This document shows, one piece after another, positions 1 to 64,000 of a DNA stretch of 64,000 nucleotides (position 1 is its first letter; every line of letters begins with the position of its first letter). Source of the stretch: a virus. The stretch spans positions 32,001-96,000 of the IMG/VR virus record IMGVR_UViG_3300049043_000070; one strand, written 5' to 3'. The notes beneath the pieces are model-generated. The model was not told where the DNA came from. It made no database searches and saw only the letters and a program-made list of their open reading frames with translations. A program made the position numbers and the translations under genes.

Positions 1-18
1 AATCCATACGAATTCACT

Positions 19-297
19 ATGACTACTGTAGAAGGACGCCCCAATATTGAACATGATTGGGAAGCAGAATATAGAAATCAGCGTAAAAATCGTCTGACTG
101 ATGCTGTCCATGACTATCTGGATGATAACGACACATCTATCCTTGAATTCTACAACGATCTGCGAGATATTATCGTAGAGATGAACAACTATCATAAAAA
201 GTTTGCTGATAAGGCCGAGGGTGCCCTGCTGCTCGTCCACGGCAAACCCAGCGTGGACAAATGTGATGATGACATCCCAGGCGATCCTTCCTACTGA
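19..297 (+). CDS. hypothetical phage protein
   Basis: 92-aa acidic ORF in a tightly packed + strand gene run. Confidence 0.7.
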   Translation: MTTVEGRPNIEHDWEAEYRNQRKNRLTDAVHDYLDDNDTSILEFYNDLRDIIVEMNNYHKKFADKAEGALLLVHGKPSVDKCDDDIPGDPSY

Positions 298-324
298 TAA
301 ATATTCTGACGCACTCAAATTACC

Positions 325-522
325 ATGAATGAAGAAGAACTGAAACAAGTTATTGACAATCTGCTACAAATGCAGAGCAATAATGAGTATAATTTTCAAT
401 TGCTACAAGCACGTATTGATATGCTACAGAAGCAATTAGATGATCTCAATGATGTTAGAGAAGTTTTTAGGCTTCCTAAACCAGAAAATCAAAATCGTGA
501 AGCATTTGAACAAATCAATTGA
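325..522 (+). CDS. hypothetical coiled-coil protein
   Basis: 65-aa ORF with heptad-like pattern; stop overlaps next ATG. Confidence 0.65.
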   Translation: MNEEELKQVIDNLLQMQSNNEYNFQLLQARIDMLQKQLDDLNDVREVFRLPKPENQNREAFEQIN

Positions 523-791
523 TGAAATTCAAGCAAGGTCAGTACATAATCTATCGTGGAACTACAGGATGGGTTGATTTTATTGATGATCAATACATCA
601 CCATTTGTTTTCTTGACAAAGTAGATTTCACCAAGCATAATGGTAGGTATCAAGTATCGTTATTAGTTTTTCGTGAGAATTGGCATGAAGTATGCAGTTG
701 TGTGGATGAAACAAAAGAAGAACAAGAAAGCAAAACAACAAGCTATTTTCTTCAATCTAGAGGATGCGATTATGTGGGAGCAGCATGTTAG
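519..791 (+). CDS. hypothetical protein (3' end uncertain; overlapping ORF 706-843 MKQKKNKKAKQQAIFFNLEDAIMWEQH... also plausible)
   Basis: ORF track plus manual translation. Confidence 0.5.
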   Translation: MMKFKQGQYIIYRGTTGWVDFIDDQYITICFLDKVDFTKHNGRYQVSLLVFRENWHEVCSCVDETKEEQESKTTSYFLQSRGCDYVGAAC

Positions 792-832
792 CATGACTGA
801 GCATGTGAAAACCGAGATCCATCCCGTATTTG

Positions 833-912
833 AGAACAGTTGAATAAGTGTCACATCGCAAGTCCTATAAGGTCTCAGAAACCTTGACCCCACCTACGCT
901 TTTCTCTACTAT
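833..912 (+). promoter_or_regulatory. palindrome copy P0 followed by canonical sigma70-type promoter
   Basis: AGAACAGT-TGAATA-AGTGTCAC at 833-854; TTGACC (884-889), 17 nt, TACTAT (907-912) upstream of ATG 941. Confidence 0.6.
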
Positions 913-940
913 ATACTAATAAGGCAATCCAAACAAACCA

Positions 941-1639
941 ATGACCAACTACGAAGTCCTTAAAAATCTCGCTACAGGTGTTTTAGATGATGTTAACCCA
1001 GGCAAGATCAGAATTTATCTAGATTCAAGCATATGGTTTAACGCAAGAAAATTACATGCCTTTAGTCAAGAAAAATCCTTTCTCTTCAATCATTTACGAA
1101 TCTCGACTTCGGAAATCAGACAGAAATTCTTGTTAATAAGATGGTTTCTCATCTGGGCATCAATCTCATCGAGGATGAAGTTATTGTTGTTGGCAAATAG
1201 AAGACAGGCAAGAAAGAAGGTCAAGAGTGGTAGAACTTAAGGTGATAAAAAAACGAATAAAGTTAAAGTTGGAAATAAAAATCTTGTCAAGTAGATCACT
1301 ATATTCGTATCAAGCGTAAAGATGGAGTTTGGAAGTTGTATTTGGAATCGAAATGGATCCTGTATTGCCACACGGAGGAAAAGGAGAATCTAATAGATAA
1401 AGTGTTAGCAGTTTGCGAAGACTCTTGGTGCTGATGAAGGAGTGTATTTTATTCCTGTATTGAAAACTATTCCTCCAGAACTTGCTGGCACAATGTCGCA
1501 GACATAAAAATTACTTGGAACTTCAAGATCTTCTCGATCTAGATTTCCAGATTGTCCGTTTACTGCTGATATGGTTTTTGAAGTGTATAAAGAGTTCGCT
1601 GAAGAATTTCTTGCTAAACTTGAAAAAGATGAAGTATGA
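941..1639 (+). CDS. putative PD-(D/E)xK restriction endonuclease-like protein (split by several indels)
   Basis: Joined frames give ...FGNQTEILVNKMVSHLGINLIEDE...VDHYIRIKRKDGVWKLYLESK...ADEGVYFIPVLKTIPPEL...LAKLEKDEV*; TGA overlaps the MTase ATG (ATGA at 1636-1639). Confidence 0.45.
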
Positions 1640-2525
1640 AACCTCTAAGTTAAGTATCAAGGTGGCAAATCTCGTGCAAGATTAAGATTATCTCAGCAGT
1701 TGATGCCCGAAAGAATACGATCGTATTGTGGAACCATTTTGTGGTGGCGCATGCCGCTTCTCTTTACTTCGAGAAACCAGCAGTGGTTTGTGAGTAGAAG
1801 ACTGGGAAGTCATTAACCTATACAAATCTGTTGCTGACAATCAAGGATTGCGTCGGAATTATGGTTTCCAAACTCATGAAATCAAACAGTATGATCATGA
1901 TAGGTTGGAGCAGAAAAGTATTATGCACCGTGCAGGGAGAATGATCAGACAAGGGGTTTGATCATGAGCGAGATGTTGAGTGGGCGAGAGCTCTTGCTTA
2001 TGTTGTTGTTCGTCAACTTTGTTTTAGTGGCATGGAGCGATATAATTCTAGTGGTGAATTTAATGTTCCATTTGGTCACTACAAAAATTTCTCCTGTGAC
2101 ATAGACTATGATAATTCTGGTCAGTATTGGAGTCTTTTACCAAATCCAAAATTATTCAGCGGTGATTTTGGAACTAGCACTCAATGAAGCAACTGAAAAT
2201 GACTTTGTACTCATTGATCCTCCTGATCTTGAACGTCTTGGGTATCATCAGTGGTGATGGAGGCGATGATGTCCACTCGTTGAGCCGTGAAAAGTTCTAA
2301 AGAATTCTTCATACAAATGGATGATTGTTCACTCTGACCATGAGTTCTATTCGTGAGCAATACAATGACTTCAACATATATGCGGAGGACTTTATACACT
2401 GTCAGCGATTTGGTTGGAGCAGGAAACCCATTCTAATGCCAAAGTTCAGCACCTCGTACATCACGAACTATCCAGTTGAGGAACTGGCACGCCCCACAGT
2501 GACGGACCACCTTGAGGATGTATGA
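1636..2525 (+). CDS. dam: Dam-like (D12 class) DNA adenine methyltransferase, frameshifted
   Basis: Joined frames: MKPLVKYQGGKSR, VEPFCGG (motif I), RYNSSGEFNVPFGHYK, IDPP (motif IV region), C-terminal HLYITNY; the 3' end reads through palindrome P1. Confidence 0.8.
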
Positions 2526-2526
2526 T
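2469..2526 (+). promoter_or_regulatory. palindrome/-10 cassette P1
   Basis: TATCCAGT-TGAGGA-ACTGGCAC, 30 nt, TATGAT. Confidence 0.7.
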
Positions 2527-2961
2527 GACAAGGGGAATTGCGAGACACCCATGCAACTCGTCCAAGGCGCCATGCAGGTTGTCAACTACACTACCCCGCT
2601 GCTGGTATGACCGATAAGTTCGTTCAAGTTGCACCTCGTTTGATGGTGCTGATGATCGAGCGAGCGTCTGATCTCCAAGCGTGATACGGAGCGTCAGGCG
2701 GATCGAGCGTATCAATCAGTGTGGTCATCAAGTGGTGAAGCTCCACGCCCAACCCCGTATCAAGATGATGGTGTGCTGCTGATGCTTACTGTTCTACTCT
2801 CCACCGTTCTGACGCACACAAGATCCATATGTTGCTCCTGAAAACATCCGCCGCCATTGTGCTATTGCTGTTGGCATTCCTTATGCTTTCAGACAACTTT
2901 ACCGACCAAGAGTGGTGGCAGTTCGTAGGACGCGTCCGTGGTCATTTGAAGATGCTCCAAC

Positions 2962-3247
2962 GTGTTTGAATTTCCGCACAAACCTCCGCAAGGTTATTCA
3001 TATGAGATCAGTGAGCACAAACGTAATGTGATTGCTATTTGGATTTGTAATCACGGCAAATTTAGCTGACACTGATGATAGTCCTGTTAAATCTATATGG
3101 GGATTTTATGATACCAAAAAAAGGTGTTATCATGCGCCTATTAACTCCACCAAGCATGGAGATAAGGTAGAGTTTGAGAAAACCACTCCATACTCTGCGA
3201 TGCTAATCAAAAAACCACTTCGCCCTTCCGTTCTTTCTTTCGTTTGA
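2962..3247 (+). CDS. hypothetical cyanophage-type protein (one indel)
   Basis: FEFPHKPPQGYSYEISEHKRNVIAIWICNH joined to SIWGFYDTKKRCYHAPINSTKHGDKV. Confidence 0.6.
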
Positions 3248-3249
3248 TC

Positions 3250-3781
3250 ATGAAATCTTTTTGGCAAGAAGTTCTTCTTCTCCCATATCAATCAAACTCT
3301 CAAGATAATCCTCTTCATGAACAACAGGTTCGTGAATTGCTTGATAAGTACGGATATACTTATGTGTATCAACCGAATGGATCTCAGGCATCACCTGATT
3401 TTCGTGTAACACTTCCCAGTGGTCAGTATTGTGGACATTGAATGTAAATCTTCCAGACAAACTTTTCCGACCTACAATGGAGGTCTTCCTAAAAAAGGTG
3501 TAGTCTATATTTTTAGTGCCAAGAAGTACAATGAAACTACAATCTTCTTTGCTGATGACATTGTAACGGACAGAAAACGTGATCTTTATTCTCAACTGGT
3601 CGAAGATCTCAACGCCGTGTTGAAGACATATCAACTGGATGAAAAATGGCAGAATGATCCTCGTGGATTTGACTTTTACATCCGTAACATGTATACTCAA
3701 ACTGGTAAAGGTAAAAGAGATTATTTCAAACACCCAGATCGCCAACACTGTGAACAAAATGTACTCAATTTTGACTGGTAA
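3250..3781 (+). CDS. putative type II restriction endonuclease (PD-(D/E)xK), one indel near 3420
   Basis: QPNGSQASPDFRV...IVDIECKSS catalytic-like motif; overlaps the downstream MTase by 23 nt. Confidence 0.65.
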
Positions 3782-4626
3782 TTGCCAAGAAGTTCTCTCT
3801 ACCTATGATGAGAACTCATTTCATTCATGTATTACTGATCCTCCCTACGGTATGGGTATGGATCACTGGGATCATTCTGTGCCCAGTGTAGATATCTGGC
3901 GTGAAGTGTATCGTACACTGCGCCCTGGAGCGTTTTGTCTTGCTTTCTGCTCACCTGAGTTGTATCATCGGTTAGCAGTGAATGTTGAAGATGCTGGATT
4001 TCAAATCAAAGACCAGATTATGTGGATGACTACCACAAAAATGCCAAAGTTTAATCGTTTAAAACCAGCACATGAGCCAATTGTTGTGGCACAAAAACCA
4101 TATGAAGGTACTTTAAAAAGTAATCATGAAGAATTGGGGATGTGGTCTGATTGATACAGAGAATACCCGTGTGCCCTGGGAGAAAGAACCACCCAAAGGT
4201 TGGGTTGCTCAAGGTGCCAAGCGTCGTACATTTGGTCGTGATGGTAACACTACTGGTAGTGGTGCTGAGTATGGAACTGTAGATGCTAATCCAGCTGGTC
4301 GTTATCCTTCTAATATCATTGGTGAGGTAGAACCAGAACATCAAAAGTATTTTTATGCTCCGCGAGCAACGCGGAAAGAAAAAGGAGTAGATAATGATCA
4401 CCCCACAGTCAAACCACTCAGTTTGATGGAATACCTTATCAGGATCTATTCTCCAGTTAATTCTACTGTTTTGGATCCATTTTGTGGTAGTGGCAGCACT
4501 GGTGTTGCTGCTGTTCGGACTGGACGCCAATTTGTTGGTGTTGACCTGGAAACACATTATTGCCAGCTTGCCCAGGATCGTATAGCATCTGAGATGCGCC
4601 TGGAAGCGCCTGTAACCCCCCTCTAA
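3759..4626 (+). CDS. beta-class N4-C/N6-A DNA methyltransferase, one indel near 4130
   Basis: MYSILTGNCQEVL...CITDPPYG (motif IV), LKPAHEPI, HPTVKP, TVLDPFCGSGSTGVAA (motif I). Confidence 0.9.
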
Positions 4627-4631
4627 CCCCT

Positions 4632-4826
4632 ATGACCTACCCTTGCCCCTCTGTGGTCACCAACGTGACCCTGGACACCCAGCAGATCAAGTTTCTGATT
4701 GACCTGATGTGGGGACACGATGCCCGTGATGCCCGCAAGACAGCGAAGCACCATGGCGTTGATGACATCGCTGTGCAGTGCCAGTTGTGGAACTGTCTAC
4801 AGAGTGCCCTTGCTGAGCTGGATTGA
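4632..4826 (+). CDS. hypothetical protein; C-terminus encoded by cassette P2
   Basis: 64-aa ORF. Confidence 0.55.
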   Translation: MTYPCPSVVTNVTLDTQQIKFLIDLMWGHDARDARKTAKHHGVDDIAVQCQLWNCLQSALAELD

Positions 4827-4835
4827 CCCTATAAT
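4778..4835 (+). promoter_or_regulatory. palindrome/-10 cassette P2
   Basis: GTGCCAGT-TGTGGA-ACTGTCTA, 30 nt, TATAAT. Confidence 0.75.
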
Positions 4836-4863
4836 TACAAGGTAATCAACGGAGCACCACCCC

Positions 4864-5007
4864 ATGTGGGACGAAATCCAAGATATGCCTGCTGAGATCT
4901 TTGACATCTCTGACGAAGATCGTGATGAGAACGGCGAAGTTTTTGCCATGTCTGAAGAAGAGTATTTTGAATACTGGAACCCAGAATGTGTTGCTTACGC
5001 TAACTAA
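4864..5007 (+). CDS. small acidic hypothetical protein (47 aa)
   Basis: MWDEIQDMPAEIFD... directly downstream of P2. Confidence 0.55.
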   Translation: MWDEIQDMPAEIFDISDEDRDENGEVFAMSEEEYFEYWNPECVAYAN

Positions 5008-5170
5008 TTATGAAAACTCAAACTTGGTTCTTTTTAGTCATCGCCATTCTGATGTGGAATGGTATGCTGATCAAACGAGATCAGCAGATGTTTGAGGCAT
5101 ACGACCGAGCGTGTGCTCAACTGCCTCAAGGTCACCCCGATTGTCGTTATTCACCTTATCACAAATAATC

Positions 5171-5302
5171 ATGGAAGAAGTTTTGCTTGATCGTTACATT
5201 CTGGATCAACTGGACAAGTATGATCTAGACCTGTCTGAGCACGAATGGGATAGTGATGTGCCAGTTGAACAACTGTCCCCAGAGGCGCTAGAGCTGCTCT
5301 GA
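5171..5302 (+). CDS. small acidic hypothetical protein
   Basis: MEEVLLDRYILDQ...DSDVPVEQLSPEALELL; C-terminus reads through P3. Confidence 0.5.
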   Translation: MEEVLLDRYILDQLDKYDLDLSEHEWDSDVPVEQLSPEALELL

Positions 5303-5314
5303 TTGCCCTATACT
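5258..5314 (+). promoter_or_regulatory. palindrome/-10 cassette P3
   Basis: GTGCCAGT-TGAACA-ACTGTCCC, 29 nt, TATACT. Confidence 0.75.
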
Positions 5315-5341
5315 GATTACATCAGCGAAAGACACCACGCC

Positions 5342-5695
5342 ATGACCACCACCTTCGCCCAGTTCGCTTCCGAGCAAACCGCCCGTAACACCATTCAACT
5401 CAACATCGTCAAGTATTGCTTGATGCTCTGTGATGCTCTCAAGCAGGTTGCTCCTGATGGTTACGGTTATGAACTGAATAGCTCTGGTCGTAAGTATCAC
5501 AAAATCTACATGTGTATCAACGGTCAGCGTGATAGCATCCACGCTTTTATTGACAAGACCAACGGTTATGTGTACAAACCTGCTAGCATCAAAGCTCCTG
5601 CCAAAGGTGTACGCTACAACCTGCTCGTTATGAGCGAGCGTGAGCAGATGCTTGAGAAGTGTGACTGGGCAGGCGGTTACCTTTACATGCGGTGA
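5342..5695 (+). CDS. hypothetical phage early protein
   Basis: GRKYHKI...SIHAFIDKTNGYVYKPASIKAPAKGVRYNL...CDWAGGYLY, a motif pattern I recognise from phage hypothetical proteins. Confidence 0.75.
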   Translation: MTTTFAQFASEQTARNTIQLNIVKYCLMLCDALKQVAPDGYGYELNSSGRKYHKIYMCINGQRDSIHAFIDKTNGYVYKPASIKAPAKGVRYNLLVMSEREQMLEKCDWAGGYLYMR

Positions 5696-5698
5696 TGC

Positions 5699-5727
5699 TT
5701 GACATTCCGCATCATCCCTGCTAAATT
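5699..5727 (+). promoter_or_regulatory. sigma70-like early promoter
   Basis: TTGACA (5699-5704), 17 nt, TAAATT (5722-5727). Confidence 0.65.
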
Positions 5728-5749
5728 ATCTACAGAGTTCGTCTTTACC

Positions 5750-5977
5750 ATGCACTACATCGTTACTAACGGCAACGCATACGCTATTGATCACCCGCAA
5801 GATGCCATTTATGGTGCTCCTGTGCTTGAAGATGGTACTGTTGATTGGGATGGTTCATACGACATTGTGTGGGACTATCTTGGTGAAGAAGAGCGTGAGT
5901 ATGTAGCTCACCTTGCTTATCATCTTCAAGAGATTGCTAAACTGTCAGAAGAGCACACGGAGGTGTTTGTCAAATGA
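5750..5977 (+). CDS. hypothetical protein
   Basis: MHYIVTNGNAYAIDH...; follows the promoter. Confidence 0.65.
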   Translation: MHYIVTNGNAYAIDHPQDAIYGAPVLEDGTVDWDGSYDIVWDYLGEEEREYVAHLAYHLQEIAKLSEEHTEVFVK

Positions 5978-6229
5978 AGTACAATCCACTGGTTGAATAC
6001 ATCCAGACGTTGGTAGAACCATTCCCCAATCGTTATACGATGGGTGAATATAGTATCAGTGTGGCACCACGTCAAGACCTGACATATGAGGAGAATGCCA
6101 AATACTGGCGCGTATTCAGTAGATTTCCTGAATGAATTTGCTGCAGCACTTGCCAGATCGCTTCCTCGTGATGTAGAATTCAAGTCTTACGACCACCTCC
6201 AGAACAAACTTACACTTTTTAAGAAATGA
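5974..6229 (+). CDS. hypothetical protein (one indel)
   Basis: MKYNPLVEYIQTLVEPFPNRY...EFAAALARSLPRDVEFKSYDHLQNKLTLFKK; ATGA overlaps at both ends. Confidence 0.55.
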
Positions 6230-6552
6230 ACAATGAAGACTGCCTGCGTATCTCTGAATACCGTGATGATGTGTATGACTGGGCGTGTACCCGCTTTAAG
6301 CAATTGATTGCTGAGGGTGACAATGACCATGCGTTAGCACTTGCTGACGAGTTCTTTGAGTGGTTGGATCCAGAACAGCTAAGATAATGAGGTGACTTTG
6401 TTTTTTAATGAGGATGAACTTAGAGAACACTACGCAGAAATCAGTCAGTGGTCTTAGATCACTGATTATGAATTATATTAAGGCATATAACAACGATAAT
6501 CATTCTCTTGCTGAACAGTTACTTTTTCAAATAAAGACCATCCGAGAAAAAA

Positions 6553-6723
6553 ATGAAAGTAACAATTGAACTTGGAGAAGATCTACAGGAAGAGTATTTG
6601 TCCTGGATTGCCGTCAAAGATAGTTTGAAGATTGACAAGACCATCAACTCCTTTCTATACTACACATATTATTATGGAACATTCAAGAACCCCAAAAATC
6701 CAGACGATGTGGAGGAGCAATGA
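6553..6723 (+). CDS. small hypothetical protein, possibly ribbon-helix-helix-like
   Basis: MKVTIELGEDLQEEYLSWIAVKDSLKIDKTINSFL; the fold suggestion is weak. Confidence 0.45.
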   Translation: MKVTIELGEDLQEEYLSWIAVKDSLKIDKTINSFLYYTYYYGTFKNPKNPDDVEEQ

Positions 6724-6995
6724 GCGAAATTCCTAATTTTAAAAATGGTGACGATGAAAACTTCTTTTATGATATTTTTGATGAGAAACTAATCCAGTAC
6801 AAGTTCTTGCTGGATAAAGTTCGTGACACGATGTTTGCTGGAACTGGAAACGGATCTTACGCAAACGTTCCTGGATCATTTTTGGATGTTCTTCATCGGA
6901 TTACCAGAGATCTATTGTATGATACTTGTGACCGATTTGAAGAAGAAAAACCAGAATACAAAAAGAATGTCAGGTTAACATGCGAAATGACCTGA
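6720..6995 (+). CDS. hypothetical protein
   Basis: 91-aa ORF. Confidence 0.65.
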   Translation: MSEIPNFKNGDDENFFYDIFDEKLIQYKFLLDKVRDTMFAGTGNGSYANVPGSFLDVLHRITRDLLYDTCDRFEEEKPEYKKNVRLTCEMT

Positions 6996-7080
6996 TAACC
7001 AAAGATGAACTCAAACAGAATATCAAAGAAGCTTTGAAAGAAGTTTCACCTGAAAATTTATCGCTATTTACTCTCGGTTC

Positions 7081-7341
7081 ATGACAATCTCTGTAATTGA
7101 AAACACTGATGGCACGTTCACAATCGACTGGGACGAAAACGACCCCAAAGAAAAAGTCCTCAACGACTGGACAGAAGAAGACTTCATCGAGTGTATCCGC
7201 TCGCACTGCGAAAAAATTATCGCAAAATCTGACGACCCTGACAACGAGCAAGTCGCCATCGAAGACGCCATCCAAGCGCACATCGACGCCCAAATTAGAA
7301 AAGACGAAGACCCAGAAAACGTCCCTCGTCTATTCTTCTGA
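7081..7341 (+). CDS. acidic hypothetical protein (overlapped by a second ORF)
   Basis: MTISVIENTDGTFTIDWDENDP... Confidence 0.6.
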   Translation: MTISVIENTDGTFTIDWDENDPKEKVLNDWTEEDFIECIRSHCEKIIAKSDDPDNEQVAIEDAIQAHIDAQIRKDEDPENVPRLFF

Positions 7342-7493
7342 TCTGGAATTGTTTCCATACGTGGATACATTTCCATATCGTCTAGAAGATCAATCCGAAA
7401 AGAAAACCTGTTATTTCCAATGTGAAGAGCCATGCTAGAAAGTACATCGAACGATACAAACCAGAATACAGATTATACTGTTACACTAGATGA
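7097..7493 (+). CDS. basic hypothetical protein (one indel near 7430)
   Basis: K/S/T-rich N-terminus, then FPYRLEDQSEKKTCYFQCEEHARKYIERYKPEYRLYCYTR* after removing one extra C. Confidence 0.55.
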
Positions 7494-7626
7494 AGATGAG
7501 AATGGTGATCTGTTTATGCCCATTCCAGCAGATTTCCTCACTGAACTTGGTTGGACTGAAGATGATTTGCTGGAATGGATTGTAGAAGGTGACCAAATTA
7601 TCCTCCGTAAGGTAGAAGAAGAGTAA
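7432..7626 (+). CDS. AbrB/MazE/SpoVT-like DNA-binding protein
   Basis: YTVTLDEDENGDLFMPIPADFLTELGWTEDDLLEWIVEGDQIILRKV fits the swapped-hairpin pattern (G-x-I-x-IP...LG...D-x-L...I-x-L-x-K). Confidence 0.6.
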   Translation: MLESTSNDTNQNTDYTVTLDEDENGDLFMPIPADFLTELGWTEDDLLEWIVEGDQIILRKVEEE

Positions 7627-7631
7627 ATGTC

Positions 7632-8042
7632 ATGGGCATGTTTGATTACTTCAGATCATCATATGATCTTGGACCACAACTCACAAATGTAGAGTGTCAG
7701 ACAAAAGATATTGAAGATGGTATTGGTGGTACGATGACACAATACTGGTTGGATCCTGCTGGTTACCTGTATTACATTGATTACTCACATACACTCGACT
7801 TGAAGATCTATGAACCAGGGGATCCAGAGTATAATGAAGAACGATCATGGTTGAACTTTGAATGGGTGCCAAATGGTACTCGTGGTAGGGTAAATATATT
7901 TCTGCTCACCAAATATGTTGAAGTCTACACATCAACATGGGGTGGTGCGTGGGAAGACTGGCCTCGTGCTAAAATACATTTCAAACATGGCAGGTTGATT
8001 GACTATGAGCTTTTCACTCGTAACACTAAAACACAGGAATGA
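7632..8042 (+). CDS. hypothetical phage protein
   Basis: MGMFDY...CQTKD... 136-aa ORF. Confidence 0.75.
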   Translation: MGMFDYFRSSYDLGPQLTNVECQTKDIEDGIGGTMTQYWLDPAGYLYYIDYSHTLDLKIYEPGDPEYNEERSWLNFEWVPNGTRGRVNIFLLTKYVEVYTSTWGGAWEDWPRAKIHFKHGRLIDYELFTRNTKTQE

Positions 8043-8298
8043 TTGGGGTAATGACTGGTACATCCAGATCATCAATACTGGCACACATTTCCCCAGACCA
8101 CTTAGGAAGAAATCACTACTACAGGTGTCATTATCATGGAACGATGATCACTGTTGGCCATATCTACAGATCAATTCTGGTGGTGGCACATTGTTTGGCA
8201 TGATGTTCTGGGTGTATAAGTTTGGATTTGACATTAGCATTTGGAGCAGAACTTGGACCTGGGAACATCTGAGAGATAAAGCAAATGAAACTGTTTGA
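7999..8298 (+). CDS. aromatic-rich hypothetical protein (paralog of the next gene)
   Basis: DWGNDWYIQII...LLQVSLSWND...WPYLQINSG. Confidence 0.6.
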   Translation: MTMSFSLVTLKHRNDWGNDWYIQIINTGTHFPRPLRKKSLLQVSLSWNDDHCWPYLQINSGGGTLFGMMFWVYKFGFDISIWSRTWTWEHLRDKANETV

Positions 8299-8561
8299 TT
8301 ACTACCACTACGAAGATTATGGGCACGAATGGTATTTCCAGTTGCTCTCAGTTTATCCACACTTCGCACTGATTAGATTGTGTCATTCAGTGGGATGAAT
8401 ACCCAGCAACAGAAGTATTCCCCATGCTACTGATTAGCTTTGGTAGTAGATCAGTCACAGGGTTCTCATTCCGCTGGAAGTGGTTTGAAATTCGCTGTGA
8501 TTTTCTCACATCAGAACCACGCAACTTCAACAAATACCATCGTAGAGACACATACCTATGA
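8285..8561 (+). CDS. aromatic-rich hypothetical protein, frameshifted
   Basis: DYGHEWYFQLL...IQWDEYPATEVFPMLLISFGSRSVTGFSFRWKWF. Confidence 0.5.
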
Positions 8562-8687
8562 CATTCAGCACACCGCTCAAAGGAACTAACAAGAAGAAAA
8601 CTACTCTGAACTGGTGGGAATACTGGATTGGTCATTGCTGGATGACAGGATGGCAGAGCATTAGCATGAACTTCCGCATGTGGGGAG

Positions 8688-8930
8688 ATCTCATGACATC
8701 AAACTACCATCAGCTACGCTCTCATGCGTGAAGATGACCCAGAGGAAGAGTGTAAAGAATGGTTCTGGGTATCGTTGAATGAAGATGATGTTTACCCCAA
8801 AGAGTTTCTAGAGTATCTACTACAAATGTGCGAGGATATAGAGCTGGGCAAAGTAGAAACATATTCCATAGATGAAGTTATGGATAGACTAAAAAATGAA
8901 TTGGACATAGACGATGAAACAACTACCTGA
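8688..8930 (+). CDS. acidic hypothetical protein (start approximate)
   Basis: DDPEEECKEWFWVSLNEDDVYPKEFLEYLLQM. Confidence 0.6.
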
Positions 8931-8968
8931 TAAGAAAGCACTGGATATTATGTGGACAGTGGCAACGA

Positions 8969-9027
8969 GTGGCAGTTTAGAAACTGGCACACGTCCCCAT
9001 TACGGTTTCGCTGATCTGTTGTATGAT
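8969..9027 (+). promoter_or_regulatory. palindrome/-10 cassette P4 (extra overlapping site at 8953-8975)
   Basis: GTGGCAGT-TTAGAA-ACTGGCAC, 31 nt, TATGAT. Confidence 0.7.
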
Positions 9028-9073
9028 TACCTCACAGACAACCTCAAAAACACCTACGGAGTAGAACTCAACC

Positions 9074-9490
9074 ATGACTTACGAAGTTAAAGTTCAATTC
9101 AAGTTTGATGCTACTTACACTTATAACTATAATTCCAGCTATGATGCTGATGATTTTATCCCAGAAGAGCATTATTTGATTACTGCTCCCGCTGCTGATC
9201 TGAATGCCAAACAGTATTTCAAACTGTTTGAGAAGTTCTTGCTGTGTGTGGGTATGTGCCCCAGTTCTATTCGCTCTGGTGCTATGTCGTTGGTATTCAA
9301 TGACTGGACTGGTGAAGAAGAGCAGCGTAAAGTGTGTAAAGAGTATGAGATCACGATGGATGAAGACCTTGATGAGAAATTCAAGGAATGGAAGATCCGT
9401 GATGAAGAGATTGCCCGTCTTTTGAATAGCAAGAAAGGTCCCATGGGGACTGTATTACAACAAGAAGAAGACCTGATCGGTCTGGAGTGA
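9074..9490 (+). CDS. hypothetical protein
   Basis: 138-aa ORF; stop TGA lies in the left arm of P5. Confidence 0.75.
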   Translation: MTYEVKVQFKFDATYTYNYNSSYDADDFIPEEHYLITAPAADLNAKQYFKLFEKFLLCVGMCPSSIRSGAMSLVFNDWTGEEEQRKVCKEYEITMDEDLDEKFKEWKIRDEEIARLLNSKKGPMGTVLQQEEDLIGLE

Positions 9491-9544
9491 CAGTTGGATA
9501 AGTGGCACAGGGGGTGCTGAGATGCCCTCCTGATGCCCTATACT
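9487..9544 (+). promoter_or_regulatory. palindrome/-10 cassette P5
   Basis: GTGACAGT-TGGATA-AGTGGCAC, 30 nt, TATACT. Confidence 0.8.
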
Positions 9545-9566
9545 TATTTCATAAGCGAGACACCCC

Positions 9567-9770
9567 ATGCTTCCTTCCTACAACGCTCTCCAGTTCAGTT
9601 CCAAAGAAGAGCACCTTGCTGCTCTCTATGATGCCTGCCTGCTCATCGTGAATACCTACAACGGTTCTGATGTGCTTGATGGTGTTGATATGGGACTCTA
9701 CACTCCGTTTCAATTCATGAAATCTGCCCGTAACGTTATCAACCAGATTGCTGAAGGTAACATCGTATGA
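9567..9770 (+). CDS. hypothetical protein
   Basis: 67-aa ORF after P5. Confidence 0.65.
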   Translation: MLPSYNALQFSSKEEHLAALYDACLLIVNTYNGSDVLDGVDMGLYTPFQFMKSARNVINQIAEGNIV

Positions 9771-10000
9771 GGAAAGTAATTGTAAAACCGAAGAGTAGCA
9801 AGGCGAAGAACCGTCTTGCTAACACCATGGATGGTAACCCTGTCTGTGTTGTAGAGCAAGATACTGGTGGTGAGTTGTTCCTTGCTGCTGAAAATCGCAA
9901 ATACTTCTTCTGGGTCAGCACACGGACTGGTAGCAATCGCTTCGGTGACAAAGCTGACAAAGATTGGGAAGTTATCACTGAAATCAACGCAATCCAATGA
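9767..10000 (+). CDS. hypothetical protein
   Basis: VKPKSSKAKNRLANTMDGNPVCVVEQ... Confidence 0.7.
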   Translation: MRKVIVKPKSSKAKNRLANTMDGNPVCVVEQDTGGELFLAAENRKYFFWVSTRTGSNRFGDKADKDWEVITEINAIQ

Positions 10001-10163
10001 CTGACCAACATACTCTCAACGTCAAAATCGCTGACACTCTAGAGAAGATCCAACCTATCAATCCAGAACTATACGGTTTGTTGTATAGTAGATTGTATCC
10101 TCCTCATGGAGATATCAAACACTGGAACATGGAAACTCTCAATCTCTTGAATACTATACTGAA

Positions 10164-10379
10164 ATGACCTTGATTGACACATTAGAATACTTCATAGATG
10201 ACACTAGAGCACGGCTATCTGATGTAGAATGGGAGATCCGTGAAGAAACAAACTTCATGGATGATGGACACATGGAGCGCATGGAAGATTTCTGTGAGCA
10301 GTATGATGAAATTCAAACACGGCTACAAGATCTAGAAAAGATCAAATCTATTATTCAAATCATGGAGATTGATGAATGA
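10164..10379 (+). CDS. acidic coiled-coil hypothetical protein
   Basis: 71-aa ORF. Confidence 0.6.
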   Translation: MTLIDTLEYFIDDTRARLSDVEWEIREETNFMDDGHMERMEDFCEQYDEIQTRLQDLEKIKSIIQIMEIDE

Positions 10380-10792
10380 ACTACGAAACTAAACCTGATC
10401 ACACTGTTCGTAACGCTGGTATTATTGGCGTATCCTTTATTCTGACGCTGTTTATCATCAACGCTGTTGCTGGTCCGCTGTATAATGTGTGGGCACAATC
10501 GCTACAAGGTAAAGCAGAACTTCAGAAAGCAGAATACACACGTCAAGTTGCTGTGTTGGAAGCACAAGCAAAGAAAGATAGCGCACAACAGTTAGCTGAT
10601 GCTGAGGTTATCCGTGCTCAAGGTGTTGCGAAAGCAAACCAGATCATCGGTAACTCACTGAAAGATAACCGTGAGTATCTTCAGTACCTGTATATCACTG
10701 GACTGGAAGAAGGATCTAACAAAGGTAACGTGACGATCTATGTGCCTACCGAGGGTGGTATGCCTGTCCCGACTTTACAGATGAACAAGTGA
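10376..10792 (+). CDS. membrane-anchored protein resembling the SPFH/band-7 (prohibitin) C-terminal coiled coil
   Basis: N-terminal TM helix, A/E/Q-rich coil (AEVIRAQGVAKANQIIGNSL), YLQYLYI, TIYVPTEGGMPV. Confidence 0.6.
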   Translation: MNYETKPDHTVRNAGIIGVSFILTLFIINAVAGPLYNVWAQSLQGKAELQKAEYTRQVAVLEAQAKKDSAQQLADAEVIRAQGVAKANQIIGNSLKDNREYLQYLYITGLEEGSNKGNVTIYVPTEGGMPVPTLQMNK

Positions 10793-10846
10793 CACTTTGA
10801 GAACTGGCACAGGGCACCTTCACGGGTGCCCTTTTTACTCTATAAT
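10789..10846 (+). promoter_or_regulatory. palindrome/-10 cassette P6 with embedded terminator
   Basis: GTGACACT-TTGAGA-ACTGGCAC, 30 nt, TATAAT. Confidence 0.85.
10811..10836 (+). terminator. intrinsic terminator inside P6
   Basis: AGGGCACC-TTCACG-GGTGCCCT followed by TTTT. Confidence 0.75.
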
Positions 10847-10867
10847 AACTACATCAACGAAACAACC

Positions 10868-11070
10868 ATGTCTAACAACTCCACGACTGTCCGCTCTGGT
10901 ATGGGTTTCTCTGGATGGTCACTATTCTGTTTATTGGTCTGAAACTGACTGGTTTTATTAGCTGGTCCTGGTGGTGGGTTCTGTCTCCTCTGTGGATCAG
11001 TGCTCTGTTTGTTCTTTCTATTCTTGCTCTCATTCTTCTTCTCACCATTATTACTGAGTTCTGGAAATGA
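10868..11070 (+). CDS. small two-TM membrane protein (one indel)
   Basis: GMGFSGWLTILFIGLKLTGFISWSWWWVLSPLWIS after restoring one base; motif typical of small phage membrane proteins. Confidence 0.65.
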
Positions 11071-11236
11071 ACTACCTATGCCTTGTTGATGGACTTTTAG
11101 AATACATGAGCACTTCTGAAAGTCACTTTGCTCACTATCAGTTAATGTATGCCGAAGAACACCGTGATGCTGATGTTCAGTATCTCACTCTGACTGATGA
11201 AGAGTATGATGAAATGTTCCCTTATGAGGAAGAAGA

Positions 11237-12079
11237 ATGAAAGCTAAAACTCGTGTCATCTTAGAGATGGCGATTGAAGAAGGTGTGCGTCGTGGTTATT
11301 CTCGGGCACACAAACATGTTGAAAATCCTACTGAGGGTGCTATCATTGAATCCATTGAGGAGCATGTAATGTCTGCTATCTACGAATACTTTACCTTTGA
11401 TGAGGAAGATTACCAATGACTTACGACGAACTCTACGACCACATCGTAAACTATGTTGCGATGCCACATACTACTATCACAGAGCATGACAAACGCCGTG
11501 CTTGTCTTATTCTTGGAGCATTTGTTGAGTTTATCCTTGACTGTGCTGATCAAGGTATAGATCCTCGCACACTTGATCTGACTGATTATGCCGAGGGTAA
11601 AGTGAATGATTTAGTTGCTGAGATGGAGGAAATCAAATGAGGTTCCGTAACATAGAGTTCCGTTGGAGCAAATGTAACAACAAATATGAACTTGTCAAGT
11701 GGTTTCAACGAAATGGTTCTGTAGAAGAGAGTTGTTATGTGATTGCTTTCTTTGATAAAGACACAGAATGCTACAATATGAGAACCGTAGGGGATAGGTT
11801 CTTTGAGGATAAAGATGCATTTGTAGTTGCCAAGTATGGACTTGAGTTTCTAAATGCCATCTATTATATTGAGAAACAGGAAGAGGAACTGGAATGACTG
11901 ATATGAAAGAAAAAGCAAGAAAAGTATTCTCTCATTATTATTATGACCCACAACACGACCCTAACTTACATCTTGCTGCTACTCTCCGTGAGGTGATTAA
12001 CCAACTCCAACAAAGCCCTGGTGTGATTATGTGTTATGATTTATTGAAACTATGTGAGGAGATTGAGAACCTTGAATGA
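11237..12079 (+). CDS. run of four translationally coupled hypothetical ORFs (11237-11419, 11416-11640, 11637-11897, 11894-12079)
   Basis: ATGA overlaps between consecutive ORFs; last stop lies in the left arm of P7. Confidence 0.65.
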
Positions 12080-12134
12080 CACTTAAAGAACTGGCACAGG
12101 GCATCTTCACAGGTGCCCTTTGATGCCCTATAAT
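12076..12134 (+). promoter_or_regulatory. palindrome/-10 cassette P7 with embedded hairpin
   Basis: ATGACACT-TAAAGA-ACTGGCAC, 31 nt, TATAAT; hairpin AGGGCATC/GGTGCCCT at 12098-12119. Confidence 0.85.
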
Positions 12135-12157
12135 ACTCTCATACACAACAGAAACCG

Positions 12158-13362
12158 ATGGACTACGAAACTTACATCGACATCCACCAGTATTCCACTG
12201 ATGATAGATTTTATTACAAACTCAAAGTCACAGATGTAATGAATATGGATTACTACTATGAGGGTAGTGCCAAAACTCTTGATGATGTTATGGATTGTAT
12301 CAAACTTCATCTCAAACAACACCACATCTAAAATGACTACTCTCTTTGAAAAAACTATTCCTAAAATGTCTTGGGATACTCAATATCCCGAAGCACACGC
12401 AAAGGAATACTTTCCTTACAACAACTCTGAAGCAGAAGACATTATTTCTGCTATTTCAGAAGATAGTGGTGAAACCATCTGTGGTCGTTCGTTGATTATG
12501 CTTCTTCACCAAATGAATGAACGCATTTATGAACTTGAAAGTGAAATTCGTCAATTGAAAGGTGAATGAAATGACTAAAACAGAAAGAAAGGTAATGGAA
12601 GCATTTTGGAACTCTCATCAACAAGATAGATTTTATTGGCATCGTGATGGTGTTGCTGCTGCTCTCCGTGAAATGGCAAAACAACTTCAAAAATATGGTA
12701 CAATTGATGTGATTGAACTTGAACAACTGTGTAAGGAATTGGAGGTCTATGACTGAACGAGTAAAATTTGTATCAATCTCCCGCACAATTAGTGATGCTT
12801 CTGGTATTCATTACTTGGATGCGATTGATGAAAATGGGCAACACTGGACGGGACAAATGGAAACAGGTGTAGAAAAATGGATCACCTGGAAAGAAATGTG
12901 GAAGAAAAACACTCAACAACCTTATGACTTATGAATAACGATTGGAAACCATTTGGGATCAACGAAGGGCAAGGTTCCAATACAGTATCTTCATATTCCA
13001 CTTGGGATTATATGAGAATTGAACAACCAAAACGCATTTGTCGTTGTGATTTGTTTGGACAGGGACAAATGGTAATCAGTTTTTATGATGCTCAATCTAA
13101 CCTGTTCCCAATCGTTGGATTAGATTTTGGACACGAGTATTCTTCAATAGTAAATGGAACTTTGAAAATGAATAGAAAACTCTGGGATATTATACGGGAT
13201 GATTTGGGGTATAGTATTGACTGTACCGATGAGATTGTAGATGCCGTTGAGAAATGGTTGCCAAAACCACAATCTGCTGCTGGTTCTCAAAATGTTTATG
13301 TAGAGTGTACTGTTGAAGGTTTCAACGATTGTGTGCGTGAAATGAAGGGTATGTTACGATGA
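12158..13362 (+). CDS. run of hypothetical ORFs (12158-~12331, 12333-12569, 12562-12756, 12749-12934, 12931-13362)
   Basis: tightly packed + strand ORFs downstream of P7. Confidence 0.6.
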
Positions 13363-13504
13363 CTGACGAACAAATTGAAATTCTACGATCACTAATCAAA
13401 GCAGAAGTAGAGCTGGGACTACAAAATGAAAATGGATATATGTGGGCATTTGAACAAGAGAAATCAAATGACCAGGCATGGGAAACATTCAAGGAGACAT
13501 TCAA

Positions 13505-13930
13505 ATGACTGAACCACTACACGCAAAAGTAACAGACGAAGACTTCCAAAAGATTGTTGAGGCATTTGATAATCCTCAACCATATCCAGAGGAAATGTTG
13601 GATGCTGCACGCACAGCAAACAAAGAACGTGAAAAGGAAGAATGGGAACGCAAAGTGAGAAGTGATCGTATTCTTCAACGATACAACACTTACCATAATC
13701 TTGAAACTTCTGGACTTCCTCACGGCACACCAATCACACCAGAACAGCAACAAATGATTGCGTTTCGTTCTATGATTGATGCCTTTAAGTGTGACCATCT
13801 CAATCAAGAATACACTCATATTGCGATTGATGATATTGAGGATTTGATTGAGGGACTTTATCAACAATCTATTGCTTTCTTGGACAGAGTTAAAAAACTT
13901 AAAAAATCAAGGTATAATACTAATGACTGA
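13505..13930 (+). CDS. hypothetical protein with a DUF1778/TacA-like N-terminal motif
   Basis: KVTDEDFQKIVEAFDNPQPYPEEMLDAAR. Confidence 0.6.
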   Translation: MTEPLHAKVTDEDFQKIVEAFDNPQPYPEEMLDAARTANKEREKEEWERKVRSDRILQRYNTYHNLETSGLPHGTPITPEQQQMIAFRSMIDAFKCDHLNQEYTHIAIDDIEDLIEGLYQQSIAFLDRVKKLKKSRYNTND

Positions 13931-14419
13931 ACCATTTTATCGTTTCTTTGTTGTAGATTATTGTGCCACTGGTGAAGGTAGATCTATTTGGTTGAGAATT
14001 TGTCGTTACTATGAACCTTACGATGGTAGGGATCGTGAAAAAGAACGGTGGGAAAAGTTTGTTGGTCATGAATACTATCTTCAGTGTTCAGAAGAACCAA
14101 CAGAAGAAGAATTCTTCAAAAAATATGACAATCTCATTCCAGAACGTGTTAGAATGATGGTTGAGAAGCGTGACCAACCAATCTTTACCTGGGAAACACA
14201 TTACCATTTTAATTACTCATGAACGACAAAACACTCTACAATCCAGATGAATTTCTGCTGGATAATATCAAGAGCTATCACTATGAGGTGATGGATGAAG
14301 GGCATCATGTGTGGATGGCATTCTATCTTGAGAATGGTAACACAGGGCACTTGAATATTTTCCTGAATGCTGGTAGAATACAGACACGATATGAGGAATG
14401 GGATGAAACGCTGGATTGA
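13923..14419 (+). CDS. two hypothetical ORFs (13923-14222, 14219-14419)
   Basis: YRFFVVDYCATGEGRSIW...; ATGA overlap. Confidence 0.6.
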
Positions 14420-14735
14420 AGATTCACTCTGGGCAATCAGAAATTGTTTCTCATTTAGGTTTATACATTATGATGATAACATTGATCGGTTAGCATTCTT
14501 TGAAGAAATCAATTGTGGTTGGTATCAAATGTATATCTACCCCTATGATGATCTCTATGTACCAATCATATCAGAAGAAAGAAGATTACGGTTAGATCAG
14601 CATCCCATCACATTCTATGTGACACAAGAAGAATTTTATGATATGATGGATATGATTGAAAATCCACAACCAATCTCATCACAACTCAAACAACTGTTAG
14701 AAAGACAACCACCATGGGATACAAATCATGACTAG
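14403..14735 (+). CDS. hypothetical protein with a DUF1778/TacA-like C-terminal motif
   Basis: ITFYVTQEEFYDMMDMIENPQPISSQLKQLLERQPPWD. Confidence 0.6.
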   Translation: MKRWIEDSLWAIRNCFSFRFIHYDDNIDRLAFFEEINCGWYQMYIYPYDDLYVPIISEERRLRLDQHPITFYVTQEEFYDMMDMIENPQPISSQLKQLLERQPPWDTNHD

Positions 14736-14977
14736 AGCACAACAAACAAAAGAAGAATTACTCTACCCAACACCATCAATTAATCCAGATGCTGATCTAA
14801 GTTTTCCCAGAAATTGCTCAAACAAATAATCTCAACAATTTCTCTCATCATGTTAGCTATCTCGCCAATCTTGTTATTGGTGGTAAGATTAAACCAGATG
14901 AAGCATATAAAGAGATTAAGAAACTGTATAAAGCATTAAAGCATTCACATAAGTCACTTAATGGTTCATGGTTCTGA
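14728..14977 (+). CDS. small helical protein resembling a cyanobacterial conserved hypothetical family (one indel)
   Basis: LLYP...NNLNNFSHHVSYLANLVIGGKIKPDEAYKEIKKLYKALKHS. Confidence 0.55.
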
Positions 14978-15361
14978 TATGACACTTAGAGCACAACAAT
15001 TCATGGATGAAGTCTGGCATGAACGTAATACATGGGCAGATACAGAAACTAAACTTGTTGCCGCTATCATTCGTAAACTCCTTACCTCATGCTAAAACAT
15101 ACACAGCATCAACACTCAATAACCTAGAAGTGATTGATAAGAATGATCTCATTACTCTATCAGTAGAACTAGAAAAGTTATGATCACATTCTCACAAACA
15201 TGTCATCAACCATACGATAGACATAAGTACAAACTGTTTCTCACTAATGGTAAGGTAGAACAGTATGAACATTATGAAGATGTACAAGTACGATGGTTTC
15301 AAACACCAAAACAATTTCTTCTCACATTGAAGTGATAGATAGAAAGAAAAAGAAATGACTA

Positions 15362-15532
15362 ATGATTGATGAGAATACACCTTACAAACTAGCAGAAATC
15401 ATACGAAATACATGGCCTCAGTTGTTTCGTCATAAGAAGGTTGTTAATGATAATCAACAAGATGTTACGCACTGCTCCGCACCAGTGATACCAAGGGTTC
15501 TCAATAATAAAGACCTTATTGATAATCATTAG
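15362..15532 (+). CDS. small hypothetical protein (56 aa)
   Basis: MIDENTPYKLAEIIRNTWPQLFR...; its 3' half overlaps an inverted-repeat structure. Confidence 0.5.
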   Translation: MIDENTPYKLAEIIRNTWPQLFRHKKVVNDNQQDVTHCSAPVIPRVLNNKDLIDNH

Positions 15533-15591
15533 TAAGAAATAGTTAAAAAAATATGGTATATGTGAGCGAATGAAGATATTAGAGAGATATT

Positions 15592-15640
15592 GTGCGGTGG
15601 AGAGAGTTAAGGTGCGGTAGTGACTAGTAAGGTGCGGTGG
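15592..15640 (+). repeat. three GTGCGGT(G/A)G direct repeats with an exact 20-bp period
   Basis: copies at 15592, 15612 and 15632; inverted CCGCAC at 15477-15482. Confidence 0.75.
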
Positions 15641-15684
15641 AGATGTTGGCTTAGCGTGCTTGCTACCGAAAGTCAACTGAGTGT

Positions 15685-15742
15685 GTGCCAGATCTCAAAG
15701 TGTCACATAGACCCTCAGAGACCCTCCCAGATGCCCTATACT
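15685..15742 (+). promoter_or_regulatory. palindrome/-10 cassette P8
   Basis: GTGCCAGA-TCTCAA-AGTGTCAC, 30 nt, TATACT. Confidence 0.8.
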
Positions 15743-15768
15743 ACCTAGGTAATCAAAAGACATCCCAG

Positions 15769-15942
15769 ATGCTCACTAAGATCCAGACCATTGAGACTGA
15801 CCTCTCCCCTCAAGAGAAGATTGCCCTAGATGATCTGAAAGTTTGTGAGGCGTTCATGGAAGCACGTAAAGCAGGTGACAAGCAGACTGCCCTTCAGTAT
15901 GCTAAAGTGATGATGCTGAAAGCTTTCAACACTGGTTTCTGA
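15769..15942 (+). CDS. small hypothetical protein
   Basis: MLTKIQTIETDLSPQEKIAL... after P8. Confidence 0.6.
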   Translation: MLTKIQTIETDLSPQEKIALDDLKVCEAFMEARKAGDKQTALQYAKVMMLKAFNTGF

Positions 15943-15944
15943 AG

Positions 15945-16095
15945 TTTTCCACAACCTGTGGAAACTGTGGAAACTGTGGAAAACTCAAAATCTTAAAAAT
16001 CTCATTTTTTTGATTTTTTGAGTTTTTTAGAAATCTTAGAATTTAACTTTTTTAGTTTTTTAAGATTTTTCATTTTTTTACCAATTAAACTTTAA
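15945..16095. other. four DnaA-box-like 9-mers followed by a phased T/A-tract AT-rich segment
   Basis: TTTTCCACA at 15945-15953 (+); TGTGGAAAC at 15957 and 15966; TGTGGAAAA at 15975-15983 (perfect on - strand); then T-tracts about every 10 bp. Confidence 0.6.
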
Positions 16096-16109
16096 AGATT
16101 AACACACAC

Positions 16110-16358
16110 ATGACGAAATCATTTCAAAAGCTTAATAGTTCTGCTATTAATAGTGTAGAAGTAGATGAAAATGTAGTTAAAGTAGTGTATAATAGTAACT
16201 TAGATAAAGAATATACATTTAACTGTGAAAATGTAGAAGAATTTGTAGAGAATTTGAGTAAAGAACTTGTAGATATTGAACTAGACAACAATAAAGGATC
16301 TGTTGGTCGTTTTATTAACCAACAGATCAAATCTGGTGTTCTAGTTCAATCTAAATAA
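16110..16358 (+). CDS. KTSC-domain-like protein
   Basis: NSSAINSVEV...VKVVY...EYTF...GSVGRFINQQIK resembles the KTSC pattern SS-x-I...Y-x-Y...S-x-G-x-F-x-N-x-x-IK. Confidence 0.5.
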   Translation: MTKSFQKLNSSAINSVEVDENVVKVVYNSNLDKEYTFNCENVEEFVENLSKELVDIELDNNKGSVGRFINQQIKSGVLVQSK

Positions 16359-16392
16359 TCACACACAATTTGAGTAACTAAGACCAGAAACA

Positions 16393-16554
16393 ATGACCAA
16401 ACAAAACTATCGCTACAACAACAACGATAAGTTTAAACAATTTGATGAAGATTTTGAAGACTATGGATACGATGTAAAGAATATTCGTAGGCAGACTAAA
16501 AAGAAAGTTACCAAATTTAAGCGTGAAGTAGATGAATGGTATGACAGTTATTGA
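16393..16554 (+). CDS. small hypothetical protein
   Basis: MTKQNYRYNNNDKFKQFDEDFEDYGYD...; stop lies in the P9 spacer. Confidence 0.55.
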   Translation: MTKQNYRYNNNDKFKQFDEDFEDYGYDVKNIRRQTKKKVTKFKREVDEWYDSY

Positions 16555-16598
16555 AGTGGCACAGTAGTCTCCCAATTGCCCCTGATCTGACCCATACT
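16541..16598 (+). promoter_or_regulatory. palindrome/-10 cassette P9
   Basis: ATGACAGT-TATTGA-AGTGGCAC, 30 nt, CATACT. Confidence 0.75.
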
Positions 16599-16623
16599 AC
16601 CTAAGTCAACCGCAATTCAACCA

Positions 16624-16953
16624 ATGCGAGTTATCGAACGCAAGATGAACGCTGCCATTCACGCTGGCAAAGATTTCAAACTTGATAACACTCAAGTGGT
16701 TTCGTACACTAACAGCTCTGATGTGTACCTGCATGGTAATCTGATTGCTCGTGTGGGTGAGACTTGGGTGGAGATCTTTGATGGTGGTTGGCAATCTAAC
16801 ACCACCAAATCTCGCCTGAATGCTATTCTGCGTGAGCATGGTTGCCCTGGTGATTGTGTCTTCCAGAAGAACTATACGTGGTTTGTGACTTTCACAGATT
16901 GTAAAAATCAGAAAGTTACTGTTCCTTTCTTTTCTGGTATGCGTTTGAATTAG
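16624..16953 (+). CDS. hypothetical phage early protein
   Basis: MRVIERKMNAAI...VYLHGNLIA...DGGWQSNTTKSRLNAIL. Confidence 0.75.
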   Translation: MRVIERKMNAAIHAGKDFKLDNTQVVSYTNSSDVYLHGNLIARVGETWVEIFDGGWQSNTTKSRLNAILREHGCPGDCVFQKNYTWFVTFTDCKNQKVTVPFFSGMRLN

Positions 16954-16962
16954 TGAAATTTC

Positions 16963-17047
16963 AAAATATCGGAAATCTCAATATTTTCATTTTATTGGGA
17001 TTTCCGATATTTTTATAAATTATAAATTATAACTTATAACTTATAAT
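16963..17047. repeat. 21-bp-arm inverted repeat followed by five 7-nt TTATAA(A/C/T) tandem repeats
   Basis: AAAATATCGGAAATCTCAATA (16963-16983), 9-nt loop, TATTGGGATTTCCGATATTTT (16993-17013), one mismatch; tandem repeats at 17013-17047. Confidence 0.85.
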
Positions 17048-17100
17048 AGGTTATATGTTATAATATACTATTAACATATTAATACTCAAAGAGGTTTATT

Positions 17101-17232
17101 ATGACTATTCAAGAGATGTATCAAGAGATGAAAGAACAAACTCTAGAAGATATCTTGAATGGATATAGTGATCTAGATATCTACGATGATAACTATACTA
17201 TCGTAGATATTGATTATACTACTCAAGAATAA
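17101..17232 (+). CDS. small acidic low-complexity protein (43 aa)
   Basis: MTIQEMYQEMKEQTLEDILNGYSDLDIYDDNY...; AGAGG upstream. Confidence 0.4.
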   Translation: MTIQEMYQEMKEQTLEDILNGYSDLDIYDDNYTIVDIDYTTQE

Positions 17233-17253
17233 TCAATATTGTCAAGCTATATT

Positions 17254-17311
17254 GTGCCAGTTTCTGAACTGTCCACTATCACTTGAAACTGGCACAGTTT
17301 GCTGCCATACT
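17254..17311 (+). promoter_or_regulatory. palindrome/-10 cassette P10
   Basis: GTGCCAGT-TTCTGA-ACTGTCCA, 30 nt, CATACT; TTGAAA at the -35 position (17283-17288). Confidence 0.8.
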
Positions 17312-17332
17312 AACAACATCAACACAAATCCG

Positions 17333-17566
17333 ATGAACCTGAAGATCACTCACATCGTCTTTGATTGTACCTGTGACGATGAAGATTGGACCGATTATGA
17401 TGCTATTGAAACTGCCGACATGTTGGCATCTCGTTATGTAGAAACTGTGTGGGCAGTTGATAACGAAGATGATCTCGTTGAGTTTGTATCATCTAAGTCG
17501 GGATGGTGTATCAATGAGATAGATTATGTGCCAGTAAATGAAGTGGCACAGTATCCTACCAAATGA
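17333..17566 (+). CDS. acidic hypothetical protein; C-terminus VPVNEVAQ encoded by P11
   Basis: MNLKITHIVFDCTCDDEDW... Confidence 0.65.
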   Translation: MNLKITHIVFDCTCDDEDWTDYDAIETADMLASRYVETVWAVDNEDDLVEFVSSKSGWCINEIDYVPVNEVAQYPTK

Positions 17567-17585
17567 CCCTTAGGGGTGCCATACT
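17528..17585 (+). promoter_or_regulatory. palindrome/-10 cassette P11
   Basis: GTGCCAGT-AAATGA-AGTGGCAC, 30 nt, CATACT. Confidence 0.85.
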
Positions 17586-17606
17586 TAACAAGTCAACACA
17601 AAACAC

Positions 17607-17732
17607 ATGCCTGACACTTACAATTTCACTGGCGATGGTGTTACTTTCCTTGGTTTGGTTGGTGTTATCTCCACCGCCATTATCATCGTAACTGCCTTCA
17701 CTCGTTACTACAATTCTCCCCTTCGGAAATGA
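17607..17732 (+). CDS. small single-TM protein (41 aa)
   Basis: MPDTYNFTGDGVTFLGLVGVISTAIIIVTAFTRYYNSPLRK. Confidence 0.6.
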   Translation: MPDTYNFTGDGVTFLGLVGVISTAIIIVTAFTRYYNSPLRK

Positions 17733-18527
17733 ACACTCAACTTCTTTCTGTTCGTGAGCAAATCCAACAGGACATTCTCACTTACGCTTCATTCATTGAT
17801 GATGAGAAAATCTTTTTTAATGATGAAGTTTTAGTTGAACTTTGTGAGATTGTTGTCCGTAACTTTGAGAAACTGAACTGATTATGTACCGTACACTTTC
17901 TGAACTTCGTGATAGCATCAACAGTATGATTGATGCTCAAGGTGAAGATGCTGCCTGTGCTGCATTTGTATTCACTCAACACGATGTCTTTGAGTTCAAC
18001 GAAGACACTAACCAAGACGACTATTTCTCTACACTTTTCACTCAAGATGTGCTCGCTGATGTAGGTGGTTCCGACTACATTTACGAACAGGTTGGTGAGA
18101 TGATTGATGATGCGATTCGTCTCCGTAAAAAACTTCCCCTCTACGCTAACTGAACCATGAGCAACACTTTTGACCGTCAGGCACTCGTTGAAGCATACAT
18201 CGACCGCCTGCTTGATAACATGAGCACCAAAGATTTGCTGCAGATTGTTGGTGACCAGATGGAAGAAAACATCACCAGCTATACTGATGAGGAACTGATT
18301 TCTGAGGTTGAGTCTTACTATCCTGATTTGTTGGAGGATTGATGATGACTGACCCAAACCAACTCAATCTCTACAAAATGTACGATCACCTAAATCAAAC
18401 TTGCAAAAAGTGTGGTGAAGGTTACTATAAAGAAACGAGCATTCATGATGATTGGGATGGTGTTCTTCATTGCTCTAAGTGTGCTCATGAAGTGAAACGA
18501 CACATAAAAGTTTGGGACACAAAGTAA
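17729..18527 (+). CDS. run of hypothetical ORFs (17729-~17881, 17884-18153, 18157-18342, 18342-18527; the last has a CxxC...CxxC Zn-ribbon-like motif)
   Basis: packed + strand ORFs; CKKC...HCSKC in the last. Confidence 0.6.
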
Positions 18528-18551
18528 CACAAACTGGGCGGCCGCTTCGCT

Positions 18552-18609
18552 GTGCCAGTTGGCAGACTGTCCACCAATCCCCCCAGACTGCCCCTGGGGG
18601 TGCCATACT
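18552..18609 (+). promoter_or_regulatory. palindrome/-10 cassette P12
   Basis: GTGCCAGT-TGGCAG-ACTGTCCA, 30 nt containing hairpin CCCCAG/CTGGGG, CATACT. Confidence 0.8.
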
Positions 18610-18615
18610 AGTCTC

Positions 18616-18780
18616 ATGAAAACAAACAACCCCTACGTCGCTCAGATCCTCGCTAAGGGTCGGGACTATGTGCCCACCCCTGCCCCTAAGGCAGAGTACC
18701 CCCGTACCATCCATGGTCGGGTCTTTGAGACTGAGGCAGACTATCAGGAAGCGATGGCAGACTTCCTAAACGGTCTGTGA
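18616..18780 (+). CDS. small hypothetical protein
   Basis: MKTNNPYVAQILAKGRDY...; stop lies in the left arm of P13. Confidence 0.65.
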   Translation: MKTNNPYVAQILAKGRDYVPTPAPKAEYPRTIHGRVFETEADYQEAMADFLNGL

Positions 18781-18834
18781 CACTTGCGGGGGTGTCCACT
18801 GATGCCCCCATCCTGCCCAAATCCATTCTATCAT
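18777..18834 (+). promoter_or_regulatory. palindrome/-10 cassette P13
   Basis: GTGACACT-TGCGGG-GGTGTCCA, 30 nt, TATCAT. Confidence 0.7.
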
Positions 18835-18855
18835 TCTCTCAGTTCAAACAAACAA

Positions 18856-19284
18856 ATGTCTGTCACCTTGACCGCTAACTATAAAGAAGTGCTCTCTGCC
18901 GATGCTGTAGAGAAGGTGGATGAGTTGCTCGAAGAGAATTATGCTCTCGACGACATGTTGGAGTTCATTGATAACTACAACGAAAACGATTTTGTTGCCT
19001 ATTATGAAGAGTATGTGCGCTGTGGTGAAGCGATCGGTTATGATGCCGTTGATGCTTTGATCGGTGAGATGGGTTGCGTTTCTGACATCGAAGGGTGTGA
19101 TGAACGCTACCGTGGTTGTTACGAATCCACCGCTGATTTTGCTGAAGAGTTTTACAACGACATCAGCGATGTGCCCTCTGCTTTGGTGATTGATTGGGAG
19201 GCGACCTACGATAGTTCGCTGCGCTACGATTTCACCGCTTGTGAAGTGAAGTATCGTGTGGTCTACATCTTCAGCGACTACTGA
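18856..19284 (+). CDS. ardA: ArdA-like anti-restriction (DNA-mimic) protein
   Basis: RYRGCYESTADFAEEF...DVPSALVIDWEATY...LRYDF matches the ArdA C-terminal pattern; about 35 D/E versus 8 K/R in 142 aa. Confidence 0.65.
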   Translation: MSVTLTANYKEVLSADAVEKVDELLEENYALDDMLEFIDNYNENDFVAYYEEYVRCGEAIGYDAVDALIGEMGCVSDIEGCDERYRGCYESTADFAEEFYNDISDVPSALVIDWEATYDSSLRYDFTACEVKYRVVYIFSDY

Positions 19285-19360
19285 TCTTCACCCCACAAAG
19301 TATACCTAACTCACCATGACGCATTTTACCATGCCCACCCTGCCCGTGATCCGTCAGCGA

Positions 19361-19418
19361 GGGACACTTGCCGAACTGGTCTACCTGTGGGCGATGCAGC
19401 GCCTGGGGTCTGTAGGAT
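19361..19418 (+). promoter_or_regulatory. palindrome/-10 cassette P14
   Basis: GGGACACT-TGCCGA-ACTGGTCT, 30 nt, TAGGAT. Confidence 0.65.
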
Positions 19419-19439
19419 ACGATCAAACAAACAAACCAC

Positions 19440-19628
19440 ATGACCAAGACAGAAGCAACCGCCCTCGCCATCGCCATCGTTCACAGCAACTGCCCCAACG
19501 CTGCCAACGGGCATGTGCGGATGCTGCATCAGACCCCTGAGGGTGCTGAGATGCTGCGCCTGATTGTTCGTGATGATCTCTGCGGTGCTGCTGACATCAT
19601 CGCCAACGCCCTGTGGCACAATCTCTGA
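19440..19628 (+). CDS. hypothetical protein
   Basis: 62-aa ORF; stop lies in the P15 spacer. Confidence 0.6.
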   Translation: MTKTEATALAIAIVHSNCPNAANGHVRMLHQTPEGAEMLRLIVRDDLCGAADIIANALWHNL

Positions 19629-19672
19629 ACTGTCCACCATCCCCCAGGATCTGACCCCAGACCCTGTAGGAT
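19615..19672 (+). promoter_or_regulatory. palindrome/-10 cassette P15
   Basis: GGCACAAT-CTCTGA-ACTGTCCA, 30 nt, TAGGAT. Confidence 0.65.
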
Positions 19673-19695
19673 ACAAACAACAAAGCAAACACCCC

Positions 19696-19872
19696 ATGTC
19701 GTTTCTCGCCAAATCAATTCTGGTCATGCTGATGGGCAGCGTGACCATCGTGGCAGGTGCCCACGTCATGGATGCCGCCCTTAAAGTTCGGGATAAGATC
19801 GACCATCGCAACGCCCTAACCTGCCAGCAGATCAACGAGATCACCCCTGGAGGGTGCCACATGGGCAAGTGA
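19696..19872 (+). CDS. small protein with an N-terminal hydrophobic segment
   Basis: MSFLAKSILVMLMGSVTIVAGAHVMDAAL...CQQINEITPGGC. Confidence 0.55.
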   Translation: MSFLAKSILVMLMGSVTIVAGAHVMDAALKVRDKIDHRNALTCQQINEITPGGCHMGK

Positions 19873-19911
19873 CCACCAGCCCCCAGGATCTGACCCCAGA
19901 CCGTCTAGACT
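19854..19911 (+). promoter_or_regulatory. palindrome/-10 cassette P16
   Basis: GTGCCACA-TGGGCA-AGTGACCA, 30 nt, TAGACT; spacer shares CCCCAGGATCTGACCCCAGACC with P15. Confidence 0.7.
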
Positions 19912-19935
19912 GATCACAACGAAACGAAACGACCC

Positions 19936-20127
19936 ATGACCGTTCGAACCAACGTGCTTCCCCTTGACCTCTGCACCGTCACCCTGACTGAGGCGCAGTG
20001 GTCTACGATCCGAACCGCTTTGCTGTGTCTCGCTTGCGACTGCCGTGTTGCTGGCAAGTCTACCGACGCAGACTACTACCTGAACGCTTACAACAACCTG
20101 AAGGCAGCGATGGGGATGGACGCCTGA
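19936..20127 (+). CDS. hypothetical protein
   Basis: 63-aa ORF; stop lies in the P17 spacer. Confidence 0.6.
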   Translation: MTVRTNVLPLDLCTVTLTEAQWSTIRTALLCLACDCRVAGKSTDADYYLNAYNNLKAAMGMDA

Positions 20128-20175
20128 GGCACTGTCCACCAGCTGCCCCATCGGGCACTGCTGACCCCTTATACT
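20117..20175 (+). promoter_or_regulatory. palindrome/-10 cassette P17
   Basis: TGGACGCC-TGAGGC-ACTGTCCA, 31 nt, TATACT. Confidence 0.65.
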
Positions 20176-20196
20176 GATCACATCAGCAAACGACAC

Positions 20197-20465
20197 ATGA
20201 CCAACACCCTCAGCACCTACAACGGTTGGGCAACCTACGAAACCTGGAATGCCGCCCTGTGGATTGGCAATGATCAATTCCTCTACAACACCGCTAAGGC
20301 ATGTGTAGAGTACTGCGGCGATGATGAGACCCCTTGGGATAAGTTCGTTCGCTGCATGACCGATGGCATCATCGGGCGCCACCTTGTTCAGACCCGTGAC
20401 GGTGTGCGTTGGAATTCCCCGCCATTGATGCAGATGAGATGAACGAGATGATGGCAGAGCTGTGA
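20197..20465 (+). CDS. hypothetical phage protein with a YNGWxxYETWNxALW motif (one indel near 20425)
   Basis: TYNGWATYETWNAALWIGND...; corrected C-terminus PAIDADEMNEMMAEL*; stop lies in the left arm of P18. Confidence 0.7.
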
Positions 20466-20520
20466 CGATCGAAGGGGTGGCACAGTCTGCCCCCGATCTC
20501 CCATCCTGACCCTGTAGACT
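20462..20520 (+). promoter_or_regulatory. palindrome/-10 cassette P18
   Basis: GTGACGAT-CGAAGG-GGTGGCAC, 31 nt, TAGACT. Confidence 0.65.
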
Positions 20521-20526
20521 AACAGC

Positions 20527-20721
20527 ATGAACAAACAACCCCTCCAACAGCAAGGCGCCTTCCTGGTCAACGAGACCGCCGCCAACGACCCCATCATCCA
20601 GCAGGTGATGGCATCCTACATGGAGCGCCTCGCCCAAGAGGCAGCATACCGCGAGGATGTGCGCTCTGGCAAGGTCGCCCCTGTCCAGACTGGTAGCTGG
20701 CACATCAGCGACCGCCACTGA
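20527..20721 (+). CDS. hypothetical protein
   Basis: 64-aa ORF; 3' end contains P19. Confidence 0.6.
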   Translation: MNKQPLQQQGAFLVNETAANDPIIQQVMASYMERLAQEAAYREDVRSGKVAPVQTGSWHISDRH

Positions 20722-20740
20722 GGGGTCGCCCCTGTAGACT
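20682..20740 (+). promoter_or_regulatory. degenerate palindrome/-10 cassette P19
   Basis: TGTCCAGA-CTGGTA-GCTGGCAC, 31 nt, TAGACT. Confidence 0.55.
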
Positions 20741-20766
20741 AACCACAGATCAAACGAACCCAACCC

Positions 20767-20955
20767 ATGGCAATCTACTCTCAGTGCTCTGACCTCGAAA
20801 CCCGTGAGACCATGTGGGTCGCTCGCAAGACAGAGACCGCCCGACAGACCCGCTACGCTGGCATGATCTGCCCTGCTGAGGGTTGGTGGTGGGCAGGCGT
20901 TCATGCCGATGCCTTCCATGAGGAGGCAGTCTCCAAACTCCCCACCTTCGGGTGA
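20767..20955 (+). CDS. hypothetical protein
   Basis: 62-aa ORF. Confidence 0.6.
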   Translation: MAIYSQCSDLETRETMWVARKTETARQTRYAGMICPAEGWWWAGVHADAFHEEAVSKLPTFG

Positions 20956-20994
20956 CCCCCCATCCTACCACACCCCCATTTCTCTACACTAACC

Positions 20995-21174
20995 GTGACA
21001 ACCAAACAACTACAGAAATTGGCAAAGGTGCATGGGTGGACATTACATAGAAACGGTGGCAAACATTACATCTATCGCCACGAAGATGCAAGCAAACAAA
21101 TCACAATCCCCTATCAAGTTAAGTCATTCGTAGGGCGCAACATCGCCAAGCAGTTAGTGACAGTGGGGCAGTGA
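20995..21174 (+). CDS. hicA: HicA-like mRNA interferase (59 aa, GTG start; below the ORF-track cutoff)
   Basis: MTTKQLQKLAKVHGWTLHRNGGKHYIYRHEDASKQITIPYQVKSFVGRNIAKQLVTVGQ fits the HicA pattern L...GW...R..G.H..Y.H......IT.P...G...I.KQ. Confidence 0.65.
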   Translation: MTTKQLQKLAKVHGWTLHRNGGKHYIYRHEDASKQITIPYQVKSFVGRNIAKQLVTVGQ

Positions 21175-21186
21175 AATTGCCCCCTT
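21165..21186 (+). terminator. hairpin ending the early region
   Basis: GGGGCAGTGAAATTGCCCC, then a short T run. Confidence 0.5.
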
Positions 21187-21258
21187 AAGTATAACGGGGC
21201 GGCCAGAGCGGGTCCCATACAGCACCTCCCCTAACCTACAAAAGTATCCAGACGACCG

Positions 21259-21265
21259 ATAAATA
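21259..21265 (+). promoter_or_regulatory. T4-type late promoter
   Basis: ATAAATA upstream of ATG 21326; other copies at 22194, 22461 and 60755, and CTAAATA at 37707 and 51144. Confidence 0.55.
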
Positions 21266-21325
21266 TTGTTGAAAATGGTTTTTTGAAAACCTCAAAAAAT
21301 AAAAAATTTTCCCAGAAAAAAAATC

Positions 21326-21565
21326 ATGAAAAAACCCGACTTTGAAGACTTTGATAGTATTCTAAATAACTTTGATGCCTTCTGTGACGAGTTTGAAAGT
21401 CGTGCTGCAGAGGCATTCCTACGAGGAGATCAAAATGATGGAAGAGTTACAAAGGCAACAGCAGAAATTGGAACAAGCACTCCTAACGCTGTCAGAGAGA
21501 TTACAGAGCCTGGACCAGCGAATATCACAGTTGGAGAGACCTACATTGATGTATCGTCGTCCTGA
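21326..21565 (+). CDS. hypothetical protein (overlaps the next gene)
   Basis: MKKPDFEDFDSILNNFDAFCDEFESRAAEAFLRGD. Confidence 0.6.
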   Translation: MKKPDFEDFDSILNNFDAFCDEFESRAAEAFLRGDQNDGRVTKATAEIGTSTPNAVREITEPGPANITVGETYIDVSSS

Positions 21566-21665
21566 GAGTAAGAATTACGAGAGTTTGTCTGATACATTAG
21601 ATTATCTACACAACAATGTAGCTGGTATTAAGAAAGATCTGATTAGAGTTGCACAGACGGTATAA
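21435..21665 (+). CDS. coiled-coil hypothetical protein
   Basis: SD AGGAGA before ATG; ...LERPTLMYRRP...LDYLHNNVAGIK. Confidence 0.65.
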   Translation: MMEELQRQQQKLEQALLTLSERLQSLDQRISQLERPTLMYRRPESKNYESLSDTLDYLHNNVAGIKKDLIRVAQTV

Positions 21666-22048
21666 TGCCAAATATTGTAGGACCAGATACAGTTGATACA
21701 TCAAGTACAGATGGCAATTGTTTGTATCCAGCAAAAGCATTAGGAGGATCGCCTTTTATATCTTCTAATGTAAGAATGGAAGGACAGCAAGTAAAGTTTT
21801 ATAATTCTACAAATTTACCTTCATCTGTGGAAGGTTTAAAAATTAATCCTGCTATTCCTATTCCATGTCAACCTGGAATACGAAGAATTGAACCAGTAAT
21901 TAACAATAGTGTGTTGATCAATGGTCAACTTTTCGCAGTTACTGGTGATGAAGCAGATTTAATTCTTGGAGCAACAACACCTAGGACCTTGACAGGACCG
22001 TTTAGTTATCCTACAATAAAGATTGGTACACGATTACAAAATTCATAA
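21665..22048 (+). CDS. PAAR-like baseplate spike tip (gp5.4-like)
   Basis: C-x-Y...NV-x-M-x-G...CQPG...NNSVLING...AVTGD; located just before gp25. Confidence 0.65.
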   Translation: MPNIVGPDTVDTSSTDGNCLYPAKALGGSPFISSNVRMEGQQVKFYNSTNLPSSVEGLKINPAIPIPCQPGIRRIEPVINNSVLINGQLFAVTGDEADLILGATTPRTLTGPFSYPTIKIGTRLQNS

Positions 22049-22049
22049 T

Positions 22050-22194
22050 ATGTCAAAAGCAAAAGGTGGTTTAGTCAAGACTGGTTACGTTGAGGGAACA
22101 CCAAAGAAGACCCGTCAAGGCGTTCAAAGAACACGACCTAAGTGCTACTTCTAGGAATGGTCGCAGTAAGCGTTATCGCGGTCAAGGTAGATAA
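22050..22194 (+). CDS. small basic protein (one indel)
   Basis: PKKTRQG...SATSRNGRSKRYRGQGR*. Confidence 0.6.
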
Positions 22195-22214
22195 TAAATA
22201 GTAGTAGAGATAGC

Positions 22215-22259
22215 AACCTCTCTAAAAGTTCTGGAAACAGTACTTTAGAGAGGTTTTTT
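22215..22259 (+). other. long hairpin with GAAA loop and T tail, between a late promoter and the next ATG
   Basis: AACCTCTCTAAA (22215-22226) pairs with TTTAGAGAGGTT (22244-22255); inner CTG-GAAA-CAG. Confidence 0.55.
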
Positions 22260-22460
22260 ATGGGATTACACCCAGTTGATAAAGGTAATGAATTTGTTGA
22301 AAATGGTATGACGCTGATTACTGAAACTGACAGCGACAAATATTTAAAACTTGTAAAGAAAAGAAAAGACGAGTTATATTCTATTCCAGAAGATCGCTAT
22401 AGCAAACCATGTGGTGGTTCTGGCGGGTTTGATGATTTTGTTGAACGTTGGCACGAGTGA
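22260..22460 (+). CDS. hypothetical protein
   Basis: 66 aa; YSKPCGGSGGFDDF. Confidence 0.65.
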   Translation: MGLHPVDKGNEFVENGMTLITETDSDKYLKLVKKRKDELYSIPEDRYSKPCGGSGGFDDFVERWHE

Positions 22461-22488
22461 ATAAATAATAGCAACTTGCTGTGTCTAA

Positions 22489-22881
22489 ATGCCCGAATTT
22501 CAGACGTTCAAAGATTTGAGCGTTACTTTTAAGAAGCATCCTGTCACTGATGATCTTGTCATTGTGAAGGATAAGGCTGCGATTACACAATCAATTATAA
22601 ATTTGCTTCTTACGAATAAGGGCGAGCGTATGTTTCAACCAGAATTAGGTTCTGGAATATATGCCACACTATTTGAACCATTGGATTATGGTACTGCCGG
22701 TATCATTAGATCTACTGTAATTGATGTTCTAGAACGTTATGAACCGAGAATTGTCGTTTCAAATGTTATTGTAATACCAGATTTTGATTCAAATGGATAT
22801 TCGGTTGAACTAACTTATGTAATTCGTGGTAGAGAAGACACACCAGTAGCAGTAGAATTCTTCTTAGAGCGTACACGATAA
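22489..22881 (+). CDS. gp25: baseplate wedge subunit gp25
   Basis: FKDLSVTF..HPVT.DL...AI.QSI.NLLLT.KGER.FQP.LGS...LFEPLD...YEPRI. Confidence 0.95.
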   Translation: MPEFQTFKDLSVTFKKHPVTDDLVIVKDKAAITQSIINLLLTNKGERMFQPELGSGIYATLFEPLDYGTAGIIRSTVIDVLERYEPRIVVSNVIVIPDFDSNGYSVELTYVIRGREDTPVAVEFFLERTR

Positions 22882-24675
22882 TGCCATACACTCAACTTGC
22901 TAATCTAGATTTCACGGAAATTAAAACTGCTCTGAAGGATTATCTCAGGGGGCAGTCCGAATTCACTGATTATGATTTTGAGGGTTCGGCATTATCCAAC
23001 TTACTTGATGTGCTTGCCTATAATACCTACTACACGGCGTTTAATACCAACATGGTAGTCAATGAACTATTCATTGATTCTGCCACCTTGAGAGACAACG
23101 TAGTGGCGATTGCGAAGCAATTAGGTACAGACCAAAGAGTGCGACCTCACCGACAGCTTATATCTCATTTACTGTTACATATACCAATTCAACAACTGAT
23201 ACACAGTTAATTCTTAAGAAAGGAACTGGATTTGTTGCTTCTTATGATAATGTTCTTTATCAGTATGTTGTATTAGATGATGCGAAGGCACAAGTTTCAA
23301 ATGGTGTTGCTACTTTCTTGAACGTTCCCATTAAAGAAGGAACACAACTAGTTAACACATTTACTGTCAACACAGCAGTAGCATCACAAAAATTCATTCT
23401 TGATAACTCAAATATTGACACGAACACCATCCGAGTAAAAGTATTTCCTGCCGGTGGATCTTTCTCCGAACCTTATTTGGTATCAGATAATATTCTTGGT
23501 GTTGATGGAAATTCAAAAATATTTTTCTGAATGAAATTGAAGATGAACGATACGAGATTATCTTTGGTGATGGAGTGTTGGGAAAAAAATTAGAAAACAA
23601 TGCAGTTGTTGAAGCTTCTTATCTTGTTACATCTGGACCAGCATCAAATGGTGTAAGAACATTTGTATTTTCTGGTGTATTAGAAAATCAGGATGGAGCA
23701 ACTCCTGGTGGATTTACTGTTACAATCAATTCTACGGTTGCTGCAGCAGGCGGTGAAGAGATTGAAACCACGAAGAAGATCAAATACAATGCGCCGAAGT
23801 CATATGGCACACAGGACCGTGCTGTGACCTCTCAGGACTATACTGCGATCGTTCGTAACATCTATCCTGCCACAAGCGACATTATCATCTTTGGAGGCGA
23901 AGATCAGGTTCCTCCGCAATATGGTAAGGTGTTTATTGTACTCAAACCAACAGATGCAGCATATCTCACCTCCATCACGAAGCAAGAAATTGTATCACAG
24001 TTGAAAAGATATGTTGTTGCCTCTGTTGAACCAGTCTTGGTTGATCCATCAATTCTTTATGTTGAGCTTGATAGTAAGATTTACTACAACAGTCAAATCA
24101 CAGATCAGACACCAGCACAGATCAGAGACAAAGTAATTACATCGTTACAGAGTTACATTGAAACATCAGATACTGAAAAGTTTAATGGTAAGTTTCGGCA
24201 CAGTAAAGCAGTTGGTGTGATTGATGATGCTGATAAAAGCATCAATTCTAATTTAACTTCTGTAATTATGAGAAAGGATTTCTATCCTCAACTCAATTCA
24301 ACGTTCTATTACGAAGTGTGTTTCCAGAATTCTTTTGACGAAGACTGCGATAATCCAGTCCTGTCGTCAACTGGTTTTAGAGTGACCGAATACCCAAATT
24401 TTGATGTTTATGTTGAAGATAGGGGTGGTAAAATTATCCTATATAGACTAGACGCTATAACTGGTGAAAAGATTGTCCTGGATAGGGAAGTTGGTGATAT
24501 TGATTATGTGAAAGGTGAGTTAAAAATGTATGATTTAACTATCATCAAAGGAAGCTTCTTTGATAACAGAATTTCACTCAGAGTTAAACCTCTATCTAAT
24601 GATATCAAAGCGATAAGAGAGGTTTATCTAGATGTTGATATAGCAAATTCCACCTTCATTGCGTACAAAGAGTAA
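22881..24675 (+). CDS. gp6: baseplate wedge subunit gp6 (split by indels)
   Basis: LDF..IK..LKDYLR.Q.EFTDYDFEGSALS.LLD.LAYNTYY; AP..Y..QDRAVT..DY. Confidence 0.92.
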
Positions 24676-24679
24676 GTAG

Positions 24680-27600
24680 ATGGCAGTCAAGACCAAAAGA
24701 ATTTCTACTCTTATTGAGTCACAACTTCCAGAGTTCATTTCAACAGAATATGAACTTTTTGGTAAGTTTGTTGAAAAGTATTATGAATCTCTAGAAGTTC
24801 AGGGTGGAGCACTTGATATCGTTAGTAATGTCCAAAAATACTTGGACATTGATTTTTATGAGAAGAATTTACTGAAGCAAAATGATATTTTAGCTTCAAG
24901 TATTTCTTCCACAGATACATCAATTTATCTGATTGATGCCAGTTCTTTTCCAGAGAAGAATGGATATGTAAGAATTGGCAGCGAGATTATCTTCTATGCT
25001 ACAAGAACAAACAATCAACTTCAAGGATGTTCCAGAGGTGTTAGTGGCAATACAACACTTGGAGATCTTTATGATCATTCAGATTTTCAAAGCACCGAAG
25101 CAGCATCTCATATTTCTGGTGAAATTGTTTATAATATCAGCAATCTTTTCCTGTATGCTTTTGTTAAAAACTTTGAATCGCAGTATCTAGGTTCTTTTCC
25201 GGAGAAGTATCTTAGGGGGAAGTTGATAAGAGAACTTTAATCAAAAATATTCAGAAGTTCTATAAAGCAAAGGGAACTGATAGTTCAATCAAGTTTATCT
25301 TTAATACGATCGTATCAAGAGATACTAATAACAAACCAGATGTATACAAACCAAGAGACTTTACTTACAAAGCATCTGAAGCAGATTGGATTAACATTTA
25401 TGCGCTAAAAGTAAAAGTTGTTTCTGGAAATCCAAAAACTCTCATTGGAAAGCAGATTGTACAACTTCCAACTGACGAATATGGTTATGCCTCTGCTGTA
25501 GTTGATAATGTTTTTGCCGATGGTACTTTTGATGATGAGCAAATTTGGAATATTGTTCTTGCTCCTGAAACTGTAAATGGTTCCTTCTCTGTTTCTACAA
25601 AAACCCGTTTAGAAAAAGATCTATTATCATCCAGTGGTTTAGGCAAAAGAATTGATGTATTTTCAACGATTGGATGGGATCTAACCGGCGAAGTATTAAT
25701 CAATGACGAGAAAATTTCGTTTGATGATAAAAATATCACACAATTCATCATTAGAGCAAGAGGACAAAATCCTGTATTACATCTAGCTGGTTCAACCGTT
25801 TATAAACCAGTTATCATAGAAGGTTCTGGTGTATCTTTATTAACGCTTGGTGTTGCTTATAACTTATCTCCGCAAGATGCTCATCCGTATGCTTCTGTTG
25901 GGGATCAGATACAGATTTCAGAACCAGGATTTCAAACTTCTGATCCAAAAATTGTAATCACCGGAACAAACCAGACAAGATGGATTGTTGGTGACGGAAA
26001 TCCAGTATTTACACCAACAAACACTTCAGTGTCTACTTCTCTAAATGAAGTATCTACTAATGTTTCTGCTATTTTTGAGGACGACCAATACTATTATATC
26101 ACGAGCTCCAGTTATCCATCATACAAAATTTTAGATGGTTCTACTGTAACTCGAAGAAGTAAAGGATCAAAAAATACTTCGTATTATAAGAAAAGAAGCA
26201 ACAAAGACGACAGAGGTTTACAAAACACCAAAGAGATGTTGGTATTCTATTAAATGGTGTCCCAATCTATGGATTTCGTGATGAAGAAAGTATTCGTTTT
26301 GGATTGCTTGAGAGCATTGCTGTAGATAGTCAAGGAACTGGTTATGTAAATCCTCCATTTGTTCTTTTAGATGATGTTCCAAATCAAGCAAGAGCAATCT
26401 TATCTGGGCAAGTAGTTGAAAGAATTATTGTTGATACAACTACAGTGTTTCCGAGAACTCCATGAAGTTACAATTACTTCAGGACGAGGAGCTGTTGTTC
26501 GTGCTGTAGTTACCAGAGGAAAAGTAACCAGTTTAATCATTGATAATCCAGGTGAATACTATTCATCCCCACCAATTGTCAGAATTAGAGATAACGCTGG
26601 AAGAGGAAGATTTGCTGATTATACCGCTATAGTAGATACGGATGGCAAGATAACAGGATTTGTGAAAAATGATGAAGGCAATTTTTACAATCAAGATACA
26701 GTAATTGTAGACATTATTCCAATTGGTCAAGGTGCGATTGGTGTTCCTTATCTAAAAGAGTGGAACAAGAATAGATTTAAAAAACTCTCAAACGTGCTAG
26801 ACACTGAATATGGTTACCTATTTGAAAACTATAATCAAGTATTAAAGTATGGATATGGTCATGTTGGTAATCCAAAAGCACTGAGAGTACTTCTTAATGA
26901 TAATTTAAATGGAGCTGGTACTGAACCAACAACAAAAGTACATTCTCCAATTATTGGATTTGCTCATGATGGAAATCCAATCTATGGTCCATTTGGCTAT
27001 CAGGATCCTTTAAATCCACAGTCATCTATTATTAGAATGACAACGAGTTATTCATTGAATAACAATAGACCAAAAGGACCATCAACTGTAACCTATCCAC
27101 TGGGAACTTTCACCAACGATTACCGATATGTTCATAAGAGTGGAACGCTTGATCAAAATAATGGAAGATTTTGTATAACTCCAGATTATCCAAATGGAAC
27201 ATACGCTTATTTCCTGACAATTGATGCCAATCAAGTACCACAGTTTCCATATTTTATTGGTGAGAATTTTTATTCATTGCCGGTTGATAGTAACTATAAC
27301 TCTGACATCAATCAGAATGATATTCCAAAGAAATCCAGAAGATTATTTTCTTCCGGAATGCCAAGAAATGGCGAAGGTGTAATTGCTCAGATTGCTGAGG
27401 TAAAGCCAGGAGTGGTTGATAGTGTTTCCATTGAAAATTCTTCTGATAACTTTTCTGTAAATTCAAAACTCTATTTTGATAATTCTAGAACAGAAGGTCA
27501 AGATGCCGAAGCAATCGTTTCTTCGGTAAATGGCAAAACAGTAAATTACCTACAGAGCAAAGAAACAAAGGTTGTACAACTAACTACAATTCAGAGTGCT

Positions 27601-30600
27601 TATTTGTTTGCTAATGATACATTAAGACAACCTGCTACCGGTTCTTATGGTGAAATTGTTGGTACTGTTTCCAATGACAATACTATTGTGTTAAAAAATG
27701 TTTCTGGTACTTTCAATACAACTGGAACATTTTCGGCAGACATTAAAACATTTTCAATCTTAATTGATCAGGATAGCAATTATACAAAAGGTGCGATTTT
27801 ATCTTTAACTGATGGTATTAATCCTCCAATTGCTACAGGTGAAGTTTTAGAAGGAACATCAAGACAGAATGTTGTAAAAATTAAAGTTTTAACTGGTACG
27901 TGGGCAGTTAATGACGATTATTTTATTCAATCAAACGATTTATTCAATACTTCTGGATCTAGAATTATTCGTCTTACATCGTTAAGCGATAATCTAGAAC
28001 CGTTTGTTGTAAATCAAAATGTTGCGTTGGTTGAAACTATTCAACCACATGGTTTAGGAATTGGTGATGAAGTTAGTATTGATATTCTTCCAAATGACGC
28101 AATAAAAACAAAAACCTATTACGTAAGAAAAAGACTTTATCAAAAAGTAAAGTTTTCATCTCCAGAGTACATATCAAATATCAATTACACTGGTGTAGGG
28201 AGATTTGAAATTCTAAATGGCGGAGCAGATTATACTCCAGGAACTTATAACAATATTTCACTCACTGGCGGATCTGGAACAGGAGCTACTGCTAGCATCA
28301 TTGTATCTGCTGCTGGAATTGTTTCCTCTGTTGTAATTCAGAATGGCGGATCTGGATACAAAAAAGCGGATTATCTAAGTGTAGATGATGAAGATCTAGT
28401 GAGGTCATTAGCATCTCTTGGAAATGCCAGATTAACAATTTATGTTGATCATGTCGGATTTGCTGCTGGATCTACGGCACTGTTTGTTGATAGTTCTATA
28501 GGTGCTTCTAACGGCAATCTACTTAAAATTGGCAACGAAATTGTACAGGTGTCATCAATTTCTGGCAACAGAATTAATGTAATTAGAGCAAGAGAAGGTA
28601 CACAAAATACAGACCATTATGATGGTCAAGAAGTTTCTCTATACAAACCAAGATACAACTTTGCCAACAATTATCAGATATCTTCTTCTAGTTTCTCTGG
28701 ATTTATTAAGTCATACGATCCAAATACACAAGAAGCTGATAATTGTTTTTTCTTATTCTACTGAAAAAGCAAATGCTGAAGATGTAAAGATTAGTACTAG
28801 TTTCTTTGATACCAGCACTCCCACTAAAATTGGTTTCTGTAGAAACTGCCGAAACTGTTGATTATAAATTTGAATTCTCTACAGATAACGTAAACTTTAC
28901 TCCAAATCCAAATATTGATATTCAGGAATACTATAGATACAAATTTGACACATCGCATTCTTCTTTAACTGGAACTTACTTTGATTTAAGTCCAAGTAAA
29001 AATTACAATATTGTAACAGAAGAAAAAACAACATCAACTATTTTACCTGGAAATTCTGGATCATTTACTGATGTTAAATTTGGATTTGGTCCAAGATTAT
29101 CTGTAAATACATACACGCAAAAACAACAAACACAGTTTGCTAATTTTTACTACTTTGATAAGAATGGCGTTGTAAATTCAGATGAAAAATATCTTAAAAT
29201 TATTTCCGATCCTTTACAAGGAACCAAAACGATTACTTATGTAACTTCAACTCGTTTTGTATATCAATTAAGTTCTGTTCCTTTGTGGGATGGATCTGGA
29301 TCTATAACTTATACAACAACTGGCCAATTTGCTATTGGTTCAATAAACTCGTTTGATGTCATAAATTCTGGTCTAAATTATAAGAAGTCACCAATTGTTG
29401 TTGGATGTGACCCATCTGCTCCTTTTAAGGCACAAGCAACTGTATTGTTTGATCAAATAACAAAAACAATAACAGATGTCAGAATAGATAACGAAGGATC
29501 AAATTATCACAACCCAAAGATTGTCATCACAAATGGAGATGGAATTAATGCTGAATTTAAAATTATTGTTAGGCAGGGAAGAATTTTTTCAATAACCGTA
29601 GAAAATCCGGGAAAAAACTATACGTTTGCTCCAGAAATTGAGATTGTTGAAGGAGATGTGGAAGCATACGTCAATAGCAATTCTATTGGTGTTCCTCAGA
29701 GTATTTCTATACTTAAGAACGGTGGATCATTCCATCTTGATAAAACAGTATCTTCTGACTTTACTTCAAAATATGTTTTTTCGCTTGTTAATTTTTCTGG
29801 TCAGTTTCAGAAAGGCGAGATTGTAATTCAAACAATTTCTGGTGTAGAAGTTGCTAGAGGCACAGTATCGGAATGGAGAGAAGGATCCAATCTACTGAAA
29901 GTAGAAAATATAACAGGAATTTTTAGAAAAGATTATACCGTAACATCAATTGATGGCAATTCAACTGGCACAATCAAATCCGTGTTTGTAACAGGATTAT
30001 TGCCAGATATTACAAGTTTTTATAATAACTTAGGATATTATAAATCTGATAAGGGAAAACTTGGTGTTTCTAATCAAAAGATTACAGATAGTAATTTCTA
30101 TCAGGATTATTCTTACGTTATCAAATCAAAAACTCCTATTGAACAGTGGAGAGAGTTGATTAAATCAACAACTCACCCAGCTGGATTTAAATTATTTGGT
30201 CAAGTTGATGTTGAAACAAATAGTTCAACATCAATGCCCCAACAAACGGCAAAGAATGGACATTTTTCAATTATTCAATTATGGGATCCAGAAAAAAATG
30301 TCGTCACGATTGAAAATACAAGAAGAATTGTAACACAAACTATACAAAAGTAGAGAACCAAAGAATACGTAGAGGTTTTGGTTCGGCATCTCCATCAGAG
30401 TTTAATTTTAGTGAATATCGTGCGTTTACTGTATCTCTTGCTCAACCATTTAATGGATATTATGATAGTGACGGTAGATTACAGGGAAGAACAGTATTCC
30501 AAATAAGAAATGATGCTGGAGTACCATTCACTCCGATCAGCGCCAAGAGTTTGATTATTACCTTAGATGGAATTCTCCAAGAACCAGAAGTAGCATATAC

Positions 30601-33600
30601 AGTACAAGGAGATACAATCGTATTTTCAAACCCACCACTTGGTCCAGGAACAGAAAGAACTGGTAATGATTTAAATGATCTTACTTCTTATAGAGGAGTG
30701 ACTTTCTATGGTAAATATTTTGCTTTTAAAAATAATCAATACAATACAAGATATCTAAGAAAAATTAGAAATATCTATCAAAGAAGTGGTAGGTGGTTAG
30801 ATGCTGCTAATCAGATCGAAAGAAATAGAACTTTCATTATTGAAGAGGCAATTGGATACGGAAAAGCAAAATACTCATCACTTGATTGGAGTTCTAAAAT
30901 TGATGATTATCAAGAAGACATTGGTTGTGTCTTAGATGCTTATCAGCATGACATAAGATTTGGTGGAAACATAAAAACCGTTGATTATGTTAATATTTTT
31001 AGAACCAATACTGAATATGATTATATCACTAAGAACAAGGCAAGCTCTTTAGATATCTTTAGATATGCTACTAATTTAGCAACTCTTGCGATAAGAAATT
31101 GGGATATCGTTGAAAGCAATGTTGTTTATAACTTAGGATCAGCAACAATTACAATTTCTGATACAAATAGAGTTGCCATTGGAATGTATGTCAGTTGTGG
31201 TAGGGCATTCCCAGCAAACACCAGAATAACCGCAATTACTAGCGCAACACAAATAACAGTATCAAATACCGCATTAGCATCTTCGGTATCTGATCAGATT
31301 ACATTCTATTTCAGTGGTATCAATAATGGAACGTTCTATGATGCTTCTAATTTAATTCAATCAAACAAAGCATATCTACAGGATGAAATTGGCGAATACA
31401 TTTATGATAATTATACTTTACCACCAACAGATAAGCAAAAGTGTAAAAGAGATCTCGGATATCTCATTGATGCTATCACTTATCACTTAAAGTTTGGTGG
31501 AAATAGAAAAGTTGTAGAATTTGCTAGATCTTATTATACAAATGCTGGATATCCATACGGAGAAGAATTAACTTACATTAACAGAACACCAGAAGAGACA
31601 GCAGCTGCTATTGATGCTTGGGAAAATCTTGGATCATTAATGATTGCTGCTATGAGAAATCAGTTAACTGCTGGTGCTTATACAACAATCTCTCCTGTAA
31701 TTGATAGCACCGTTCTCACCGATCCGATTTCTCCTATTTGTCAAGAGGTTGCTTCTAGTATCAATACAATGATTAACATTGTTAAAGAAATTATCGCAGA
31801 TGGCGCTGGAAGTGTAGAAATTACAGAAGTAAATCAAAACAAAACAGGATATTGGTCAAACACAGAAACATATTCAAACTACAATCTAATTGATGATCCA
31901 TTACTTCTTTCACAGGAATGTAATGATGTTTCCTCTTCACTCAATTCACTTTATCTGAATGTAAAAGATATTTTAGATAAAAAATCTGTAACAAGATCAC
32001 TTCCAGATTATGTTGATGGAGAAAATAGAGTATTTGATCTTTATTGGGAAAATGGCGATGAAGTCATCACAGATGAGGATGAAGATCTTTTCTTAACAAT
32101 TAATGCTGTTCTACAGAGACCAAAATATACCGAAGATTATCCAAGATTTGATTCTTATTACATCAAAAGAGATGTAATACCAAACCAATTGGTATTTGAT
32201 GTAGCTCCAATCTGGGATCAAGATTTTAGTGCCAAGAGTATCGGGGAACCAACTGCCGTTGAAAAAGTTGTAGGTATTGGTGTTGGTAATTACAAGAGAT
32301 TAACCATTGATTATAATTTGGTTAATGGTACTAGATCTGGTCCATTCTTAATATTAGATGTTGAGGATTTAACCGTACAAAATATAGAAGAACCAGACTT
32401 TTTATATGTCTTCCTAGATGGAGTGTTACAAAGAGAAGGATATTCATATACGATTTCTGGTCCAAATATTTTCTTCAATGTTCCGATTTTAGAAGAAATG
32501 AAGATTGATATGAGATATTTGTACGGAAGAGATGTCGGACAAGTACTTAACATTTATGATTTTAATCCTGATACTTATTACGCAAAATCAAGAGTTTCTA
32601 TACAAGTTACTGGTGGATTGTCTCAATTTATTAACTATGGGTGGATGGGTGATAAGATTGGTTCTTCAATTCACGCATATCAAGTAAATGGAAATAATAC
32701 TTACAATGTGATTGGAGAAATTTCAAATGTTTACGTAAACGGGAATACGATTGAATTTGATGTATTTGGAAACAAATATCAAATTGACAATACCAAAAAT
32801 ATAATTTTTTCTGTAAAAGGTTTTTACGATCTTAATACTTCTATTTCTATTTCAAACTCCACTGTTGTATTTGAAAAAGATGAAGATAACAGATTATTAC
32901 TTTCAGATTTAAATCAAATTTGGTCTGGCACAATTTTAGGAAAAACTTATAAGAAACCATTTGTTTTCCTATCAAACAATGATTTAATCCGAATTGATGG
33001 CGAAGAAAGTTTTAGAAAAATTAAAAAACTGCCAGGAGTAGCAGTCAGCAAAGAGAATAGAAGTAATCAACAAGTTTCTAATTCTCTTTATGGAACCGTT
33101 GATGTCGAGACTTACAATGGAGTTACTCGTGGAGAAGGTCTTAGTGTTGTAGCAAAAATAGAAAATGGTAAAGTCATCGGTCTTGAATGGAACCAGAGAA
33201 GTTATGATCCCCTAACTCAACCAACAGCATATCAATACTACATTCCTCCTGTATTAAACTTTATCTCTACAGATGGGAATGGTGGTGGAGCTAGGGCTAA
33301 TGTTTTAGTAAGCAAAGGTCAAGTCATTAGCGTTGATTTGATTGATGGTGGATCTGGATATACAAAAGCACCAAAAGTTGTTGTTTCAAGAGGATATGAT
33401 ATTCTTTCTGAAAGAGATATCGGTGTATCTTTAATCAACGTTGGTGTTAATTCTTTTGTAGATCTTGAGAGTTTAACTATTGTATCCATTGTTGATGTTC
33501 TTGGAAATCAAATTTCTGGTGTCAATTCTTTCACATCTATTTTCTTTGATAGTCCTGTATCTTCTGATAGAGTTATTACATCTATTATTCAATTAGTAAG

Positions 33601-35809
33601 AAATACTGGTGATAATCTAAGTAGAGAGCATATTGAATTCTTAGATACTATAGCGCCAGAGTTAGACGAGGTAAAAGTTGTAACAATATCTGAAGAACCA
33701 ACGATAATAATTGCTCAAATTCAAGATATTATCTCTAATACTACGATTTCAACAAGCCAACAAATTACAACAACAGTTGAAAATCTAATTCCCAATGATG
33801 CTCTTTCTAATGTTAATTACTATGCTACTGGTGCTTATCTTGATGTTGATCTTGGTGCATCAGACAATATTGTATACGTTGCTGATACAAGTAAATTCAA
33901 GACAAATGGTTATCTATTAATTGGTGATGAGATTGTTAGATATTACAGAAAGTTAAGTGATCGTTTCCTCAAAGTACAAAGAGGACAATCAAACACGATT
34001 GCTAAATCTTGGACAGCAGGAACTTTCTTGCGTCAAATTCCAGATCCAATATCTACTGTATTTGGCGGCGTATCTGTAGTTGAATCACAATCACAAGTTG
34101 TAACAGTTAAGGGCGGAACATCAGCAATAGAGGGAATTGAAGAAAGAAAAACACAATTCCAAATTATTTCTCCATCAACATCTGTTACAACTACTTCCAT
34201 TTGTATAGTAGCTGAATTACAACCAGAAATTTCAGTTCAATCTATATCCTCTATTTTTGTTGATGGTGGAAATAGAATTATTGAAGCAGGATCAACCAAT
34301 ATTATATCTGGTTTTGATCTGAGATATTTGGCGGTAGAACTAAGAGGAGAAATAAAAAAAGAAGAAATTAAATTATCAGAATTCTTAATTTCAGAAAAAC
34401 TTGTAAATATTTCAGTTTCTCCATTTGTTTATTATAATTCTGTAGTAACAACTACATCAAGATGTCAATCTGAGATAGCAACACAAGCATTTAGTATTCT
34501 AAATTCTATCGCAGATACTGAGCTCAATATATCAGTTAAAATACAAAGTGTTACAAGTGAAGTATCACAAATTTATATCAATCAAACAGAAGTATTAATC
34601 ATTCCTCCACCAACAGGAATTGTTGATGGTTATACAGAAAGTTCCTTACTAAGTGATCCAATTTTCACAAGAATAAATGGTTTTATAAACCTAGATGATA
34701 TAAATGGACAATATTTTGTTGGCAGAAGATCATTACCGGATATTTTAATAAGAAATGCTATATTTGGTGGCTTAACAGAATATATTGGAACATATGAAAA
34801 AACCAATGCTGGGCATAGAATTTCGCATTTTTCTGGAATATTTGATGATGGATCTGCTAGAGTTTCTGGGACAACAATACAAGAAATTGATACATATTAT
34901 CCATCTTTAACATTACAAGATTTTACAGATAGAGCAAATTCAAGCTATACTCTCTCTGGAGATTATTTTAATCTTCTTCCTCCATCAATTCAAAATCCAG
35001 TTGCTACTTCTCAATTTACAGGAACAATTCAATCTACAATAGATGTTCCAAATACTTCTTATTTCCCATCTAGTGGTTATTTGACGACTGGAAATGGTGG
35101 TGTTATTCAGTATACTGGCAAAACTTCCACATCATTTACTGGTTGTTCATCTGTTAGAGGTTCTAATTTCTTAGTTGGAAAATCTGTTAAATTTGATGGA
35201 AATGGTGATTATTTACAAATATCCTCAGCATCTGATTTTGATTTTGGTAATGGAGATTATGGCATAGAATGTTTTGTTAATCTAACAAGTGTAACTGGAT
35301 ATTCAATGATATTTGCCTTAACTGGTATTAATTGGTATTGGGGAATTCGCAATAATTCTGGTAATTTATACTTAACTTCGTTTGACGGATCTTCAGTTTT
35401 AGAACAAACTTCTGGAACAAGGATTCAATTATCTACTTTAAATCATATTGCTTGGACAAGATCTGGAACAACATTTAGAGCTTTCCTAAATGGTTTTCAA
35501 GTCTTCACTGGAACTTCTTCTCAAACTGCCGATGCTACCGGATGTACTGTTGGTTACGCTACGAATTATCTCAATCAATATCAATTGAATGGATATATGT
35601 CAAGTTTACGAGTTGTTAAAGGTTCTCCAGTTTATACTCAAAACTTTGATATTCCAAGCAAATTGTCATCTATTTCTGGAACTGTTTTATTGACGTGTCA
35701 AGGAAATACAATTGTTGATAATAGTCCATCTCCAAAATCAATAACTGTAAATGGAAACACATCTGTTTCTGACACGGGAACAGAAATAGTACCATTTCAA
35801 TTGACATAA
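24680..35809 (+). CDS. gp7: giant baseplate wedge initiator gp7-like protein (about 3,700 aa, joined across indels); internal YHYH-like domain and C-terminal LamG/ConA-like domain
   Basis: N-terminus ISTLIESQLPEFI...F..FVEKYYESLE; LIKNIQKFYKAKGT; DSNFYQDYSYVIKS...HPAGFKLFG; lies between gp6 and gp8. Confidence 0.8.
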
Positions 35810-35830
35810 ATAACGGTATAAATATAAATA
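35806..35830 (+). promoter_or_regulatory. tandem T4-type late promoters upstream of gp8
   Basis: ATAAATA at 35806; TATAAATA at 35817 and 35823. Confidence 0.75.
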
Positions 35831-35864
35831 ACTTTGGCACAAATCACGTCGGAACGGAAAACCA

Positions 35865-37691
35865 ATGGCTGCTATTATTTCTGATAAGTTTAGAATTTTT
35901 AATGCGAAGCAATTTTTAGAATCGCTAACTGAAGGTGCTACGGATACTGGTTCCGAGCGTACTAGAATGTACTTCTTTGTTGGTCGCCCACAACCATGGA
36001 GGGCATACCTAGAGATTTATTCTAAGGGAACTGTAAATTTTACAGTTGGTCATAAAATTTTTGTTGGTACAACTGCTGGTCAATATGCTGCTTCTGCGTT
36101 TAAAGCAACAATCGCAGCCGTTTATGATTCTGCTATCTTGTTAACCGACGTGTTTGGAACAAGCGGAGTTAATTCGGTTCCTGCTGTTGGAAGCACAATT
36201 ACCGCCACTGCTGATAATGGATCAACAATTGTCACCAACGCAACAGCAAAGACTGGTGTGTATCGTTACGCTACGGAAGATGTGCCGCCACTTCCTTTAG
36301 ACAACCAGGCAGAGAAAATTGCCGTTTATGATGAGATTATTGCTGCGAAGCGTATCACGGATGCTTTCGCAAGAGCAGTAGTTCGCCGTTATAACTGGGA
36401 TTTGGTTGCCAATCCTAAGTTTGACATGTGGAAACCAGACTATTCCGCCACTCCTGGAGGAGGCGGACAGATTGGAAAAACAACCGCAACTGGTGCGACA
36501 TCAATTGCAGATGCAAAATTTTATGTAATGAATTCCGCATATGAAGTATTTAAATGTCTCTATAACGGAGAAAATCCAGCAAACGCTAGCGGACAAAATG
36601 CAACCGAAGAACCAATTACTACTGGTGCTAACTATACCGCAGGAACTGGTATTTACAAAGAAACAACTGGTGCTGGATACATCTGGAAGTATATGTATAC
36701 AATGCCTACCGATGATGTTCTAAGATTTCTTTCATCGGACTTTATGCCAATTGTTCTTCCATCAAACTCTTCACGTCAAGCAGTGGTAGCAGCAGCAGTT
36801 GACGGAGCAATTGATGTTGTAACTATTGAAGATGCAGGATCCGGTCTTCCTGCTTCACAAACCCTCTACACATCAATTAAAGGTGATGGAACAGGTGGTA
36901 TCGTTAAGTTTGTAACAAATGGAAGCGGTGCTATTACCTCAGCAGAAATTCAAGCAAGAGGATCTGGATACACCTATGCCAATGTTCTTCTTGGAAATGG
37001 TAACTTATTCAGCAATGTTGGATTGTCAACTGGTGTTGCCACGGCAAGCGGATGGAAAGGTGCTATTGAGGCAATTCTTCCTCCTCTTGGTGGTCATGGT
37101 AGCGATCATGAGGAAGAACTCAATGCTAAGAGAGTTATGACAAACATCCGTCTAACTTATGCTGAAGGTTCTGGTGACTTCCCAGTTGACAACGATTTCC
37201 GTAGAATTGGTATTCTTAAGGATCCACAAAACTTTGGAACAACAACTTTCTCTACAGCAGATACTCTCTCCGGTCTAAGAGCAGTTAAGATCACTGGAGC
37301 TGACTGCCGATTTTATCACAGACGAAAGAATTCAACAAACAGTAACAGGTGGTACTGCTTACGGTACTGTCGTTCTTGGACCCTTGATTCTGGTTCAACA
37401 ACTGCTGGTGTTCTTAAGTACATTCAAACCAATGATGCTCACACTGATTCTGGTATTGTAAGAGCGTTTGAAAGCAATGGCGCTAACGCAATTACTGGTC
37501 AGTTGTCTAGTGCTTCTGGAACTGTAAATACTTCATACAATTCTTCTATCCTTGGTTCCACATTCACCAATGGATTGGCAAATCCAGAAGTTAAGAATAA
37601 TTCGGGTGAAGTAATTTATATTGAGAACCGCCGTCTCATCACTCGCGCACCTGACCAAATTGAAGACATCAAACTCGTAATTGAGTTCTGA
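35865..37691 (+). CDS. gp8: baseplate wedge subunit gp8 (indel near 37310)
   Basis: MAAIISDKFRIFNAKQFLESL; YVMNS.YEVFKCLYNG; GYIWKYMY; NDFRRIGIL.DP; IYIENR..ITRA.DQIEDIKLVIEF. Confidence 0.92.
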   Translation: MAAIISDKFRIFNAKQFLESLTEGATDTGSERTRMYFFVGRPQPWRAYLEIYSKGTVNFTVGHKIFVGTTAGQYAASAFKATIAAVYDSAILLTDVFGTSGVNSVPAVGSTITATADNGSTIVTNATAKTGVYRYATEDVPPLPLDNQAEKIAVYDEIIAAKRITDAFARAVVRRYNWDLVANPKFDMWKPDYSATPGGGGQIGKTTATGATSIADAKFYVMNSAYEVFKCLYNGENPANASGQNATEEPITTGANYTAGTGIYKETTGAGYIWKYMYTMPTDDVLRFLSSDFMPIVLPSNSSRQAVVAAAVDGAIDVVTIEDAGSGLPASQTLYTSIKGDGTGGIVKFVTNGSGAITSAEIQARGSGYTYANVLLGNGNLFSNVGLSTGVATASGWKGAIEAILPPLGGHGSDHEEELNAKRVMTNIRLTYAEGSGDFPVDNDFRRIGILKDPQNFGTTTFSTADTLSGLRAVKITGADCRFYHRRKNSTNSNRWYCLRYCRSWTLDSGSTTAGVLKYIQTNDAHTDSGIVRAFESNGANAITGQLSSASGTVNTSYNSSILGSTFTNGLANPEVKNNSGEVIYIENRRLITRAPDQIEDIKLVIEF

Positions 37692-37749
37692 TCTTTCAAA
37701 ACTTCGCTAAATACTTCAACGAGAATGCTAGTATTATTGGCGAGGTACA

Positions 37750-40700
37750 ATGCCACAGAAGACCAACCTTAACGTAAATCCTTATTACGAGGACTTTGAT
37801 GCGAAAAAGAATTTTTACAAGATTCTTTTTCGTCCTGGATACTCCATTCAAGGCAGAGAATTAACCCAATTACAATCAACTCTCCAAAATCAAATTGAAA
37901 GCTTTGGAAAATATGCTTTCAAGCAAGGAGAAATGGTTATCCCCGGTGAGGTTGGTCTCAATACAAAATTAGATTACGTTAAACTATCATCTGTTTCTGA
38001 AGTAGCAGTAAATGAAGGAAACGATATCGTTTATAAAAAATATGATATTTCACAACTAGTTGGACAACAATTAGTTGGTTTAACTTCTGGTGTTATTGGA
38101 ACAATTCTGGCAACTAAAGAGGCAACAGAATTTTCTGCCGATACTATTTTTGTAAATTACTTAACAAGTGGTAATTCAACCACAGAAGAGACTTTTAGAC
38201 AGGGTGAGACACTAGAAGTCGTTGATGGTGTTAACACGCCACTGCTGGTCGTTGGAACTGATGGTAGCGTTCTTCCAACAAGTATTAGCATTACAAACCC
38301 AGATACTGGAGAAGTTACTTCTTTAGAAAGCCCAGCAATGGGATATGCTTCTGCCGTAAAGGTAGAAGAAGGAATTTATTTTGTCAATGGATATTTTGTA
38401 AGAAATGATGCCGATCTTCTTGTAATTGAGGAATATTACGATAAACCATCTGCTAAGGTTGGTTTTGTAATTAATGAACAAATTGTAACTCCAGAAGAAG
38501 ATAATTCTTTATACGATAATGCTATTGGATCTTCAAACTATACTGCTCCTGGAGCACATAGATTAAAAATTTCTCTTTCACTAAAAGAGTTTGATCTGAA
38601 CGCGATTACAGATAAAAACTTTATTCAACTCCTAACCGTTTCAAGGGGGGTAGTTCAAAAAAAGTATCGCCAACCGACTACAATCTTTTAGAAGAAACAT
38701 TAGCAAGAAGAACTTTTGATGAAAGTGGAGACTATGTTGTAGATAATTTCTCCATTGATGTCAGAGAATACGCTCAAAAAGATGGAAACAGAGGCATATA
38801 CTCTGCTGATGAGTTTGGATTATTTAACGGAATTACCTCCGGCGAAGCTTCACGAAAGATGATTGCCAGTATTAGTCCTGGTAAAGCATATATCAAAGGA
38901 TACGAAATTGTCAATAAAGAAACAAAATATCTTGAGATTAACAAAGCAAGAGAAAGTCTGAGTAGTGATAACGTAACATTAAAATCAAAAGGTTTGCCAA
39001 CTTTTAGCGTCACTAACGTATTTGGTAGCATCCCATTAAACAAAGAAGGAGCAGATCTTACAGCATACCCAGATGTATTTTTATACTCTAGTTTCAATGA
39101 TGGATCTATTGGATTAAACAATACTGAACTTCCATCAGATCACAGACAAACTCTTAATAGAAGGGGACTGATTTTTAATTCAAATGACGCCATCAAAACG
39201 ATTACTATTCAGGTAAGTAGCACAACCACATTAATTGGTTCCATCACTGATAGCACTTTTCAGAATTTAATCGGAACACTGTATTATATCAAGTCTAGAA
39301 GCGATGTAGGATCTCCAACATCTGTTGGAAGATTTACTTCTTTATCATATGCAACTGTTAATAAACCATTGATCAATCCATCTGTATCAGTTCAATTCCT
39401 GGAACTTACTGTTGTTGGTCCAAAGGATGAATTGGAGTTATTGCTTCTAGAATATGATAATGGAGATAGTGAATTTAGAAGAAGATTGTTCTTGTCAGAA
39501 AATGATGCTCAAAGTGATGACAATGAATTTGGGTTCATTGTTGATTATCGTCAAACTATCACACCTGTCGTTGGAAAAGTAAAACCAAGTAATTTTTATC
39601 TACAGAAAAAGAGGACCTGGATTTAATTCAGATTCTGATATCATTTTATCAAAAGGTCGTCTTTCTCAGAGGATCTTCTGCTTACAATTCTATTTTTGGG
39701 TTTTCTTACTTTGACCCCCAGTTCTTTACTAAGATTACTCTAGAATCGGTTATAACAGGCGCCGATGCTTTTGATGAAGGAAAGTATGTGTTCGGTCTTA
39801 CTAGCAGCGCATATGGCGTTGTAGAGGGCACTGCGTCTGGTGTTTACACTACAAGCAATCTCTTGTTTGTAAAGACATTATCGGGAAGATTTTTACCAGG
39901 AGAAACGATTAGGGATGAATCTGGCAATACAATTAAAATTGCCAAGGAGAATACTATTTCTCATTTTATTATTCAGAACAGAGGTCTTGGTTATTCTGCT
40001 GGAGCAACAATCATTATTAATGGTTTAGAATTTGATTCATCTAAAGTACAGTTATCTTTAACCGGTGATGGAAAAGTATACAAGGCTATTATTAATAATA
40101 GAAGTGCCCTTAATGTTGAATATTCCCAACCACCAGCAGTGAGTGTAAAAAATCCAGATGGAGCAACACCTCCTAATGCTGGAGCAGCAATTATTCCTGT
40201 CTTATTCAGAGACTCTGTTATTACATACACCCCACAGAATGTTAAATCAATTGGTTGTAGATATGGATCCGGAAACGCAAACGCATTTAGTGCCGATATC
40301 CTAATTGATGATCAAGATTTTTCAGAAATTAAATCCGTAACTGATTTTACATTCTTTGGTTCGCAGGGTTATGATTTTATTGAATCAACTAGCTTTAGTG
40401 CTGATGCTAGCTCACTGCTAGTACAGGGAGATATGGTTCAATTCTCTGACGTAGACAATAATCTAGTTAGAGCAATTGTTCAATACGCAACAAAGCCATC
40501 GGGATCTTCTAAAACAAGAGTTTATCTAGACACGGTTCTTCCTGGAGGTGTCAGCAATACCAGCATTGTGCGTCTAAGACCAAAATTACAAAACCCAAAT
40601 TCCGGAACTTTATTATTTCCTACTGGGAGTAAGCAAGTAGAAAAAATTTCTGCTGGTGGAGATGACACAAAAATCAAATATTATTTCAGAAGAGATTTTG

Positions 40701-43700
40701 TCACTACTGCTTCTGCTAGTGGTGGTACAATTACATTTGCTGCTCAGTTACCTTTCGGAACACAAAGATTTTCAGCATTCACCGAAAATAATTTTATTAT
40801 CACTGTCTTGAATAGAGGTGATGCGCCAAATATTCAAAACGGAGATATTATCTATGTTGATCCGGATGCGATTGAAATTTCTTCTTCAACTGATACCGCA
40901 AGCGGTTTAACTTCTGGAAGTATTAGTTTAAATCTTCCTTCAACATATTTTGGAACAATTCCTTCAAATGGAACATTTCCAAAATTAAAACTAACCGCAA
41001 CTCTTGAAGTAAGCAATGCCAAACCAAGATTAAAGACTGTGATTAGAAATAAAAGAATTGTGGTGAACTCTTCTGGAGATAGAGTTCTTCCATTCAGAGG
41101 TACTGATTATGACAATGAAGTTGTTGAAGTTCTTTCGTACTCTGACGCATTTAAATTAAGATACGTTTATGAGGGAACTAGCACTCAACCACCCGATGTG
41201 GATAGTGCTGGTAATCTCATTTCCGGCACTGATGTTACATCAAGATTTACATTTGATGATGGTCAAAGAGACACAATCTATGATGTTTCTAGAATTGTTT
41301 TAAAGCCAGGATTTGAACCAACTTCCGGTCAAATTTTAATCGCATTTGATTACTTTGAACATTCTCAGGGAGACTTCTGTACGATTGACAGTTATCTACA
41401 TGAAGCCGAGAGTTGGTGAAGATGAAATACCAGCATTTAATTCGTCTGTTCACGGAAATCTTGAATTAAAGAACGTTTTAGATTTTAGACCAAAAGTAGA
41501 TAACAATGCAGTTATTGCTGGTTATCAAGATGTCTCATCATTAGAGATTACATCTGGGCAGTTCTCCGGATCTGGTTCCGTGATTGCGGCAACTCCTGCT
41601 CCAGATCCAAATATTGATTATACATTCTCATTTAGTCAAGTTCAATATCTTGACCGCATTGATGGTATTTTCTTGAATAAGCGTGGAGAATTTTTTGTCA
41701 AAGAAGGAAATTCTTCTCTCAACCCATCAAAACCAGATTCTGTTGATGATGCTGTTTCTCTCTTTTATGTCTATGTTCCAGCATACACAAAGACAAGCAA
41801 AGATGTAAGAGTTACTCCAGTAGATAATCGTAGATATACAATGAGAGATATTGGAAAACTTGAGAAGCGTATTGAGCGTCTAGAGTATTACACAACTCTC
41901 AGTATTCTTGAGCAACAAGCTCTCAATATGCAGGTAAAGGATGAAATCGGTTTAGATAGATTTAAGAGTGGATTTTTTGTTGATAATTTCGAAACTCATA
42001 GAGTTGGTAATCTATCATCATTAGATTATCGCTGTGCTGTTGACAGTCAGCAATCTGTTCTTTCGTCCACAGTCCAGAAGAAGATTCTATTCTTTTAAGA
42101 GAAGTTAATACTCAGAGAAGATCGAAGATCTATTGCTGGTTATAAAAAGTCAGGCAGTGTTATTACACTACCATACACTAATCTAGAATTACTTGGCAAC
42201 TCTTTTGCTTCCAAGAGTTAAATCCAAATCCATTTGTTGTTATTCAATATGTTGGAGATGTAGAAATTTCTCCAAATATTGATCATTGGTATGATCAATC
42301 TATTGATCCTATTGTGGTTGACACTAACACTAGTCTATTCAATATCTTTTTAGCAAAAGACAACTCTAAAGAAAGTTTTTCTAGTCTTCACAATTCATTC
42401 ATTGTGAATTGGGTTGGTACTGCTCCAGCATTTACTTCAATCAATTCGCTTGGAGAAGTTAATACACAACAAGCAACATCTGCGGTCTCTATGGCTTCAA
42501 CAGCAAGTTCTTCAAATATTAGTCCTCAGAATAATGATGTTGGAAAAGGTGTACAGACAAAATCGGTTAATGGCAAACTTGTATCTACTGCTCTGTCTTT
42601 CTTCACTCGTAGTGTTCCAGTAAAATATGTAATTAGAAGATTAAAACCAAATACAAAGGTAAATGTATTCCTAGAAGGAAGAAATGTAAATCGCTGGATT
42701 AATCCAGATCTAAGATTTACTGGAATTGCTGGTAATTCTCTTTCGTCATTTAATGGAGATATCGTAACAGATGAAAATGGTAATGCTAGTGGTTTAATTT
42801 TGGTTCCTGCTGGTGTTCCTCCAAGAGAAAATGCGACTTGGACAGGAGATGTCAATACTATTGATTACTGATACGACAGGGGAAGAAATTCGCCTCACAA
42901 CTGGAGTACTGACTTCAGATTTACTTCAAGTAGTTCTGACGCTCCGAAAGATACGGTAGATGCATACGCTGAAGTTAAGTATTATGCTACTGGATTGCTA
43001 CCAGAAATCCTGCTAGCATTGTATCAACCAGACCATCTTACTTCAAATCAAATGAAGGAGTTCAGGTCATTGATAGTAATACTCGATAATCCATTACGTC
43101 CAAATCCTCTGGCACAAACTTTTAAAGTTGAAAACTATGATGGTGGATTATATTACCACTGGGTTAGATTTATTCTTTTTCCAAGAAGAGCAGCAATATT
43201 CCAGTTAAGGTATATTTGACTGACGTTATATCTGGAAAACCAGGCAAAAATGTCATTCCTGGTTCTGAAAAGGTTTTAAATCCAAATACATTCTTGAAGT
43301 GTTACGCAAATGGAAATGTTTCTGTCACCCAGGGAGAACTCGTTACTGGAGCAAGTTCTTCTGCTAGCGGTCCAGTATTAAAAATTATTGATAAGAACAG
43401 TGTAGAGGCTTACAGCATCAACATCTGGAAGATATTCATTAACCAACGAACAAGTATATACTCTAGTTCTTGGTAATCATAATGGTAAAGCATTCAAGCA
43501 AAATGAAGATCTAATACGTTTTCATCTGTTACTTTAGCAAATGCTACAGATGGAACAGATTTGAAATTAACTATTGCTAAAGATAGCGGTAAGTTATCAG
43601 ATATTAGAATTAAGAACCCAGGACAAAACTACAGTAGCGCAATTCTAACTATTGAAAGCCCACAACTTCCTGGCGGATCTGTAGCAACTGCTCGTATTGA

Positions 43701-45899
43701 AGTGTCAAATGGAAAGATTTATAACGCAGAGATCTCATTATTTGGTTTTGGATACACTGAACCACCATCTGTTGTGGTTAAGGGGGTTGGTAATGGAGCA
43801 GGTGGATGTGAAATTGAAACATTCATTCGAGATTGATACTCCTGCTGTTGTTATGGGTGTAGCAACTGATACGGTTGAAGAGTTACAGAATTCAACTATT
43901 CCAAACAAAATTTGATTTTGAGATACCCAGTTTACTTACAAGAATGATACAGAATATGCTTTGATCGTAGAAACAGATTATCTTGACTATGAACTATGGG
44001 CTTCTCGTTTAGGAGAAATTGAAGATCTCAACAAGTACAGTTATCACAACACAACCATCTCTTGGTTCTGCTGCACGGGTATCTCAAAAGTGTTGATAAC
44101 TGGACCAGAAGACATTTTTGAAGATCTTAAGTTTAAACTTTACAGAGCAGAGTTCGATATTAGCATCAACCAGCAGAAACTTACTATTGACAAATAAAGA
44201 TCTTGCTCGAATATGAATTCTGTCAGTTCAAATCCTTTTGAAACAAACGCAAGTGCTAATACAAATGCGACTTCGAAAGCTCTTCAAGAAATAATAATAG
44301 TATTATCAAAGTCAATCACCGAGATAACGGTTTTGAAGGTTTTGAAAATTCATATGTATTCTATAGAAGTGCGGAAGAAGTTGCTGGAATTACATCAGAT
44401 ATTCTGAATACTACTTTGTTCCAGGTAAGTAATTCTGGAATTGAACGGTTATAATATTAGATCAATTTCAAAAGCATCAGGAAATGCTATTGGTGGGGGG
44501 TCTAATGTATATGCCACATACAACAGAAAGTATGAAGAAATTACTATATCCACAAATTCACTATCTAACGATTACTGGAACCAAACTTGATACATTTGTA
44601 AAGACAACTGATATTGTTCCTGTTGATTCTTTCAACAACAAATTATACTTTCATATTCACAAACAGATTATGAAAAAACTTCTTTAAATGAACCACATTC
44701 TCTTTACCAACCAGAAAGTTATTGTTTTCTTCAGATTAATGAAACTTTAAAACAGTGTTGATAGATCGTTGACTTATAAGATGACATTCTGTTCCTCAAC
44801 TAAGTCTTACCTCTCTCCCGCAATTGATTTATCTAGCGCATGTGTAAAGACAATATCAAATAGAGTTGAAGCAGCATCTGGCAAGGAAGACAGATATGGT
44901 AGAAGAGATCAAATCATTGAGTTCTACCCAGTCTATAGATTTGAACTATCTGGAAATGCTGGTACTCGAAATTACAATCCAATCAAACAATAACGGGCAG
45001 AGACCACAAAAGCAACCGGAACAATTGCCAAAGTAAGTGGAAATAATGTTTGGGTTCGTGTAAAAACAAGTCGAATTCTTCCAAAGAGGAGAGGGGTGAC
45101 GTTCGGAAATTGGACTATCCTTAACCAATGTAGTTATTGATTCCAACCCAGCACAAATTCTTGTTTCAATTGCCGATGCTTCTACAATTATTGCTCGCAA
45201 TCCATCAGTAATTTTACAGACTTACGATAATATTATCACTGGTAAAACTGTATTGTGGAATAATAAAACACAAGAACTAATCGTGAGAGTTGATGTTCAT
45301 CCAATTCTTGATGATTTCTTTGGAAGAATTATTGATAATGCAGCATTTAATCGCAATGCCGATGTTACTGATCAGATATCTGATATCTTTAGAGTTGGCG
45401 ATTTTGTTAAGTATCCAAATCAACCAAATGATGAGGCATCTTTCTTGGAAGTAAAATCTATTACATATACTGATGGCATTGATTTTGTTTCAGACAATAC
45501 TTCAAAAAATCAGCTCCGCTGTTGCTAAGTATGTGACAAAGGAAGTTTCAATCAACAATCCAGCAACTGCTATTGATGTTCGTCTGACTGCCAATGTAAA
45601 AGATGTTAAGAATATTTCAAGTTCTTTATAGATACAAGAAAGCATCAAGTCAAGAAAACTTTGAAGATATTGATTGGGTTTATTTTAATCAGAATGGTCA
45701 ACCAGATACACCTAGAAATTGCTTCTAGTGAAAATAGTATTTCTGGTACTGTAGAGAAGCAATCTTCTTACCAAGAATTTAAGTACAGCGTTGCTAATCT
45801 TCCAGAGTTCTCATCTTTTGCTGTCAAGATTGTAATGAAATCTGTTGATCCAGCATATGTTCCTAAATTCAAGATATTCGTGCTGTCGCTTCGTTCTGA
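37750..45899 (+). CDS. large virion structural protein, VrlC/DUF4815-like (about 2,700 aa, many indels)
   Basis: NLNVNPYYEDFD..KNFYKILFRPGYSIQGRELTQLQS.LQNQ; LDFRP; IGKLEKRIERLEYYTTLSILE; DRFKSGFFVDNF; PLAQTF; ends DIRAVASF*. Confidence 0.8.
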
Positions 45900-45908
45900 T
45901 TTCCGCGT

Positions 45909-46130
45909 ATGGACTATATCAAAGTTGCTGGTCATGATGGTCTCGTAAGAGATCAAAACACAGGTGCCATCTTGAATTTGGATGATTCTGCTATTGAAGC
46001 AAGACGTAAATCAAAATACCTCAGTTCCGCATTAGAAGACATAAATATGTTGAAGAATGAAGTTTCTGAGATCAAAACTTTACTAAGAGAGTTAATCAAA
46101 AATGCCAGCAATTCAAGTCGCCAGAACTGA
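45909..46130 (+). CDS. small conserved virion-module protein
   Basis: IKVAGHDGLVRDQNTGAILN...INMLKNEVSEIKTLL. Confidence 0.75.
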   Translation: MDYIKVAGHDGLVRDQNTGAILNLDDSAIEARRKSKYLSSALEDINMLKNEVSEIKTLLRELIKNASNSSRQN

Positions 46131-49100
46131 TACCTTTGAACAGCAAAGGCAAAAGATTAATCAGATAGGATCTTCTCTTTTTAATATTACTGCTGGTGGA
46201 AGTGATCTTTCTACTGGTAATTTAAAATTAAGGTGATTGAACAAGAGTAGCACCATCTCTATCATTTGTTAGTGATTCTAGTTTAGGTGTTTATAAAAAA
46301 ACACTTCAAACTATGGAGTTTGTTAGTGATGCTAAATCAATTTTTAATCTATGATACATCGGGAATAACCAATTATAGAAATTTAACTTTACAAAGAAAA
46401 TTTATTGGTAGTTCTGGATTAACTGTTACAAATTTTGGTTCTGGTTATGATGCTGGAACATATCAGAATGTTAATTTATTTGGCGGAACTGGTTTTGGTG
46501 CCACAGCAAATATTACTGTAACCGCATTTTCTGGACAAGTAACAAATGTAGGAACTAATTATTCTGCTGGATCATTTAATAATATAAAGTTAATTGGTGG
46601 ATCTGGATCTGGAACTAGAGTATCATTTATTGTCTCTGCTTTACTCGGATCAATCACAACAGCAGGATCGGGATACGTTGATTCTACTTACACAAATGTT
46701 CCATTAATAAACGTTAGCGGTACTGGAACTGGAGCTATAGCAACAATAAGCATATCTCAAGGATTGGTAGTTTCTGTATCTATTACTACAAATGGAAGCG
46801 GATATGTTCCTGGAAATATTTTAACAGCATCAAATACAAATCTTGGAGGTTCTGGATCTGGTTTTCAATATACAGTTAGTTCTACTCCAGGTGTAATTAG
46901 TAGTTTTGGTATCTCGACTTATGGATCTGGATATACTAATGGTAATATTTTATCTTTACCTTCAGCAGTATCTGGAGTAACAACATTTGTTCCTGGATCT
47001 ATTAGTGGTGTTTCAACTACTCTCTCAACCTCAAGTCCTAATATAACTGTAACATCCATAGAAGCGGCATCTATTGCTATCGGCATGGAAGTTAATACTG
47101 CGCAAGGATCAGTTGGATTGCTGAGTGGAAATACAACAGTGATAAATGTTAGTGGTACAACGATTACTCTTTCTTCAAATCCATCTACGTCTGGATCTGC
47201 CACATTAACATTTTCAACTCCAATAACACAACAATATACAATTGCAGTTCCATCTACAGCAAATATACAAATAGGATCTGTTGTTACTAAAACTTCTGGA
47301 ACTGGTGTTTTAGCAGCAAATACTGTAGTGTCTTCAATTCCTTCTAATACAACGGTTGTTATAAACAACCTACCATCCTTATCTGGAGATGCGATTTTAA
47401 CTTTTACACCTCCATATGGTTCTGGATCTGGATTCTCGTATACAATCAATGGTCTTGGATCAATTAATACATTTTCTATTTCTAGTGGTGGATTAGGATA
47501 TACTTTAAATGATGTGCTATCAATTTCTCCATCAGAACTAGTATCTCCAATTACATATACTGTTACTTGGATCACGACATCTAAATTAACATTTACAGGT
47601 ACTGTAAATACATCTCAAATACTGGTTGGTGATAATTTAGAGATAGCGAACGCTTCTGGTATTTCGTCTGCCGCAATTCAAACTGGTACTCCAGATGGAG
47701 CTGGTGCTGTTTATACTAATGTTCAGCAAACTTCAACTACAGGAAGTGGATCTGGAGCAAGATTTACTATTACAAAAACTTCTGGAGGATCTGCTTCATA
47801 TACTTTTAACAGCAGTAACAAATACAGGTTCTGGATATGCTGCTGGAGAAATATTAACTATATCTGGATTAAATTTGGGCGGAGCATCACCAGCAAATGA
47901 TTTAACCATCGTTGTTGGTACAGTAATTCAATCAGCAACAGGAGTTGTATTATCAAAATCTTTAAATGGATCCAATATAAACTTTATTAATTTAAATCTA
48001 ACAAGTGGATCTATTGGTAGTGGATCTATACTGAGAAAGGTTGGAACTACAACACCAACATTTACGGTTAACACATCAGGAAATGCTGTCAAATATTACA
48101 TTGATGATGGCAACGGCCCAGATTTACACCCAAGTTTAATTCTGTATAAAGACAATACTTATATTTTTGATATCACTGGTGCTGCAGCGCACCCATTTTA
48201 TTTTAGTATTCACCCAGATGGTAATCATAATAAAGTTACTGGAGTATCAACAACTCTTTCTACAACATCAACAACAATAACAGTTGCCGATACGACTGGT
48301 ATATTACCTGGAATGGAGGTAACAGTAACATCAGGTGATGGCGTTTTAGTTCCACCAGCTTCAAATAATATTATTACTGTAGTATCTATTGATAGTTTAA
48401 CTTCTATAACCCTGTCATCAACAGCATATACATCTGGAGCAGCTGTTTTACAATTTGCTGGAGCAGTGTACACTGGTTCCGAAGTAACTAGAACAAACTC
48501 AGCAGTTACGATAAAACCAATATCCACAACTCCAACTCTATACTATTTCTGTAATGCTGAAATCGGACACGAAGATGAAGCCTGGAGTAGAACGGACAAG
48601 AAGCTATAATTACTATTGATCCGAACAATCCTAGAGTTTTTGGTTCTGGATTTTCTGGATTTGTATCCGAATCTAGAAGAATCAAATATAATTACAGCAG
48701 ATATAGAAACTGGAGAAGTAGCGGTTGCTTCTTTTGATGGGTTAATAGCAACTCTAAACTCAGCAACTATAACATACTTTAACATCTACCAATGGTACTG
48801 TTTCTACTTTAACTTCAAGTACAATTCAATCAGGATCAAATCTTCAAATAAATGCTGGAACTGATATTGATATCACATCTCCTCTGTTAGATATAGGTGG
48901 ATATATTCAGATATCTGGAACTAATGGAAATATTACATCGTCAGGAATTATTAAAACTACAAATTCTTTTAATTCTAATGATGCTTTAAGTATTACAAAT
49001 TCAACAATCTCAACATCTGGATCAAACAATATTATTTTAAGTCCAGCATCAGGAAGAGTAACTAAATTAAATTCAAATACCGCTATTATAATTCCATCTG

Positions 49101-50627
49101 GAAATACTGCTGAACGACCAGTTGCTTTGGCGGAAAATGGAGCGATACGTTTTAATACGCAAACAAATCAATATGAAGGTTACAGCGGCACTACCTCTTC
49201 TTGGTCTTCGCTTGGTGGTGTAAGAGATCTTGATGGAAATACATATATTCTTGCCGAACTTTCTGTTGGATCAAATGATAATACATTATGGTTCTATAAT
49301 GATAATATTAATACAGTAAAATTTACTCCAGAATATCAAGAATTTTTAAGTGTTAAAAAAGTTAGATCTGTAAATACTTCAGCACCATCTTACAATAATT
49401 GGACCAGTAATACTCCAGTTACTACTGGACAATATTTAAAATATAGAAATAATATCTATGAAGTTGTAACTGGAGGAACTACTGGTACTTCTGGAAGTGA
49501 ACCAACGAGCACTAGTGGAACTAATTTTACAAATGGTACAGCAACACTAAGATTTTTTATTAGTGCTGTTTCTACATTAACATTTGAAGAAATATCGGAA
49601 GTTCTTATTGCTCCTCTTGGTGGTACTTCTTTAGTAGTAAATGACGAGATAGTCTTATCAAATAATATTATTTCTACAAAAATAAACGATTTACTAGTTA
49701 GACCAAATACTGGAAAGAAAGTCACAATTGATGCCAAGACATCTTTAGTATTGCCAGTTGGTACTATTAATGAAAGAGGAAATCCAACGCAAGGATCGGT
49801 TAGATTTAACACTACCATTTCTCAATATGAAGGTTATGATGGAACTAACTGGTCTTCTCTTGGTGGTGTTCGTGATGTAGATGGAAATACTTATATTATT
49901 CCAGAGCCTCTCCGCTGGATCAAATGAAAATATCTTGTATTTCTACAATAATGGTAGTAATACTCTAAGAGTTACTCAGAATGAAATTGAGTTAAATACT
50001 ATTGATACTATTAAATCTGTAGCATCAAACAATCTTAACTTAGATGCTCAACTAATCACATTCAATAGTTTAGCGGCATCTATTGACACATCTTCTCTGA
50101 CAACTACATTTATTTCAACCACAAAAGATAATCTTGATTTGGGATTATCTAGCGGTCTGACTAATGATCCTCTTTTAAGACTTACTGATACTGGTGATAT
50201 TTACTATAATCTTGGTTTTGGATCTGGAATTTATAATGGAATTAAAATATTTGATAATGAACTTAAAGAGCTGGAAATAGCAGATTACAAGATTTCTACT
50301 ACTAAAGTTACTCTTACAAGAAATACTGTAAATACTGGTAGCGCAATTCTATACGATCCAGCATTACATGAATCTTCTAAGGTTCAGATTATTGCTAGAA
50401 ATAGAGCAACTGGAGATAAAGAATTTATTGAATATTCAGTTATTGATAAAGCATCTGATATATTCTTTACGGATTTTGGTAATGTTAAGACAGGGGCAGA
50501 ATTGATTTCTTGTGTATTTGATTTTAACGCAAATGGTAACGTTCGCGTTACATTTACTTTAGATACAGCAATTGCTTCTGGAAATGTAGTAGACGTAACC
50601 ATCATTAGTAACATTATCAAGAGGTAA
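46102..50627 (+). CDS. large G/S/T-rich structural (tail-associated) protein, split by indels
   Basis: MPAIQVARTDTFEQQRQKINQIG; GSGY repeats; two RFNT...YEGY..WSSLGGVRD.DGNTYI modules (about 49145-49250 and 49800-49900). Confidence 0.7.
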
Positions 50628-50629
50628 AA

Positions 50630-51141
50630 ATGGCATCAAATTTAAAAACGTTAGATTCGCTTGGTGGATTTTCCATAGGAAATACTCCATTAGTTAATGA
50701 CAAAAAGGATATTCAGAATGCTAATTCTGTTGAAGTAAGAAATTCTTTCTTTCAAGATAGTTCAACTTCATATTATATTCTCAGAGGATTAAATACATCA
50801 ACATTAGCATTAGATAATGTTGGAAATCAAATTATTCTCCCATCAAATACAATTAACTTTATTACAGCAAATGTTGTTGGTGTTAATGATACTGGTGGAG
50901 GTCACATATCTTCTAAAATAGAAAGTGCTGTTTCTGTAGGTTCTACTGGAACTGTTTTGGAATTATCATCTATGACTACTATCATTAAGGATAGTATCCC
51001 AGAAGGACAGACTTGGACTATTGAACCATTTGATACTGGATCAGCAAATAGATACAGCCTATGCTACTGTTAGAGACTGGAACTACTACTACTATAAAGT
51101 GGATTGTGTATGTAAAAGTTGTGAGCATCACTTGGACTTGA
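50630..51141 (+). CDS. structural protein (indel near 51060)
   Basis: LDSLGGFSIG...; corrected end WIVYVKVVSITWT*. Confidence 0.65.
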
Positions 51142-51191
51142 TGCTAAATAGATAAAGAAAATAAAACCTACGGCAGGGGCTCGATAGTAAG

Positions 51192-54100
51192 ATGAGTTTT
51201 CAGATTAATTCCGATAGAGAGCAAATTAGAGCATCTAGACCATCTTTAATCGGTAGTAATGAACTAACAATTCGTTCTGGCTCTGGATCTAACGAAAAAG
51301 AAGTTCTAAGAGCACAACTAGATACTGCCACGACTTTGCCTCGCGTTGGTATTAACAGAACTGGCAATAGAGTAGATACAATCCAAGTAACTTCACAGGG
51401 TTCTGGTTATACTCTACAACCAACTGTTACTCTGTCTCCTCCTCCAGCTGGTGGTGTTCAGGCTCTAGCATCTGCTGTGATTAGCGATGGACGTGTTGTT
51501 GCTATTCTTGTAGATAATATTGGACGAGGATACGTAACTGCTCCTTCAGTAACTATTACTGGTGGTAACGGACAGGGGGCAGCAGCAACGGCATTTCTAG
51601 ATACTGTAGATTTTGAACTTGATATTAATGGTGCTATCAGAACATCAACATCTATCATTTCAGATACCGCAAGAATTCTAAATCTTGATATTGATAATTT
51701 TGTTACTCCAGACGCACAATTTAGAGCTCCAAATTTAAAGACGTATTTAAATAATGGTGGAACTCCATGGTCTCCTAGTGTTATTATTCAACAAGGATTA
51801 TATCGTTACCATAACGCAAACGTATATCAAGCATTAAATACTGGAACAACAGGAACTACTCCTCCCCTACACACAGATGGAATCGCAACAAACGGAGAAG
51901 TTCAATTTAAGCATATTGGTATTAGAGCATCTGATGTAAATCAACCTTATTATAATCAAGGTGGGCAGTCTGGTATTTTCCCAAGATCAATTACTCCAGA
52001 ATTTGGTGATAAATCTGATAAGATTGCTACGACAGAATATGTCCTAAATCTTGCTACAAATGACGTTGGTGGTCGTGTCTATGTTTCTGAACAGATTGGT
52101 AGCGATTTGAATGATGGTCGTTCTGCTGTCAATCCAGTTAGAACAATTAAAAGGGCAGCACAAATTGCTTGGTCAACTCCAGGAGTAAAAGAAACTATTG
52201 TTATTTCTGGTGGCGATTATGTAGAAGATAACCCAATTTCTTTACCACCAGATGCTTCAGTTGTTGGTGATAACTTAAGACTTGTTATTATCAGACCAAA
52301 TAATCCACGTAAGCACATCTTCAAATTTGGCGATAAAAACTATGTAACTGGTGTTACATATAGAGATAAAATTGATTCAAATGGCGATGCTGTGGCAACA
52401 TGGGATTATGCCATGGTCTTTGATGACAAACAGCGTATTGAGATTGACGTTACAGCAAATGGAGATTATGGAGTTGATTTCCCAATAGGTCATCAAATAT
52501 TTGGACCAGAAAAATTCCGTGCTACTTATCAAACAAATACTGGTTTATCACAATTAACTTCTGGTCAAAGAGTTAAAGGCGTTAATACTGGTGCTATCGG
52601 TCTTTTGACTGCCGTTACATTTACAAGAACTACAGGAGCAAATGCTTACGTAGGAGGAACTGTAGATTTTAGTGTTATTAGTGGTAGCTTTAATGCTGGA
52701 GAAACTTTCCAATATGGTGGTATTGGATCTGTAAGTTTTGCTCAAAATACTGCGTACACACTCGGTCAATTGGTTTGGACTGGAGATAATGTATACACCA
52801 TAACTACTGCTGGAACTTCTGGATCTTCTGCTCCTTCTCACACAACTGGTGCTGTTACAAATGGAACGGCAGTATTTACTTTCTTAAGAACAGCATACGA
52901 GTTTATTTCAACTGACATTATTTCTATTAGAGCAGAAGGAGAAGTAGTATTTACAAATCAAGATATTACATCTTCTTTGCCTATTGTTAGAATTGATTTT
53001 TCAAAGCAAGGAACTCCAGAAGTAGCTACTGGGGGATTTGGAGATTATGGAACTCCAGAAGATCTTGGTGGTATTGTTTTCTATACCAACGCTCTTGTTG
53101 GTAGACAAAACACCCATAATTTTAAAGAAGGTCAAGAAATCTTTATTTCAAATCTTCCCACATCATCTCCAGATCTTTCTTTCTTGAAATGGAAAGCAAA
53201 GAATTTATAAAGTTATTGAAGATGCTGATGGTAGAGCAAGAAGATTTGTTATTCCAAAGAAAACAACAGTTACATTAGATAGTAATTTTGATCCAGGACA
53301 ATTTGCGAATGTAAAGTCATATTCAAAATCTATCACTATCTCACTACTAAACTCGCCAAACAAATTCCCGATGGCGACTCCAGTAGCAAGGAGATATCAA
53401 GATGCTTGCTTACAGATTAGAAATAATGTTGATTTTATTGCTGATGAAGTTGTAAGAAAGATTAATGATCAATTTAAGAAAGAATACTTTAATGTTTATG
53501 GAATAAGCGGTACGCAATTCAAGATTTATCTTGGTACATCAACATTCGCACATACTTATGTTAGTGGTGGAACTGTAACATTTGGTGGTACTGCTTACAA
53601 TATTACAGGATTTACTTATGACAACGTTGTAACTGGTGAAGCTACTATTACTACTTCAATTCCAGTTGCTTCTCTAGTTGATGATAGTATTGTAAGACTT
53701 GCTGATATTGTTGTTAGTTGTGTAATAAATGGTGTTGTAACACAAAAGACATATCCAAGTTTCAATATTCCAGTTAGTGACGCAAAATGTCGTAGAGATA
53801 TTGGTCACTTCTTGAATGCTATTTGTAGAGATTTGGAATATGGAAGTAACTACAATGTAATTGACGCTGCCAAGAAATATATTTCCGCTGGTCAAATTTC
53901 TCTTGTTGATTACGAAATTACACAAACTATTCGTGCAATTGAGTATGCCAGGAGAGCTTAGCAATCTATGCGATGAGAAAGTGGAGAACTGGTACGGGTG
54001 CTCCAGGGCAACCAGTATATACTCCACAATATTCATCTGTTACAAGATATTTTGATCCAACAGTAATTGATGATATTGCTTCTCCAGCATGTGCTAACGT

Positions 54101-57100
54101 AGCATCTGCCATCAACACTCTCTCATATCTATTTGTTGATGTACTAGCAAATGGTGCTAGTGGAACTGCTTTAGATGCTGCGTATCTAATTGCTAGAAAC
54201 AGAGATTATATTGCGGATGAAGCATATGGAAAAACAAAAGCACTTTATCCAACACTCAATCTTTCCAATCTAAATGAAAGTAAGTGTAGAAGAGATATCA
54301 ATCATATGCATTCAGTGGTCTAATAAGAGATCTAATCCTTGGTGGTAATTCTGGAATTGTTACCACCGCAGAATCATATTATACTGGTGGGGTTCTTACT
54401 GGCATTCCAGAAGCACAGAGAGATGAAACAATCTATGCTTTCAATCAAGTAAGAGATCTATGTATCCTTGCGATGCGTAATTGGAAGACTGGAACAAATG
54501 GTACTGGAGCGGTTTACACAACAGTACATACCCCAATTCCACAGTTTACTGATAATACAATTTTCATAGATCCTAGTGCTAATAAGTGTGCCACGATTGT
54601 TTCTGCTATCACTACTTCTTTTGCTCTCTAGAAGATATTTTAGATGGTACGATAGCACCTGGAGCAACTACAAAAACATATGGGAACTCTTTATAATACT
54701 ACAACAATCACAACCTATCCAGATAGTATAATTACCGATAGAGATGGAGTAGTTTATACACCACGTTCTGATTATGATGATTCTATCCAATTATTGAAGC
54801 TTCACCATACACACAAAATGCTTCGGTAATTTCGTTCCTTGGTGGTGGTGGCGCTCTCTGATGGGAATAAAGTTAAACAACCAAACTGTCCTTTCCCTGG
54901 TCTGAGAACTTGATGGTTCTGCTACTTTCCCCAACCAGGGTAAATCCATGGTTGCTTCTGCGTTTACTATTGTTTCATTTGGCGGAACTGGATACAAAAT
55001 TATCAACGATGGTTATGTTCAGTTGGTTTCTGTATTCGTTATCTTCTGTGAAGATGGTATTTTAGCAGAATCTGGTGGTTATGCTTCTGTAACGAACTCC
55101 GCTACAAACTTTGGTATCTATGCTCTAAGAGCAATAGGATATAATAGTTTTGCGTATTCATTTGACGTTGGTACAATTACTAACGTATCTTCTACTCCAA
55201 CTGGAAGAACTATCTTACCTATTGATAATCTGGGATTGAGAACCACTAGAGCATTATGTCGTTAAGATTGATGGTTATGAAAACGTCAATACTTGAAATT
55301 GAATATTATATTGATGCTGTTGGTGGTGTTACTGTCGGACCTCCATTCTCAGACTCAAGTAACTATTGAATCTGGATCTGGTGGTCCAGCTCGAATTTAA
55401 GTCAATTGCTACTGGGCAAGCAGTTTCTAACTCTACGTTGACTGGTAAAACAATTAGATTGCGTCGTCCATCAATTGTTAACTCTTCATCACATACATGG
55501 GAATTTGCTGGATCTGGTACGAACTATAATGCTCTACCAGAAAATGGTGGTGTTAAAGTTGATGCCAACGAGCAAGTATCACAATCATATGGACGAGTTT
55601 ATTGTTCAGGTACTGATGAACTCGGTGACTTTAAAGTTGGTACTTTTGCTAAAATTGAAAACAGAACTGGTAATATTACCTTTACTGGTACTGTTACAAT
55701 CTCTGAAGTTGAATTCCTCAAACTGAAGGGCGGTGATGTTGTTGTTACTGGTTTTGATGCTTCCAATACTCTTGGTGGTGCTAACTCAACCAACTCAAAA
55801 CTACCAACTCAGAAAGCAGTTAGAGATTATATCACTAATAGTCTTGGACCTTACATTAACAAGCCATATTCCACAAATGCTGTTCCAAGAGCACTTGTAG
55901 AACTTACTGATAGTGGCAAGATTTCTGTTGATCAAATCCCACCACTCAGACCATTTAGTGTTTATACAGTCCCAGATCAGGCAGCACGTCTTGCTATTGA
56001 GGGTGCTCTTGCTGGTGATATCGCAATTCAACAAGATACGTCAGCTTCATATATTCTGAATAATGACAACTCAAGTTTGTTTGCTTCATTTAACGTAGAT
56101 CCAACACTACAGTTTACAGCAAATGATGTCTTTACTGGAAGTATTAGTGGTGGTAAGATCCAGGCAACTGAATATAACAGGGTGTTGTATATCAAATTAA
56201 TATTACAGATCCTGGTTCTGGATATACTGCTCCTCCTGTTGTAACGATTACTGGCGGAAGTCCACAGGCTGGTGCTGTTCAAGCATCTGCTACATGTACA
56301 ATTGCTAATGGTCAGGTAGTCACCATCAAGATTGTTTCATTCAACGGATTTATTGGAGGAAAGGGATACACAACCCCGCCAACAGTTACATTCGCTGCTC
56401 CAGCTGGAACAGGAACACAGGCAACTGGTGTTGCTCTAATTGAAAGCAGATTATATGGCAATATTGTCAACAATATCAAGATACTAGAAACTGATACTAT
56501 TTTATCAAAGTGATATTCCAGCAGAGACGATTAATATCAATAGAGTTATCAATACTTCTGCTTCAGTCTAATAATAACTGGGTAATCACTTTCAACTAAT
56601 CAAATTGCTGCTTCTGACATTACATCTGGTGTTATCGCTACCTCAAGACTAGCAAATAACTCAGATGCTGCTAACTCCTTTAGATTCTTGAGAGGAGATC
56701 AGGCATATGCTCCTGTTGTACAGTCTATCAAGGGGGCAGAAAGTAGATATTTTGCTAGGTTATATTCTCAAGGTAATCAGTGGATCATCACAACTGATTT
56801 TTACAACCAATTCCAATACTTTAGTTGGTCATGAAGTTGTTAACACTATAACTGGCATTCAGTCAAATACGAATATTAGTGGAGTTACTACTGCTGCTGG
56901 AGATTCACAACAGTAGCATTAAATAATCCTCTCACAGCAACAATTCCTGCTGGAACTATTATAGAATTTAAACGCGGAGCATCACCTTTAGTGTTTGAGT
57001 CCTCATTCACTCAGGGTGGATTTGTTGATAGTATTGTTATTGCTAACGGAGGAACTGGATTCACTAACGGACAATACTTTGATGTTCCACTAAGCGGTGG

Positions 57101-59892
57101 TTCTGGAACTGGACTGAGATGTAATATTATTGTTTCTAATGGATCGGTAATTGAAGTTACCGTTACAAACTCTGGACTAAATTACACAGCAGACTTTAAT
57201 GTTTCATCGTCACCAGCTGAAATTGGTGGCGGTTCTGGTCTTGTGCTTGCTGCTAAATTGAATACTGTAAGCAAGCAATATGCTAATACATCTCTTGATA
57301 TTCAAAAGAGTAACTGATCTCACAATCTCTGCTGATGAATTTGGTACAATTGGTGTTGCTAGATTCAAAAAATCATAGCTCTTTATTGGTCAGGCGGGTA
57401 ATGGTTCGGTTGTTCTTAAGACTGGAGCCTGATAGCGGACTAGATGCTGATTTACTTGATGGAGCACAAGGAGCATATTATCTAAATGCTTCTAATATGA
57501 ATTCTGGTATTCTCTATCCTGTTGATAGACTTTCTGGTACATATAATATCAGTCATTTCTGGTCAATCAGGTAATACTATTCGTTTGATTTCAAATACAA
57601 CAAACCCAACATCAAATCCATCACCAAATGCTTTCTCTGCTGGTATTGTTTCTGATCTTAGAAATAATGTTTCAAACGGTCTTAGTGATGGTGGAACTAA
57701 AAACTTAGTTGTTACAATTAGACCAGGAGGATCTGGTTTTACTGTAGATGGTGGTGTCAAACAGTTAGCATTTACAGATAATGATAACATGTGGTTACGT
57801 GGTTCTGGAACTAACGTTAGACACCTTTGGTTCATGGTGAAGGTTTGGACATCACTAAATGATGGTCCTGGAACTGGACTTGATGCTGACAGACTTGATA
57901 ACAGACAAGGAACATGGTTCCAAAATGCTATCAATATGAATACTGGTATGCTAAGCGATAATCGCTTACCACCATACCAGACTAAAAAAGATTTCCAAGA
58001 TTTCGATTAGAATTCTTTCATTTACTGGGCAACCAAGATACAGAATTTATGTACCAGATGAGCTCTTAAATACCACACCATTCCTCCCTGGTCTCACAGT
58101 TAACCTTTATAATGCGAACGACCAAGGAACAGGTGTCATTTCTATTACTGATATACTAGTAAATAGTGATCCAAATGATGTATTTAATAATTACTCAATT
58201 ATTACTGGTACGCTAACAACAGGTAATTTTGTTGGTGCTGTATCTATTGGTATCGCAAACAACAAAAAACCATTCAAAGATTTTAGTATTGCTACTCTTG
58301 ATGCTAATGCCGATGGAATTCCAGATGGCAATTTTGTTGCTGCTACACTAGAAAGTGATGGTGGTACTGCTAACCTAAGACTTGGTAGAAAAGATGGTCA
58401 GGCATCATCCCCTGGTCTATATTTTAACTCATCAACACTTGCTGCTACTTATAATGCCGCTATTGTTGCTACAGGTGGTAACGGAATCTACCGCTAGTGG
58501 TACTCTTGATGTCAAGGTTGTTAATGCTGATGGATTCACACTTAATGGAAATAAGATCTGGAATGCTGGTAATGTAACATTCAATAGCACAAACGTTGTT
58601 TCTACAGCAGTCATTCGTGATGCTTCTGGTAACTTTGCTGCTGGTACAATCACAGCAAACTTAACTGGTGCCGCTTCTCAGAACGTTCTAAAGATCTGGC
58701 GATACCATGACTGGTTCGCTAACAATTACTGGTGCTGGAAGCAATCTGAGTGTATCTGGTACTTTAGGTGTTACTGGTAATACAACATTAACTGCGAACT
58801 TAACTGTTGACACTAATACTCTTTATGTTGATAGTGTCGGAAAACGTATTGGTGTTGGATTGAATCCATCATCCGCAGCAACATCTGATAGCAAACTTCA
58901 AGTATTTGGTGGTGCTCTAGGAACAACATCAGGTAATGCTACTTATATTGCTTCTTTTGAAAATACAAATTCAAACTATAGTAGATTATTAATCTTCCAA
59001 AGAAGAAATGCTAATGGATCTGATTGGCAAACAGAGTTCAACAAGAATCCAACAAAGAATAGATGTAACCGATCAAGCATATATCGAGTTCAACCCATCT
59101 GGTTCTACTTTTGGTCTTGCTTTAGGAACTCAGAATAACGAGTCTTTAAGATTAATTCAAACTGGTGAGGTTGGTATTCGTAAAACACCTGCTACTGGTT
59201 ATAACTTAGATGTATCTGGTAAAGGTAGATTCTCAACATCCATGGAAATTCGTGATGCTTCCGATAACTCTGGAGCACCAATTCTATTCCTTGGATCAAG
59301 TGGATTCAGAAACTTTAGAGTTGGCAATCAATTAAGTGCTAATGATGTATTTGAAATTACAGCATCTACAGCAAACGGAGGAACTACTTGGCAATCAACT
59401 CCAGCACTTGCTATTTCTGGCGCATCTCAATTAGTTGGTATTGGAACCACTACATTTACTAGTACAGCAACTGGATCAACCGTAGTTTATAAACTCAATG
59501 TAGAAGGAAACTTAAATGTAAACGGACAGGTTTATCAAAATAATCTTCCATTTGTAACTTCCAGATGGACTCAATCTACAAATGGAGCAGATATTCATAG
59601 ACTATCTCGTGTTGGTATCAATAAAGCAGATCCAACATTTACATTACATGTTCTTGGAAGTGCTAACATAGAAGGTCAAGATTTTGTTAGTGGCGTAAAT
59701 AATCGAGTTCTATATGCTAATGGAGATCGCCAGTGGCTAGATACATATGGAGTATTCAAGTCTAACCGCACAAGTATTGCTGAGAACGTTACTGTTCCAT
59801 CAAATACAAATGCTATGACGGCTGGCCCAGTATCCATAAATACAGGATATACAATCACAATTCAAGCAAACGCAGCATGGAGTATCGTTTAA
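51192..59892 (+). CDS. very large tail-fibre-like protein (about 2,900 aa, joined across indels)
   Basis: KIATTEYV; DGRSAVNPVRTIKRA; LDADLLDG and LDADRLDN fibre motifs; C-terminal NVTVPSNTNAMTAGPVSINTGYTITIQANAAWSIV. Confidence 0.7.
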
Positions 59893-59893
59893 C

Positions 59894-60755
59894 ATGAGTA
59901 ATCTTAGTGTAGGATATATTTCTGGAGGATCTCAGAATAACAATACTATTAGGATTCCTTCTGGTCAACTTTTGATGCTTGAAGGAAATTTACAAGTTCC
60001 TGTTTGGACTACTGCATCAAGACCTACATCTCCCAATATTGGGTTTATTGGATATAACAGTACTTTAGGTATTTTTGAACTATATAAAGGATCACCCGAC
60101 GGTTGGGTATCTACTGGGGCAGCATCTGCTCCAGATGGTTCTTCGATATCAAAAGCAGCGACATCTGGATTACAATTAAAAACAGATTATCCATCAAAAA
60201 CAAATGGATTATATTGGATTAAATCTCCTCTGATGCCAAATGCATTACAGATGTATGTTGATATGGTGGAAGATGGTGGAGGATATGATTTTTATAATAT
60301 TACAAGCGGTCCATCGGTTTCATATATTACAGAAACTCATGGTGGAACTTCATTAGGATTACCTTTGTGGGAAGGAAGAAGTCCTGGATGTTGGTTGGCT
60401 GCTTCTAAAGCAGTTGCATATTTTGATAATGCTAATTTTGGATCGTATTGGAACGCTTGTGGTCATGTTTACAAACCAAATGGTGGTGGAAACTACACTG
60501 GATGTATTATGAGAAGTTCGTATTATGGAGGGAATAATTGCCCCGATTGGAGAGTGGCAAGTAGTCAAAGATGGTGGATTAGAAACACCACTCACTCCGA
60601 ACCAAATGGTGACTATAATGGAAATGGATTTTTAGCAATTTATGGTGGTCAAATAGGCAACCCATTTGATGTAAATACTAATATGGGGATTTAATGATGG
60701 CGGTGCATATGCTACTGGAAATAGATATCTAGTTTCAACAAATACAAAGACATAA
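59894..60755 (+). CDS. tail-associated protein with a fibrinogen C-terminal-like domain (indel near 60690)
   Basis: VPVWTTASRP...GFIGYNS; PDGSS...KAATSG..LKTDYPSKTNGLYWIK...MYVDM..DGGGY. Confidence 0.65.
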
Positions 60756-60783
60756 TAAATATCACATATATCTGCTATAGATC

Positions 60784-61478
60784 ATGAATTTTGAAAATTT
60801 TGAACTGTTTCCAAAAGTGGTAACAATATACAGAATATGATCAAGAAAAACACCAAAAAATTATTGATATCACAAATCAAATAATTGAGAATATTAAACC
60901 TGGAAATAGTGAGTATTCCAAGAATGCTGTGGATAATTCTCTAACTCATTATTATAATCAATCAACATCTTCTTTACTTTATGAATGCTGAAGAACTAGA
61001 AGATTTTAGAAAATGGTGTTCTGATTGTGCAAAACACTTCATGACAGAGGTATTAGATTATACTATAGAAGAAAATAATTCCATACTCGTAACTGATTCC
61101 TGGTTGAATGTATGTGGTGAGAGATCACATCAAATTAAACACAATCATCATAATTGTTTAGTTTCTGGAACATATTATGTTACTAGGCAAGAATGGGTTC
61201 ATGCTGGAATTGAATTTTATAAACCAAATATAGAACTACATCCTATGCTGAGCTCACACAAGAACATGGGATGAACAACTCTAATAAATACACCAGATAT
61301 ATTGAAACTCTTTATCCATCTTCTGGTGATCTACTTCTTTGGTCTTCTGAGATGCTACATGGATATAATGGTATGACTAATTTTTGGGAAAGGAAGAACA
61401 TCTATCTCCATGAATTTTTTACCAAAAACAATAGATAATGGAAAATATTCATTCACTATTAAAGAATACGGAGAATAA
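60784..61478 (+). CDS. 2OG-Fe(II) oxygenase (TIGR02466-like), frameshifted
   Basis: ELFP; DSWLNV...HQIKHNHHNCLVSGTYYV; GDLLLWSSEMLHG; SISMNF. Confidence 0.8.
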
Positions 61479-61486
61479 TTTTACAA

Positions 61487-61771
61487 ATGGAATTTCCTAA
61501 AACAAGATCTGAATTTAGAGAATGGGCAAATCAAAGAAATAGCGACATTCAAAATTTTAATTCTAATCGTTCTAGGATGTATGGTCCTCTCGGAAAGCAA
61601 CTAGATCTTTTATGGCATGATATAAATAATGGTACTATCCCTGGTAGGGGTGGGTTATTTCATCAGTATATTGAGAATGTAAAATCTAGTGTTAAGAAAC
61701 CAGATTTTGATGTAGATGAATACCAAAATTTTGATTTTTCAAAAGAAAAATTTGTAGAGGATCTTGATTAA
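61487..61771 (+). CDS. small tail-fibre-associated-like protein
   Basis: RSRMYGPLGKQLDLLWHDI...VKSSVKKP. Confidence 0.6.
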   Translation: MEFPKTRSEFREWANQRNSDIQNFNSNRSRMYGPLGKQLDLLWHDINNGTIPGRGGLFHQYIENVKSSVKKPDFDVDEYQNFDFSKEKFVEDLD

Positions 61772-61776
61772 GAGTT

Positions 61777-62989
61777 ATGTCTAGCAAAATTAAAGTAGAT
61801 TTCCTAGAGACTTTATCTGGATCTGGAACTCTAACTTCCAACAATAGTATATCTGTAACTGGTAATATTAATTTTACTGGAGTCTCTGCAAAATGGAACT
61901 CCATTTTGTTACTTTACCATCACAAACTGATGCTACGAGAGGTTCATACTTAGTATCAGATGGTAATAACGGTGCCTTTTGGGCATATCCTGGAGGGAGC
62001 ACAGGAGCATCTTCTCCTTTATCTGGAACTTATAGATATTGGAGCATTTACACGCATGGATTTCTTGCTGGTGGATACAAAGGATCACAACCATGGAGAT
62101 CGGTGAATAAAACTTGGCATAATACTGATGTTACCATTTATTGCGGCGAGCAACTAGATAGAGCAGCATCATATTTAGATGGTACTTTTAGTCATTATAA
62201 TGCTTACGTTCATGGTTGTGTAGATAGCTTTCTGGTAATTCTGCCCATACATCATCATACAATTTACATAATGGTGTTTTGAGACAGAGAGGTGATGGAA
62301 CATTCTCCCAGCATACTTATGGTTATGATGGAGACAATCCAGCTGCTGTTATGGGATATAACACAGCAGGTGGTTGGAATATGAGTGTAGCAAGAGATTA
62401 TCATAGTTGCGCTACTAATATTATTGGAGAAGCAGGATATATTACTGGAGGTGGATCTTCCGCAACTGATAAGATGCATTTCCCAACAGAAATTATGTAC
62501 ACAACAAATGGTTCACCATCTGCTGCTAGTATGACATCTGGATGTGGGCAAGAATTTAGAGGATGGTTTAACATCGCTGGAACACAATGTTATATCACAT
62601 ACTCAAATGATAGCTGGACAAATCAAACATTCTGTGGTGGAGATGCTTGGAGTAAATTCTTACCATCAAAATGGGGATTTTTCTACGCAGGAACTGGTAA
62701 TAATGTTACTACTCCAATCAGAAAAGTAAATGGAATAACTGGAGCTAACTTATCAGACTTCAGTAAAATTAGATCTGTTGGTGAAGAAAACTACCAGATG
62801 GGTCAAGACTGGGGTTATATGTTAGGTAACTATGATAACCAACAAAATAATCATACGGTTAAATTTACATACGCAACGGATGCTCAAACTACTATGGGTG
62901 CTGCTACAAGACCCAAAGGTCATTATGGTCAATCATCTGGTGCATGTCCACCTGCAGCAGCAACTGTAACAGCAACGAGGGCACTATAA
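61777..62989 (+). CDS. virion-associated kelch-like beta-propeller protein (two indels)
   Basis: MSSKIKVDFLE.. N-terminus; repeated GF.AGGY / GYITGGG / GFFYAG / GYMLG blades. Confidence 0.6.
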
Positions 62990-63773
62990 TGAAATATCTA
63001 GTAATAAAATCATCTTTATTAGATCCATCAGCATTTCTTTCAGCAGAAGCTTCTGGTGATGAAAGATTTATTTTTGAAGAAATCTTTACCCTTTTAAATT
63101 TTAGTTGTATTAGAGTAACAGAAGAATTATTTTCTATCTACAAACAAATATGGAATGGGAAATATATTGAAGTTGAATCTTCTGTTGCAGAAAAGGGATC
63201 TATACATTTTTCAGAAATAAGAGATTTTGGTAGGGAGTTTATTAGTGGTGGATCTACTGGTCCATATGCTACAAAAATTGATGTGGAAATGACCTCTGAA
63301 TTGAAAGAAAAGTTGTAGCATTTATGAGATTATTTGCTAAGGAAGTGATTGAAGATGAATACACTAAAAGATATTTTGCTCTTAAAAACGTTTCAGAATT
63401 AGAAAGTGCTTCTTGGGAAATTCAAAAACACGAAGCACGAGAGTGGTTAGCATATGAAGGATCAGATGGACACAAAACTCCATTCTTAGATTACTTATCA
63501 GTAGAAAAAGAAATTGATAGAACAGAATTAGCAACTAAAATTTTAGAAAAGGCAGAATTATATGAAGATAATTTGTCAACTTTATTAGTAGAGATGCAAA
63601 AATTACTCAAATTATTTAAAAATGCCTCCACAATATGGGATCTAAATATATTATACGAAGATTATTTCAATATCATGATGCCCCAATCTCAAGCAATTGC
63701 TTTGGGCAGAACAGTATCTGAAACTGATTGGACTAGATTAACTGAGGTGAAATCAAATGGATTCAATTTCTAA
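62989..63773 (+). CDS. hypothetical protein (joined across a missing A at about 63308)
   Basis: ...LKEKVVAFMRLFAKEVIEDEY...ELESASWEIQKHEAREWL...TPFLDYL. Confidence 0.65.
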
Positions 63774-64000
63774 GCATATTGACGCAAATAATATTGTCAA
63801 TTCAAATATATCTGATATAAAACTGAGTAAAGATTTTATAGAAGAATATAATATTTCAGATTTAGATTGGAAATTATTGGAATCTGCCTTACATATGGAG
63901 GGTGGTATGACAGATTATCAATGTCGTCATTTTGTAAAAAATTCCCAATTAACTCCATGGAGATCTGTAAGACAGTGTTTGTTGGAGCTCGAGACTAGGT
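63757..64000 (+). CDS. hypothetical protein, truncated by the window end
   Basis: GMTDYQCRHFVKNSQLTPWRSVRQCLLELETR. Confidence 0.6.
   Translation, partial: MDSISKHIDANNIVNSNISDIKLSKDFIEEYNISDLDWKLLESALHMEGGMTDYQCRHFVKNSQLTPWRSVRQCLLELETR

Follow-up and report, generated by a model that had tools for sequence, protein, structure and literature searches.

Cassettes of the small-gene region

The window analysed here, the whole 64,000-nucleotide stretch, is part of a 186-kb T4-like cyanomyovirus genome close to S-PM2 and S-RSM4, and its positions 1-21 kb share synteny with the Syn9 cluster that precedes the gp25/gp6 baseplate genes. A preliminary description had claimed 19 cassettes in this region, each a palindrome followed by a -10 box, and a two-block model (palindrome PWM plus -10 PWM, gap 29-31 nt) applied to the whole window finds exactly 19 on the plus strand (2469-20740), compared with about one match in shuffled sequence. 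The gaps between palindrome and -10 box are identical to those claimed (30 nt in 13, 31 nt in five and 29 nt in one) and the -10 hexamers listed there were all refound (TATAAT, TATACT, CATACT, TAGACT, TAGGAT, TATGAT and TATCAT). Shuffles had been named beforehand as a comparison that could refute the motif, and it is far rarer in them: a strict pattern, GTGMCAST-N6-ASTGKCAC with ≤2 mismatches, occurs 11 times in the window against 0.10 expected, and a symmetric PWM (score ≥10) 26 times in the 186-kb genome against ~0.6. Minus-strand matches are the same palindromes in reverse with poor -10 scores, and all cassettes are therefore oriented along the plus strand.

Cassette 1 (2469-2526) has a weak left arm, TATCCAGTT, a 30-nt gap and the -10 box TATGAT. 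Cassettes 2 (4778-4835; gap 30, TATAAT) and 3 (5258-5314; gap 29, TATACT) precede ATGs at 4864 and 5342, the latter of a DUF7717 protein, and cassette 4 (8969-9027; gap 31, TATGAT) precedes the ATG of ORF 9074-9490. The TGA stop of this ORF lies in the left arm of cassette 5 (9487-9544; TATACT, ATG 9567), which has a hairpin in its 30-nt gap; the left arm of cassette 6 (10789-10846; TATAAT) likewise contains the TGA stop of ORF 10376-10792, and its gap holds a terminator-like hairpin (10811-10832) and then a T-run. Cassette 7 (12076-12134; TATAAT, ATG 12158) also has a terminator-like hairpin, in a 31-nt gap. Gaps of 30 nt are present in cassettes 8 (15685-15742; TATACT, ATG 15769), 9 (16541-16598; CATACT, ATG 16624 of a Kyano_Gp96 family gene), 10 (17254-17311; CATACT, ATG 17333), where the gap contains an additional AACTGGCAC-A-GTT element, and 11 (17528-17585; CATACT, ATG 17607).

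Copy density had been described as rising at 18.5-20.7 kb, and eight copies do lie within 18552-20740. Five have 30-nt gaps: cassette 12 (18552-18609; CATACT), with its ATG at 18616, 6 nt past the -10 box; 13 (18777-18834; TATCAT), before the ATG at 18856 of an ArdA-like anti-restriction protein; and 14 (19361-19418; TAGGAT, ATG 19440), 15 (19615-19672; TAGGAT, ATG 19696) and 16 (19854-19911; TAGACT, ATG 19936). The other three have 31-nt gaps: cassette 17 (20117-20175; TATACT), a TGGAC...GTCCA variant preceding ORF 20197-20442 (DUF7249); 18 (20462-20520; TAGACT), with its ATG at 20527, again 6 nt past the -10 box; and 19 (20682-20740; TAGACT), with a weak left arm, preceding ORF 20767-20955. 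The 18.5-20.7 kb segment is also a GC-rich island with one cassette per gene. In most cassettes the start ATG is 21-28 nt past the -10 box. The cassettes stand only before small genes, in the stretch corresponding by synteny to the small-gene cluster of Syn9; several of the genes behind them fall into PHROGs phage families of unknown function, and one is the ArdA-like anti-restriction gene.

The last -10 box of the series ends at 20740, and across the structural genes, which fill 43 kb (21-64 kb of the window), the two-block model finds no cassette. The claim that copies cease after 21 kb thus stands for the window (none at 20741-64000) but not for the genome, in which further copies occur beyond the window (genome positions 6008, 30644, 122046, 124759, 129892, 132244 and 159991). 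A twentieth copy in the window, at 833-854 on the plus strand, is atypical as had been noted (element 833-916): TTGACC is at 884-889, the -10 box TATACT at 911-916 is 56 nt past the palindrome rather than 30, and the ATG is at 941.

Half-sites and gap

Comparison of the arms in the 19 copies shows that each arm matches one half-site consensus independently and that complementarity is not maintained. Arm positions 4/19 are complementary in six of 19 copies, where chance would give 8.5, and positions 7/16 in nine of 19; since these positions vary independently, we read the palindrome as a pair of half-sites for a protein rather than as a stem or hairpin. The -35 position is without sequence constraint and is often occupied by a terminator hairpin, and only 4/19 cassettes have a ≥4/6 match to a -35 hexamer at 16-18 nt, in agreement with the earlier remark that a -35 is mostly missing. 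Hairpins of ≤ -8 kcal/mol are present in 10 of 23 gaps, against 15% of shuffles, accompanied by a T-run in four of the gaps; in P-SSM2 the number is 5 of 12.

The preliminary description had compared the cassettes with T4 PeSLs, and this analogy holds for the design although not for the sequence, which is absent from T4; in the T4 genome the motif is at background level only. T4 PeSLs are similarly short units of early promoter and terminator stem-loop at small-gene borders in variable regions (Arbiol 2010, Comeau 2014, PMC4122927), but have no sequence likeness to the cassettes; in the cassettes the hairpin is internal to the promoter, in the gap that separates the operator from the -10 box, and T4 early promoters have a -35 element whereas most cassettes do not.

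Two readings of the repeat make regulation secondary or dispense with it. With the PeSL precedent (PMC4122927), the cassettes could mainly be mobile promoter-terminator modules whose repeats provide short homology for small-gene shuffling, in line with the one cassette at each gene of the 18.5-20.7 kb segment, the terminator hairpins within cassettes, and their location at gene borders, overlapping upstream stop codons. We consider this very improbable as the main role: it leaves unexplained the fixed 30-nt distance, the independent conservation of half-sites and the matching host promoter, and it is compatible with a regulatory function rather than a true alternative to one. To the other reading, that of a hairpin formed by the palindrome in RNA or DNA and serving, for instance, as terminator, processing site or 3' stabiliser of the preceding message, we give almost no credence. 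Palindromes do lie at the 3' ends of upstream ORFs and some copies fold, down to -8.9 kcal/mol, but two copies lack any fold, the host counterpart is asymmetric, and separate, real terminator hairpins sit in the gap; arm complementarity and folding across the 19 copies contradict it.

Other phages and host yfr2 promoters

The same cassette is present in Syn9 (small-gene cluster, 43-53 kb), P-TIM40 (48-55 kb), P-SSM2, S-PM2 and P-HM2, and in at least 120 IMG/VR contigs; among 130 exact palindromes in IMG/VR, 111 have a -10 box at 29-31 nt and 34 at a control offset. Doron et al. 2016 (ISME J 10:1437) reportedly described an early-gene "novel regulatory element" of T4-like cyanophages, with Syn9 and P-TIM40 as study phages, and are said to have named no binding protein. 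As both of these phages have the cassette, it is very probably that element; the phage family is the same (Kyanoviridae), and the cassette stands before small genes of both study phages. As a class of element the cassette is not new.

A likeness to host promoters is found at the yfr2 small-RNA genes. Cyano-1/Yfr2 loci (15+29) were found with RF01701 and 43 promoters were compared. At 34 of the 43 loci the phage PWM matches best 51-54 nt ahead of the -10 box, and in 34 of the 43 promoters the host left arm GTG[A/C]CAGTT is located 52±2 nt before that box; a score of ≥7 is reached at 20 loci, 19 of which show gaps of 29-32 nt, and the background rate of this comparison is 4 in 111,925 positions. 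Unsupervised EM on the host promoters alone recovers CACTGTGACAGT, equally far from the -10 box, and with the host-derived 8-mer searched in the phage, 16 of the top 40 matches fall on cassette arms. The half-site at the phage distance occurs in yfr2 promoters of phage-free genomes with 28-70% GC. Phage and host thus share identical 9-bp half-sites, GTGNCAGTT and AACTGNCAC, and the same geometry (22 + 30 + hexamer, with the L arm 52±2 nt ahead of the -10 box). The likeness has limits: downstream of L, most hosts have no more than a degenerate version of the arm (AGCGCC or TAGAG), the host counterpart is not symmetric, and there are 2-5 such promoters per host genome versus ~26 in the 186-kb phage. 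In five host genomes the full phage palindrome is not enriched, and no match to the right arm occurs as far from a -10 box as in the phage. The search for a -35 covered the phage cassettes, most of which lack a recognisable one.

The yfr2 promoters contain CGRE1, the element through which the GntR-family regulator PMM1637/PlmA binds and activates them (Lambrecht 2018, PMC6191309). PMM1637 was recovered in a pull-down with a yfr2 promoter versus its shuffled-CGRE1 version, the R50A mutant lost both gel shift and activation, and the Prochlorococcus MED4 yfr5 promoter, with half a CGRE1 only, was neither shifted nor activated; activation was demonstrated only in an E. coli reporter (PMC6191309). 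CGRE1 is an everted dyad, R-N1-L, upstream of and including the L arm, whereas the phage site is L-N4-R; only the L arm is common to both and a single rigid dimer could not read both, and we therefore put forward PlmA binding as a hypothesis.

A putative activator-dependent early promoter

The cassettes are, we are confident, early-class promoters of T4-like cyanophages, although early timing is inferred from synteny and from the element reported in 2016. Each would be a compact promoter of ~80 bp, in which the predicted operator, GTGNCAGTT-N4-AACTGNCAC, spans about -64 to -43 (centre near -53.5) and is followed by 30 bp with no sequence requirement at the place of the -35, often enclosing the terminator of the upstream gene, and then by the -10 hexamer, a short A/C-rich leader lacking a Shine-Dalgarno sequence, and the ATG 21-28 nt past the -10 box. 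Recognition of the -10 box would fall to host RNA polymerase carrying its main sigma factor, and a dimeric host protein on the operator would substitute for the -35 contact and recruit the polymerase, so that the genes could fire once the DNA enters the cell. The earlier proposal of an operator for a dimeric activator, of host or phage origin, that replaces the -35 and defines an early regulon gains support here, all points that sequence can address being in agreement: the independent half-sites, the fixed -10 distance, the sequence-free -35, the small genes and the yfr2 match. The transcription start sites, and activation rather than repression, are likewise predicted.

As had been stated, this is not an NtcA site and resembles that of CRP only in part, the consensus differing from GTA-N8-TAC (NtcA) and TGTGA-N6-TCACA (CRP). 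Cyanobacterial CRP/FNR-family sites are also ~22 bp and two-fold symmetric and lie ahead of the -10 box in promoters whose -35 is weak or absent, but the cassette centre is near -53.5 and not at -41.5 (NtcA) or -61.5, and the candidate reader is of the GntR rather than the CRP family. The operator would copy the upstream element of the host yfr2 promoters, and this likeness makes PlmA, the host's single GntR regulator (the PMM1637 homologue), the leading candidate. A single GntR domain, in an ORF of 334-356 aa, is present in every one of five marine Synechococcus genomes, and a screen for the GntR family found none in the phage genome. As a sequence-based hypothesis, we place PlmA as the reader at slightly below an even chance.

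UP elements occupy a position matching that of the operator at about -64 to -43. A host component other than PlmA could be the reader, either the alpha subunits of RNA polymerase, which this position would suit, or another transcription factor, and the yfr2 likeness would then reflect that shared factor; moreover, the L-N4-R' layout is kept in yfr2 promoters where CGRE1 has no upstream R arm (loci L253, L268 and L277 among them), and the unit common to phage and host thus differs from the dyad tested with PMM1637. We think such a reader unlikely, given that the yfr2 pull-down yielded PMM1637 and that R50A abolished shift and activation (PMC6191309), and that UP elements are A/T-rich whereas the operator is G/C-rich and two-fold symmetric. 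A phage protein, either an activator delivered in the virion or an early-made repressor that closes the early class at middle transcription, appears distinctly unlikely. Phages commonly put their own operators in early promoters, and Syn9 gp230 is annotated as a 'transcriptional regulator', but the half-site lies at the same -10 distance in yfr2 promoters of phage-free hosts, the phage, screened for the GntR family, has no such domain, early genes fire before phage proteins exist unless these are packaged, and -53 is an unfavourable position for a repressor acting by occlusion.

Taken as a whole, an early promoter served by a host dimeric activator at a yfr2-like operator, with PlmA as the leading candidate, is in our judgement a fairly probable explanation. 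Given the likeness between the cassettes and the yfr2 promoters, host PlmA is a candidate activator of early virus genes that can be put to the test.

Architecture and setting of the cassettes

The virus record is 186,293 bp long with an estimated completeness of 96% (IMG/VR), of which the window takes up positions 32001–96000, and the DNA of the window matches Synechococcus myoviruses, the best matches being S-PM2 and S-RSM4. Many small plus-strand ORFs are present across window positions 1–21 kb, and baseplate and giant fibre genes start at ~22 kb; this gene order is as in Syn9, where the small genes gp55–gp98 are followed by gp99 (gp25-like), gp100 (gp6-like) and gp101. The preliminary description placed 19 palindromes in this region, each at a near-constant distance ahead of a -10 hexamer. 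A two-block model (the palindrome plus the -10 context, with a gap of 29–31 nt) returns exactly 19, all on the plus strand between 2469 and 20740, and the spacings are the same ones, with a gap of 30 nt in 13 copies, 31 nt in five and 29 nt in one. All of these cassettes precede small ORFs (2.4–20.8 kb), in the stretch that comes before the baseplate and fibre genes. A two-block scan of 20741–64000 finds none, in line with no copy having been noticed past 21 kb, and when the palindromes are read on the minus strand the scan finds no -10 partner. The strict palindrome pattern has 11 matches versus 0.1 expected, and a symmetric PWM derived from 14 of the copies scores at least 10 at 26 places in the genome, versus ~0.6 in shuffles.

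Beyond the window, the genome contains ~7 further cassettes. The atypical copy noted at 833 is real, its palindrome standing 56 nt ahead of a -10 box with TTGACC between them. Two copies outside the window, at 6008 and 159991 of the genome, have the palindrome combined with a good -35 (TTGACA) inside the gap, and these two copies are hybrids of the cassette and a canonical promoter. Near-consensus sigma-70-type promoters that lack a palindrome are located at 613–641 (TTGACA-N17-CATAAT) and 6632–6661 (TTGACA-N18-TATACT), and possibly represent a 'host-like' promoter class within the cassette region.

The phage operator has the consensus GTGcCAGTT-N4-AACTGtCAC, and to its 3' side are 30 nt that are C-rich and otherwise free, then cTATAcT and finally ACATCAAC, which is weakly conserved. 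Little information is carried by the gap, and a sigma-70 -35 hexamer (TTGACA-like, 16–18 nt upstream of the -10) is not among its features; in line with the earlier remark that a -35 is mostly missing, the hexamer reaches 4/6 only in the cassettes at 2469, 9487, 10789 and 12076 (4/19). Ten of the 23 gaps in the genome contain a hairpin of -8 kcal/mol or stronger versus 15% of shuffled gaps, and the other gaps hold none. Four of the ten are terminator-like with a T-run (e.g. 10811–10832), and the ability of a terminator to sit at the -35 position speaks against a reading of this position by sigma. The cassettes are reminiscent in design of the PeSLs of phage T4, which join a promoter to a terminator at gene borders, but share no sequence with them; the T4 genome has 4+2 loose matches versus 3+2 for a control pattern, which is the background level.

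The palindrome could also be read as a hairpin or terminator in its own right, and we have rejected this because the variable arm positions pick their bases independently – positions 4 and 19 are complementary in 6/19 copies versus 8.5 expected by chance, and positions 7 and 16 in 9/19 – and because two copies lack any fold. As the bases are chosen independently in the two arms, what is conserved in each arm is its agreement with one half-site, a pattern of conservation that would be expected of a dimeric DNA-binding protein. The operator, GTGNCAGTT-N4-AACTGNCAC, differs in consensus from the sites of both NtcA (GTA-N8-TAC) and CRP (TGTGA-N6-TCACA), in keeping with the preliminary description, where NtcA was set aside and the likeness to CRP was called partial.

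In most copies the ATG (the first to open an ORF of at least 30 aa) is 21–28 nt past the hexamer, and the sequence ahead of it is rich in A and C and lacks a Shine-Dalgarno motif. In cassettes 18552 and 20462 an ATG is only 6 nt past the hexamer (window 18604–18618 and 20515–20529, respectively), and messages from these may be leaderless; ORF 20527–20721, which starts at such a near-hexamer ATG, has a full-length match to phrog_14769. In cassettes 9487 (stop at 9488–9490), 10789 (10790–10792) and 12076 (12077–12079) the upstream ORF ends with a TGA inside the left arm (GTGACA/ATGACA), and since this codon forms part of that arm the operator overlaps coding sequence; in cassette 16541 the upstream stop codon is within the spacer, ahead of the right arm. 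Ten ORFs behind cassettes were scanned and seven fall in PHROGs families, most of them of unknown function and including DUF7717, Kyano_Gp96 and DUF7249. ORF 18856–19284 encodes an ArdA-like anti-restriction protein, anti-restriction being a typical immediate-early function. It lies within a GC-rich island (18000–22000; GC 0.49–0.51 versus 0.33–0.46 elsewhere in the window) in which each small gene has its own cassette and variants occur of both the -10 (TAGACT, TAGGAT) and the arms (TGGAC...GTCCA); this island could have arisen by the recent acquisition of a set of gene cassettes.

Occurrence in other T4-like cyanophages

Syn9 contains 10 copies of the cassette, located before small genes at 43114, 44775, 47205, 48559, 49079, 51001 and 52997 with a few more elsewhere, and P-TIM40 has eight within 47–57 kb, including six perfect ones within 50–55 kb. 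The cassette is also present in P-SSM2 and S-PM2 and is sparser in P-HM2. The exact 16-base pattern is found in at least 120 IMG/VR contigs. Among the IMG/VR matches listed, 111 of 130 exact palindromes have [T/C]AnnnT at 29–31 nt on one side, versus 34 of 130 at a control offset, and the listed loci contain 614 PWM hits in 1.09 Mb. The P-TIM40 cassettes (47000–57000) have an extra conserved box, CACTACC, ~10 nt past the palindrome; neither the phage of the window nor Syn9 has it, which makes it a lineage-specific element lying at the -35 position.

Start sites in Syn9 and P-TIM40 were reportedly mapped by Doron et al. in 2016, who are reported to have found early-gene transcription to be under the control of 'a novel regulatory element', abundant in T4-like cyanophages. 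Given this report, and the presence of the cassette in both of the phages studied, the cassette is very likely this element. Location in the early small-gene cluster of the Kyanoviridae is a feature of the Doron element that the cassettes described here match, and the papers citing that study which we consulted do not describe the early element. As a class, the cassette is very probably the early promoter element already known from T4-like cyanophages, and the cassette itself is not new.

Relationship to host yfr2 promoters

The loci of Yfr2, a host small RNA, were located with Rfam RF01701 (Cyano-1), which is the working family, RF01117 having proved to be wrong for Yfr2. RF01701 identifies 2–4 loci per genome in five marine Synechococcus, and 39/41 genomes of the same family also have loci. 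PWM matches were sought within 90 nt at the 43 host loci with a recognisable -10 box, and in 34 of them the phage PWM has its best match 51–54 nt upstream of the -10, the phage value being 51–53 nt. Among the 20 loci scoring 7 or more, the gap is 29–32 nt in 19; the background for such scores is 4 in 111,925 flanking positions. An EM motif search of the host promoters alone returns CACTGTGACAGT, corresponding to CAC plus the phage left arm, at the same distance. Sixteen of the 40 best phage-genome hits of this motif fall on cassette arms, and it is only this overlap that is informative, the short host-derived PWM being too weak for a clean genome-wide scan (its threshold is at noise level).

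According to Lambrecht et al. (2018, PMC6191309), the yfr2 promoters contain a palindrome of 21–22 nt, which they named CGRE1 and located 55–57 nt from the start site. In actual promoters, as seen at the yfr2 loci L116, L124, L251, L259 and L272, CGRE1 has the form AACTGNCAC-N-GTGNCAGTT(G), and with a start 7 nt past the hexamer its proximal edge (the end of the L arm) is at ~-55, in agreement with that report (PMC6191309). CGRE1 and the phage site share the half-site GTGNCAGTT (reverse complement AACTGNCAC) and two 9-bp arms, and the L arm is in the same register, starting 52±2 nt ahead of the -10 in both the phage and host yfr2. The partner arm is on opposite sides, however, CGRE1 being R-N1-L and the phage site L-N4-R, and an R arm upstream of L, and with it the R-N1-L dyad, is absent from the phage cassettes. 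Most host promoters have a degenerate arm (AGCGCC or TAGAG) 4 nt downstream of L, and the upstream R arm is wholly absent at loci L253, L268 and L277; because several host promoters lack this upstream arm, L-N4-R' is the more general unit in the hosts. The five host genomes show no enrichment of the full phage palindrome and no in-register match to its right arm, and the phage site is therefore no literal copy of the host site.

Two other ideas were considered and dropped. A CGRE1 of order GTTG...CAAC shows neither enrichment in hosts nor an Rfam match at its hits, real promoters having CAAC...GTTG, and a co-variation of the right arm between Prochlorococcus phages and their hosts (ATTAG in P-TIM40 and low-GC hosts) finds no support in P-SSM2. 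We also note a second class of yfr2 promoters (L119, L120, L121, L123, L125, L254 and L265), in which the CGRE1 dyad lies across the -35 and ends 7 nt before the -10; this is probably the '-20' case of MIT9313 yfr2a noted by Lambrecht et al. (2018). At L119, L120 and L254 a phage-like palindrome is also present, ~31 nt ahead of the -10. Finally, three host sites not associated with yfr2 (G002:C1:1747200-1747256, G001:C1:2396778-2396834 and G005:C6:830953-831009, in three of the host genomes) have GTGCCAGTT 42–45 nt before TAnnnT, and may likewise belong to the host regulon.

A candidate reader of the operator

We are highly confident that the cassettes are early-class promoters dependent on an upstream-bound factor. 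To our knowledge, the factor reading the early promoters of T4-like cyanophages has yet to be named. These phages lack the T4 proteins MotA and AsiA (PMC5780444). The promoters have to fire while no phage protein is yet present, which suits a host factor, and the shared half-site and register point to the protein associated with CGRE1 as a candidate. PMM1637, a GntR-family regulator homologous to PlmA, was pulled down with CGRE1, shifts it in gels in a manner lost in the R50A mutant, and raises reporter output in E. coli (PMC6191309). No GntR domain is found in the phage genome, and exactly one passes the Pfam cut-off in each of the five host genomes, within ORFs of 334–356 aa compared with 323 aa for PMM1637. 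Against PlmA as the reader are the different order of the half-sites in the phage site and CGRE1, the failure to find the full palindrome and the in-register right arm in the host genomes, and the observation that the yfr5 promoter, which has half a CGRE1, is unbound in vitro (PMC6191309). On balance we put PlmA forward as a candidate for the upstream-bound factor with slightly less than even confidence. The broader proposal, that T4-like cyanophages start infection by mimicking the promoter of Yfr2, an abundant host small RNA, with ~10–30 early promoters per genome switched on by PlmA (PMM1637), a GntR-type regulator universal in the hosts, is slightly more tentative again; our literature search found no paper linking PlmA to cyanophage promoters.

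What is new, beyond the literature found, is that the half-site of the operator and its register are common to host yfr2 promoters, and this names one host protein as a testable reader. The cassette also provides a practical marker of early genes when annotating uncultured cyanophage contigs, and, for genetic work in marine Synechococcus, a compact promoter–terminator part. High light and nitrogen stress are the host conditions to which PlmA responds, and this regulator is also tied to PipX–PII signalling. If PlmA binds the operator, the many phage sites could titrate it off yfr2, and if it reads the operator, early phage transcription would depend on a light- and nitrogen-responsive regulator, coupling the onset of infection to the light and nitrogen status of the host. 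A large fraction of the main primary producers in the ocean is killed by T4-like cyanophages, and a dependence on PlmA, if true, would be relevant to the light and nutrient dependence of cyanophage infection.
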